Shown: one piece after another, positions 1-64,000 of the stretch | Numbering within the stretch: position 1 is the first letter of the stretch | Layout of the letters: every line of letters begins with the position of its first letter | NCBI GenBank assembly: GCA_051294375.1 | Contig: CM119265.1 | Coordinates: 16,560,005-16,624,004, forward strand | Origin: Paraspadella gotoi | Taxonomy: Eukaryota > Animalia > Chaetognatha | DNA length: 64,000 nucleotides | Direction: 5' to 3' | Notes under the pieces: model-generated | Told to the model about the DNA's origin: nothing | Database searches by the model: none | The model's input: the letters and a program-made list of their open reading frames with translations, nothing else | Position numbers and translations under genes: made by a program

Positions 1-3000
1 AAAAGTTTGTCGTTGATGCTTTTCGCCAGAGTGTCGTAGTGACTTCCTAAATCGTTAGATAAAAAGCTACTATTTTACAATATGCTACAATATGTATATT
101 GTATAGTCCAAACCCGCACCTTCTCCGTGAACTTTGACGAAAGAGTAGGCCATGCCCGCCATGGGGTCGGCAGACCAGCGAGTCACGAGATGAGCGATGG
201 GGTCAGGGACATCGCAGAACATCCCACGCAAAACACCCAAGCATTTGGCGATGATTTCAGTTTCGGACATCGCCGCCATAGCGTCGACAGCATCCCCAGA
301 AACCCAAGACATAAGTACGAAAGGACCATCTTCTTTACTCTGTAATAATATTAGTCAGTAAAGACAGGACTTAAGTTAAAAGTCGGGCTACGTTAAAAAT
401 AGTCTCTTACTTCGTTCACTTTCGGCGAGAGATCGTAAAAAACACCAAACCAGCCGCGATCGCTCTCCGCGGAGGGGATGTGGCCGAAAAAGTCTGCCGA
501 CCCGACCTTATCCGCCCAGAAGTTTCGTTCAAACCTAAGCGCAACCTTTTCCAATCGGCCGGCGCCCAGTTTGTTAATAGCGTCGAGTTTTTCTTCAGGC
601 AGCGGCGGACAAAACTCCACGGCGCCGTCTTGCAATTGCCTTAACGGCAGCGTGACTACGACCTTGTCAGCATCAAAAGGACCGTCGGCCGTCGTAACAC
701 GTACGCCCTCCCCAGAGTAATCGACCGACACAACGCGAGCCCCGAATCGAATGTCCAGCCCGTCGGCCAGTTTTATGAGCAACGCCTGAAATCCGTCGAC
801 CAAGAGGCAGTGCTCGCCCGCAAACTGATCGTATTGATCGTTGTGATCCCAACTTCGGGCGCTAACGTGGCGGAGGTTCGATCCGCAGGCGTACTCTAAG
901 TTGGATACGTGAAATAAAAACGCTCGTTGTTCTTGTTCCGTTTCCTTATTGAGCGCCTTGCCCCATTCTTGCATCCTCAAATTAACAAAAAAAATTATTA
1001 AGCATGAAATAAAAATTATTTAAATGGAAGTTACTAATTCAAAACCTTTTTAACAAGCTTTCATCCTCGGCGACCGTCTTCCCTTTTCTCCATTTAGCCG
1101 AATCATCGAGAGCAGAGTTAAAGAGATTGTTGACGCCGTCGTCGACATTGTACTCTAAGAGCTCGCCATTTCGCGCGTCTATTAAATCGCATTTGGAAGA
1201 GTTCATTTCCCTGAGATGAAGACCGGATTGATGACACATAAGCGTCACCGGGTTGTTGACCACACCAACGACAATGTGAGCCCCCTGTCCCACTGGAACC
1301 CCGGTCGTGGAGGTGTCGTCCCAAACGCGTCCGCCGATGCGGTCGCGCCCCTCAATAACAACAACCTCGGAACCAAAGTTGTGAAGTTGGCGAGCGGCGG
1401 AGAGCCCAGAGGGTCCGGCCCCGATAACGACCACCTTGTATCGCCTGAACTTCGAGGGCAGAAACCCATCGTCGGGTTTCGGTAAAATTCCCACATTGAC
1501 GAAGCCTTTGATCGTTAGGAAGATTAGGATTTTTCGAGCCGCCTGGAGACAGTAGACGCGAACGAGACCGCGAACGATCACGTGTTTGGCAATTTCCGGC
1601 ATCGTTAACCACTTGCGAGGCGATAACGTCCACAACGCAACTATTGTGTTTCTCAAGCCAAGATATAAATACTGCGCACGTTCGTATTGGGAAAACGCTT
1701 CCAACTCCCACGGTTCCATGACGTCGGGTCGAATAGCTCGAGCCTTTTGAGATTCAAACGGTTGATAGAAGGGCTGAAGATTATGGTTAACGCCAACCGG
1801 CGTGATGGTAGTCGCCACGGCACCGCCCAAGTGCTTCGTAGGGGAAGTCTGAAGGTAAGGATGGGGAGATCGTTTCGAATCGCCAGATTTTTTAGCTTTT
1901 GATGCGGAGCGTCTTAATTTGGCGCTGGCAAAGCCTTTGGGCCGCTCCGTATCAGAAGGCGTCACCGTCGTCTCTTCGGGCATCGCGCCATTCGCAGAGT
2001 TTTCTTTTGGTGAGAGCGGCGCCGCAGGTTCGCGTCCGCTGACGAGGTTAGAATGCTTCTCGCGGTTCTCTTCGTCAGTGGACTTACATAATTCGCAAGA
2101 GGGGCTGAGTCCGACGCCATCTGGATAATACTCGTAGAGGAACAACGCCGCCGGGGATGACTTTAGCAAAGGTACCGCCGAGAGCGTGGAAAGCCATTTG
2201 CTGCCGCCAAGGTCCCCAAAGTCAGCCCGAATGTGATACGCACGAGAATCTTCGGGAATATCGCAGGCCTTGGTTGATCTTGTAACCGTTGTGCCCGTGT
2301 CGAAAATGACTCCGCATGTAAAGCGCGTCACGTAATCACGTGTAAGTTCAACGGCTCGACCGAGTTGGCGCCACTTTCCACACTCTGCGCGAGTGCATTC
2401 TACCCAAAATGGAAGAATCTGATCGGCGGCGAAGTTACGCATGGTCCCTTCGACGTAACGCGAATTGGCTTGCCAGTGGCGCTTCCATTGCATATACCGC
2501 GTTTTCCGTCCGATTCGGTGTCCTCCGCGATAGTAGACCTCGTAGCAGTCGTTGCAAAAATGCTCACCGGAAGATAAGTGATACCAGCGAGCAGTAAAGC
2601 TACCAGAAATAAAATTAATTAATTAAAATAATAAAAAAGTACGATTTGGCAACCATCATACCGGGAACTCGCGCAAGAAGGAGCCTCATTTGCGAAACAG
2701 ATTGGGACGTCCAGTGGGCAACCTTTTCGTTCGCAGGGTCTCGCTCCACTCTTATCTGCGAAAGGACTTTCGGCCCTGGGGTCCTTGGCAAGTTCGCTGC
2801 CCGGGGAAGTCCCAGCGTCCGTGGCAATGACTCGGCGTTTAATTGTGCGACCCGACCTTGACGACGCCGGCATCCATGGCGTCTTCGAAGGGCCGACCTC
2901 GGATTTTGTAGGCGCGGTAATGGATTTCGGTGGAATCGTCAGAATAGTTTTATCCGGCGGAACTTTAGCCGGTGACACCTCGGCGGGAGTCGATGGGGAC

Positions 3001-3236
3001 AAAACTTTTTTAGATTTCGTCCTCGATCTTTTCTTGGTCGAGACGACGGACGATGCTCGCCTCGCGTTTTGTGTGGGTCTCGCGAGATCAACCTCGGTTT
3101 CCGTTGTTAAAGTTACAAGTTTCCTTTTTTTCTTAGAGCTCAACTCGGCAACTTCTCCTCCCTTCTCCACTTCGGTGTCCGAAGGGTCCAACTTGAATGA
3201 CCCGTCGGTGGTTTCGCCATCATCCGAAACCGACAT
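1..3236 (-). CDS. KDM1B: Lysine-specific histone demethylase 1B (LSD2), multi-exon, 3' end runs off the window
   Basis: Spliced ORFs give a C4H2C2 zinc finger (CERKGC...RWYHLSSGEHFCNDC), zf-CW (WVECTRAECGKWRQL), SWIRM (YLGLRNTIVALW), FAD-binding VVVIGAGPSGLSAARQL...EGRDRIGGRV and amine-oxidase motifs (NLEYACG, VTRWSADP). Exons ~3236-2662, 2599-1046, 975-411, 339-120, 45-1, all GT-AG. Confidence 0.95.
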
Positions 3237-3573
3237 CGCCGGAAGAAAAACCTCTCACGCTCTCGCTCTCTCTCCTACTAAAAAGGAATGAAAATTTCGA
3301 AAAACTTTTGTTCTACTGTTTGGCCAACACCCGAGAAGAAAAGTATAAAGGGAGTGCATGATTTGTAACGCTAACTAAACTAGAAGTTTTCTAAAAAAAT
3401 ATTATAAAACAATTTTTAACTAAAAATAGTTTTCAAAATCAGGCACCACCCGTATTGTAACAGCAGTGTGACTAATGTAAAACGACTAAATAGAATCAAA
3501 AATTCCAATCGATAGAAATGGATCAAAACAATCTTTTTAAAAAAAATCACTTTTGAATCACAAAATAACAGAG

Positions 3574-6564
3574 TCAAATAGGAAAAGTGACTAGCGCCGG
3601 ATCGACCGTGGCCACAGTTCTCGTGCTTAGATCTTGGGCATCCATAGACTCTAAGTCTCCAATCTCGTCGGCGTATATGGCGTAAATAGCGTTTTGACTT
3701 CGCGTGCGTTCTGCCTCGCTGCGCATATCAATATACTTAGCCTCGTAGGAAGGGTGAATGCGACGCACGTGCTTCATACAGTTGCCCGCAAGGAACGACT
3801 CGTGCGGGCAGTAAGGACATCGGAATCGTTTTCGCCCCTTGACGCCTCCGTCGGTCGGATGCTCGCGCAGACGGTGTTCCTTGAGGGCTCCGGATGTGGC
3901 GAACTCGTGCGAACACTCGGGACAAACGTAAATGGGTTTGTCTTCGCTGTGGACGCGCTTGAAGTGGGCTTCCATGTGGCACTTGCGTTTGAAGAGCATA
4001 TTGCATTGTGGGCAGGGAAGAGATTTGACGAGGATGTGCTGAAACTTCTTGTGCTTGTTTACTTGCTCCCTGGTCGGTGCTTTATAGGCATGGCAAATGT
4101 CGCTAAAGAATAATTAAAATCGATTATTTAAAGAAGATAACGATTTATCCCGGGCATAAAATGTACCACTCGTAGAGAACGGCGCCTTCTAACAGCTTCT
4201 TGTGCTTCATGTACATGTGTACCGTGAATCTGCTTTTCCAAGGTGTCTTAAAGTCACAGTCGCCAAAATCGCAACGGAACACTCTCGAAGGATCAACGCC
4301 AATCCAGTGGGCATCCTTCTCGTGGATTTTGAGCAGAACGCTGTTTTTGAAACGTTTGCCACAAATTCCGCATAAGCGAGACTCCTTTTCCTGGAACGAC
4401 TTAGAACCGTGAACGTTTTTCATGTGATAAGATAACGAAGCGCTGTTTAACACTTTGCCGCATTGATCGCTGTCAAAATTTTTAAAAAATTTCAAAATTA
4501 GAAATAAGTAAAAAAAAAAATAAAGACAAAAATCGTTCGATGGAATTTCCCACTTACCAATTAACCATTGCCTTGACTCCCTCGTGGAGCTTTTTTCGAT
4601 GCACTTGCAGATCGGCCTTTCTCAAAAAAATGTGTCTGCATCCGAAAGCGTCGCAAGGATACGCGATGGTGGGACAGGCCATCTGGTGATGGTCGAGCAA
4701 ATGCCTGGCCGCGTGACGGTAAAAAACCATGTTAAACGACTGGGCCCTGGTTTTAAAATCTTTTTTGACCAACACGAAATCGCATCGTGGGCAAACGAAC
4801 TTCCCATATGGATCCAATGGGTTAGATACGTCCAGAAACAAGCACGGCTTCAAAACTGGATCCTGCGATAGCTTGCAAAAGGCGTTAGCTCGACCAAGAC
4901 AGTCAAGTTCCTCGTCTTCATCATCGTCGTCGTCGCAAAGGTCATCGTCAGTATCCTCGGTTCCCCCGTTTTGGATTTCTTGGTTTCCAGAGTTTCCGTT
5001 TTCCTTTCCCTCGCCGCTGCTCCGTAGCTCCGAATCCTCTACTCTGATCATACTGTGCATTCGGATGTGGTCGGTCATGGAGGCGGGAGAGACCGTGTCG
5101 CCGCAATCACCGCACGTGATTCGTCCGGAAACATCGAATTGAACCATCATTTCGTGATGTTGACTATTGACGTGATCGGCGACGTCTCTCTTTCTCACGC
5201 TTACGTAATTGCAGTGAATATCGAGACAGCGGTGGTACATTGTGGGGCAGAGGATCTGATGGGCTCGCAGGAGATGCTTGGCGCAGTGACGACGGAAAGT
5301 GCGAGCGGGTTTACCTCGGTACTGCGCGGCGAAATCGGACTTTGACAAGACGTACGCGCATCCTGGTTCAGCGCACACGAACTGGTCCCCGGAAACGCAG
5401 GGATCAAGGAAGGGATCGACTCCGCGGGTCAATTTGAATTCTCTAGATAATCTGTTGACGGCGGGACTTTTGGTGGGTGAATCTTTGGCATCACGAGTTT
5501 CTCCCCTGGGACGTTTACGAACTCCCTCGTCTATCTCTCGATAGCGCTTCTTTTTGCCCCGTACTTTAGGCCTCCCTCGCTTGCCAATGTTCACGGGCTT
5601 GGAAGCGCGATCGAGACCCATGAGTTCGAACTCGCAAGTTTTACGCATCAATGACATTCGATGCGGAGAATCAAAACGGAAGGCATCTTCGGTCCACTCG
5701 TCAAAAGCTTCAGTTTTGACGACGGGTTCCACGGAAACGATTAGTTCTTCACCGACGATCGTAACGGGATTAGCGGGGGTCGATTCCGAAAGCGAATCCT
5801 GACCCTCCACCAACGGGGCAAAATCAACCGCATGATTTGGAGTGGAGCTTATCGATTCCCGAAGTGACTCTGGCAGCCAACGAAAGGCGAAAAAGTCTAC
5901 GAGCTCGTTGACGCTGAGCACAGCGGACGTGGTAGCTACGGCGGTTGCCAAGTCGGTCGTAAGAGGCTTCTGGTCCAACTCTTCGTCTTCGCCATACATC
6001 CACGACAAAACGAATTGCAGAGAGTCTTCACAAACGTCAGCCGGAAGAAAAACATGATGGGTCCCGTTGACATCAGCCGACAAAGAAGTTAATGCTGAGA
6101 AACGAAAAAAATAACCGAGAGAACTAAAGACGCATTAATTTAATCTACAGAAGCTTGTTGAATGAAATAAAAAGCCTAGGCAACTTTAGAATAATTAATT
6201 ATTATAAATTCTAAAGAAAATTAGATTTTTAAATATTTTCTTTGCTTCCTACTAAAAAAAAAGCTTTAAAAGCTAGAATTTTTTTTAGCGACTTACTTTC
6301 AAAAAAGTAAGGGCTGCAGGCGGCCAGAACCACTTTGTGAGCAAAAAGTGGAGGAGGAGGCGGATCGCCCGGTTCGCCCACAGGTTGCCCTGCCGACCAA
6401 CCTCTTGATGAAAAGTGAAGGGCTACATCGCAGAAAAGGCCGTTGACGCGAAAGTTACGAAGCGCCTTTCCGATCGACGGGGGGTCAGGGACCCAAGGGG
6501 GGACGCGACCCTCGGGAAAAGAGTTCCTTGCCCCGGGGGAGTCAAGGGCAGGGAGTTCAGTCAT
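3574..6564 (-). CDS. BTB/POZ plus multiple C2H2 zinc-finger protein, 4 exons
   Basis: BTB motifs GLFCDVAL...FAHKVVLAACSPYF and FVLSWMYG, then many CxxC...HxxxH fingers. Exons ~6564-6297, 6084-4558, 4469-4167, 4102-3574. Junctions rebuild VNCDQC and YECDIC in frame. Confidence 0.9.
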
Positions 6565-6957
6565 CCCCGACTGGTCCGCCTCGCTACCATACTAAAACAA
6601 TTTAGAAACAACAGGGACAAAACAGGAATTACAAAATGACCAAAAGTATTAAAAAAAATTGCTAAGAAAATCATTGTAGAACAGAACGAAAACAATGGAA
6701 AAATGATATGCCTTTGTTACTTTAGTTATGATTTGAGCAACTTCTTTAAATGCCTGAATAAACTTTATTATATTACCTAATAGATAGATAAATTTCTGAG
6801 TCGGTATAACATCAAAATCTCAGCAAAAACTCGGCAAAGAAAAATAAAAGCAATAATTAAACACTAGTGTTAAAAATAACTAACTAGAAATTAAAAATCT
6901 AAATGGGACCTTAAAGGTACCCAGCAAATTTGACTAGCGAAAATAACATTTTAAAAA

Positions 6958-7677
6958 CTATTGGCGACGCCTTGAAAAACATAAAATATTGGTCCATAAA
7001 AAGGCAGCCAATCCAAGATAGGCAACGCGATAATGCGGAGGGACCAACTTAAAATTAACTATTTGCGCTAGAGGCCAAAAGAGACAGCCGGTGAGATAAA
7101 TCGAGACAAACTTCTTTCTCATAAGGGATTCCTCTCCCGTCAAGTCCGACGCTCCTTCGAAGGCGGGCACCGCAATCAAAAAGAGAGCGGTGACAGAGCT
7201 GGAGGCCACAGCCTGATCAAGCACCACCTTCTTGACGACTGTCAGCGGGGCTGCGCCAACGAAGAAAGAGTCCAGCACGCGGTACCAGGCGTGAAAGAAA
7301 GGAGCTGCGCCCGTGGCACCAAATAAGGCAACGTTAGTAATATCGTCAACAACGAAGGAAGCGCCATCTTCCCTTCCGCTCCGTCGTCGAAACAATTGTT
7401 GAGATATTTCCGCTGCTCCGTATAAAATTCCGATATAAGCCATATCCTTGGAAAGTGACTTTGATTCAAATATTTTTTTGAAACTCTTCAGTCTGTACGC
7501 TCTGTATGAAACAATGGTGACAGCGATACCGCTGGCGACCCCTGCGACGGTTTTAGTAATGAGGGATCGTCGATTGTCGACGATGAGGAGATTTTCTACT
7601 TTTTCTATAAGGAACGAGTCTTCAGTCTCCTTCTGCACCAAGTTGGGCAGCGCGACCAACGAAGACTGTTCCTCCAT
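6958..7677 (-). CDS. Mpv17/PMP22 family membrane protein, intronless
   Basis: Motifs WYRVLD, VVKKVVLDQ, FWPLAQIVNFKLVPPHYRV. Confidence 0.9.
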   Translation of the reverse strand: MEEQSSLVALPNLVQKETEDSFLIEKVENLLIVDNRRSLITKTVAGVASGIAVTIVSYRAYRLKSFKKIFESKSLSKDMAYIGILYGAAEISQQLFRRRSGREDGASFVVDDITNVALFGATGAAPFFHAWYRVLDSFFVGAAPLTVVKKVVLDQAVASSSVTALFLIAVPAFEGASDLTGEESLMRKKFVSIYLTGCLFWPLAQIVNFKLVPPHYRVAYLGLAAFLWTNILCFSRRRQ

Positions 7678-7778
7678 GCTGCCAATCCAAGCTTATGGTA
7701 CTGTCAACAATAATCAACATAAAACCACTTTCTTAAAATCGTCTAAATACAAACAAAACAAATGTATAAAATTATTCG

Positions 7779-8306
7779 CTATTCTCCAGTGTTTTCACTA
7801 CTGAAATCCGTCCTTTTAAACTTTTTTAACACGAGGTTGGGCAATTCCTTTACTTTTCCGTTCCATGACTTGAGTGCCTTAAACCCCGCCGCGTGCAACA
7901 CGTCCGGCAACTCGATCCCCGCGCCCTCGAATTCTTCCTTCTCCTGACCCAAAGTCATAGCAATGGCGTCTTGGCGCGCCGCGTTTTGACGTCCGTGACG
8001 CTTTGGAATCGATTGGATGAGGGCGATTTGCTCCATTTCCGAGTCGAAGCGGGAGAAGTAGGCGTCAATGACTCGAAGCATCTGCTGTTTGTTCAGTTTC
8101 TCGTCCTCGAGGAATAGTTCATTTAGTCTTTCTTTGAAAAACATCATCTTGGAAGCCTTGTTCTCCAGGCGAGCTAGTTTTATATCTTGAACTTTCTTCA
8201 CTTTATCGTGGTGCGCTTGGTAGTGAGATAAGTGTTTCGCCTTTCGACTGTTTGGATGAATATAGGCTTTGTCATTGCCCACCTTTTTTCCTTTTGTCTT
8301 GCCCAT
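7779..8306 (-). CDS. TMA16: Translation machinery-associated protein 16, intronless
   Basis: IHPNSRKA motif, YFSRFDSEMEQI, EKEEFEGAGIELPD and WNG motifs. ATG taken at 8306. Confidence 0.9.
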   Translation of the reverse strand: MGKTKGKKVGNDKAYIHPNSRKAKHLSHYQAHHDKVKKVQDIKLARLENKASKMMFFKERLNELFLEDEKLNKQQMLRVIDAYFSRFDSEMEQIALIQSIPKRHGRQNAARQDAIAMTLGQEKEEFEGAGIELPDVLHAAGFKALKSWNGKVKELPNLVLKKFKRTDFSSENTGE

Positions 8307-8334
8307 TTTACATATGTATGAAATTGGTATATAA

Positions 8335-8362
8335 CTGAACAAAAAAGAAAAAAAACCAAGAT
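8335..8362 (-). promoter_or_regulatory. Candidate trans-splice acceptor before TMA16
   Basis: tcttggttttttttcttttttgttcAG, 28 nt before the ATG. Confidence 0.6.
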
Positions 8363-8594
8363 AAATATGACGAGAATAATGACCTAATTTTAAGGTTTAT
8401 TTTAAAGATAAAACATGAGCTACTATAAATATCACAGAAAGACAAAGAAAAAAAGAATATTCGCCATACTGTCATGACCAAACCAGTTGAATTATTGCGA
8501 TCTAATCCCCATTTAAAGTTAAATCCAAAACCTGAGCAGTTTTATCAGATTCATTAATAACTCGCCTCGACGGTCCATAATCTAAAAAATGTCT

Positions 8595-9248
8595 TCACTG
8601 CGGTGGCTCAACCGGATACTGTCCTCCCCAAACGGCTACCATTCCGTTGTTGGGTCCGACAAAAAACTTGTCCGATTCTATATACTTCTTGATTGTAGGC
8701 AGCTCTTTGAATCTTTGATGGTAGGCATTGATGTTCGGCAAGGGATCCAAATAGCCCGGTTTAAAAAGCAACAGCTGATCCAACATCTCCCAGAATATAA
8801 AGTCGGCCCAAGTGAGAGACGCTCCAGCAAGAAACTCTTTACCCTCCAAGAACTTTTCCATCGGCGTAAGGAATTTGGTCAGGTTTTCTCGAAACTGGGA
8901 AAAGGGGTAAGGCTCACCGCCGCCGTAACAAATTTTGAGGAAGGCGCGACGAAGGTCGACAACTTGTTCAGCGGCCATATCGCAGAGATTCTGTTCCAGC
9001 TCGGTCTTCCCCATCAGCCCATACTTGCGAGCCAAGTGGCGCAAAATAGCGTTGCTCTGCGTCAGTTTCAGATCGCCGTCGACGTAGTAGGGCAAATTCG
9101 GAAAATCTAAACCGAGGTTGAACTTTTCTCCAGACCACTCGTCCCATTTATCGTAAAACTTCTCATCCATATTTTCTTCGACATAGCCCATAAGGAGGCG
9201 GATTGGCTGGGCCAAGCCTCGTATTTTCCAATAACCCAAAAGCGGCAT
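8595..9248 (-). CDS. Mu-class glutathione S-transferase, intronless
   Basis: LGYWKIRGLAQPIRLL, KFNLGLDFPNLPYYVDGD, LTQSNAILRHLARK. Confidence 0.95.
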   Translation of the reverse strand: MPLLGYWKIRGLAQPIRLLMGYVEENMDEKFYDKWDEWSGEKFNLGLDFPNLPYYVDGDLKLTQSNAILRHLARKYGLMGKTELEQNLCDMAAEQVVDLRRAFLKICYGGGEPYPFSQFRENLTKFLTPMEKFLEGKEFLAGASLTWADFIFWEMLDQLLLFKPGYLDPLPNINAYHQRFKELPTIKKYIESDKFFVGPNNGMVAVWGGQYPVEPPQ

Positions 9249-9402
9249 CGCTGCGATTCTAAATTCTTAAATTGATTATGGAAGGCGATAAAACATGTAA
9301 AATATAATCATATATAGCCATAAAGGCTTATAGCCAACAAGACAATAGTTAGGTAAAACACGGGAATAAAAAAAAATTAAAAGGATGAAAAAGTGGTAAT
9401 AA

Positions 9403-10739
9403 CTAGTTTTTCCATCTCCCACCAAATAGTGTAGTTTTTCGTCTGTCATAGGCGACTTTTTTCGTTGCGCTTGGGGAGGAACACTGCAAAGCAGATTCTA
9501 ATTGCGAGCAAAGCAAATCGACCTCCTCTTCGCTGAGGACGGGAGACATTTCGGGCAAAGAGTCTTTCGAGTAAGAAGATCGTGTCCGGCGACTTTTTGG
9601 GGCTCCAAGCACCAAGCCATCGGGAAATAACTAACCGATAAAAAAAAAAAAAAAAACGGGGGTTGATAAATGTGTTAAACTTAAAGGTATGTAATACAAA
9701 TATCGCAACTTCTGAGGCGATATTTATAGTAATTCAAGTGCAAGAAAGGATAATAAAAGATATGAGGATAGGGAAATAAATAAAGTTCGGAAACAAGGAA
9801 GAATGAGGTCTGAGATTAAAAAAAAATCTTAAACAATCTGTAATTNNNNNNNNNNAGAGAGAGTATAAATTGTAATTATGGGAAAAAATCACCTTTTGAG
9901 CGACGTTAATCCCTCCGCTGAGTAAAAAGACATTTTCGTAACCTCGCTCCACAAGAATGGTGGCGGCCCTGGGAGCTAAAGACTCGTCTTCGTCGTACAC
10001 GACGACGATCTTCCCGTCGAGGTTTCGGAATGATCGAAGTTCCGGCGTTTCAAAGCGCGTGGCGCGGGAAAGACGCGAGCGAGGAAAGTTTTTGGCCGTC
10101 CGGATGTGACAGACTTGATATTCGTCCGCCTCGCGAACGTCGAGCAGAAGATAAGGAAGGGCGAGGTGATTTTCGGTATTTTCCTTGTCGGCGTCGTCCG
10201 TGTCGCTCAATATCTGGGAGACGCTCATTTCTCCGCTCCCTAACGCGAAGCTCACGAAGCTCGACTGCGAGGTCGTAGAATTCATAGAGACGGCCGACCT
10301 AGGTCGAGCCGAGGAGGCAGACCTGGGCCGCGTATCCGATATCGCGGCCCGATTTAACGGTGAAGACGCTGCCTGAGCCGATCCGTCGAGCTCATCAACC
10401 GCCGGGGGTTCTGACGAGGTCACCGACTTCGAGTTGACTTCCCTGTCCACCTGAGATACTTGAATCATGATCTCGACCATGGTTGAAATTCGTATTCGCT
10501 TGAACAATTCTCCTTTTTTGTATTTGTAATTCGATTTCAATTCGTTAAGTTTGTCCTTATATCTGAAAGGGATCAAATTTAAAAAATTCAAAAACATAAC
10601 CATGGGAGGATGCAACTGTTAGGATTTACCTTGTCATACTCGAACCAGTATCGACAGTTGCCTTCACGTGGTCATACTTTGGATTCCGAGGAACCTTACG
10701 GTTGAAACCAGCTTGAAAGGAAGGGGCTCGGAAAGCCAT
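9403..10739 (-). CDS. CEP41: Centrosomal protein of 41 kDa (rhodanese-like domain), 3 exons
   Basis: Exon 1 gives KVPRNPKYDHVKATVDTGSSMT. Exon 2 gives YKYKKGELFKRI, PYLLLDVR, IVVVYDEDE, ERGYENVFLLSGG. Exons ~10739-10630, 10563-9893, 9630-9403. Confidence 0.93.
9846..9855. other. Assembly gap (10 N) inside a CEP41 intron
   Basis: Run of n in the sequence. Confidence 1.
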
Positions 10740-10926
10740 GACTTCACTTTATAATCTGATTAGAAAAGTCACGGATGATTAATGATGGATGTACAAATGA
10801 GGAATGATTAATAAATAAGAATGCATTTAATTATCGAAGCTCATGAACTCATGATAGAAAGTATTTAGTGTCCGATTATCTAGCAAACAGAAATTGACTA
10901 ATGGGAAGGAGCTAATCCTAAGCGTT

Positions 10927-11502
10927 TTATTCGTCCTCTTCAACATTAAATCGTCCATAGATTTCTTTTACAGTAACTTGTTCCATTTCTGCGATTCGCG
11001 CAAAAAAGTTTCTACTGGTTTCCATGATCATCTCGTAATCATCCCGCTCGTTTCGACGAGTCTGGCGCTTTCCAACTTTTCGCTCGGGAGACCGGGTGGC
11101 AAGCTTGGCATCGATTTGAGCCCGAAGGCGACGAAGGCTCGCTAATTCTTCACCGATACGTTCGCCGTCGACGTGGTGTAACTTTTCAGCCCAAGAATCG
11201 GTCGACGCGGGAATAGAGGACGGACTCTCGCTAGTCATTCGGAGAAGCGACTTCAGTTCAGCGATCTTGTCCGCGTTTTGCGCTTCCAGGTCGGCGATGA
11301 CGGAGAGGTGGTCCGAGACGGGTGGAGCCAAAGAAACGTCGATACTTCGTTTCCGCACGGGGCGGCCGACCCCGAGAATTGCGGATTCAGGACGGAAAGC
11401 TTCGTGGTTTTCAACTGTCCCATTATCCTTGGGATTCTTTTCGGGAGTTAGTATTAATTCTTCTCGAGCTTTGATGACGGACGGGCAGTGCGATCGCCTC
11501 AT
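10927..11502 (-). CDS. SWI5: SWI5/Sae3-like DNA-repair protein with an N-terminal extension, intronless
   Basis: C-terminus DDYEMIMETSRNFFARIAEMEQVTVKEIYGRFNVEEDE matches the recalled Swi5 pattern Y-x2-I-x8-(G/A)(K/R)(L/I)A-x4-VTxKE(L/I)Y-x2-F-x-(L/V), preceded by a coiled coil. Confidence 0.7.
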   Translation of the reverse strand: MRRSHCPSVIKAREELILTPEKNPKDNGTVENHEAFRPESAILGVGRPVRKRSIDVSLAPPVSDHLSVIADLEAQNADKIAELKSLLRMTSESPSSIPASTDSWAEKLHHVDGERIGEELASLRRLRAQIDAKLATRSPERKVGKRQTRRNERDDYEMIMETSRNFFARIAEMEQVTVKEIYGRFNVEEDE

Positions 11503-11995
11503 AGTTAAATATATTTTTTTATCTGGGAAATAAAAGGCAGTAAAAATCTACGCGATGAATAGGAATGCTTCATTATTCTAATGTAAATTTGTTGAAAGCT
11601 TTTGAAATTAATCACGGAACGATTATCCGCAGATCGTTAAACATAATCAAAAATATCTTATTTGACATATCAAAATACAAACGAAACTACGACAAAAATC
11701 AAAACAAAATGTGGGAAGAGTTAGTTATTATAAAGTATTATAAAATATTAGGCTAAATAATGGAGATTGTAGAAGTACTTAAAACTTTTTTATTTAAAAA
11801 CAAAATATTCAAAAAATGCTACTCAATAAAAAAAGAAAATCAAATAAAAAATCTCTTTGGAATAATACTGACTACAATTCTATAACACTAAGCGCGTCAT
11901 ACAAAGGAAGCAGGAAAAACAACACAGCCATGTTACAAATTCAAAATAAAAAAAAATAAAAAAAACCAAAAAAAAACAAAACAATGGTCATCGAG

Positions 11996-14900
11996 TTACA
12001 AATTTGAGCCGGCGACGGGTTCGTTACAATGCCGCAGGTCCTTCATGAGTCCGGCGATAGCGTCGAGAATTTTCGACTCGTACTTAGGGAGTTGAGTGTC
12101 GATGTTGGCGTCGCCTACTTGACCATCCTCATAGACGAAGAAAAACCGCGTGCAAACGTGGTCGCTGTTGGGGCACACCCAGATATTTCCATTGCGTTTA
12201 AGTTCAGGCGAAGTAATGACTTCGCAAAGGGCGATGCAGCTAAGGTTGTTGCTGAGCAAAAAGTGTTGTTTTCTGGTGACGGTAGAAGAGCCGGCGGATG
12301 TGGTGCCGCCGGCGCACTTGTCAGAGGCGACGTGCACCGAAGCGGCGGCAGAGCAAGCGGCGGGGATTTTAGAGAGAATCGTCTTGAGGCCAGAGGACGC
12401 CGACGGAGCCTTCGGGGGCTTGGCGACAGAGGAGAGGATTGGCGAAGGGGTGGACGTCGTCCCCTTGGCCAAATTAATGGGCACCGAAGAGCGAACAGAC
12501 GTATTGAATAAAGTTGTAACAGAGACCGAGAATTCATGAGGATTTGCGCTTGACTGAATAAAATTAATTTGTTAGGGGTTTTCTATACGAATCAAAAACT
12601 CATTAAAAAATCTTATAAGTATAGTGATCACGCCAGACGTAACTATCAAAGAAAATTAATAAAAAAAATAAAAAAATAAAAAAAAACACAAATGATTGAT
12701 GCGATAACAAATTATAATTGTAATAGTAATTAATTGATGTAATAGTAATTGATTGTTTGATTTAATAGTAATTAATTGATTGATGTAAAGGTAATTAATT
12801 ATTGATGCGATAAATTATTAATACGATAATAACCAAATATTGATGTGATGATAACCAAATGATGGATGTGATAATAATCATTAATTGATGAGATGATAAT
12901 CATTCATTGATGCAATAATAGTTATTTATTGACGCGATGAGTCGTTCATCGTAAATAAAATGAACAAATACGAGTATGAGAGAGAGAGAGAGAAAGAGAG
13001 AGAAAGAAAAAAAAATTGAGAAGCTGGATAACCGCTGCAGAGCTTAACTCGTTTTTAAACGAATCAGAAAAAGCAGCGATGGAAAAAAAAAGAGCGACAT
13101 AATTAAAAGAGAAAGAGCGACATATATTTAAAAGAGACAGAACTGGACATCTGAACTCGTTTATATATATATAAAAATTGTTTTGTAAAAAAAAAACAAA
13201 TGAATGGAGGAATATGAAACATGTGAATCTAAAAGATCTTGCTGATTAGAAGCTATATCTAAATTTTTAGCTTCCTATGGTTATACACTTAAACTATTTT
13301 CAATATTAAAACAGCGGAACGACGACGACAACCACTATGGTCAAAAGAAGCAGACAAATTAACATCACGCCCAAGTCGGGCATTCGCCCGTCAGGCGAGA
13401 TAAAAACTGGACAGTGGACAGCCTAAATTTTCATACCTTAAAAGAAACGGCGGTGATCCCTTTGTTGGGAATGGGTGGTGCAGAACTGGAGCTCCGTTTC
13501 GGCGCACCCCTTCCCGTCGGTAACGCGGTTGTTTTCACAGTTTTTGAGAGGGACGCTCCGTGGGGAGGGGGAGCTGTGTTACTAGAGGCGGGCTTAGACT
13601 GAGTCTTTGTCAAAGCTTTGACCGCGTGATGGCCATGCCCCATTCCAGAATATCCGAAGCTCACGCTGGCCACCGGACTCAGATAAATTCCAGAACCGTA
13701 GGCGGCTCCGTGGAGCTGATGTTTGGTTCCCGAGGCGTTGTAAAGCCCGTTGCGAAGGATACTGTGCCAATTTTCAAAGTTAGACCCGTGAAAAGCAAAG
13801 GTGCTGCCATGCTCCCTTTTCAATCCCCGAAAAGCTGTCTCTTTGGCCGGCGGACTGCAGAGCAGCAAAAACTGATGCTTCGTGTGCATAAAGTCAAGCT
13901 GTTTATCCGGCGGTAGCTTTACAATGTGTGAGCGATTAGAGGAAATAATCCAATTGAGTAACGGGTAACCAAGCTTGTCAGCGGCATCCATCTCGCGCTT
14001 AAGAGCGCCGCCCACTAAGGACGTCATGCGCTTCATCAACGGGAACATCTCCATGGCGGATAGAGCTCTAGCGAAGTCAGGTCTTTTTGGGTTAAAGGCC
14101 AACTCCGAGGGTGAATCAGGGTCGACCACAATAGGAAATGGGTCAAAGATGAGAGTCTTGCGTGTGGACCGACAGGCCGCCTTGGCCATAGCGATCAGAA
14201 GGTCGACGACCTCAGCGGCCGTCGAGATGCTGTCCGCAGCCTCACCCATTACATTGAGATTAGAGAAAGCAAAGACACAAAGCTCTCTCGCGCATACAGC
14301 CGGTTTCATCATGCACGACCCATTTTGAAAAAGATGAGAACGATCGCAAACAACGCCTAGAATTAAAAGAATTTAAAAAAAAAAATGGCACGAAAAAATT
14401 TCTCGTACGATACTTACAGAATTCGTTGAGGGTGGGAATCCTTTGCCGTGCATACTGATACGTTTGAGCTAAAAATCCTCGGATGAGCTTTGGGATTACT
14501 TTCGATTGTGTACCGTTGAGCGTGTTGCAAGGCAGCAATTGTAACTCTCCATTGGAAGCCAGCTCCGCCAAGGCTTTGTGTTGCGATGGTGTCGGTTTCA
14601 TAGCGCTCCTCTTCCGCCCGGGCGACCCTCCAGCTTTTTGAAAAACGGCCGGGAACTTTTTAATCACCGCCGAGGGTTTAAAGGAGAAGGCAAAATTGTC
14701 ACGGAGGCTCGAGGAAGGGGAAGCGGCGGATGAAGAAGTAGGAGGATGTTCCTTAACGAGTGACGCCGAAGGATCGAGGGATACAACGGGAGGGGGAGAA
14801 CTCGAAGAAAGCTTGTACGAGGATAAAGCCGATGACGTAGTGGAGAGAAGAACCGATTTAGCTTCTGTCGCTGCCGAATTTTCTTCGGTCAATTCCGGCT

Positions 14901-17900
14901 GAGACACAGACTTTTCTGGAACGTTCGAACAACTAGCACTCCGAGTTCCTTTGACCACGGGCGATGATCGGGCCTCCAACTCTCCATCGCAAAGCGGGGA
15001 GCTGCCCGCAGGACTGCTCATTAATTGATCAAATTTTCGGACGATCGACGAGGTTTGGACGAGAGCCGAAGTCTCCGATACGCGAACCAACGCCTGGGTG
15101 GAACGAGATTTTTCGAAGGAAGGCAACGAGGCAAAGCAGGTTCGAGGTTGTAGGGGCTCCAAGGGCTCCGAAGGCGGCTCACTAAGCCCCACGGTAGGAG
15201 GCTCAGCAGGAGGTTCGGGAGCAGGCGCAGCAGGCGGATTGCCATCGTCGAAGGGCGTTGAGGCAGCCAAAGGTCCGGTCAGGCAACGGTTCGGCGGTGG
15301 AGAAATGGGCGGGGGAGAAATGGACGGAGGGGAGCAGGTCGAATGGGCCGAAATGGACGGCAGGGCAGGAGAATGGGGAAGGCGGGGTAAGGGATTGTCA
15401 GTTCCGAATACTCGTGACCCTTCGGCCATTGAGTCAGAGGCGGAGTCGTTGGCGGCGTCACCCGGCGTAGATAAATCTTTTCCCTTGATGCTAACCATCG
15501 ACGTTCTTTTAAATTCCTCCAAACGAGAACCGCACAACGGCGTGTTTCCCGTCGTCTCGCCCAGAAGGTAGTTAAGCGCTTTCTCCACGAGGGAATTAAA
15601 CTCTTGCGTGTCGACCTCGTGAAGACGGTAGTTGGAACAAACCTAATGTTAAGTTGGTAAATTTGAATCAAAGTCGCTGGCATGTCTGATATTGCATAAA
15701 TGTTTCCGTTTCAAAATTCATCTGACCTGCAGAGCGTTGAAAGACTGCTCCCTCTCAAACCCCATGTCCACTAATTGAGACACGAACATGTCGAGAAGAT
15801 CGGCCGGCCCCGTTTTAAAGCTGAGTTTGGTTTCGGACGCAGAGGCGTTGTCGAGTTCCAGAAAGTCGCCGTCATCAGCCACGCTCGCTGCGGAAGACTG
15901 GTCCACGCAATAACCCGAGTCAGCGTGAATTTCTTTACAAGAAAAGTTCGAGATCGCGTTAGACCACAAATTCCATTTCTCAACTGGAAGAACGGGAAAA
16001 TTTACCTCCGCTCTCGTCGTCCTTGGATTCTGAACGAGAGTGATCTGCGCAAAAGTCAGGGAGTAGGAGTGACTTTGACTTCGGCTTCCAGACACACTCT
16101 TTTTCAACTAAAGAATTGCTGAGTTGCTCCCACTGCATGGAGATAAACGCCTCCAAAATCTTTTGGAGTTGCAGACCAAGGCCAAATTTTTCTTTGGAAT
16201 CCGTCTTTAAATAGAACGAGAGATTAGTATAAAAGAAAATCATGAAAGGATCTGAAATGAAAAAGTCCTCAAATTGAATAACAAGATCGGTCCATCCAAT
16301 GTGTTGCGCCGCAGTCACTTACTTTTCATATGTATTTCCCTATGATCATATGATTACATGACTTAAAAATTTATGTATATCAAACGTTTTATGGTTGATC
16401 ACTACTCTGAAAAGTTTTATTTCAAACAACCAGACATTACACGAAATATGCCGCATTTACTTTGTGATCACCTTACCGTAGTTTTATGCATCGCACCGCA
16501 TCCGAATACAGTCTTTTATTCTTTATAGTTTTATTTATATTTATTGATAGATAAGAAATGTCAAAATTTTTTTTAAAAAATTCTAAAAAAAGATTCAGAT
16601 AGCTTATAAAAAGTTATCTGCATAAAATATAATTTTTTTAATAGTTTAAAGATAAGTGGGTAAAAAAGAAAAAATCAACATCATCATCTGACAATAATTT
16701 TCGCAGTTTTTACTAATTTTTGGTAATAAAACATCAATATTTTAAAAAGTTATAATTAAATTCTTTGTTTAACTATTTGGAACTATCAGAAAAAGTTAAA
16801 AAACTTAAAATATCTAAAAAAAATTTTAAAAATATATAGCAATAGAATAATTATTTTCTAAAATTAGCGAATTATTCATAGTTCGGAATATTTTTGCAAC
16901 AAAATATTTTAACATAATAATTAATACCGATAATAGATTTCTTTAATGCTGTTCCCATTAAAATTTGAATTTGATCGGCTTGCCCCAAGAGCTAGCCTAA
17001 GAGCAGTCACTCAGATTTAAGGTTTTTTCCTCGTTTTAACAAATGAGCAACTAGACGCGAGTTATGAACATTTTAACATAGGTGGGACAGACCGACAGAC
17101 ATACCGACCGACCGACCGACCGACAAGTAACTAATAGAGTTGCTCCGCGAGTCCTCGTGTCGAAGCTAAAAATAAAATTGAATAAAAACCTGCTTGACTT
17201 TGATGACAGGTTTCTTGCCATCGAGGTAACGAGATAGTGAAAGATGTAACTGAACTACTATTGGGTGGCGGCGGGAGACGCTCCATGCCATTGCGGTTTC
17301 TTCATCCAGAAAGGAAACGTCCACATTCAAGTCGAGCTGTAAGGAAAATTTAGGTTTCGTTTTCGTTTAATCCAGTTTGAATTTGAGGGTAATTAAATAT
17401 TAAATTATAAATTTGGGTTTCCTTTAAAATTTGAATTTGTAATTTTTCAAAAGACTTTTTAGAATTTTCGTTGAACTTGAATTCAGTGTAATTATAAAAG
17501 TGAAATTAAAATTAATTGTTCTAATTTATCTGACAAACTTACCTCAATTTCATCAAGTGATTCGAAAACTTTAAAGTTGATGGATTCTGTTCCCCACCAT
17601 TCCCTCATGATGTTGATGTCCTGAACGAGTAAAGGATTGACCGTATCTTCCAGGGGCACCATGAATTCGTCGTCCACAGGCTCGCCATAACTCGAGGCAT
17701 ATCCTTCTTCGCCCTCATCCTCACTGTTTTCGTCATCGTCGAGGACGTCTTCCTCTCCAAGAGCCATTTCTTCACTATCCGACTTATTAAAAGACGTCTC
17801 CATTCGCATATAATCGAGGGAGGTTGAAACTAAAATGAAAGGAATGTATTAATTTTATTATGTATTTTTGCGAATGACGCACATTTTAAAATCATTAAGA

Positions 17901-18363
17901 ACAAAATCCAAAAACGAAATAGCTAACCTTGAAGAGGTCCTGGATGACTTGTCGATCGCTGCTTGCGGTCCTGCCGCAATTCGGTGCCCACGTCGGAGGA
18001 AGATCTTCTCAACGCTATTCGACGAAGGATAGCGGATGGTGCCGGAGGCAAGGTGGCGTCCGCGGCGATTTCACGCAGTAGTTGCAAAAGATCGGTGACG
18101 GGAGCGTCGATGCTCGTCATATCGTCCGGTTCCAGCGGACTAGAGACGAGAGTGTTGCGTGGGTATTCCTCCCGACAGCAAAAGATTGAGTATTCCATTT
18201 CGACCGAGCTCTTCTCGATGATGACGACAAAACGAATCGAGAAATCCTCCTCGGCGAAGTCTTTGAGCGAAAAGCGAACGACGGGGTCATCGCTCCAAGA
18301 GAGAATCGCCGCCACCGCCGATCGCAAGTCTTCCCGTAGTCTGGCTTCTCTCTTACTTGTCAT
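11996..18363 (-). CDS. PARP6/PARP8-type mono-ADP-ribosyltransferase, about 8 exons
   Basis: VSFLDEETAMAW, RIPTLNEFCVVCD...KPAVCARELCVF, catalytic FAFHGS / GIYLSP / NIWVCP (H-Y-I triad), CTRFFFVYEDG. Exons ~18363-17927, 17829-17542, 17336-17190, 16204-16006, 15932-15727, 15642-14418, 14356-13437, 12553-11996. Confidence 0.93.
12690..12945. repeat. Degenerate AT-rich minisatellite (about 20-nt ATTGATG-core units), followed by (GA)n near 12978-13005, in a PARP intron
   Basis: Recurring attgatgcgat / attgatgtaat / attgatgtgat / attgatgagat units. Confidence 0.7.
13235..13410 (+). repeat. Copy of dispersed repeat family B (HINE/MITE-like)
   Basis: Shares atatctaaatttttagcttc and aacgacgacgac with 49360-49560, and ends in a small GC hairpin (tcgcc...ggcga) followed by an A-run. 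Confidence 0.6.
16560..16800 (+). repeat. Diverged internal fragment of the hAT MITE at 29848-30451
   Basis: Collinear shared blocks gattcagatagc, ataaaaagtt, gataagtggg, atcatcatc, ctaatttt and aataaaaca, matching 30010-30230. Confidence 0.75.
16975..17172 (+). mobile_element. Helentron/HINE-like non-autonomous element with a (CCGA)n microsatellite
   Basis: gagcaact...agttgctc inverted repeat around acagaccgacagacataccgaccgaccgac, ending gctaaaaat. A similar (GGAC)n/acagacagac tract lies at 36836-36872. Confidence 0.5.
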
Positions 18364-18574
18364 CACGCTCTTGTTTCTCACGGCTGAAAAATTTGTTCCA
18401 TTGCGGGCGGAATGCGTACGTCCTCCGGTAATTTGGATTCCTAACCTATGCCCTATATACCTATAACCTATTCACTAATTGGAATAACAGAACGGAACTT
18501 ATTAATAATTATGTATGGAATGAAAGAAAATAAATAATTTTCTAGTTTACACGGGATGTGTTAAGATCAATAAA

Positions 18575-19520
<946 letters not shown>

Positions 19521-19556
19521 CTTAAAGTTAAACATATATTATGAGGTGCACACGAA

Positions 19557-25545
<5,989 letters not shown>

Positions 25546-26087
25546 CTCCAAGGTCAAATAGTATTTGCACCTTTTAACTTAACCTAGCAAAACGAGTCAA
25601 GATTGTATGTAAGATTCATTCAATCAAAAGTTAAACAAAAATTTTTTAGAAACTTAATTAAAATCGGAAACTTAATGAATTTTGTATCCGATTCGAACAC
25701 GAAGAAAAAAGCTACTATTCATATTGATAGAATTGTAATGCTAGTGCCGAAAAACAATATTTTAATTTAGTGACAATAATTGGCAAGACCAAACTTGAAA
25801 ACAACGATAAGGGAGGTGGAATTGAGAACGAATTTGCGAAATTCAAAATTAACGAGTCAGAATTCAATATATTTTTCATTAAAAAGTATGTTATCCGGTT
25901 ATGTATTCGAAAACCCATTGTTAATAAATAAAAAGACTTTTTAGGCATAAAGAGACCTAGCGAGAGAAGGCTGAAAAAGGCAATGTCAAGTGAGTGTCGA
26001 CATCGGATCAAGGAGACCGAGGATCTTCTACTGAAAAGTCATGTTACACGCAGAAAGAATTCGAGGTGATATTTTATTTATCTATCG

Positions 26088-26829
26088 TCATGAGGCCGGT
26101 AACTGAAACGACACAGAGCGGTGGGACGACGAGGAGTCTCCCAGAAGGTTGGGGTCTTCGAAAGAGGTTCTCGTACTCTGTCGAAACTCGAACTCGGGAT
26201 CTTCTTCAACTACGAGATCGTCTTCGTCGTTGTTGTCGAAACAATTTTCACCTGCTTCGGAAGTTTCCCGGTAGAAATTTGGCCCAAGCGGTTTAACGCG
26301 CTTTCTTCTGCGACCGCGACCAGTTTTTGCGGGCGATGAGCGAGCGGAATTGGCGTTAGGATCGAACCGTTCTTTTACAGGATTCTCAGCTATCTGAGGA
26401 CGCTCAGCAAAGGCGGACCTAGAACTGCCTTCACAAGCGGGGCTCCCAGGGACGACGGAGCCGCCGCTGCCTCCTCCGCTTTGAGGATCCGGCACTTGGT
26501 TGACGAGTTCGGAAAGGAATTTGAATTTTGGGTCTGATTGAATCACCTGGTCAATAAGACGTGAAAATCAATAAATAGTCACAAACTATTTTCTTGCTAT
26601 CACGATCCGATACCTGTTTGAGGTGTGACGTAGTTAGCGTTTTGGCGCCTTTGCTCTTGGCAATCTGGCTGCTTTCAATCAACAGATTTTCCATAAATAT
26701 TTCAAGGGCGCGTGACAGCATAACTGGCACCGCCGCCGCAACCTTCCCAACGTCCTCGTCCAGTTGCATGATCTTTTTAATCCGTGCCGGTGGAAAACGA
26801 GCATTAAATTTCTTTTTTTTACTGGGCAT
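26088..26829 (-). CDS. DRAP1: Dr1-associated corepressor (NC2 alpha), 2 exons
   Basis: [45 protein letters not shown] histone fold. Confidence 0.96.
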
Positions 26830-26996
26830 TTCGATATAATCGACTTTATATTTACGTTTATCAACTAAAAATAAAATAGTAACGAAACATTATAAATAAA
26901 TGAGGAAAGTTTAAATCTAGATTTGAGTATAAAAAATAACGTTAACAGATTTTTTTTTCTATTGTAAAAGTCCTATTAGACTCGTTGGAGGAAAAA

Positions 26997-29573
26997 TCAA
27001 TAACAATCGGCCTGTCCCCAATCCACATCGGTAAAAGAAATGAGCGTCTTTGAGACTCTGTTCCCATAATTAAGAATGTCATCGAGAATGAGTTCCTCGG
27101 GAAGCTCAGCTTTAGAAGTCGGAATACGATTGATCTCAAGTCGTTGACCGAGATCAAGCCTAGTGAAGAAAAAATAAAACCCACATGACGTTAATTAAAG
27201 AAAAGACGGGGGATGTCCGTCGTTTTCTTCACCTGGAACTCAAATGCTTCAGCTTCTCAAGGGCGTAATCTTTGACAGAAACATCGACGTCTTCCACGGC
27301 CATCAAAACGAGCAAACCGACCGGGTCTGCTGACGATTCTACGTCGATATAATTCTTTTCTATCATGACTGCGGTCCAGAAGTCAATGCAACGTCTTCTG
27401 ACTTCCCAGTCTAAGTCATTTTGAGAAACACGTGCAATGGATTCGCTAACCCGAATAAAATTCGCCGATTGAAAATAGTGGAATTCGATCAAGCGAGTCA
27501 AGCTGGCGACAGCAGAACGGCGCACGACGGCCTCCGTCTCCGTATCCATAGAGACAAGTGGCAACAATCTTTCGCCATCACACTCGGCGCCGAGCGCCAA
27601 TTTTGACGCAATACGAAGAGGGCCCGGGAGAGCAGCGACTGCTGAAGCGCGGACGTAACTCGACGACGGCCCGCGAAACTTCGAGGCAGAGAGTCCTATG
27701 GAGAAAAGCCAAGGGACCACGTCGTCCGTTGCAAAAATACGTTCGATGAGAGAGGTGGAAACGTCTCGGGCGGCCTCGTCGTACAGAAAATCGCCGAGGG
27801 ACTTGAAAAACTCGACTACAGTGTCGGAAATTTCCCAGCTTTCGTCTTTGGCCAAAATATTTTTCAATGTGGTAATTAGACGATCCAAATTAAATTCTGA
27901 CCCTGGGACGATGCCTACGTAGACGTAATACATTTTTATTACAAAAATGACAGAAAACGAAATCCTCAAAAACTAAACCTTTGTTTTCGTCGCAACCGCT
28001 TGTTTGTTTTCGAATAATCACTTGATGCATGAGCAAAAGAGAAGCTTTCAATTCGCAGCAACTAGGTTTAGAATCGCGTAAGTGTGCGTCGAGGGACTCT
28101 ACGGAAAAAAACAAAGCATCTAACGATGAGTGCGGATAAAAAGGGAATCTTTTGCTTACCAAAAATGGGTCTCAGTCTGCAGTCAGGAATAACCCTTGGT
28201 CTATGAAGAAGGATCGACCGTACTAGGCACAACAACGTCTTTCGCCAAAGTCCCAGCGCTCGACGATTTATTTCGGTTTCCCCCATTTTTTCCGAACCGA
28301 GCGCGGTGACAAGCAACTCCTCGACGAAGCGCAGATCCAGACTTTCTTCCGTGGCCCAAAGGCCTTTTTCGACAATACGATTTAACGTTTCGCAGGTTTT
28401 GATAGCTTCCTTCCAGTTTTCACACCCAAACTTATCTGTATATCTATTTAAAGTCTCCTCCGAAATCTCGGGGCGAAGATTAAGGCACATCCTCTTGAGA
28501 GGTAACAAAAAAAATACGGGAAAAGCGGAGGAAATTGATGAAGGTTGAAGGGAGATCGTGCACTTAGAGAAGGAAGTGGACCATTCGCGAAAAGCTTGAA
28601 CGTTCCGCGCGAGAAACGAGTCGAAGGCGTCGTCGTCCCCGCGACGACAAAGACGAAGGGCCAATTCCGCCTCATTGCGGGTTTTCTCCTCAAAGAAATT
28701 CATTTGCAGGCACTGCTCAATCGCCTCAGAAATAATTCCGATATTTTGTTTAGAGTCACATTCATAAAGCAACTTTAAAAGGCAGACGGAAAAGGAAGAG
28801 GTTCGCACAATATAGGGCGATGCTTTTATTTTCTTCATGAGCCGATCCAAATTACCGATTCGAAACTCCTTTCGCAAGAAAGCCGTGACAAAGTTAAGGG
28901 CGTCTCTCGACGCGAACAGATTCCTTTCGCAGGCGTGAAAAGTGGCCCTCGAAAAAAAATTTATTCCCATCCATTCATAAGTGTGAGGCAAGGGAGTTAG
29001 CCGTAACAAGGATGCAAAAACGGCGCTACGCACGGACGCTTCTTTGTACCAGCAGTTTTCGACGATCGAATCGACGAATTTGACGACGTCAACCCGCGCG
29101 TCTTTTGCGAGAATAACATGGAACTTGGTTCGGAGATCGTGAAACAAATTCACGTGTCGGTAAAGTGAGAAAAGAACCGAGGACGCAAAGGCAACGCGGG
29201 TTCCGTGGACCCGAGGCCGGAGCGACGATCTGGTGGCGATTCTAAAGACGCGTCCGTTGAAGCAGTTTGTTGGGTCGATGACACAACCGCCACCCGTAGC
29301 GGAAGCTACGACCAAAAGGTCAAGCAAAGCATCAAACCTATCGTCGTTGATGAACTCTCGCGCCGTCGCTTCACTCTCTGTTTCGCGTAAACACAAATCA
29401 TTTACTCTGTGTATCCACGTGTCGTCGCTAGTTTCGAAACCGGGCTGGGAGAAAAGCCTGGCAAAAATAGAAGAAGCGAACAGTTAGATCCAATAAGAGA
29501 AACTACCATTGGAAAATGAAATTGTATCTCACCTTAAAACCGCTACCAACGTGTCTTTACTGTTTTTACTCAT
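26997..29573 (-). CDS. BRAT1: BRCA1-associated ATM activator 1 (ARM repeat), 5 exons
   Basis: SYVRASAV, DTETEAVVRRSAV and DLDWEVR motifs. The last exon (~27159-26997) ends ...DWGQADCY*, the characteristic BRAT1 C-terminus. Confidence 0.88.
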
Positions 29574-29764
29574 CGCACAAAATCAAAAAGTCATAGAAAC
29601 TGAAAAAATAAAACAAAGATAATAAAATATACTAATAAGTTCAAAATCCGTTCTTCCTCATCTTTTGCTTTTCTAATTCTTTTTCAGTTTTTTCTTACGT
29701 TTCTAACGTTTTAATATCTATTTTTTTTATTTATCTATTCAAATTACAAAATGATGATCACGAA

Positions 29765-29830
29765 ACCGGAATTGTCATATGAAATTGGTACAACCAATAT
29801 AAAAATTATCCATTCATTTAATAAATTAAC
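29765..29830 (-). repeat. Inverted fragment of repeat family B
   Basis: tatgaaattggtacaaccaatataaaaattatccattcatttaataaa is the reverse complement of the sequence at ~49421-49468. Confidence 0.8.
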
Positions 29831-29847
29831 CACCAAAGCCTGTCCAA

Positions 29848-30451
29848 TAAGGCGGGCCAAAATTGATCACTTTTTATCATTAAGAGTTCTGTAATATAAA
29901 ATTCATTTGTTCATCATATACTTAATCAATATTTAATATCACTTTTTTAACTAGTAAAGCACAGTATAATATTAAAGCATTTAAATATTTATCAATGCAT
30001 AGGCAATAAAAAAAATTTTTTCTAAAAATTTTATTTTTAAAGAACGGATTCAGATAGCCCATAAAAAGTTGTCTACACAAAGTATAATGCGTTTTTCAAT
30101 ATTTTGATGATAAGTGGGTCAAATAATGGAAAAACTCTTTAAAATCATCATCGTCGTACCATAATTTTTATAGTTTTTGCTAATTTTAAGCAATAAAACA
30201 AAAAAATTTGGAAATCTTGTAGTAATATTTTTTATTTATTTATTATTTATTTTTTCAATCTCTACCCGAATCCGTTCTGATTTAAAAAAAAACATTTTTC
30301 ATGATTTATAGTAATACGATAAACTTTAAATGCTTCTATGTTATTAACTATATGTAAAATCTAAAATTTTTTTTTAATTTCGTCATCCGACAAGGATGCT
30401 CTAACGTTATTTATATTACAGAACTCTTAGTTTTTACTTTATTCCGCCCTA
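29848..30451. mobile_element. hAT-superfamily MITE (604 bp) with an 8-bp target-site duplication
   Basis: CTGTCCAA at 29840-29847 and 30452-30459. Ends TAAGGCGG... / ...CCGCCCTA. Internal inverted pairs taagagttctgtaatataaa/tttatattacagaactctta and agaacggattc/gaatccgttct. Confidence 0.88.
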
Positions 30452-31136
30452 CTGTCCAAAGTCAGGGGCAAGATAATGACATAATGACATAGCAGGTCCC
30501 TACAAGCTTTCAATCAAGACTCTCTCACAGTATCGTTTATTCACTGTTGTTTCCATTTGGACCTACCACGAATCAAAACCAAAAAATATTTCCAATACTA
30601 GTTTGCGTATGGGAATCGGTTTTAAAACCACAGACGTACAAGATTTTAGTTTTATTAATCTGTAAATTAAACATTAACATAAATCAATCTCAACTTAATT
30701 AGAAAATAAAACAAAAGTAATCAAATAACAACGAGATGGAGAAATTGTATCCTTCAAGGATCACTGATCAACGTCATCCGACAAGTAAAACTCATCTACT
30801 GTACTAGCTTCTAGGGAAATCTGATGGGCGAGATTCGGCCTCTGTTTGTTTGGTCAAACCGATTCGTGAAAACCACGCGACGGGTATTTCCTGATTTTAG
30901 ACATCGAGAGATTAAGTATAACGACAAGAAGTCTCACAAAACAATCAGACTAACTCATAGACCACCAGAAATTTTAGCAATAAATTATTAATAAAGATTA
31001 ATAAATAATACGAATTTATTAAGGTTAAATTAAATTTTAAATAGACGCCCAAAAAAACCATAACGGCTGCATCGACGGGAATTATCTTTATATTACTCGT
31101 TATTATTTTAGACAATCTTCAATCAAATTTTAAGTT

Positions 31137-34100
31137 TCACGGGATCCTTTTCCTACCAAGGCCAACATCCATCGGTTCCCCGGCCTCGTCGCATTCTTCT
31201 TCCATTGGTTCCTCATCGTCGGTAAACTGCGGTTCCGGGTTAGTTGGTGCGGAGTCCTCGTCCTCGGAAAAGATCTCGCCTTCCTCCTGATCGGAGAGGC
31301 GCTGAATCTCGAGCGCGGGCGGAGCCTCCGTGACCGCGTCGTCGTCGTCTTCTTCCCAATTACTAAAACGATTGCGCAATTCTTCATTGATCCTCTTGGC
31401 TCGAGAAATGGGACTCTCCTCTTCTTCCTCGCTCTTCCCTGAAGAGGGAGGCGTTTTGTTAGGAGGAAAATAAGCCGTCGTATGCGGTTGGTTTTCTGTG
31501 GCGCTTCGGCGATCCGTGACCGAAGGATGGGATGGCGATTTGTTTTTTGACGTCGTCGTCATCGTCGTTGTCCAAACATTTTCGGCTTCATCCGAGACGA
31601 GGACAGACGATTTGGAAGGAATGGATTTAATAGCGCCGTCAAAGTCGACGAGATCTTGGAGTCTTGGTATGGAAGGCCTATGGTTATTCTGATAATTAGA
31701 GTGATTCGGGCGTCGATCTTGCCGGGGCGGTCCCCGTTTCTCAGGTTGAAGCTGCAAACGATTTTTCCAAGAGACACCATCGTCGCCTCCATATCGATGC
31801 GAACTCAAATTTATGTCCCGCGAATTCCCGTTTCGTGGGTCATAACCTTGGCGAACAGGGTTGGGAGGTTGTTGGAAGTTAGAATAAAAACCTCTGACGC
31901 CGTAGTCACGGCCACCACCGTCTCGACTCTCGTTGGATTGATTTCTAAGAGCCTTAAATTTAGATCGCGTCGGTCGACGTGAAACCGGAGGAGGTTGAAG
32001 ATAAGTGTTGCACTGCGGTTGACTTCTTCCAGAGCCCAACCGGCTCAGATTTCGAGACACCCCGGACACAAAATTATTGGGTAAAACGCTGTCTTTTTCA
32101 ATCATTTTTACGGCGACTTCAATGGAAGTGTTTTGAAGGACAGTAAGCACAGAGTGACGCCGATGGGCGTCTTCGATAAACGCGCCCCAATTCTTGTTGC
32201 TAATAAGGGACGAAGCATGACCGAGTACATAGAGGCCGTTCTTGGCACGGGTCAGAGCGACGTTCATTCGCTGTCGGTTTTCAAGAAATCCTATCGAACC
32301 CGAATCACTTTGAGCGCGAACGCAGGAGAGCACGACGAATTCCTTCTCCCTGCCCTGAAATCCATCAACCGTTCCCACTTCTATCAGACCTCCGAGACTA
32401 CGAAGGTTTCCCTCCGAGTCGCGAAAAGTAGTTTGTCTCATACGATTTTGAATGAGGCTCATCTGCTTTTTGTAAGGCGTAATGACGCAAATTGAAGACG
32501 GGGAGTAGAGGGAGACGATTTGCTTGCAAAGGGCGACGGTAAACGAGGCCTCGAACAAGTTGGAAATTGAGGGACCGCCGGAAGAACCGCGCGGATCAGA
32601 CTGCTCTTTGCTGTCGACGAGATCGAAAAACAGCAGCGGTCGGAAAGGACAACGACGAGGCAAATCGCGCTCCACTACCGACTGGTCAGTCTTCACCAGT
32701 CCTCCGTAGATATGTTTGGAAGGAAAAGAGCAAATTTCGGGATGCATACGATATTGGGTATCGAGCAAGAGAACCGGATTGTAACTTTTGACACCGGGAA
32801 ACAATTCCGGAGAAGAAGTTTTGAAGAGCTTGTACAGCCTTTCAAAGAGCGAACATCCAAAATTTAACTCTTGGCTCTTTTTTGAACGAACAGTGGCTGG
32901 TAATTGTTCGGGGTCGCCAACAGCGATAACTTTGGAAACTCCGTACTGTAGAGGAATAAGACAATCCAATTCGACGGACTGGCAAGCTTCGTCGATGATG
33001 ACGCAGGAAAACACTTGGGGACGTTTTCCATCTTTGCCGAAGGCGTCAGTCATGAGATCCGCGCCGGAATAGTTGAGAGTGCATCCGATGACGTGTGCCG
33101 TCTTCAAAATATGGATGCGAGTCATTTTATCGTTACGGTTGTCGTTTTTAATGTTGGCCTTTTTCGACGTCATCGACTCCGTCGCGCGTGCCTTTCTGCT
33201 TAACTCGGACTTTTGAAAATCGATTTCCTTTTCCTCGTCCATAAGCTTAATCAGCTTGGACTCGACCTCGCGAAACTCGCCTTTGTTTCCGCTTTCCTTT
33301 AAAGTCCTTCGTTTGTTCTTCAAGTTCTCAATCTCCTTTTTAACGTCCTCAGATCGAATGCTCAGCTCCTCCAGGACCCATTTGTCCGACATCGATGGTT
33401 CATCTTTTCCATCCTCGTTGCTTCCGCGCATTAGCGAATCCAGAGTGATCTCTTCAACGTCAGGGTGAACGCTCGAGTTCATTCCGGCTCTCACGAGATT
33501 TAACGAGGAAATGCGAGAATTACTCGACTTTCTTTTCAAGGCTATGAGACGTCGCATTATTTCGTCGACGCCCGCATTTGACGGGGCGCAAACGAGCAAA
33601 CGCGGGGTGTTGTGATTTATCTCGCAGTTTTCAAAAAAAGTGGCAATGATACCCAAGATAGTGTGCGACTTACCAGTGCCTGGAGGGCCTTGGAGAAGCA
33701 GGAACTTAGGTATCGTTTGTGACTGAAACATGATATTTACTGATGCTTGAATGGCACGAGTTTGTGATGGATTGTAAGTGGAGTCAGTCGCGGTGGTTTT
33801 GAAAGGATTTGGCGGAAGGGTGGGTCGAAATACTTCGGGATCAAACGGTTTCAGCAGATGAGGTCGCAAAGAACTACGTGTCATTGACACTAAGCCCTGA
33901 TACTGCCGAAAAGGGCCGACGAGACATGACAACCACCGGCATGGGAGCGGCTTGTGAATATCGACGCTAGTATCGCAATAGCTATGAATTATCACTTTAA
34001 GTTTAATATTGAGCGCCGTTCTCCTACCCCCCGACCAGACAGTTTTCCCGTAGAGGTTGTCCAGAATCGGATTGAAGAACGTGTCTTGCCGGACACGAAT

Positions 34101-35556
34101 TTTATCCATAGAATCTATCCAAGCAAAGGAAGGATGCGTAGCACCTTCCTTTTGAAACGTTGGAACCAGCACCTCCACAAAGTCGCCTTCCTTTGGGAAG
34201 GACGCTTCAGGGCTGTCTTCACAAAGATAATCGCAGTTGAGTCTCCAAAGTCGAGGGTCCTCAGCAACAGTTTCCACGGCAGCAATAGCGAGGCGCTGGT
34301 CAAAAGTTTTTTGTTGTTTTTCGCGAACGTCCCGAAGAAGAGACTCCCACATCTCAAAGAGAACTGGCGAGTGCATAATTTCGTAATATTCAAGAAAAAA
34401 GTCGTAAGAGGATTTGAGGCGCTTCGGCTCGCGTTGACTTTCAATCAAGGGCGGTGGTTCCGAGGCCTTGAGCGCTTCTTGCAGCCAGGAAGGGTTCCAT
34501 TTGACCATAGGGTAAACAATGGACCAAATGTTTAGGCACTCCCCGTCAGAGATGTCCAGAGGGTCATTCTTGACGGCCTGATTTCGCAGGGCTGTGACAT
34601 TGGTTTTGGGTTGTGAGAGAATATTGTTGTTAGAGGTAAGAACACTTTGGTAATAAGCCGGAATTGGGCTCCGACGATCCTTGGAATGTGGCGAGAGGTT
34701 AGAGGAGGAGGCAGAGGATGAGATCATAGTTCGTGCCGTTTTAGTATGAGGATCCAGCGTCTTGTCGGTTTCGGGTATGGATTTAAGCATCAGATTGGGT
34801 TTATTTTCTAACTTTTCTAGCTTGCTTCGCTTGGCCAAAACGTTTTCACGGCGCTTCTCCACGATATTTTTAAAGGGCGCTGCCTCTGAAGGACTCAGTT
34901 TTTGCTTCTTTGGTCCCAGGGGAACCAATTTATCGAGCGGGTTCGAAGGTAAATCCAATTTTGGTCGAGTTTGTTTCTTGACTGTCAGCTTTGGAACCTT
35001 TTTGGCGACGGGTTTCGGGATTTCTGGCCGGGACACCGGCTCATCCAAGGTGGTGTAGACATCATCGAGCGGATATGACGGGGACTCCTTCGGAGCTTCG
35101 GCGACGATCGTAGGTCGGGGAACGAATTTGGTGACAGGCCGAATTTTGCAGGGATTTTTTGCCGAGGACTTCAAAGCTTTGAACTTCGCGATGGCGTCAA
35201 GTTTGGCGCGGGAACAGTTCTCGTCGGCCCCTGAAAATAAAAAAAAAGTAAAAAAAATCACCGCGTGTTAGAAACTTAAATACAAACTAACCTCGGGTTA
35301 ATTTGACTTTCGTTGCAATTTGCTTATTCCCTGACGCCAAATTGCGAAGTAACGGGGCTGACTCACGATTAATCAATTGTCTGGCCTTTTCACACATTTC
35401 GCATTCCACCAAATCTTTGTGGTTCAGAAATGTGCAAGCTTCGCAGTGCCACATCCCAGGCGCCGGGTTGACTTCCCTTCGAGTTTCATCTTTCTTCCTC
35501 TTCACTGCATTCTTTATCAACTCCTCCAACTCGTCGTCGCTCTCCGACGACGCCAT
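31137..35556 (-). CDS. SETX: Senataxin/Sen1-like Upf1-family SF1B helicase with an N-terminal RanBP2-type zinc finger, 2 exons
   Basis: LLQGPPGTGKS, LVCAPSNAGVDE, IIDEACQ, VGDPEQLPATV, QYRMHPEI, TVDGFQGRE, RMNVALTRA. Exon 1 has WHCEACTFLN...CEMC. Intron ~35231-35291. Confidence 0.85.
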
Positions 35557-35818
35557 CCCTCTAAAGGCTAAATCAGGGCTAACGCAGGGAAAAAAAGCGG
35601 TCAACAATAAATAACCAACAATATTCAAGTCCTTATCACGATTCAGTTGAAATGGTTTAAGAAAAAAAGTTTGGTTAAAAATGATTTATTTTCGAATTTT
35701 AATTTAAATAAAAAGGCGTACGCATATTCTAATAAAAAAGTATATAATATGCTTTCTAATTTTGTTTTCATTAACGTACGTCACATTCCCTATAATTTTC
35801 TTGATAAATAGGAGTTCA

Positions 35819-37699
35819 TCAAGGTAAGAATTCAAAAGTATGCTCTTGAGCGTATTCGAGTTCCTTAAAGAATAAATTGTCAACCATCCGGCAGAATCTG
35901 GTGAGATTCTCGTGGCTTTGGACCATTTCTGCTAAACGGTTGTCGACAAGCGGCGTCGTCAAAATCGAGTACAAATGCCCAAAAACCACAGCGTCCAATT
36001 CCGTCGGAAATGAACCGAAGAAATAATCCTGACCATTTAATCGTTCAGACAATGCCTTGGAATGTAAAATAGGCGACTTAAGTTTCCTGGGTGAAATATA
36101 CCTACGTAATTTACTTATTTTATCTAATTCTTATCTTTATTCTTCAAATAAGAACGAAAAAAAATCGAAGAAATAGCAACAACGATTTTAATTGTACCTG
36201 AAGCCCAATATGAACATCCTCGTAAACTTGTTCCAGAGTTTTGTTATACCAGCCGACGGCTTTCAAATGGTTTTGAACGTCACACTGTTTCCGAAAAGCC
36301 AAAATTCGGTTGAGTGGCCAAGGATAAGGGCTTCCGTAGCGAGGCCGAGATATTTCCCAACGAGTTTCTTTGTCTGTGTTCATGAAAATCATGCTTAAGA
36401 TCAAAATCAACAAGTTTGACCAAACAATGCCGGATCTGCCTACGATCATGTGCGGTTAGCAGCTAATTAATTAACTAATGAATTAAATAATTAATCGTCA
36501 GCGCAGAAACGAGTTTCAATGCAAAAAAAACAAAACAACAACAACAAACACGTTTTAATATTTGATTATGCTTTTTCTTTTAATATAAAATGTAAATTGA
36601 AGATTAATTAATTGATTGATTGATTAATTTACATTTTATATTAAAGAAAAAAAAAGCATAATCATATAGTTTTACGGGTTTTTTTTCATTTAATTTTAAA
36701 CTATTTCTACGCTGATGATTCCATCGAAACTTGATTTCCAGCTCTATCACACAAAATTTCAAGTAAATCGCGCTGATGAGCGGCAAATTTTGTACAGCAT
36801 CCAATAATGAGTAATTGGCGCTCAAAGCTTACGGGGGACGGACGGACGGACGGACGGACGAACAGACAGACATCGATTTTTTTGAAGAGAGGAATTTATT
36901 GTAGAGATAATTATATCACGTGATCTGTATAAAAAAAAAAGGTTTAATACAAAATAACAAATGATGATTAATGATAATTAATCATAATCATACGTAAAGT
37001 TTTATTGATTATACACAGACGAAATAAGTTTATTTCCATTCCACGTTTGGCGAAAGTTTATGTCCAACATTTTTGCATAATTCGACGTTCTGACATAATC
37101 TAAGTGACTTACAGACAAGATTTTTGGGTGGTACCGACGGACCGACAAAGTGAATTGCATTGACTAATCCGTGACATACAACCTGCCCAGGTAATATAAA
37201 GTTCGGCGTTGGAGAGGACCATTTCGGTCAGATTAATATAAGCCTTCATATCGGCCAGCTGATCATTCGTAAGGTCCGAAGAAAGATGAGGACCAGCGAT
37301 TCTATAAAAAAAATTAGAAAAAAATGTATATTACGTTTTATTGAAAAATTTTACAACTTGACAAACCTTGTATTAACAAAATCAATAATTGGTTCGACTT
37401 CAGACACCAAGTGCTTGCCGCAAACCAAGAACGGAACTCTGCCACTTGGTGACATATGTTCCGCGTTAGGTTTCAACATCACCTTAAAACAATTTTACTG
37501 TCACTACAAGTCAATAAAAAAAAATTTGAATAAACTCCTCGCTAACCTTGAAGTGTAATCCGCTCATATGCAAAAATGTGCGAACCGACAAACATGCGGC
37601 GCTATCAGGCAGAAGGATTTGATTGCTTTCATAAGGTTGGTAGAGTTCGGCATTGTCCGGCCAGGGAATCTGCTGATATTGATCCTCGGTCGTCGCCAT
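35819..37699 (-). CDS. MTX2: Metaxin-2, 5 exons
   Basis: PWPDNAELYQ...QILLPDSAACLSV, NAEHMSPSGRVPFL, RYGSPYPWPLN, YFFGSFPTELDAVVFGHL. Confidence 0.93.
36563..36664. repeat. Near-perfect inverted repeat (about 36-bp arms, 27-nt loop) in an MTX2 intron
   Basis: tgattatgctttttcttttaatataaaatgtaaatt pairs with aatttacattttatattaaagaaaaaaaaagcataatca. Confidence 0.85.
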
Positions 37700-38336
37700 G
37701 ACGGAAATAAACTTTTCTAGTATAATCGACGAAAAGCGAAACTCATGCTTAGGGGTTTCTGTGAATGAATTTTTTTATCCTTATTATATGTTCATTGTGT
37801 TCTTTTAGTCAATTTCGCAATTAACATTACCGTGATATCTAAACTCGTAAGGATTAGCAGAAGTTTTGCTCCTATTTTGCATTTAATAAAGAAACTTTCG
37901 AATGGAAATTATTATAAAAACAATTTTACTTTTTGTATTGCTGATGAGTTCATGGCAATAGATAAGTCAATAATTAAAATAATAGTAAAAACAAATTTAA
38001 AAGCCAAATTAATGCAAATTTTAATAACCAACCGGTGTACAATTTAAAAAAAACAATTCAAAGCGTTTTATCATCGAGAAATATGTGTTATATTAAAAAA
38101 CGCTCTTAGGCTTCTATATTACGATGACGATAAATAGACAAACTGATAGGAGTGGGAATGAATCAAACTAAAACAAAAACTATGTAATTGTAAATGATCA
38201 CATAAATATCCTGACAAAGATTATCCATGATCTCAAAAAATATAAATTAAAATGCATAATTTAAACTGTGTAGTAAACGCTAATGACATTCCGATATGAA
38301 CTAATAATCGCCAAACCTTGAATTCGTCTTCAAATA

Positions 38337-40244
38337 TTACTTTGGGGGAATGAACGTAGGATTAAAGAGTTTAAATCCCCTGTAAATGGCAAAGCCAAGA
38401 CCAGCGACGACCCCGACGCCAATAACGAGCTTGGCTGGCTCGTACGGAACGGCCGGCATGGTGTAGTCTCTGAGACCAGGGTAGGCAGCCATTGTGCCGA
38501 TTCTGACGTAAACGTCACGACTAACGCGATCTGCGCAGGTATAGTAAATGACGGGGTGAAGGTTGTGGGCGTTTGCCCAAACCTCTGGCTGAGTACCATC
38601 GCTCGAACTTTGCTCCACGTGACGTTGATCGGCTTTCAGGCCGACGACCAAAACCGGAACATCCGAAGCGATGAGGTAATTCTCGTAAAATTGCCTAATG
38701 TAGCCGAAACTGTCAGGATTGCTGACGTCGAATACGAGAGCGACAACGTCGACGCTGCCGTCCAAGACGAGACCACTGCGTTTGGAGGCGCATTCTACCT
38801 CTTCTAAAACCAAGTAACGCTCCAGGCCGTAAATAGGCATGATGTTTACGCCGAATCGCGGAAGAAAGGCTTTGTTGTAGCGCTGCTGATGCCGCAAAGT
38901 GCGACCGAGGAGGCCTTGAATGAAAGTTGTCTTGCCGCAGCCTTTAGAACCCACTACGCGGCATTTAAAGACAGTGCGGTTGGTGTGCTTCCGCTGCAGA
39001 TCGATCTTCTTGTCCCGGGTAATGGTTATAGCAGAGACTTGATCCATGTCCTCCACCACATTAAACCCCAAGCGAGCCAAAGTCTCCAAAGTTTGGTTCA
39101 CGTCGATCAGTGTAATCAGTGTGAACTGTGAGAGGAACCCCTTTAGACTGAGCCAACCTTTTTCGTTAGTGTGAACCCCGTTAAGGTCGGTAGGATCCCA
39201 GGGGCAACCTTCACAAGCAAAGAAGAACTCTTCCAACTCGGTTGGATTCAGGAATCCGTCTCGGTCTCTGTCGTGGGACTCGAACATTCGTGTCAGAAAC
39301 TGGTTGCCGGTGTGGGTCAACTCTGTCGAGCAGCCGCGCGGAACCTGGAAGACGGGACGTAGATAGTCGGCCGGCAAGGTGAGGTCATCGTCGTAGCCAA
39401 ACTTTCTCAAAATGGCCCAAGTGGTCTCGTGACGCCCTCTCTGAATGAATAACCCATTGAGAAAGAGGAAGCCTTGAAAGGTGAGACCATTGTCTCTGAC
39501 GCCGTCGGACGTGCCGGTAATGACGACTGTCTTGACGTCTTCGAGAGCGCGGGGCTGGAGTGGCGCGTTGAAGCAGCGTCGTTGGAAGAAGTTGAGTTCC
39601 CTGTCGTTAAGGACGCCGTCGTTGTCGAGGTCACAGACTTTGAAGACCCTAAGCAAGGCTTCTTCGGCTCGAGGTGTCAACGCTTTGGCCTCGGCGTTAT
39701 AAAGAGGACCTGTCGGATGCAGAACCGCCTTTTGAGCGTAGTAGAACAATTCTGAAATGTTCTTCAGGCTCTTTGCCGAACATTCTATGCAAGTCTCGAC
39801 CTCGGCGAAGTCATTCATGAGACCTAAAACGTTCTCGTTGAGTTCGCTAATCTCCTCAGTGTCGCTCTTGTTGCCCACGAGGATAATCGGCTTCTTGGCG
39901 TTGGCGCCCTCGAGGCCTCCCTTGACGCCGTCGGCTTCGTACATCGCCGGAATCCAGTAGTCGCGGAGACGAAAGATGGTTTCGTCGTTTTCGACGTCGT
40001 AGACGAGGCAACAAACGTTGGCCCGCCTTATCTCTTCGGTCAGCTCCTCCTCGTTTTGGTCACGGAAAGAGAAGTCTACAATGTGCGTCGGCACGCGTTC
40101 CGGGGTCACGTCGGCGGGAATGGTCAGCTCCTCCGCGCGCGACGGCACCGTCAGCGGAAACTCTTCGCTAACGAGAGATAGAATGAGAGAAGTTTTTCCG
40201 ACACCTCGCTCGCCCAGCAGCAGAATGCGCACGTCGGTGATCAT
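38337..40244 (-). CDS. RHOT1: Mitochondrial Rho GTPase (Miro), intronless
   Basis: VRILLLGERGVGKTSLILSLVSEEF, two EF hands (DLDNDGVLNDRE, DRDRDGFLNPTE), second GTPase domain, C-terminal TM anchor. Start context gccaccATG. Confidence 0.97.
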   Translation of the reverse strand: MITDVRILLLGERGVGKTSLILSLVSEEFPLTVPSRAEELTIPADVTPERVPTHIVDFSFRDQNEEELTEEIRRANVCCLVYDVENDETIFRLRDYWIPAMYEADGVKGGLEGANAKKPIILVGNKSDTEEISELNENVLGLMNDFAEVETCIECSAKSLKNISELFYYAQKAVLHPTGPLYNAEAKALTPRAEEALLRVFKVCDLDNDGVLNDRELNFFQRRCFNAPLQPRALEDVKTVVITGTSDGVRDNGLTFQGFLFLNGLFIQRGRHETTWAILRKFGYDDDLTLPADYLRPVFQVPRGCSTELTHTGNQFLTRMFESHDRDRDGFLNPTELEEFFFACEGCPWDPTDLNGVHTNEKGWLSLKGFLSQFTLITLIDVNQTLETLARLGFNVVEDMDQVSAITITRDKKIDLQRKHTNRTVFKCRVVGSKGCGKTTFIQGLLGRTLRHQQRYNKAFLPRFGVNIMPIYGLERYLVLEEVECASKRSGLVLDGSVDVVALVFDVSNPDSFGYIRQFYENYLIASDVPVLVVGLKADQRHVEQSSSDGTQPEVWANAHNLHPVIYYTCADRVSRDVYVRIGTMAAYPGLRDYTMPAVPYEPAKLVIGVGVVAGLGFAIYRGFKLFNPTFIPPK

Positions 40245-40481
40245 GGTGGCTATGGTTCGAGGCACGGCGAATAGCCGGTAAAAAAGTCACAATTAAAGGA
40301 GAGTCACGTAATTTTGCACACGACTCGGGCAATTACGAATTAAATTATTCATTTGCCGCGAGTTTTGCGGGTAGATTTCATCTTTAATGTAAAGAACAAT
40401 TTATTAAAGAATAACAGTCATACAATTTTATCAGCAAAAATTATAAAACAATTATAAATATTAACAACATACAAAAAGTAT

Positions 40482-41381
40482 TCAAGGATTATCTTCCTTT
40501 TGCATTTCCTCAAGAAGTCTTTTTCGCTCTTCCGCTTGTCGCATTTTCCTCATAACAAGAGATTCAAAGTCTCTCTCTGTTGCAGCCGTAGTTAATTTTG
40601 TTGCTGTTGTTAAAGTTGTCGATGACAATTCTGGTTTACTCGATTCGCTTTCGCTGACGAACTGCACCTTGAAGGGGTTGTCAGGGAGACCGAGCTCATT
40701 GTCTCGAGCCAACTGCGCGGCTATCGGGGAATCGAACTCGACCAGTGCAGAGCCTCTTTTCTTCGAGGAGACGATCACGTTCATAACGAGACCGTATTTG
40801 TTGAAAATCTTGGCGAGCAGCGGTTCGTCATAGCCACCGTTGGACTCGTCCTTTTTTGACGCCTTCCATTTGACTTTGACGGAGCACGATACTCCCGAAG
40901 CAGCCCCGACGGCGTCGTCGACTTGACGGCGCATAGTCTCGCGTAATTTCTCTTGCTCCTGTAACAAAAGCGAGTTTCCCTCCTTTTTCAATCGGTCGAT
41001 CTCGGCGGCGAGACCCTTTGCCGCCCGACGTTCCATCGACCGCTTGTCCATCTCCGCCTCCCGCTCTGCCAAACTCTTCTCCTTTGATTCCAAATTCTCC
41101 TTAAATTTTTTCCTCTTCTCGTCGAGTGCCTTGTGGCGCTCGGCGGCGGCGCGACGCGCCTTGACGACATTATCGTAAGCCTGACGCGCGGATTTGTCTG
41201 TCAATACCTCTAGTGCCTGAGACAGAAGGTGAAACTCCTCGGCGGCTTTAGGGTTATCGGGGTTTTTGTCCGGATGGCATTTGAGGGCTTTTTTGCGATA
41301 GGCTTTGAGTATGTCCTTCTCCGAGGCTTCTTCGGCCACTTCGAGAATGGCGTAAAGATCGAGTTTGTCAATGTCTGGCAT
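40482..41381 (-). CDS. DNAJC17: DnaJ subfamily C member 17 (J-domain plus RRM), intronless
   Basis: AYRKKALKCHPDKNPDNP, VKVKWK...GSALVEF, RDFESLVMRKMRQAEERKRL. Confidence 0.95.
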   Translation of the reverse strand: MPDIDKLDLYAILEVAEEASEKDILKAYRKKALKCHPDKNPDNPKAAEEFHLLSQALEVLTDKSARQAYDNVVKARRAAAERHKALDEKRKKFKENLESKEKSLAEREAEMDKRSMERRAAKGLAAEIDRLKKEGNSLLLQEQEKLRETMRRQVDDAVGAASGVSCSVKVKWKASKKDESNGGYDEPLLAKIFNKYGLVMNVIVSSKKRGSALVEFDSPIAAQLARDNELGLPDNPFKVQFVSESESSKPELSSTTLTTATKLTTAATERDFESLVMRKMRQAEERKRLLEEMQKEDNP

Positions 41382-41491
41382 ATTGTTTTTCGACTAGAAC
41401 AAGTTTAGCAACAAAATTAATAGGTCACAACTTACAAAATATGGCAACAACGTCAGAAACAAAAATATCCCAATTTAGAGGTTAAAAACTG

Positions 41492-44400
41492 CTAAAGCGA
41501 CAAGCGATTTTCGTCTATGACTAAAGCATTGTCATCCTCGTCCTCGATGATCTCTTCGTGCAGGGAGGAAACAGCAAAAGGAACGTCTACGGTTTCCGTC
41601 GTCAAACGACCCACTCTTTCATTGGTAACGTATTTTCGACCTTGGCTCGCCACGGTCAGATTAGTGTTCGAGCGGCCGCGCAGCATTGTTCCGCCGGCGC
41701 GCCGTGTTATAACATTGTCCTTTTGTTCGGAGACGTCGACAATTACAACATCCGGATCAACGTTCGCCGTCGCCGTTATTGACGGTTTCTTCTGTTGTAA
41801 CTCGATTCTCACAGCGGGCGGCGAACACGAGGCAAGGATCTCCGGCCACAGGAAGATAGCTCGAAACCTTTGACGAAGTAGGAGGTATTCTGGCTTCTGT
41901 TTTGCGTTAAGGAGACCCGCGTAAGAAGTGCGTAAAAAGTGTTCTGGTTTGTAGTTCCTGTAATGCGAGCAAAGGAAAAAAAATCAAGAGTTCAAGTGGT
42001 TTATTTTTTTAAATATTTTATTTTCTCAGTGTGATTTATAAACATTAAGAAACAACAGCAAAGCAAAACATACTGATTGCGAATGGTTTTCTCCATCGCT
42101 TGCATTTTGGCGGAGCTTTTTTTGCGTTGTTGCTGAATTTTTTCCCATTCAAGGATGTATCGTTTGCGACGTTTAGCGTTAGCGTCCAGAATTTGAGGAG
42201 AATCTCGACCGGGTACAGGACGACTCGGCACGCGCTTGCGAGCTTCTTTTGGTGCATCCATCTGACACGTATACAAAATGATTTATTGATCCAATAATCA
42301 TAATATCGCAGCTCGCTTACCTTTCCGCGTTTGAGCGCCAACATTTCCTTAACGCTGAGATTCTTCGCCGATTTATTCAAGGCGACGACGTTTTCAATAG
42401 CTTCGTTTCGTTGGAGAGCTTTCGCCACCTCCACGACCTCTTCCACTGATACTTGTTGGTGATACCCTACCCCTTTTGTGCGGATACCTATCGTCTGATG
42501 ACCCATGTTCCCAACGGTATCGCTCGCCTCCGATTCATTTCCATTCATCTCACTTTCACCAACGACCTTCTCCACCGAGCCGCCATCAAATTTAACTGAG
42601 GTCAAAAGTCCTCTCTCGATCTTCTTGTTCTGTTTTGCCTGATCGGCAGACATCTTGGCCTCTTCGGTGCGTTTGATGCGTTTGCTGCGCCTCGCCTCGT
42701 ATCGGGCAATCTTCCGTTCCACATAGGCTTCCTTGTCGAGATCGGCGTCCCCCTCATCACTCTCGCTGGAGGAGTCCTCGCCTGCGTCGCGTTTCCGTTT
42801 CCGGTTCGCCTCTTTCGAGGGATCAATTCCGTAACCAGAAAAGGTGTCCTCGACGGCACCGGTCTTCAGCTCTTTCCCCGTGCGCTTAAGAGTACGCATA
42901 ACCTTAAGAAAATTGTCCCGTCTCAGCTGGTTGACGACGCCATACTTGAGGTGCCCGTCGGGCTTTTGACATTCCGGCAGTTTAGGGGCCCACAACATCG
43001 CCGCGCGCTCGCGTAACTCGTCGCGGCGCGTGAGAAGAGTTTTAAAGGCAGAGAGGGTGACGCGGTTTGGCGGGAGAATATGAATCAGAGAGAGGGGGAA
43101 GAGACGAGCGGGTCGCTCGGCCGCCTGCCAACCCGAAGACGCCCTCCCACCGAAAGCCTCGGGATTTAACGACGAAAGGCATCCTTCGAGAAAGTCCATG
43201 TCGACGGAAAGCAATGCCTTTTCCTGGGTCAGGTTGTACTGTTTCTGCTCTTCGGGCGCTATGGCATCCCAGTCACGTCGGCGACGTTGACGAAGATAGG
43301 CACTTCGGTCTATAAGAGTCTGAACGCGGGACAACTTGGAAATCTCATTGCCAGACAACATCCGTTTGGCTTCGAGAGCGGAAGATCGGCGAGTGAACCG
43401 AGTTTGAACGAGGTTAACTTTTCCAGAGGTCTCCGAATCATCTGCGGGCGATTCAGCGTAATCACCGCTCATGTCATGACCGTTCATTTGATCCTCGGCC
43501 GGATTATACTCAGGAACCGATCCGTTTTCCATCGAATGACGTTCGATTCCATTTGCGACCGACACATTTTCGCCATTTTTTGGTTGTCTGTCACCGTTAG
43601 ATTGGTTTTCTACAATTGGTAAGCTAGCCGCTCCATAACTTTCTTCAATCGGTGCTAAATTGCAGCTGCGTCGCCTATATTTCGTCGCCCGAATTTTCAA
43701 AATTCGCTCCTAGATAGAAGCAAGATAATTATTGCGTTCCCGTTCTAAATAAATAGACAATAAGTGCCTGAACCAAGCAATTCTTGCCTGCTTGAGCCAA
43801 TCTATTTTGAGTTTATTAGTTCTCCAAAGCGCCGTCATGACGTCTACCCCCAACGCCGCCAATACTAACGGATGCACTTTTTTCTCGACTTCTTCTTGCG
43901 TTTCATAAGAAGAAAACATGGACGCCGGAAACCGAAGATGACGGGGGCGACCTCCTCTGCGAACAAGAAATATGTATAATTGTTTAAATATAATATACTT
44001 AGTTATACATCTTTTTTACTTAAATACTGAATTCACAAACGAAACTTGCTTTATTACGCTGTGAGGCCGAAAGTTGTTCGTCCGACTTAACATGACTGCC
44101 ATTTGTTCTTCCAAATCTAAACATTTCTTCGTCACAAAATCTTTCCTCCTAAATTCAAAATAGATATGATAAATATTTTATATTCTGACATTTAAATTGT
44201 ATAAATGAGAAATAAATAAATAATAAACCTTTGTTCTTTTATTTTGGATTTCGATGGATTTAGAGCGAGCTTTTCAGAAATGAATCTGAGTATCTCTCTG
44301 ATCGGAGTGGACTCCCGGAACAGCGAACAAATTTGAAGGATGTGCTCCTCTTCTTGATGAGTTTTGGGTTGGATTTTATCGCGAATCATTTTCCATATCT

Positions 44401-47400
44401 AAACAACCAGAGATGACTTTAAATCATAAATACAAAAATATAATTGTATATTGGTTGTACCAATTTTATAAGCTGCTTCAAAAATAAAAAGAAAACCTTG
44501 GTTCTATTTATGATAGTTTTTTCGATGGAGGCGTGACTACGTCTTCCGAAAAGATGCGCATATTGCGGTCGAGGGATTTCTTGCCCATCAACGTTGGAAG
44601 GTCTGCTGAGGAGCTCGCGCTTCACAGAACGATTTTTTCTACGATCTAGCATCACTTGAGAATAGGTGTCAGCATATCTAGCGGAAATTACCAGGGTTTT
44701 AGAAACGATGAAAAACTAAAATACCTTGATCAATTATCTACCGCTTGATCTCGGGGTCCAAATGATCGACCCACTGCTGCTGCTTCTTCCACTTGAGAAG
44801 CGTCCGATATCGCCTCATGCACATAACGTCGGTTCGGTTTGGAAAGTACTTTTTGGCGATGGCGATCCAGGCGTAGGTTCCAGCGCGCTTCACCGCCTTG
44901 ACCAGCAGCACATCCTCTTCCCAACTCCAGCCGCTCTGACGGTCGATTCGCGGATCTACGTGGCGAGTGTAGCGCTCTCGACATTGCCACGGCCTCCGAC
45001 CTGGGATCATTTGGGCGACACGAGCCCAAACACCATACCCCTGAAAAGAAAGTGAATGGACAACCAATTGAATTAAACAAACATTGCAGTTATTATATTA
45101 AATGACGAGCTACCGGCGCAGATTCAGAGTTGATTTCGTTGACCCTAAATGTTTCGGCCGCCTTGAGCAAAGCCTCGTCCTCTTCTTGCGTCCACGTGCC
45201 GATACGTTTATCGTCGAGGGAGTTCTGCCATCGCTGGGCACACTGCGCCGCCGTCCGTCCATCGACAAAGTAGGCTACTTGATGCCACATAATGTTGGGG
45301 CCAATTCTGGAAAGTAAACGCGCAAACTTTTGACTTTTTCATTAATTTTTTGTTTTGTTTTTGGATAGCCCACCTGAAATGTTCCACAATTTCTTTCAAG
45401 TATTCGTCTTCTTCAGCGGTCCATTTTGTTCCAGCCATATAAATTTCGTCATTGTGCTTCCGTTGGAAACGTTCGAAGCACTGCCAGCCGGATCTCTTCA
45501 ATCCCATACTTCGAGAAACTTCGTCCCAGTCACTAGGGAAATTATATTAACCGTAATAAAAAATCTTAAAAGCATTAGGATCGTCGCTATCGCACAGAAA
45601 AAATATAGACCAATGACAAACTTTGATATTCAAATAATCAAAATCCAATACAGGAAAACTAAGATTTAATAAATAAATAAATTAATAAATTAATTATTAA
45701 TTAATAAATTAATAAATAAATAACTATAAACAAATCGCATTTAATATATAACCACATCATTTTTCAATGACCTTGATGATCAGAATATATATCTAAATTT
45801 TAAGCTTCATTCAATTACAAATATAAAAAAAAGCGATCCATAATTGGGAACGCCGAGAACAAAGCGATTTATAGGTATGATCGTCCCATAATCGTCGCAA
45901 GCGCCAGCGATTGCGACGACAAAGGAAAATTTATAGTATGTACGCTCATACCTCAAAGAATTGTTCTTGGCCAAAATTTTGAGCAGGCCGTCTTCCTCGT
46001 TGGAAAACAAAGCTTTGTTGAATTTCGGGTGCAAGTAGGTGGCCCATCGACGTTGGCACTGACCCGCCGTGTGACAACCGTTCATGTCCACACTCGCGAT
46101 CTTCATCCAATCGATCGTTGGCTCTTCGCTGAACTCTACGTTAAGGTAAAATAAAATTTAACAGAATTAGAAGTTTAAATAAAGGAGTAAATAATAAAAT
46201 CCGTCTATACATAAGTTTAGTTAACGTTTTAATGAATAAAAAATTGGCAAGAAAGAAACGATAAATTAACCTGCAACGATCAAGTCGAGTTCTTCTAATT
46301 CTTCAAATCTTTTTAATTCGTTTTGTGCTTCCAATTTCTTCTCCTCGAGATCAGCCAACTCTGACTCCTCCAACGATTGTCTGTTCGTCTTATCTCTAAT
46401 GAGCGCGAGTCGCTGAACAAGTGGAGTGACGAGCTGTTGCTTCAGGTCGGCGACAATCGCCTCTTTCAAGTCGTTGTCCTCCTGCTTAGCCCATCTGAAG
46501 AAAGTGATGATAATAAGTAAAATAGATTCTTAGATAGGCCCAAGTTACAATAAAACAACTGACTTGCGCATAGTGGTGGGGTATTTAATTGTATCGAGGG
46601 TTAGAGCGCGAGTGCGCTTTTTGACTAAGGTGTCGGCATTCGGAGGAGGGAAACCTCCGTAAGAGTCTTTGAAGTAAGGGTAGGAGTAGTTAGCGATCGA
46701 GACACGCTTAGCTGACGCTGTCAATGTTTTCGACGATGCCTGATTAAGATAAAAGATATTGACAAGTTTTGTAATTCTATTTTATTAATTATATTTATTC
46801 ATCATTACCTTAGACTTTAGAGCTTGCTCAATCTCTCCAGCCAGCATGGCTTGCTTCTCTCTATTATCGGTGAGGGCTAATTCGATTCGGCCAAGACATG
46901 CTTGAAGCATCTTCTGGTAAGACTGGTTGGTCGCCCTCAGAGTATCTGGGTCGGCGTTTGGCGGTATCGGGCCCGAAGCGAACACAGGGAAAGAGGACAA
47001 GGAGGAGACATCCTCACGACGAGGGCGCCCACCTTAAAGAATCAATCGTGTCATAAGTTTGTAAACAGAAAAAAAAAATAGAGCAGTAAAGAAAAACGAA
47101 AGAAAAAATTCTCAAAGCATAATGCATAATGATCGTCGAAAAAAAAAATTTAAATTAATTTTAAATAATTCAAACTTTTTAACGTTTAATTTTGTGGAAG
47201 AGTCTTTCTTTTTAAAAAAATCACTGCTCCCAAACAGTTTACCTGATTTTTTAAAAAAATATTTTAAACTCTTCATCTTTTAATAAATTTATATTCATTT
47301 TTAAAATTATTTAAAAATTTTAAATATATAGAATGATTTTTAAAGGCTGATATAAAGTGGCGCTTTTTTTTTTGCACATGACTGTAGGCATGTAGGCATA

Positions 47401-50400
47401 CGTAGCTTATGACTGAAGGCATCCGGTAAACCTCTTTCTGGACCTATACATAACGCCAAAGTTAAGGCTCATTATTCATATAAAAATTGTTTACGAAAAT
47501 CAAAAAAACTTTTCAATTATGATCCTTCAAATAGATTAACCCAATTTATGTGTGAGAAAAATGATCAAAGATTTTGGAAAACGTGGAAAAATATACAAGG
47601 AAAGAACTCTGATGTTAATATCATTGATTCAATTACTGACAAGTCTAAAATTGTTGATCATTTTGCGTCACACTTTAAAAGTATTTATGATGATTTGATC
47701 CATTATTAAATGAAAATTTAAAAGATTCATTTAAGAACGAGTATTTAACTTATGAATCCAACATTGTAATGATTCTATTAACGGTTACTATTTGTCTTGG
47801 AATGATATTTTAGACGCAGCATCTAAAATAAAGGCTGGAAAAAGTACTGCAGATTTTGTTAAGACGGAGCATATAATTTATGCACCTTCACAATTGTTTG
47901 TACATCTCCAAATTTTATTTAATGGTCTTATACAGCACGGTTATGTTGGTAATGATTTTTTGTCTGGAGTTATTGTTCCTATAGTAAAAGACTATAGTGG
48001 TGATATTTACAGTGCTAAAAATTATCTGTTTTTAGTCAAATGTTTGAACAATGTCTACTTATGAAAATCGGACACTATTTGGAGTCTGATGACCTTCAGT
48101 TTGGTTACAAAAAAATCATTCTACTTCTCATGCTGTTTTTGTCATGAAGACGTGTGTTAATCATTTTTTGCAAAATGGTTCTGGGGTGTTTGCTACATTC
48201 ATGGATTGCTCAAAAGGATTTGACAAGGTTAACCATTATGGTTTATTTCTAAAACTCATAAAGAGAAAATTTCCCTTAGTTTTTTTTACGACTTATTACT
48301 TACTGGTACCTTAATCTCCGCAGTAGGTGTAGATGGTCTGACATCTTTTCAGATTATTTCTCTATTGATTCTGGGGTTCGTCAGGGTGGTATTTTAAGTC
48401 CCTATCTGTGGGCAGTTTATGTTGATGACTTGATAATTCAATTACGAAAATCTGGTTTTGGTTGCCATATAGATCATTTATTTGCTGCTAGCATTTTTTA
48501 CGCTGACGATATAGCTTTGTTATCTCCAACAATTTCTGGTATGAAAAAAATGATTGATATATGTGCTAACTATAGTAGTAGCAATGCTTTTAGTTTTAAT
48601 TTTAAGAAAACAAAAACAATGTATTTTGGCAAACAAAAGTATTGTATCAACAAAGATTCTTTACTAATTAAAGGAAATATCATTGAATTCGTAGACCGAT
48701 GGAAATATCTCGGTTTTAATCTTAGTAATGAAAAAGCATTTGTCTTTGACCCATTATCTGAGTTATCCTCTTTCTACCGCTCTATCAATTGTCTCCTTAA
48801 TTCCTTATATAAACCCTCAGAAGAAGTTTTAATGCGTTTGTACTACACCATTTGTTCACAATACTTACGTACGGAAGTGAAGTGAAAGAGTATCTTGCAA
48901 AAGATATGACCAAAGTAAATGTAGCAATAAATGATGGCATTAGAAAAATTTTTGGTTGGAATAGATGGGAGATGTACGATCATTAAGGTCCTCATTTGGA
49001 TATAATGATATCTATAAAATTTTTGCTTGTAGATCAAAAAACTTTGAATCCAAGCTTTTTTCCTCTAGAAACAATATTCTAAAAATCTTGTCAGCTTATT
49101 GTTGATTTTTTTTTTTTTTTTTTCGTTCTGTTAATTTAAATATTTATATTTTGTTGAATTGTAAACTGTACAATTTATGCGTTTATCTGTAATGCTGTAT
49201 GCCTTTTGAATGTACTGTTCAACTAATTGTTGTAAACGAATAAAACACATATATATATTCTAATTTGCATATTACAGCTAGTCAATGTCAAGTAGTCAGC
49301 TCGTCAATCTACAGTAGATCAAACATTAAAAATATAACATTAACGTTTTTAAAGGACATCGATGATGAGAAGCCATATCTAAATTTTTAGCTTCATACAA
49401 ATAATGATATAGATAGCTTATTTATTAAATGAATGGATAATTTTTATATTGGTTGTACCAATTTCATACAACTACGAAAACGACGACGACGACCCCATTT
49501 TTTGGGACCATCGTCACAAAATCGTCTCAAGCGCAACCGATTGCGACGATAAAAATGAAACAGGAGACAGGAAAATTGGAATGGGCAAAAAAAGGTAAAA
49601 AATATAAAGATATAAAATAATATAAAACGTTAAACCGAAAATAAAATGATGGATTTTATATCAATAAAAATATATTAGAATATTATATAAAAGGCAGCAC
49701 ACCTGCGACTTTGTCTCCAAGAGGACCCCGGAGGTGCAGACTGCGACTGGTCGTGGATTCTGAGGTAGCGGAAGTGGTGTCACTTTCCTCCGATGGGGCC
49801 TTGACAAACATTGAACAAATTACGTTAGAATCTATAAACCCAATTTTACCAATGCTGTATAAACTGCCACTCAATAAAGTCACCTGAGACAACGCTGGTG
49901 ACATAGGCCTCGATCTGACAGACCGCGAGGAACGCGACACGGATCGATGGGCTTCCATCGGGCTGCCAAGGGGCGTGGCATCGCAAAATGTGGAAACGCT
50001 GGCGGCATCGTCATCCTTTTAAGCGGGAAGATGGGGTGAAAAAATAAGTCAACCAATTTTGTACAGAAACCATCCTCTACACTTCGTTTACCTCCAGAAT
50101 ACGATTAGGTCCTCTCGATTCCCAATCATCAATCGACGGAGACGCTGGTGTAATCGGTTCCTCGTAGGCAATGTATATGTCATCATCGTCGGACGCATAA
50201 CCACCTGCAATGAGGACTAAAGCTTAGCCTAATTGTCGTAATTCGTTATAATATTGACAGACTCACTAGGAAATAATATTTATTACAGTTCACGGAATAA
50301 TATTTTTTGGGGCAAGTTTAATTTTCGACGACTGTAACCAACCTTAGCTACCACCAGTCAATGATTTGTTAATCACAGGACTTTTGTTTTCCCCCTATCG

Positions 50401-50945
50401 TCGAGTTTCAGTTTGCCCAATAATATAAATAATTTATTAATAATATATTAGTAATTATTAATTAATAATAATTTAAAATTATATTATTATATATTACCAA
50501 TATTATTTTATATAATATATATTATTTAATATATATATAATAATAATAATAATAATATCATTATTATTAAATATTTTAATTTTTTGTTTTTTCATTTTTT
50601 TACATTTTTTGTTTGGGTTAGGGATTGGGGGAAGTTAGGGTTAGGGGTGTTTAAGGTTAGGGGTTGTTTTTAAAATAAAATTTTGAATTAAAAGTTTTTC
50701 TGCTCTTCCCAGTTTTCTTTTTTGTATAACAAGATTTCAATACATCGCTCATATAAAGCAAAAAACAAAAAAACCGACCGCAAAATCCCTGTCGGCGCAT
50801 GTACAATTTAACCCTTTTTTTCATTCACAACATAAGATGATCATATACTTTCTAATAATTTACCTTCTCCATTTAGATCGTTGATGCAGCCAATCGTGGA
50901 CGCTAACTTGTCGATGTCAGCTTGAAGGCTTTCCCTTTCCTCCAT
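41492..50945 (-). CDS. SNAPC4: snRNA-activating protein complex subunit 4 (SNAP190), about 18 exons
   Basis: N-terminus MEERESLQADIDKL, NQSYQ...NREKQ, PYFKD...PPPNADT, then tandem Myb repeats (WMKIA...CQRRW, WTAEED, WHQVAYFVDGRTAAQCAQRW, WTQEED, WSWEED). Confidence 0.88.
45770..45925 (+). repeat. Copy of repeat family B with a 3' hairpin
   Basis: atatctaaattttaagcttc plus hairpin atcgtcgcaa-gcgccagcga-ttgcgacga, matching 49375-49550. Confidence 0.7.
47380..49258 (+). mobile_element. 5'-truncated, frameshifted non-LTR retrotransposon (LINE) reverse transcriptase, antisense in SNAPC4 intron 47033-49702
   Basis: RT motifs across frames: LQFGYK, FMDCSKGFDKVNH, GVRQGGILSPYLWAVYVDDL, YADDIALL, KYLG. 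3' AATAAA and (TA)n tail at ~49239-49258. Confidence 0.9.
49360..49560 (+). repeat. Most complete copy of repeat family B (HINE/MITE-like)
   Basis: Contains the blocks shared with 13235, 29765, 44445 and 45770, plus terminal hairpin atcgtctcaa...ttgcgacgat and an A-run. Confidence 0.7.
50612..50665 (+). repeat. Short degenerate TTAGGG-like array in SNAPC4 intron 1
   Basis: gggttagggattgggggaagttagggttaggggtgtttaaggttagggg. Confidence 0.7.
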
Positions 50946-51947
50946 TGTAGGACTATATATAAATGGAAAGAATGATTAGTAGATTTATGATTTCTTTACA
51001 TTCTGATTAGAAGTAAAAAAAATTTACGAACGATGGATTAGTTACAGATCATTATTATTACTATTATTATTATATTCGTTTCAAAATTAACTTTTTACCT
51101 GGACAATAACTCTTTGCCAATATTCTCTCCTTAGTTTCGTCTGGAAGATGCATCAAAAGTTTTTTTTTCCGTGACTTCAATTAAAATAACCGAAGTTGTT
51201 TTAGACAAAATATATATATGTATCTAACTGAGAAAGAAAATAATACAAATTTAATAATTCGGCAATGGGTTGAATCGAAAATAACTGAGAAAAAAAAAAA
51301 AAAAACAGGAGTAGAGAACAAAATTTGTTACATGAAACGGCACCAAAGAATAACTGGTATGAAAAGTTTTTTTGTGAGAAAAAAGTCATTAACGAGAAGC
51401 GGATCCAAAGTAGAGTTGGCAATTATTGAAGCAGATTAAAACGGCGATTTATCTCGACGACTTATGAAGTGGGAAGAAGGAGGGGAATGGGGGTTAGGGA
51501 GAGGGGATGTTTGTGGAGGGTCGAAAAGCGTGGCCATTTGGACGTGTTTTGAACATTTTGTTTTTTAAAACGAAGACGACCCATGTTTTGAACGCATTCA
51601 AACTTGAAGATACAATTTTTACTTCCAAGGCGAAGAAGAAATCTTTAGTCTACCTCCTATGATATATTTAGGGTTCTATCCATTGGTGGGGCTAGCTCGA
51701 AGTTTACATTTTATCCCCCAATTTTGTTAAATATAAATACTTCGCATTTTGAAAAAAGTAACTCGAAACATTATGTATAATTGATTACGCTTTAAAATTA
51801 TCGTTATAATATCACAAAAAGTAAATAAGGATATAAAAATGACGGCTTTAATCGGTTCCAAAGAGTGTAAACTTATTTCATGAATGGCCAACTACTTTTA
51901 AAACGCTTTTTTGTCATCTATCCAACACTACATATACTTACCATTAC

Positions 51948-54900
51948 TTAGGCAGAAGTAACGGCGGTTTTTTCGGAGCTGATAAAGAAAGTTTTAAGAT
52001 TGTCATTAAGCTTAACAAAACCGATATACACTACTACTGTTACGGTAAAAATTTCATTAAAACAACCTAAGAATGACAAAGAAATACCTTACCTTGGTTT
52101 CTTTGTCTTCCCGCAAACGTCCTTTAAATAGATTTGTAAGTCGAGGCCACAACTGGAGAGACAACGCGCAACCAAGAGAGAAACGTCTTTTAAGGCTTTC
52201 TCATCGTCTGGTTCAAGATGGCCCAACTCGAAGAGAAACCATTCCTTCCACATCGACGAATATGTTGGATTCAATTCCAGGCATTTGCTAGTTCAAAAAT
52301 TTAACAATAATGAGTATAAATAATAAGTGATATACCGAAGAATAAGCAAAACGATGCCAGACCTGAAAAGTGACCTGGCGGTTGAGATATGACCGTCCTT
52401 CAGCGTACAAGAAATTAAGAGCTTCCAAAGGCAGATTAAGTTCGGGGTTTTCTTCAAGCAATCTTCGATCAAGAGACCAACAGTATCTGGCTTTAATGAC
52501 GCAACGTTCTCATCATAGGATTTAGAGAAGAAAAAGCTGGCCAGTCGAAGGATGAGGTAAGCGTTGGCCGGGTAGGCTTGGATTAATCGGAACAGCAACA
52601 AGGGCCAAACTCGATCGTCGCAGTGACGTAGAAACAAGTCTATGACCTGATTATGAAAGGAAAGATCCTCCCATTCGATCGCCTTCTCCGGCGAAGTGAC
52701 CATCACTAAACCATCTCCCTGACGAGCGATCGGAGACGTAGAAAGGCAGCGTTTGAAGACTTTAATAAACCTGATGACGTCGACTCCTCCATTCGAAGAA
52801 GTCGTCGTGGCCGGAGATTCGGTTAGGCAGCGCGATACGTAGGAGAGATAGTGTAACCATAGGATCTGACGAGGATTACGTCCCAACATCAACAGATCCT
52901 CAAAAGTATTATCAAAAGTGGTAGGAAAAAGGGAAAGCGACTGTTCGAAGGCGTCGCCTATTCTTGACTGTTCTTTGGTGGCAGGGAAAGCGAGTTGTAA
53001 CCACTCAATGTAGCAGAGCCATAAGTAGGTTCTTCTCTGGGGCTTTTCCAAAATGAAAGTGCTGAAAGATTCCGATGGAGGAGGGAGAAGTCGACGAACG
53101 CCTTCGACGTCCTCACTAACTTCTTCTCTCGTTATTATGCCCAAAGCCTTTTCGAATAGAACTTGAATTAACGATTCTCGGGTTAAGGAGTCAGTTTCAA
53201 GAAGCTTTAAGTTGGAGTCCTCTAGGTTGAAATGTGTCATCAAATATTTTTCGATTATAAATTTTGATTTACTGGATGATGCTAAAACGAAAATTGGATA
53301 TGGATCCCTCGGCCAGATAGATGTCACTAACTCGAGTTCTTTCCGGTACAAATTGGGTTTCATTTCGGGATTTAATCCGACTAATTTTGTTCTTAAATCG
53401 TATAGGATTTTCCAAACTTGAATGTTTTGCTTCATTGTTAACGAAGACTGCATGAAGTTTTGTAAACGATCTATTATGGTAGTTAAATGCTTTTTTACTT
53501 TGCCACTTTCTTTATCAGAAATCGAATCTATTGAGACCAATATCATTGGTCCAGCTGTGTTCGATCTTGGAAGGATAGTTGCCCAATAGAAATAATTGTA
53601 AAGCAGAGGAACACCCGGATGAGAGTAGTAATAATTCTCTGTTGCTTCGCCTTTTACTGCAATATCTTGCTGATATTCTAAGTCAATCTTTTTTATAGCT
53701 AAAAATAGTCTATTTCCAATATTGTTCCAATATTTAATGTTGGAAATAGAAGCATTCTTATAGGGAATGAGAAACATAGCATTTTTATCAACAACTGCGC
53801 CAAAAGTTCCCTGAGAGATATCGAAAATACAGTTTGGAAGCTGTCCTTTTAATACGTAAGTATGAATGGATATAAGATGCAACGTGGCACGATCATTGAC
53901 TGTAAGATTTTTGCTGACTTGTGACAATAGGTTGATCATATCAGGTTCAGCATTAATATTACCCGAAAAGGATTTCTCGTTCAAAACAACATCGAAGATT
54001 TTAGCGATTCTCGCAACGAACTGACATGAATTCATCAATGCGATCAGGTTCATAAGTAATGTGAACAATTTATGTGAGAGAGTTTTTGGCTCTTCAGCAG
54101 TTGTGCGAGTGCATAAATACTCTATTCCTTCCTTTAAAGTTTGTAACTTTCCCTCAAAACAATTTTCAATTGTAAACCGCCAATGGTAAAATTTGAAATC
54201 AGGAATGGCAAGGATAGCTTGCTTCAACAACCCGACCATTTCAATTGGATCCCAGCTCTCTTTTGATTTCTGATACTTATCGAAAACTGAAAGGTAACGG
54301 AACCACAAATCTTTAGAATCATTATTCAACTCCAAGCCTCTGGCTAAAACGTTCAAAGCTGATTCAAATCCATCTTTTAAATTCTTGCCAGTCCTTAATT
54401 TGATAGAGGCCAACTTCAGCCAGAGGTTAATTTGGTCAGGATTTTCCATCACAGTAGTCTCGATATCGTCAGTCATTTCGGTAAAAAAAAAGTCATCACC
54501 ATAACAATTATCTCCACCCATAGGATTTTGTAAATTAATAGCTTCGTCATAGTCCTTTTCTTTCTTGGTCATTTTCCACCTCTTCCAAACTATTTCTTGA
54601 TTTTCATCAACATTTTCAATTGCATTTCCAGTATTTGGTTTAAAAGGTTTCCACGGAGGCTCTCTTTGAAGTAAAAGTACATCCGAGGATTTTCCTACTT
54701 TTTTTGGCAATGACTCGATAACTTTTGACGACGTTAATATGGCAAGATCCTCAGTAGAAACATCTTTAAAAGCATTTTTTCGGATGAAATCCTTTGAAAA
54801 ACTTTCCAGAAGTATTGACGCTTCGGATTCTGTTAATTTTTTCTGATCTTTGGTTGTAGATACCAATTCTTCTGGGCTATAGGCAGCTAAATCCATCACG

Positions 54901-57900
54901 ATTTGACTTGTGGTCATGGTCAGATCACCATGATGTATCTTAAAACAGTTCTTATCATTGCAAGTTCCACTTAGATCGAAGGGACAGAAAATGTTATCAG
55001 CCGAATTACATTTATAAGAAAAAGATACTGACGAAATTTTCAAACCATTTTTTAATCTAAATTTTGGCAAAAGACGATAAGACTTTAAAGAGGATAATGG
55101 ACTCTTATATAGTTTGTGAGTATAATTTGTGCATCTCTTGGTGTTTCCAAGGGCGTTTCTTTGTGAGGCATCATCATCAACTTCGGCTTCTTCATTTGAC
55201 CGAATTTTTTGAGAAGTGTCACTTCCTAAAATGAATGGAGGGACATCGCTATATTGCTTTTCTGATAGGGGAAATATCATATCATATTTAATTGAATTTA
55301 AAATGTTATTCTCTTTAATTTTTTCCAAAGATTCGTAACCAAAATCACCTCTCAACATAACTAAATCTTTTAGTACCGAAGGATTTTTTTTTTCTTTTTC
55401 AGACTGAAGTTTTCGGATTTGAATCATTTTGGTTTCTGGTGGTAACTCAATAGAGATCGGGTTTTCTCTTGGCCGAATAATTTTCTGGTTTTCAACAAGA
55501 AAACCCTCATTAAAATGTGGTTTTATTCCGGAAGAACTCAATTCAGACAGACTCCTTTTGCTCCTTTGAATAAAGTTTTCTCGCTTTTGGTCATTAGCTC
55601 CTTCTGCCTTATTCATAAATGAATATTGTTCAAGAGATCTTCGAATCGAAAGTTCTTTTTGATGTTGAGCTATTCTTACTGCCATCTCACGTTCCAGTTC
55701 CTGGAGCCTATTCCTCTCTTTCTGAACTTCATTCTTATCCATTCGTTGAATTTCGTGAACCGATTTTAATTTTTTAACGGGAGAACCTTGTTCCCCTTCA
55801 GCTTTTCGTTTGTGATTATTTTCAGGCTCAACGTCAACATCAAGGACTTTCAACTTTTTAATAATGGAATCCTCTAAAGACTTCTGCTTCGTCAAACGTT
55901 CTTGATCTGATACCAAGCGTTCTTTTAACGTCATAATTTCTTCGTTAGTTTTTATGGAGTACTTTTCCATTTGTTTTAATTGATCTTTAATTTTTTTTAT
56001 TTTCTCTTCATTCTTAGTCAGTTCCTTGATTTTACGATTCATACTAGATTTCACTTGAAAAATATCTTTAGTTAATTGCTTTATGTTTTGGTTATTGGAA
56101 TAATACATGTTCCTAACAGTTTTTACTTTTTCTTTCTGTGCATTTGAAATCAACGTTTTAGTTGTTTCGGTTGGATTAACTTGAGCATCAGCAGAAAACT
56201 TGGGCGAAAGAGTGGTTTCAGATTGAGAGGCGTTTTCTCCTTCATTAATTGCACAAGGTTCAACCAGTTTGTTGACGACAGCTGTTCGCCTGGACAACTC
56301 CAGCTTAAGTTTCAAATATTCCTTTACTTTTTCAGCGTTAAGCAAGTCCACAACACTCTTTTCTTTGTCAATCAAAGATTTGTTGGCCTTTTGATCAGCG
56401 TCTGCAGCCTGACGGGCCTCTTTTAAGAAAGAATCGATATTGGTAGAAATTGTATTATCACTTTTCTTTGCATCTAAAGGTACATTACTTTTCCCTTCAA
56501 CTTCTTCGTTTTCATCGGAAGAATCATTTCCGATGGAGATTATCACAGGAGAAATCTGAGGAAAACGAGGCTTTTTAACCAAACGCGAGTTTATTTGTGT
56601 TGGTTTAACTGCCGAGACGTCGGAAATCTTGCTTTGAGACGAGGACTTGACGGGTGCCACGACGGAAAGCAAAGAGTTCGTTTGAGATTTCCCGCCTTCC
56701 AATGAAACCTCTTTAAGCACCGTTTCACTAGAAGTGTCATTTTTGTTTTTTGATAAATTACCGGTTTTTTTTGCCTTCTTTACGACTCTTTTCTTTTTAA
56801 CCACATTAGTTTGTCGAGAGGCAGCCGGTTTGTTGTCTTCTTTGTTAGGCTTATCGTCCAACCGCGTCGTCGAATCTAAGTTTACAAGAAGCGATTGTCC
56901 CTCTACATCCTGTTCTGGAACAGGAACAGGCTGTGGGGAGTCATCAGCCGAGTCTCTTTTCCTCTCCGCCATGGCCGCTAAGAGCACTGCGCGTATGGCG
57001 TCGGGATCTTCGTCATCGTCTTCCCCTTTAGAAGTAGATCGTCTCCTCGAGGGTTGGCCGAGGCTTGTTGTCGAGTTAGTTTGGTTTTTGTCAACGAGTC
57101 GGCCAATAGCTTCCCATGCTCTTTCGCTCTCAATTCGGTTTTCCTCATTGAGCCGAATTTCCGATCGACTCCTCGACTTTTCCTCCGTCTTTTCAAGGAG
57201 CTCCCAAGGATCTTCTTCGCTGATGTCGCTCATTTCTGACTCGTCTTCCTTTAGATTTCGTAGATCCTCCTCTAATTCGACGAGGTGTGGGGGCGAGGGG
57301 GCTATGCGTGGGCCCGGTGGCGATGTCGCTATCGGCGCGGCGAAAGACTTTGAGCGTGAGGAGGTCGGCATCTTCGGTGGCGAAGGCGCTGGAAGAGGTA
57401 TCTCCGCGACGCCGGGTAAAGAAGACGAGAACGACGGCGGGGGCGGAGCTTGGCGCGGCGGCAGATGAGAAAACGTGGCGACGGCCACTAAGGGCGGAGG
57501 GGTAACCACTCTCGGACGTGGCAAGGAAATATCCATGAGATTGGGCGGAGTTTCCCGAGGCGGAGGCGGAGGTGGCGAGAGCGGTTTGGATGGCAAAGGG
57601 GGGCGATCAAAAAAAGGTGGAAAAAAGGTGTTAGTTCTCAGCGGTAGCAGCATTTCCGGCATTTGCGGCATCTGAGGTGCCTCTCCCATTTTCATCTCTC
57701 CGCGACGACGCGAGCGGACTTCTCGTTCGTCGTCCGATGACCCGATTTCCATAGAGATGCGTTCATAGTTGTCCCGGTTCGAAAGGGATTCACGACGCAG
57801 AGTCGAGAGCCCGTGGCGAATGTGAGCAGGAAAGTGATCCCTCCGTCCTCCCTCAAAAAACTTTAAGTTTCCCCTCCTTGTTTTTCTCCAGTCGATATCC

Positions 57901-58907
57901 CCGTGATCCTTAAACCTGACTTCCTCAATAATGACGTCATCATCATCATCGTCGTCGTCCTTTACTTCTATGACTTCGTCTTCGACGTCGTTCTCCTTGA
58001 CTTCACCCTCTTCCTCTTCGGCGTTCTCAACATTCAGATCATCGGTCAATAACGCAGGATTTCGTCTCGCGGCCGACTGCAGAGCCATCATTCGAAGCTG
58101 TAGCTCCTCGACGGTTTCGTCTTCTTCCTCTTCGTCGGCTCCCGGAATGATGGCAGGGCCCGCAAAAATCGTGGATGGCGTCCGACCATCGTCGCCGTTT
58201 TCGGCGTCGGGGGAGGCGGGAGCGTCATCAAATACCACGCTGTCCTTGGCAACGACTTCGATCGAGGGATGACGTTCCGAACTGTCCGGCAAAGTTTCGG
58301 TTTCCGGTATCGAACGCTCGGGCGTAGGTGGTCCGGACGACAAGTAGTTGTCAATTTCGATGTCGTTTTGATCCTGCTGATACTTGTCGATTAGCTCAAT
58401 CCGGTCCTGAATTTTCTTGTATTCTTTTAACATGCTGTCGAAGTTTTCATTGTCTACGGGTAAGCGGGAAGATATTTTCTCGCTATCCTTCGACGAAAAC
58501 TGAGAGGGTCGTGAGTAACGAGACGAGGAAAACTCGAAACCTTTATATTTTCGAGCTTCGACTCCACGGGATCTCCAATTCTGGTATCGTTGGCCGTTCG
58601 ACGGCGGGGATCTCCGTCCTGCGTGAGAAGGCGGAGAGCGGTGTCGACGACGGTATTCTTCGCCTATAGGCAAGGCCGTTCGCGGAGCCATGTCCTTAGA
58701 TCGATCGCGACGCTTTGAGGCATAGCGCTCGGCAGCCTGCATCGCTGTCAATGGAGGAGACCGACCGGAAGACCTGCCTTTGGGAATAGAGTCCACCCAG
58801 ACCCGAGCTGGAGGAGACGGTCGTCGACCAGGCGGTCGACCCCGGCTCGAATCCAGAAACTCCACGTCGTCCATCTCTTCGATTTCGCCGTCCTCCAAGT
58901 CACCCAT
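51948..58907 (-). CDS. ZFC3H1: Zinc finger C3H1 domain-containing protein (PAXT exosome adaptor), 3 exons
   Basis: LEDGEI motif, LQLRMMALQSA, proline-rich region, coiled coils, YKSPL...FCPFDLSGTCNDKNC zf-C3H1, HAT/TPR-like ALNVLARGLE. Exons ~58907-52363, 52287-52093, 51978-51948 (last exon less certain). Confidence 0.92.
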
Positions 58908-59312
58908 GGCAAACGGTATTACAGTTTCGAGTATTTTTATAATACTGTTTTAAAATAAAATTAATAATAAAAACAAAGTGATCTAGCGATAAAAACTACT
59001 ATTACCAGCGTTTATAACCTAAACAATAAAATTAGACAATTATGGTGGTGAAAAAGTCAACTTCAATGTACTTTTTTTCCTATTTATTTTAACAACACCC
59101 GACCATAACTGAAATAAAGTTTTAGAAAATGTAGCCAAATATTGTTTACTTAGTTTTATTTTTTCTGCATTTAAAATGTTTTAACGGCTACCACGGCGAA
59201 ATATAAATCCTCGACCAACCTGTAAAAAATTGTCAATATTCAACAAGCAACAATAAAAGTTAACACGGCTCTGATAACGGTTGCAACACAACTTCTTTTA
59301 AAAGTCAGGAGT

Positions 59313-60823
59313 TCAAGCCAACAAAATCTCTCCATTCTTTATGGTGATGTTGGGATTAAATTCTATTTTCTTTGTAATTTTTTTTTTAATCGTATCCTCG
59401 TTGATCGGGACATCTTTTTTAACGGAGTTAAACTCTTCTAGCACCCTTGAGGTGACCTGCGCAAAGGAAGCCTTCTTCGACGGGCAGGCGTCAAGAAATG
59501 AGTGAATGACACGGCCGAAGTCAAACCGTGGTCCTTTTTTCTTTTTCTTTTTTATTTCGGAGACTTGGACGGAGCCGAAGCTGACCCTTTTTTCGCTTTT
59601 TTCTTTAACAGAGGTCTCGTAGCCGTTCACCACCTTCGATTCCACCTCGATCTTGAGAGTTTTTCCCGGATCCTGGCTAGAGCCTTCTTCAAACCTTCTA
59701 TTCTTCCTACGCAGTTTTTTCTGGAGCTTTCTTTCCTCTTTCGCCTTAGGTTTCTCACCGGCAGCGGCGGCTATATCATCAGCGTCAGACGCTTCTCTCT
59801 CTCTTTTCGCTTTCTTTTTCGGTGGAGAGTTAAGTTCCTCGTCTTGGCCGTCGCCTCCCTTTCGTTTCTTCAACGGAATGACATCCATTTTCGGGTTGCT
59901 AAATGTATTTTCTTTTTGCTTTCTTGACTTTTTAATTGTGTTTTCTTTAATGGCTACTTCCTTTCCATTTGGGGGTTTATTCTCACCATTCATTAATTTT
60001 GGACCACGTTTCTTTTTCTTTTTAGCGATGGTTAATTCTATGGAATCGACCACAACATTCGTCGATTGAATTTCCAAATCTTTTTTCTTTTTTTTAATTT
60101 TTTTAATTTTTACGTTCGTTTCCACTTCATCGGACGCTTCTTCTACCATTTCTTTTTTCTTATTTTTCTCCTTTTTTTTCCCGGCCGAACCATGAGAATT
60201 GAGGTTTTCCTCATTTAAGTCGCTCGTAACTCCAGTCGCTGGAATCTCATTGCTATCATCGACTTGTCCGTTTCTCTTTCCAATGGTATTTGAGTCATAT
60301 GACGGAGGTTCAGTTCCCTTGGCATTTTCCAAAAAATTCCAGACAGCTTCGCAAACGCCGTTGTCGTACACCTTCAGGCTGCTTTTCAAAAAGTTGATCA
60401 GCTTGGTCTTTTTCCTGGGAATGTTGGGGTAATCCGGAAGCTTCTCTAACGTGTTAGTCACTCGTTTGTCAGAGTTAGGCTTTAGATTGCAATCTTGAAG
60501 GGCTTGATGAATCTTTGACAACCAGGCTTCCTGCAAACGGATAAAGTTGATTATTTACGTAAATGACAAAGTGATCAGTCAAACCAAATGACCTGCTTTG
60601 CGTCTCCTTTGCTCTGCTGAACCCGTAAGGATGATGAATTTTGTGCCTCGTACTTTTGCGATTCAGAGATGCATCGATTATGTGAGGCGAAATCCGAACC
60701 GAGAAATTCTACGCTGCAATCGATACAAGAGAAAACATCGCTTCTGCGGCATTGTGTCTTATGCTTCTCCACCTGATTTTTCTTGCAGTCTGTTCCGCAT
60801 CCGGCACACTGGAAATACACCAT
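59313..60823 (-). CDS. LYAR: Cell growth-regulating nucleolar protein, 2 exons
   Basis: MVYFQCAGCG...KKNQVEKH...FSCIDC...HNRCISESQKY, YPNIPRKKTKLINFLK, K-rich tail. Confidence 0.95.
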
Positions 60824-60834
60824 CTTTATAATCG

Positions 60835-60860
60835 CTAGAGGAATGAAGAAAGAAAAGCGA
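60835..60860 (-). promoter_or_regulatory. Candidate trans-splice acceptor before LYAR (representative of 20 such sites)
   Basis: Minus strand cgcttttctttcttcattcctctAG, 11 nt before the ATG. Confidence 0.6.
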
Positions 60861-61154
60861 GTTACAAAATCAGGAATAAATTTTAAAAAGATTTTTGACT
60901 CGTCTTTATTTAAGACCGATATATCTGTACAGTTCGTTTTTTATTTTTCGGATTAAGACAAGTTCGAAACTAGGTAAAATCCACCTGTACCTATATACTA
61001 AAAAGGTTTTTTTAGCGAACAGCATATATAATTTGTCAGATTGAAAATACAATCCGAATTGAATACCTATCCAAGGCGCTCAGCGTTAATCACAGAACTA
61101 GTTAAATTAATATCACAATGGAATCATAAATTAAGAATTGAAAATTAAAAATAA

Positions 61155-63651
61155 TTATTCATCGAGTGATAAGTTCGAGAGGTTAAGGATTCCCGTATCG
61201 ACGGGGGACTCGGGGCATTCCGCTACTAAGCAGTGACGACACTGATAATTGATGTCCTTTATGTTATCATTTGGCGAACTCCCAGGCGGTACGAGATCGA
61301 CGGCTTTGTCGACATCGAGTGAAGGTTCTAACATTTTTTTTTGTTTCATGGATGACTCCGGTAAATCTTTTAATCCTTCAACCATAATTTTCCCCTCCAT
61401 AGCTTCGGGCGGTGGGACTACGGATTGCGAACTTTCTTCGACGAATACGAAACCGTTTTCCACTAAGCGCTGAATCCCTGCGGCTTCCTCGACGACGGCA
61501 GTGTCCTCGACGGCTTCCTCCTCCGATATGGAGCCCAACGTCCCAAGTCTAGAGCTCGATGGGTGCTCCACCGTTTGATGCTGCTGCGGCGCCGGAAGAG
61601 GATTGAAAAAAATTTTTTTCAAGTCAGGCGCCGAGTGGGACCTCGACGTTCTGGAGGGGTTTTTTCCTCCCACAGTCTCGATGGCCAGCGGGGTCGGATC
61701 CTTGAAAGGCGACGAGTAGAGAGGTTTGGAAGAACCGAGTTTGGGATCGCCGGGACGACGCGACTCGGGTTCTAAGCGCAGTAACAGGCGTCCGCGCAGA
61801 TCAGCTAGTTCCTGCTTAAGAACGAGGTTTTCATCGCCGAGTCTCTGGATAAATTGGCCAGCCGGATTCTGATCGAAGAAGAGAAAGCAAAGAATAAAGG
61901 CGAAAATAAAGAGCGAACAAGCAATAGGTCACAACCTGAGCGATTGCAGGGCGACCTCCCTCTCTGCAGGCGTCAGTCAACATTTGGGAGGTTGTAGGGG
62001 TACGGATATCGGCTGGGCTGATTGAGACGAGACCAAAGCCCAGTCCTAAACGATATCCGCTTGCCACGATGATAAAGATGAAGACTACAAAAACGGCGAC
62101 TGGCCATAGATGAATCGGGATGTCTCTGAACACGCCTAAAAACCATAGATGTATTTTTAAAAAAAAAAGACTGAAGTAAAGATTTTTAGATATTAAAATA
62201 ATATTAAAATATATTACCAGATATGAACTTTCCCAAGGCGTTTCCAAGAAATTCCAACGGCTCAAACATCATTTGATTAATGGTGAAAACGAGGACTCGA
62301 ATCGGAGTAACCTCCGTAATAACATCGACCTGATAGGCATGGTGGAAGCGGCGACAGGCGTCTTGCTCTGGGTCGCCGAACTGAAAGGGTCTCGCCAAAG
62401 ATTTCCAGACGTCAGTGAATACGCTCAAAAAAAAGGAAGAGGAGTCTTCTTCGTTAAAGGAGGAATGGCATTGGGGGGGCAACTTTTGTGAGCGATCGAC
62501 AGCCTGATTTACTTGAGCCTGAGGAAAAATGGGAGCAAAGAAAGATTTTAATTTTAGAAGAAAAGTGACTGGTCAACTAAGAACTTACCTTTTGATAAAG
62601 GGCCACGCCGTTCCAGGGAAGACTGACGATAAATAGAATGACGTACAATAAAACAAGAAGCTTCAAAGCGTCAGAAAAGCAAAACGAAGAGATGCACAGC
62701 CTTCGAAGGAACCAAATGCCTGAAAGCGAATTGTTGGTAATTAGGACCAGCTTTATTTTAGTTCGTTTGGAAATTTAGATTAATGTAGTTGCAAAAAAAT
62801 AATAATATTCAAAATTACTCGTATTCTTCAAAAAATTAGAAATATAAAGTTATAGATATAACTTCTAATAGATTTTAAGTTAATTAATAATTAACAATCA
62901 CTCGATTAGATTTACCCCAAATCCCAGCGAATATTGGAACTAGCCAAAATAGATTTTGACGATTTTCAAAGAGTGCGGCGTAAGAAGGACGAGAAGAATG
63001 AGTCTCAACATCGTTTTCATCCGTCTCCCAGCGCACCTTAACCATCGCTGCGGAAAAATGCTGCAGCGCCCACAAGTTGTCCCTGCAAGCTCGGTCGTCT
63101 TTCGTTTTCGTCGTTCGCGAAACCACGCGACGCAGAAGGTCGAGATGGACGACCGGGAGACGAATGTCGGCGCGGAGGACGATCGCGTCGGTGTCCTCCG
63201 AATCTAGCCGCCCATCCGACGGAACGACGTCAAGAATCTGTCGCATGAGTTTGTAAAATGTCGAGACGCAGACGAGAGACAGTTGGGATTCGGTTTTGCA
63301 AGTTGAATTGATCGAGACGTTCGCGGAAAATGCGTCGAGGGAGGGAATGGATCCTGGAGCGTCCGGCGCTTCGATCGTGGGTTCTTTCATCGGGGAATGG
63401 TTCACGGACTGCTCTTTGTTCAGACTCTCCTTCGTCGCGTTGGGACAAACGCAAGGCGGGCAGGGGGATTCAGGTTTGGAAGGTTTCATGGTTTTTGTGC
63501 TGCTGTCGTAGTTGAACATGTCTCGATAGTCGACGTAATTCTCAGGCAAATCATCATCAAGGTAATCGACGTTCGATCGTCGATCGCCGAGGCAAACAAT
63601 TAAGTTTAAAAAAATTAGACATATTGAGAGTTTCAAGCCGATCCGAGCCAT
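61155..63651 (-). CDS. CLCC1: Chloride channel CLIC-like protein 1 (MCLC family), about 5 exons
   Basis: Signal peptide, VDYRDMFNYDSSTKTM motif, DACRRFHHAYQVDVITEVTP, EPLEFLGNALGKF, TM segments. Confidence 0.85.
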
Positions 63652-63845
63652 GACGCTCAATTTCTCTCTAAATATTTAGAGGTAATAATTATATGAAAAC
63701 TTTGATATTAAACCTCATATTTAAAATTAAACATTTAGCAGCTTGAATAGCCACGAAAAAAAAAATAAATAGTAAAATCAGAAATAACGGTTGTGGCATA
63801 GATGTTAATGACACATGGTTCTAATTTGCAGGAAAAAACAAAAAT

Positions 63846-64000
63846 TCAAACACTCATATTAATTAATGCGTCCTTATCAGCCCTTGCGCTCTTCTCGTTC
63901 TCGATGTGATAAAGCACGTCGGCGAGTGCGGCTTCAACGTACGAGAGTTCCACGTTGTCGCTCATTGGCCGCCACGAAGAACGGTCCATGTCTTTCGGGG
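63846..64000 (-). CDS. 3' end of an unidentified upstream gene
   Basis: Exon-like GC-rich open frame PKDMDRSSWRPMSDNVELSYVEAALADVLYHIENEKSARADKDALINMSV* running off the window. Confidence 0.6.
   Translation of the reverse strand, partial: PKDMDRSSWRPMSDNVELSYVEAALADVLYHIENEKSARADKDALINMSV

What the first reader, a model, noticed from the sequence alone, without database searches (positions are those of the whole stretch)
1..64000. Candidate giant animal operon: 21 tightly packed, co-oriented housekeeping genes
Seen: all 21 non-nested genes lie on the minus strand with no strand switch in 64 kb (chance about 2^-20 if orientations were independent). Stop-to-start gaps, left to right, are 337, 393, 101, 288, 154, 187, 493, 211, 103, 542, 167, 1563, 262, 637, 237, 110, 1002, 405, 331 and 194 bp, so 16 of 20 are under 500 bp. 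The largest gap contains a 604-bp MITE. The run continues off both window ends. Established: SL trans-spliced operons in nematodes, tunicates, flatworms and chaetognaths look like this and favour housekeeping genes, and C. elegans operons typically hold 2-8 genes. Inference: this is one unusually long polycistronic unit, or a few abutting ones, approaching a trypanosome-like directional gene cluster in an intron-containing animal.
Basis: partly seen in the sequence, partly recalled or inferred. Interest (0 to 1): 0.92.

Follow-up and report, generated by a model that had tools for sequence, protein, structure and literature searches.

The report
Unusually long animal operon array
In an invertebrate that is likely an arrow worm, 21 unrelated housekeeping genes sit head-to-tail on one strand over 64 kb and one assembled RNA runs unbroken across seven of them, so they are likely read as operons at or beyond the longest known in animals, which would be cut into single messages by leader splicing.

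Summary
In detail: 21 minus-strand genes, and all 20 gaps reproduce exactly. One predicted plus-strand gene is nested in an NVL intron. Contigs of one RNA run (X1) cover 14 spacers. Nine are bridged by intron-spliced contigs, among them one of 17,755 nt that carries seven window genes and runs about 6.8 kb further. One spacer breaks only at poly-T, one is hidden by repeats, three are not bridged. Two of these three restart at an acceptor AG with 28 and 9 unplaced letters: leader candidates, letters not shown, cis-splicing not excluded. The animal has no named relative and is likely a chaetognath, a phylum where trans-spliced operons are known (longest nine genes). The animal maximum I found in print is 11. 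Best reading: a few abutting long operons resolved by leader trans-splicing (0.6); one unit of 21 or more genes stays open (0.2). Contigs are not molecules; no leader or promoter was seen. The scan earlier noted only two- to five-gene operon candidates, on other DNA.

The parts
63846..64000 (-). 3' end of an unidentified gene cut by the window end (gene 1)
   Evidence: 50-codon open frame ending at 63846; no Pfam match
61155..63651 (-). CLCC1/MCLC chloride-channel-like gene
   Evidence: Pfam MCLC E 0.00048, below cut-off; model
59313..60823 (-). LYAR
   Evidence: Pfam zf-LYAR; model
51948..58907 (-). ZFC3H1-like gene, one 6.5-kb exon
   Evidence: Pfam zf-C3H1 and HAT, weak; model; ortholog name recalled
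41492..50945 (-). SNAPC4-like Myb-repeat gene
   Evidence: Pfam Myb; model; 3' exons confirmed by RNA joints; ortholog name recalled
48280..48885 (+). LINE reverse-transcriptase fragment in a SNAPC4 intron
   Evidence: Pfam RVT_1 E 5e-14
40482..41381 (-). DNAJC17, no intron in the coding region
   Evidence: named homologs; on one contig with SNAPC4 exons (record 5)
40383..40449 (-). Uncovered 67-nt stretch between the DNAJC17 contig end (24 unplaced letters) and the Miro contig start (28 unplaced letters, at an acceptor AG); 40449-40382 also reads GT..AG, 68 nt
38337..40244 (-). Miro (mitochondrial Rho GTPase), no intron in the coding region
   Evidence: named homologs; on one contig with metaxin (record 4)
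37759..37830 (-). cis-intron inside the Miro-to-metaxin spacer
   Evidence: RNA joint
35819..37699 (-). Metaxin-2-like gene
   Evidence: Pfam GST_C_6; 4 coding introns seen in RNA; ortholog name recalled
31137..35556 (-). Senataxin-like helicase
   Evidence: Pfam AAA_11, AAA_12; contig record 3; ortholog name recalled
29848..30451 (.). 604-bp MITE with 8-bp target duplication; a depth-9.6 contig joins its two flanks
   Evidence: table 5c
26997..29573 (-). BRAT1-like HEAT-repeat gene
   Evidence: Pfam HEAT weak; RNA joints, one contig with DRAP1 (record 2); name recalled and uncertain
26088..26829 (-). DRAP1 (NC2 alpha)
   Evidence: Pfam CBFD_NFYB_HMF; RNA joint; ortholog name recalled
25584..25686 (-). 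Nearly uncovered 103-nt stretch; the NVL contig starts at 25583, right after an AG, with 9 unplaced letters
19557..25545 (-). NVL (AAA ATPase)
   Evidence: Pfam Nucleolin_bd, AAA
20757..23091 (+). Predicted nested opposite-strand gene in an NVL intron, about 600 codons, hydrophobic N-terminus, exon borders uncertain
   Evidence: no Pfam family; expression not tested
18575..19453 (-). PCGF3-like RING-RAWUL gene
   Evidence: Pfam RAWUL, RING
11996..18363 (-). PARP6/8-like gene
   Evidence: Pfam PARP; model; last exon on a 4,124-nt contig (record 2); ortholog name recalled
10927..11502 (-). SWI5-like gene
   Evidence: Pfam Swi5 E 0.0092, below cut-off; atlas lead 0.86
9403..10739 (-). CEP41-like rhodanese gene
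   Evidence: Pfam Rhodanese; RNA joint; ortholog name recalled
8595..9248 (-). Glutathione S-transferase (mu-like)
   Evidence: Pfam GST_N, GST_C
7779..8306 (-). TMA16
   Evidence: Pfam Tma16
6958..7677 (-). Mpv17/PMP22-family gene
   Evidence: Pfam Mpv17_PMP22
3574..6564 (-). BTB and C2H2 zinc-finger gene
   Evidence: Pfam BTB, zf-C2H2; 3 RNA joints
1..3236 (-). KDM1B/LSD2-like demethylase, cut by the window end
   Evidence: Pfam zf-CW, Amino_oxidase; model; ortholog name recalled
2300..11931 (-). Stretch covered by one 17,755-nt intron-spliced contig that keeps all six spacers from SWI5-like to KDM1B
   Evidence: record 1, record positions 16-8902

Best explanation
The window holds 21 co-oriented housekeeping genes that are likely transcribed as a few long, abutting operons, the longest predicted to hold at least nine genes, and the precursors would be cut into single-gene messages by 3' cleavage and spliced-leader trans-splicing. 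Shown: the layout; cis-introns removed on the minus strand; nucleic acid of run X1 running through 9 of 14 spacers laid; two contigs that begin at an acceptor AG with unplaced letters. Inferred: polymerase II reads through the spacers from a few promoters; cis-introns leave first, so intron-free multi-gene precursors (or messages whose ends abut) give the fused contigs; an unpaired acceptor 5-60 nt ahead of most start codons takes a capped leader; the animal is a chaetognath. The longest block runs from PARP6/8 through KDM1B (8 window genes) and on for about 6.8 kb of spliced RNA, room for about four more genes at the same density.
For: 21 of 21 non-nested genes co-oriented, 16 of 20 gaps under 500 bp, four of 101-154 bp. 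One contig of 17,755 nt spans six spacers with introns removed; its neighbour ends in the same poly-T tract; three two-gene contigs. Introns under 270 nt have no cover in the bins I could compute, and two spacers have none or almost none, which argues against an even DNA background. Miro and NVL contigs begin at acceptor AGs with 28 and 9 unplaced letters. A pyrimidine-tract YAG lies within 70 nt of 14 of 20 start codons against 6 of 20 after stops, 5 of 20 on the other strand, 19 of 63 mid-spacer windows; 5 of 500 shuffles reach 14. In the six spacers of the long contig no cis-joint is listed, so these acceptors look unpaired. Gene content matches published operons (housekeeping; PMC12460157). 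Lineage: Miro and DNAJC17 fall in clades of unnamed environmental sequences, support 100 and 99; Miro shows two mirrored subclades; coding CpG o/e is 0.98-1.54, the LINE fragment 0.66; all as described for chaetognaths (gene duplication burst, methylation only on transposons).
Against: No leader sequence was read: the unplaced letters are not printed, and no leader-like loose end is listed at the six gene starts inside the long contig. The two heads join differently (the Miro contig includes the acceptor's G, the NVL contig does not), so they need not be one leader; published chaetognath leaders end in A, which fits NVL but not Miro as aligned. Both gaps could be cis-introns (GT..AG of 68 and 70 nt). 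The weight-matrix test of acceptors is weak: 15 of 20 against 10 and 9 of 20, 42 of 500 shuffles reach the sum; the simpler rule was chosen after I had read the sequence. A contig is not a molecule and its depth is one figure; low-depth cover of 5-14 is seen in one intron and at the MITE site, so precursor or DNA background could bridge spacers. One run, one study, library not on record. The lineage is inferred, not shown; appendicularian or thaliacean tunicates are not excluded.
Confidence: 0.6

Rival explanations
1. All 21 or more genes form one polymerase II unit of over 64 kb with a single promoter beyond the right end; every break in the contigs is a processing site.
For: No strand switch among non-nested genes; the unbridged gaps are short (67 and 103 nt uncovered) and end at acceptors; the BRAT1-like contig runs about 150 nt upstream of its ATG to the repeat edge (from lengths) and a depth-9.6 contig crosses the middle of the largest gap.
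Confidence: 0.2
2. Each gene has its own promoter; contigs are fused by overlapping UTRs, leaky termination or DNA in the library.
For: The tool itself warns that a contig across two genes shows no single transcript; low-depth cover in one intron; the nested plus-strand gene would have to start within a few hundred bases of an NVL exon, so small promoters are possible here; AATAAA occurs in 9 of 20 spacers.
Against: It does not explain 21 co-oriented unrelated genes, spacers of 101-154 bp, six consecutive bridged spacers, acceptor enrichment before start codons, or unplaced letters at acceptors.
Confidence: 0.12
3. There is no leader: the genes stay together on stable multi-gene messages processed by cis-splicing only and are translated by leaky scanning or re-initiation.
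For: The long contig is fully intron-spliced and shows no leader-like or poly(A) loose end; a cis-intron is removed inside the Miro-to-metaxin spacer; both clear breaks could be cis-introns; AATAAA is absent from 11 of 20 spacers.
Against: Seven or more coding regions on one capped message would be hard to translate (established knowledge of scanning initiation); assemblers clip short leader and poly(A) branches (recalled); relatives' DNAJC17 contigs are mostly 1.2-1.5 kb, single-gene size (8 of 9); DNAJC17 and DRAP1 contigs end before the next gene.
Confidence: 0.08

Closest known systems
Chaetognath operons resolved by trans-splicing (Paraspadella gotoi, PMC12460157; Spadella cephaloptera, PMC2481426)
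   Same: Co-oriented, closely spaced housekeeping genes; likely the same phylum; no CpG loss in gene bodies; lineage-wide gene duplicates.
   Different: Published operons were called with a 250-bp rule and reach nine genes. By that rule, on stop-to-ATG gaps, this window splits into blocks of at most three, yet contigs cross gaps of 288, 337, 393 and 637 bp. The paper's operon table (xlsx) could not be read, so an annotation of this or an orthologous locus there is not excluded.
Tunicate operons (Oikopleura dioica, Ciona; PMC4122922, PMC11067885, PMC7986045)
   Same: Head-to-tail housekeeping genes, functions unrelated, one class of leader; by the 500-bp rule used for O. dioica this window gives blocks of at least 10, 2, 2, 3 and at least 4 genes.
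   Different: Largest reported size is 11 genes; tunicate operons have intercistronic distances near 0-60 nt; introns here are canonical and the best named protein hits are lophotrochozoan.
Nematode and flatworm operons (C. elegans; Macrostomum lignano, PMC8629364; parasitic flatworms, PMC12582326)
   Same: About 100-nt processing gaps; intron-spliced polycistronic precursors are reported in C. elegans (PMC2777434, passages); operon genes get fused in assemblies and annotations.
   Different: Maxima are 8 (C. elegans) and 9 genes (M. lignano, S. japonicum); no SL2-like specialised leader could be tested here.
Trypanosomatid directional gene clusters
   Same: Long same-strand runs of unrelated genes.
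   Different: Those clusters span tens to hundreds of nearly intron-free genes and cover whole chromosomes (recalled); here most genes have cis-introns, one opposite-strand gene is nested, and nothing is known beyond 64 kb.

Membership tests
Animal operon resolved by SL trans-splicing | Adjacent genes on one strand with short spacers | tested here: met
   21 of 21 genes, 16 of 20 gaps under 500 bp
Animal operon resolved by SL trans-splicing | RNA runs across the spacers (polycistronic precursor) | tested here: inconclusive
   9 of 14 spacers bridged by spliced contigs of one run; contigs are not molecules and DNA background is not fully excluded
Animal operon resolved by SL trans-splicing | Common untemplated leader at the 5' end of downstream messages | tested here: inconclusive
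   28 and 9 unplaced letters at two acceptors, letters not shown, junction bases differ; none listed at six starts inside the long contig
Animal operon resolved by SL trans-splicing | Unpaired 3' splice acceptor ahead of downstream start codons | tested here: inconclusive
   14 of 20 by a simple rule, 5 of 500 shuffles; 42 of 500 shuffles by weight matrix
Animal operon resolved by SL trans-splicing | One promoter per unit, none inside | not testable with these tools
   needs CAGE, ATAC or nascent-RNA data
Animal operon resolved by SL trans-splicing | SL RNA gene in the genome | not testable with these tools
   no whole genome held; no Rfam match in the window
Trypanosomatid-type directional gene cluster | Genes nearly free of cis-introns | tested here: not met
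   19 cis-joints listed in RNA; modelled introns, median 84 nt
Trypanosomatid-type directional gene cluster | Chromosome-wide runs bounded by strand-switch regions, all messages trans-spliced | not testable with these tools
   only 64 kb available
Chaetognatha (lineage of the window) | Proteins group with named chaetognath sequences | not testable with these tools
   closest relatives are unnamed in all three searches; no named chaetognath appeared in the lists shown
Chaetognatha (lineage of the window) | Genome traits described for the phylum (duplicate genes, no gene-body methylation, operons) | tested here: inconclusive
   mirrored Miro subclades, coding CpG o/e about 1 or above; each trait occurs in other lineages too

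The most novel reading that the evidence does not exclude
An intron-rich animal transcribes more than 21 unrelated housekeeping genes as one polymerase II unit of over 64 kb, twice the largest animal operon in print, so parts of its genome work like trypanosome directional clusters and published operon sizes are artefacts of distance cut-offs.
Probability: 0.2. Interest if true: 0.9.

Novelty: new variant of a known kind. Interest (0 to 1): 0.66.

Why it matters
Animal operons are thought to be short: mostly two genes, at most 8-11 in the papers I read. Here a block of at least eight window genes plus about 6.8 kb more is linked by RNA contigs, inside a same-strand run of 21 or more. If it holds, size limits set by 60-500 bp distance rules are too low, and the locus becomes a direct test of how polymerase II passes many poly(A) sites without stopping, and of whether operons grow by fusion towards trypanosome-like clusters in an animal that keeps introns.

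Tried and rejected
No whole genome is held, so run lengths could not be measured genome-wide. The run search listed no holder on record as RNA; X1 is shown to be RNA only by its spliced joints; X2 and X3 (other organisms) gave 5 and 0 short matches. The metagenome scan with the Miro alignment gave 80 loci, none from this lineage (full-length matches at most 56% identical) and none with a neighbour shared with the window, so gene order in relatives is untested. Cluster look-up: 4 of 10 proteins found, 15 members, none named. Rfam: no match. A maximum-likelihood Miro tree did not finish; the FastTree run used 49 rows picked from the 131 Miro proteins then held plus the window's, the DNAJC17 tree 31 rows of 121; neither has non-bilaterian, tunicate, flatworm or rotifer rows. 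TMA16 search for long contigs in relatives: 15 of 17 hits carry no contig length, the other two 3,902 and 933: uninformative. Promoter motif counts in spacers showed no shared element. My automatic models of NVL, metaxin and CLCC1 took false exons and were left out of the intron sizes. Paper searches for larger animal operons found none: 'longest operon' 1 paper, 'largest operon' 0, 'long operons' 1 bacterial paper, 'directional gene clusters' with metazoan 6 listed, all on trypanosomes. Rejected: an assembly or annotation artefact (X1 contigs match the window with few differences and follow its gene order); tandem duplication as the cause of co-orientation (the genes are unrelated).
Full report
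Observation. From six-frame translation, Pfam scans and splice models the window holds 21 non-nested genes, all on the minus strand. In the direction of transcription: an unidentified cut gene, CLCC1-like, LYAR, ZFC3H1-like, SNAPC4-like, DNAJC17, Miro, metaxin-2-like, senataxin-like, BRAT1-like, DRAP1, NVL, PCGF3-like, PARP6/8-like, SWI5-like, CEP41-like, a glutathione S-transferase, TMA16, an Mpv17-family gene, a BTB zinc-finger gene and KDM1B-like. Miro and DNAJC17 are named by homologs; the other names rest on Pfam domains and my recall. The MITE is 604 bp with an 8-bp duplication. The plus strand carries a predicted nested gene in an NVL intron and a reverse-transcriptase fragment in a SNAPC4 intron. 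A run of 21 is far beyond chance for independent orientation, but about five are expected per 20,000 genes if neighbours share a strand 70% of the time.

RNA. One run, X1, holds 0.77 of the sampled words. It is kept as contigs and its library is not on record; all 19 intron joints listed read GT-AG or GC-AG on the minus strand, so it is RNA. I laid it on 24500-44400 and 2300-12560, which hold 14 of the 20 spacers. Nine are crossed by a single contig: SNAPC4-DNAJC17, Miro-metaxin and BRAT1-DRAP1, and six in a row from SWI5-like to KDM1B on one contig of 17,755 nt. That contig reaches window base 1 at about position 10,980 if it follows my KDM1B model, leaving about 6,770 nt off the window. PARP6/8 to SWI5-like is broken only inside a poly-T tract that the tool skips, with both contigs running into it. 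Senataxin to BRAT1 is hidden by repeats, but a contig of depth 9.6 joins the two flanks of the MITE. Three spacers are not bridged: DNAJC17|Miro (67 nt uncovered), DRAP1|NVL (103 nt, nearly uncovered) and, by arithmetic on bin depths, metaxin|senataxin. The PARP6/8 contig (4,124 nt against a modelled coding length of 3,978) has no room for PCGF3, so a fourth break is inferred. Five spacers were never laid.

The breaks. The Miro contig begins at an acceptor AG with 28 letters that do not lie on the window; the NVL contig begins right after an AG with 9; the DNAJC17 contig ends with 24. This is what a leader and a poly(A) tail would look like, but the letters were not printed. Against it: the Miro alignment includes the acceptor's G and the NVL alignment does not, so the heads end differently; published chaetognath leaders end in A (PMC2481426, Table 3), which fits only NVL; and both gaps can be read as ordinary cis-introns of 68 and 70 nt, like the RNA-proven intron in the Miro-metaxin spacer. 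No leader-like loose end is listed at the six starts inside the long contig; assemblers drop such short branches when a read-through path exists (recalled), so this neither supports nor refutes a leader.

Sequence signals. A pyrimidine-tract YAG lies within 70 nt of 14 of 20 start codons, against 6 of 20 after stop codons, 5 of 20 on the other strand and 19 of 63 mid-spacer windows; 5 of 500 shuffles reach 14 (rule chosen after reading). A weight matrix from 21 introns gives a weaker result: 15 against 10 and 9 of 20, 42 of 500 shuffles. AATAAA is in 9 of 20 spacers and in 2 of the 9 bridged ones. No promoter motif is shared; one CpG-rich hexamer occurs in spacers only at the two inferred breaks, a lead only.

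Could the bridges be DNA? Short introns show no cover in the bins that can be computed and two spacers show none or almost none, which an even DNA background would not give. But cover of 5-14 is seen in one long intron and at the MITE site, and assemblers remove short low-depth paths (recalled). So the contigs show that the spacers are in the library, probably as RNA, but not at what level or on how long a molecule.

Lineage. The closest proteins are all unnamed: Miro 72-74% then 59-62% against 55% for the best named hit, Lingula; DNAJC17 nine at 62-66% against 52% for a chiton; TMA16 17 hits, 15 from the source 'merc' (I recall this as a marine plankton catalogue). They form clades with the window at support 100 and 99 (FastTree, subsets of the hits, no tunicate or non-bilaterian rows), and Miro splits into two mirrored subclades. 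Coding CpG o/e is 0.98-1.54 and the LINE fragment 0.66. A many-species plankton group without named proteins, with old duplicates and without gene-body methylation fits chaetognaths as described in PMC12460157. I put this at about 0.75; pelagic tunicates are the main alternative. Both groups have trans-spliced operons.

Mechanism. Most likely polymerase II reads through most spacers from a few promoters; cis-introns are removed first; each gene is then released by 3' cleavage and by a capped leader spliced to an unpaired acceptor just ahead of its start codon. The layout, the splicing and the bridged spacers are shown; the leader, the promoters and the number of units are inferred. Rivals: one unit of 21 or more genes (0.2), independent genes with fused contigs (0.12), stable multi-gene messages without a leader (0.08).

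Comparison. In P. gotoi 18% of genes are in operons, called by a 250-bp rule, the longest with nine genes (PMC12460157; passages, sections 5 and 7, passages of one supplement; its xlsx tables could not be read). S. cephaloptera has a two-gene operon and further co-oriented clusters on one BAC (PMC2481426; passages, sections 12 and 13). Maxima elsewhere, from passages: 8 in C. elegans and 9 in Macrostomum (PMC8629364), 9 in Schistosoma japonicum (PMC12582326), 7 in Ciona (PMC7986045), up to 11 in tunicates (PMC4122922). O. dioica operons are called at 500 bp (PMC11067885, passages); by that rule the left block has at least 10 genes. Intron-spliced polycistronic precursors are reported in C. elegans (PMC2777434, passages). 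In two preprints on chaetognath genomes I saw nothing on operons (10.1101/2025.03.14.643333, part 1 of 2; 10.64898/2026.06.08.730799, word count 0). Ten searches turned up no larger animal operon; the library lacks most subscription papers. Earlier notes of this scan hold nothing on this genome or sequence and a few two- to five-gene candidates on other DNA.

Verdict. Real and unusual: it works like an animal operon array, with an RNA-linked block at or above the published maximum inside a run twice that long. Membership among leader-resolved operons is likely but unproven, and the single giant unit is open. New variant of a known kind; interest 0.66.

Noticed in passing
window 29847-30453: A depth-9.6 contig of X1 joins the MITE's two flanks with both target-site copies kept and two other letters between them: the footprint expected after excision of a hAT-type element (family assignment recalled from the 8-bp duplication).
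   Followed up: partly
window 20757-23091 (+): Predicted nested gene of about 600 codons in an NVL intron: hydrophobic N-terminus, lysine-rich part, coiled-coil-like part, an acceptor-like AG 8 nt before its ATG; no Pfam family.
   Followed up: partly
window 35780, 35722, 18420: The hexamer CGTACG occurs three times in spacers, all in the two spacers with inferred RNA breaks; a GC box lies beside the copy before PARP6/8. Possible internal promoter element; found after the fact.
   Followed up: partly
window 51153-51003: The ZFC3H1-SNAPC4 gap holds a short ATG-led frame followed by a strong donor (51098) and acceptor (51003): a possible 5' exon or upstream ORF of about 34 codons.
   Followed up: no
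window 37759-37838: In the Miro-metaxin spacer an acceptor-like AG lies 8 nt before the donor of an RNA-proven cis-intron, so cis- and trans-splicing may compete there.
   Followed up: partly
whole window: Strong intron loss: Miro, DNAJC17, the GST, TMA16, the Mpv17-family gene and SWI5-like have no coding intron; senataxin-like has one; ZFC3H1-like has a 6.5-kb exon.
   Followed up: no
whole window: Several genes act on RNA ends or small-RNA transcription (SNAPC4, senataxin, ZFC3H1, BRAT1, DNAJC17, DRAP1; functions recalled).
   Followed up: no
window 9846-9855: A gap of 10 N lies inside a CEP41 intron; the RNA contig splices across it, so gene order there is supported.
   Followed up: yes
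run X1: Its longest contig is 24,984 nt; other multi-gene contigs may exist elsewhere in this transcriptome.
   Followed up: no
window 43710-43787 and 43957-44049: Two neighbouring GC-AG introns in SNAPC4 among 19 listed joints.
   Followed up: no

Follow-up and report, generated by a model that had tools for sequence, protein, structure and literature searches.

The closely packed genes of this Paraspadella gotoi locus raise the question of whether they are transcribed together and separated into single mRNAs by spliced-leader trans-splicing, in which the leader brings a modified cap to the trans-spliced mRNA. Spliced-leader trans-splicing and an RPS14-PCNA operon have been reported from the chaetognath Spadella cephaloptera (PMC2481426, PMC2566580), and P. 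gotoi itself is described as having a compact genome and no operon-specific leader (PMC12460157). Leader splicing and operons are already published for chaetognaths; what may be new here is the length of the run. A sequence-only reading had proposed that a YAG just upstream of each of 20 start codons is a site of leader addition. Most of these YAGs are likely leader trans-splice acceptors. The packed same-strand genes probably give rise to a polycistronic precursor, or several, which would be separated into monocistronic mRNAs by 3'-end cleavage together with leader addition.

Gene Content and Spacing

At least 21 co-oriented genes occupy the minus strand of the window (the whole 64,000-nucleotide stretch of DNA that was analyzed, positions 1 to 64000), as judged from open reading frames, Pfam matches, and stop-to-AG spacers, and the run is open at both window ends. 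On the minus strand, a gene ending at 63846 is followed by CLCC1, LYAR, ZFC3H1, SNAPC4, DNAJC17, Miro, MTX2, SETX, BRAT1, DRAP1, NVL, PCGF3, PARP, SWI5, CEP41, GST, TMA16, Mpv17, BTB-ZF, and KDM1B, so that housekeeping genes of unrelated functions share one strand over 64 kb. The gene names are backed by Pfam at E ≤ 0.001 in 17 of 20 genes (CLCC1 and ZFC3H1 weakly), while SWI5 has a Pfam match only at E 0.009 and BRAT1 only a weak HEAT repeat. Pfam reports domain content and makes no finer separation of PCGF3 from other PCGFs or of NVL from other AAA ATPases. Putative plus-strand open reading frames also occur within an NVL intron (20.6-23.1 kb); an Atlas match of a nested frame to a plant senescence regulator was rejected for low recognition.

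The spacers are AT-rich (GC 0.19-0.34) and measure 76-1536 nt from stop to AG (median 258 nt). Poly(A) sites cannot be placed from sequence because AATAAA occurs in only nine of the 20 spacers. Nine spacers are shorter than 250 nt when measured from the stop codon, and 11 are longer, two of them reaching 994 and 1536 nt. These longer spacers count against the preferred explanation in that they leave room for separate promoters, and they favor an alternative in which leader addition does occur at the sites, yet the majority of genes are driven by promoters of their own and carry short outrons, true operons being few. This alternative is judged improbable. Four spacers of only 76-97 nt have no room for both a 3' UTR and a promoter, and the shared orientation of 21 genes separated by AT-rich DNA likewise argues against it.

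Acceptor-Like Sites Upstream of the Start Codons

All 20 YAG positions and distances to the ATG given by the sequence-only reading proved exact on the minus strand, the position being that of the G of the YAG (13 TAG and 7 CAG). Its statement that "all 20 visible start codons" carry such a site holds for these 20, but the putative plus-strand frames in the NVL intron had been left out. At three sites (BTB-ZF, TMA16, and BRAT1) a further ATG follows the AG ahead of the proposed start.

Every one of the 20 ATGs has a YAG 3-45 nt upstream. When the spacers were dinucleotide-shuffled 2000 times, such a YAG was present at 12.0 ATGs on average and at 18 at most, so that no shuffle reached 20; this test is threshold-free. 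That shuffles already place a YAG near 12 of the 20 ATGs would suit an explanation in which the AGs are the ends of 5' UTR cis introns or simply occur by chance in UTRs rich in T, and so would the strong-looking donors found 55-400 nt upstream at seven of the 20 sites. Nevertheless, the failure of every shuffle to reach 20 speaks against this explanation, which is considered very unlikely.

A simple acceptor rule is satisfied near 18 of the 20 ATGs (GST and PARP fail), compared with 5.9 in 3000 shuffles (maximum 13), with 4 of 20 in a control window 46-88 nt upstream, and with 23 of 115 non-coding ATGs; the p-value of this rule is optimistic because its thresholds were chosen after the features of the sites had been compared with those of cis acceptors. 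The pyrimidine content of the sites (0.69) is close to that of the 29 RNA-proven cis acceptors (0.64), as had been proposed, and the median AG-free zone is also similar (35 vs 39 nt), whereas 147 other spacer YAGs differ from the sites (0.54 and 17 nt), a comparison that is partly circular because the sites had been picked by such features. The CTAA branch motif noted at some of them is not enriched (5 of 20 sites vs 22 of 147 other YAGs, p 0.2). With a noisy acceptor matrix built from the 29 RNA-proven introns of this window, the real mean was reached by 11 of 2000 shuffled-spacer sets, so that the suggested signal is present but weaker than that of the YAG count. On this matrix the sites differ from other AGs (p 0.001) and score below cis acceptors (p 0.04), and the site is the top-scoring AG of its spacer in only two of 20 cases (2.6 expected by chance).

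A Leader End Joined to NVL

The comparison with RNA contigs took in 16 of the 20 sites, those from KDM1B to DNAJC17. Run X1, recognized as RNA only by its skipped introns, confirms 29 cis introns in the two compared regions. It holds 0.91 of the words of positions 3000-12000; the expected share is 0.907 for RNA that lacks the introns but retains the spacers, and about 0.68 (by subtraction) for RNA that lacks both. The cover of the spacers is therefore spliced RNA and not DNA. In runs X2 and X3 matches are confined to short diverged pieces or repeats, and no junction evidence was obtained from them.

The strongest evidence for leader addition comes from NVL, whose acceptor (TAG, 25584..25586, minus strand) lies 38 nt before the ATG at 25545. 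In the NVL contig of run X1, a foreign loose end of 9 nt follows directly after base 25583, exactly past the predicted AG. Table 3 of PMC2481426 lists 26 chaetognath leader variants, and these nine bases are the 3' end of 25 of them, including SL forms 2-4; these variants, too, have A rather than G as their last base. The chance of this 9-mer is 4.5e-5 under spacer composition. The minus strand of the window, which includes 38 kb upstream of NVL, contains no match to the loose end, and no strong donor lies 55-400 nt upstream of the join. The nine bases are the longest end common to forms 2, 3, and 4 in the PMC2481426 table. If several leaders are used, the contig would branch where these forms diverge. 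The leader evidence thus consists of nine bases in one contig of one run at one of 16 sites, with the other ~27 leader bases outside the contig. The contig on the upstream side stops at 25687, ~100 nt short of the NVL site, and the DRAP1-NVL spacer (503 nt) is not bridged in the contig pieces shown, so NVL may be either a downstream gene or the first gene of a separate unit. An SL RNA gene with a donor site would be expected elsewhere in the genome, in a 5S cluster; a search of the 64-kb window for such a gene gave no pattern matches and nothing from Rfam.

If the AGs were cis-intron ends or chance AGs, the NVL end would have to come from an exon far away or from an error of assembly. That it equals a published leader end and occurs at a predicted site argues against such an origin. 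The same explanation would have cis splicing end at the proposed AGs, but none of the contigs at the 11 covered sites jumps from a donor to the AG. Of the proposal that transcripts are clipped exactly at these AGs with one shared leader, the clipping with a leader end is supported at NVL; among the rows listed, the leader was found at that one site of 16 and colinear read-through at 11.

Spliced RNA Across the Spacers

Spliced contigs, which are not equivalent to single molecules, bridge nine of the 16 spacers compared. The longest, of 17,755 nt, runs from SWI5 through CEP41, GST, TMA16, Mpv17, BTB-ZF, and KDM1B and then ~6.8 kb further, crossing six whole spacers unbroken. It reads through the candidate acceptors (all on the minus strand) of SWI5 (11523..11525; the top-scoring AG of its spacer), CEP41 (10756..10758), GST (9259..9261; a weak tract), TMA16 (8335..8337; a strong T tract), Mpv17 (7701..7703; 77 nt past the TMA16 stop), BTB-ZF (6592..6594, ATG 6564; an out-of-frame ATG 1 nt past the AG and a low matrix score), and KDM1B (3278..3280, ATG 3236), and from CEP41 onward the spacer at each of these sites is bridged. 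At SWI5 the contig is interrupted within a T-rich repeat (near 11932-11987). Further contigs join BRAT1 to DRAP1, through the candidate DRAP1 acceptor (26865..26867, minus strand; 76 nt past the BRAT1 stop), Miro to MTX2, and SNAPC4 to DNAJC17. Contigs end near the 3' ends of DRAP1 and DNAJC17, and the DNAJC17-Miro spacer is not bridged in the contig pieces shown.

It had been held that mRNAs colinear through these AGs would refute leader addition, and 11 sites are formally touched by this. The finding is not decisive because precursor RNA gives such contigs and because assembly drops rare short variants. The unbroken passage of the 17.8-kb contig through six whole spacers could also be explained if the stable product were a mature polycistronic mRNA translated uncut, the AGs being rarely used. 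This is highly improbable given the leader-type joining at NVL, the contig ends near the DRAP1 and DNAJC17 3' ends, and published reports of chaetognath operons as resolved by trans-splicing (PMC12460157, PMC2481426); contig depth, being a single figure, gives no reading of the level of spacer RNA and lends the uncut mRNA no support.

The bridging of nine of 16 spacers also weighs against separate promoters for most genes. If each gene had its own promoter, contig continuity would reflect upstream 3' UTRs overlapping downstream outrons, which is compatible with contigs that do not show single molecules and with the unbridged DRAP1-NVL and DNAJC17-Miro spacers. In addition, PMC12460157 reports that 10,197 of 21,072 P. 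gotoi genes, about half, are trans-spliced and only 18% are in operons, which are enriched for housekeeping functions.

The remaining candidate acceptors are likewise all on the minus strand. At PARP (18384..18386; a weak tract), BRAT1 (29600..29602; a strong T tract in a 1536-nt spacer with repeats), and SETX (35561..35563; 4 nt before the ATG), record-length arithmetic leaves ~97, 128, and 38 unplaced letters at the contig ends, which fit leader or read-through alike. The PCGF3 candidate (19467..19469) lies 89 nt past the NVL stop. The candidates of ZFC3H1 (58945..58947), LYAR (60835..60837; a strong tract), and CLCC1 (63668..63670; 177 nt past the stop of the upstream gene) are proposed from sequence features.

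Probable Alternative Sites at MTX2 and Miro

Two of the sites read through, those of MTX2 and Miro, are doubtful. The MTX2 site (37717..37719, minus strand) is read through in a spliced contig, and the RNA splices at 37759 instead. A 72-nt GT-AG intron in the Miro-MTX2 spacer (37759..37830, minus strand; RNA joint 37758-37831, canonical ends) ends 42 nt upstream of 37717. Its AG at 37759 is probably a better candidate for the MTX2 acceptor than 37717; it has the top matrix score of its spacer, its own intron having been in the training set. This real cis intron is a point in favor of reading the AGs as cis-intron ends.

The Miro site (40250..40252, minus strand) is also read through, and the Miro contig starts at the AG of an AAG at 40382..40384 (minus strand), 137 nt before the Miro ATG, with an AATAAA starting 23 nt upstream. 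Probably the working acceptor of Miro is 40382 and not 40250. The 28 foreign bases at the contig start match no chaetognath leader listed in Table 3 of PMC2481426, indicating that foreign ends unlike the leader do occur, which again favors the cis-intron or chance explanation. In a quick tree of 36 rows picked from matches, Miro has a long branch within a clade of nine unnamed rows, and all 20 named taxa used fall outside that clade; the tree includes no named chaetognath or rotifer. This branch and the leader match together make a chaetognath source likely. Scanning metagenomes with the Miro alignment yielded 80 loci. No close relative over the full length was among them, the best of the long matches reaching 45-55%, and the leader end is absent from the first 60 bases of all 80.

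Possible cis donors had been pointed out at two other sites. At DNAJC17 (41394..41396, minus strand; 97 nt past the SNAPC4 stop) this caveat falls away, as the contig that bridges the spacer passes the candidate acceptor without a gap. At SNAPC4 (50953..50955, minus strand) it is upheld, with candidate donors present in the sequence at 51100 and 51027 and a stronger AG at 51003.

Comparison with Known Operons

The locus resembles Spadella cephaloptera in the leader 3' end, identical over nine bases and joined past a 5'-UTR AG of a housekeeping gene, and in same-strand genes with very short spacers. In S. cephaloptera one two-gene operon is reported as proven on a BAC, whereas here at least 21 genes are involved with direct leader evidence at one site. 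The longest P. gotoi operon reported in PMC12460157 comprises nine genes, by a rule that allows <250 bp between genes. The present run is more than twice that maximum but includes spacers where the <250-bp rule may break, and genes of this run may already be in the operon list of PMC12460157.

Operons of the tunicates Ciona and Oikopleura are described as mostly bicistronic, with up to 11 genes, and as in chaetognaths one leader pool serves monocistronic and polycistronic genes, the intercistronic DNA being short or absent (PMC4122922, PMC7986045). Nematode SL2-type operons are similar in the distance of ~100 nt from an upstream 3' end to the next acceptor, here that of DRAP1-NVL (PMC2776167, PMC7986045), and in combining unrelated housekeeping genes. 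The tunicate leader differs in sequence from that found here, and nematode SL2-type operons have a dedicated downstream leader class, while chaetognaths are reported without one.

Trypanosomes, as generally described, transcribe all of their genes polycistronically and are nearly intron-free, unlike this locus, where 29 cis introns are proven in the RNA-compared parts. They are similar in their long same-strand runs with an acceptor at every gene (PMC7986045).

Extent and Implications of the Run

Directly seen are the acceptor-like AGs, the joining of a leader-type end at NVL, and the presence of spliced RNA over nine of 16 spacers. That the other 19 sites serve as leader acceptors, that genes share promoters, and where the borders between transcription units lie are inferred. 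A unit of at least ten genes, from NVL or PCGF3 to beyond KDM1B, has roughly an even chance of being real, and it is unlikely, if conceivable, that a single polycistronic unit divided by leader splicing spans the whole run, with its 21 or more genes and more than 64 kb.

A known chaetognath mechanism has largely been rediscovered here from sequence alone, with the addition of one directly supported site. Long fused contigs or gene models in such a region should be read with caution as operon precursors and not as fusion genes. If the run of at least 21 genes is one unit, it would be about twice as long as the longest animal operons found in a limited literature search (nine genes in Paraspadella and 11 in tunicates), and chaetognath housekeeping genes would be arranged, much as in trypanosomes, in directional clusters that the 250-bp limit divides. 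If one promoter drives at least 20 unrelated housekeeping genes, operon counts based on distance would fall short of the true extent of polycistronic transcription in chaetognaths, and the expression of core genes in an animal would nearly resemble that in trypanosomes. The run therefore offers a concrete locus for asking how long animal operons get.

Gene order and spacing

At least 21 genes lie on the minus strand of the window, counting an unnamed gene with its end at 63846. Pfam matches agree with 17 of the 20 gene names (E <= 0.001), which indicates that the genes are real; the SWI5 match is weak and that of BRAT1 is a HEAT repeat only. The spacers, measured from a stop codon to the AG that precedes the following start, range from 76 to 1536 nt (median 258 nt; less than 250 nt in 9 of 20). 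Very long single exons are found in SETX (~4.1 kb, 31137-35230) and ZFC3H1 (~6.6 kb, 52293-58907), beside introns of mostly 60-100 nt, and the Miro coding region (38337-40244) is intronless. The SETX-like helicase starts at its N terminus with a RanBP2-type zinc finger (35292-35556; Pfam E 2e-5), and the last CEP41 intron holds a 10-base N gap (9846-9855).

Acceptor-like sites upstream of start codons

The sequence-only reading proposed that a YAG just upstream of each of 20 start codons serves as a spliced-leader acceptor. All 20 positions correspond to the G of a minus-strand YAG with an ATG at the exact distance claimed, and the YAG lies 3-45 nt before the ATG in every case. When the spacers were shuffled, a YAG was present near a mean of 12.0 ATGs (maximum 18), and near all 20 in none of 2000 rounds. 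Cis acceptors for comparison came from 29 introns seen in RNA contigs, 28 of them as listed joints and the last as a gap separating listed pieces. Of these introns 27 are GT-AG and two are GC-AG; both GC-AG introns are neighbours in SNAPC4 (43710-43787 and 43957-44049). Pyrimidine content and the AG-free zone are similar between the sites and these cis acceptors and distinguish the sites from 147 other spacer YAGs, although the sites had been chosen partly on such features. A simple acceptor rule, with thresholds chosen after this comparison and passing only 19 of the 29 cis acceptors, is satisfied near 18 of the 20 ATGs (5.9 by shuffle). When the test interval is shifted one step upstream, 4 of 20 satisfy it, as do 23 of 115 non-coding ATGs. 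A weight matrix also detects a signal against shuffled spacers, but a weaker one (11 of 2000 shuffles); the site is the top AG of its spacer in only 2 of 20 cases, and the sites score lower than cis acceptors. The CTAA branch-like motif is not enriched at the sites.

RNA across the spacers and a leader-type end at NVL

Canonical introns are skipped in the contigs of X1 (a public run of assembled contigs), and X1 is therefore RNA. It contains a 0.91 share of the words from 3000-12000, which fits the 0.907 expected with introns absent and spacers present (the ends of one intron being approximated). Contigs were aligned over 1-20000 and 24900-44800, a span that includes 16 of the 20 sites (those of SNAPC4, ZFC3H1, LYAR and CLCC1 lie outside). 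Nine spacers in this span are bridged by spliced RNA from stop codon to following start, and a single 17,755-nt contig carries seven genes and ~6.8 kb past the window edge. Contigs that bridge spacers do not prove single RNA molecules. It is scarcely credible that these genes are expressed from a stable polycistronic mRNA.

Among the loose ends listed (contig letters that leave the genome sequence), the expectation that transcript ends are clipped to a leader at the AGs holds exactly at NVL. At 11 of the 16 sites contigs are colinear through the AG, and the PARP, PCGF3, BRAT1 and SETX sites fall outside the part listed. Assembly trims short side branches. Read-through of this kind does not refute leader addition, because contigs reveal only that a sequence is present and rarer variants are lost from them. 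The NVL contig follows the genome as far as base 25583, which directly adjoins the AG, and there gives way to nine foreign letters (TTGTTTAAA on the gene strand) that do not occur on the minus strand of the window. Of the 26 variants of the leader that Table 3 of PMC2481426 gives for Spadella and Flaccisagitta, 25 have the same nine bases at their end (alignment dashes removed), and these, like the NVL contig end, terminate in A. The longest end common to leader forms 2, 3 and 4 (classes of chaetognath leaders in PMC2481426) is nine bases, and the contig may stop there because these forms share no longer end. Upstream, the BRAT1-DRAP1 contig ends at 25687, ~100 nt from the NVL site.

Two of the proposed acceptors are put in doubt by the contigs. 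The spacer between Miro and MTX2 contains a 72-nt cis intron, whose acceptor at 37759 lies 42 nt upstream of the AG assigned to MTX2, and the Miro contig begins at AAG 40382 instead, with 28 foreign letters. It is very improbable that cis introns or chance AGs account for the sites as a whole. The 28-nt Miro end is purine-rich and absent from the window (up to 3 mismatches allowed) and from the leader table of PMC2481426; a distant exon, an unlisted leader class, an allele and a chimera are candidates for its source. In a quick tree built from 36 selected rows, none of them a named chaetognath, the closest relatives of Miro (74, 72, 59 and 62% identity; best named, Lingula, 55%) group in a nine-row clade that excludes all 20 named taxa. 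Together with the leader match, this placement points to a chaetognath.

Nested and repeated elements

Four plus-strand ORF pieces (20580-23091) nested in a 2.6-kb NVL intron comprise a hydrophobic 109-aa, a lysine-rich 265-aa, a coiled-coil-like 148-aa and a 184-aa stretch, and are possibly an antisense nested gene. They have no Pfam match at E <= 0.001 and no credible Atlas match, and an acceptor-like tract is absent before the first ATG near 20682. One SNAPC4 intron contains a broken LINE-type reverse transcriptase (RVT_1 E 5e-14) that lies on the plus strand (47413-48885), opposite in orientation to SNAPC4 itself. The repeat-rich part of the SETX-BRAT1 spacer (29778-30453) contains a 49-nt stretch that recurs, inverted and without mismatch, at 49420-49468, as well as 35-nt inverted arms (29881-29915 and 30395-30429). 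Contig depth here sums to ~9,700, and a low-depth contig skips 29848-30452. The repeat is likely a small mobile element that made the spacer longer.

Proposed mode of expression

The support for spliced-leader addition is direct at NVL and statistical at most of the other sites, the individual MTX2 and Miro AGs being exceptions. Most likely, precursors spanning several genes would be cis-spliced, cleavage and polyadenylation would occur behind each gene, and the leader would be spliced to the AG in front of the following gene. We infer that the remaining sites are used as leader acceptors and that promoters are shared; leader splicing with separate promoters is improbable, and it is doubtful that all 21 or more genes form one transcription unit.

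Leader splicing and a two-gene operon have been described in Spadella (PMC2481426, PMC2566580). For Paraspadella, trans-splicing is reported for 10,197 of 21,072 genes, and 18% are placed in operons, which reach at most nine genes when delimited by a 250-bp rule (PMC12460157); the genes described here may already be in that operon list. Tunicate operons contain up to 11 genes (PMC4122922), and a narrow literature search found no leader-resolved operon that is longer. The mechanism is already known in chaetognaths. BTB-ZF (6591), TMA16 (8314) and BRAT1 (29594) each have an additional ATG downstream of the acceptor and ahead of the main start, and the short or out-of-frame uORFs would stay in the leader-spliced mRNA.
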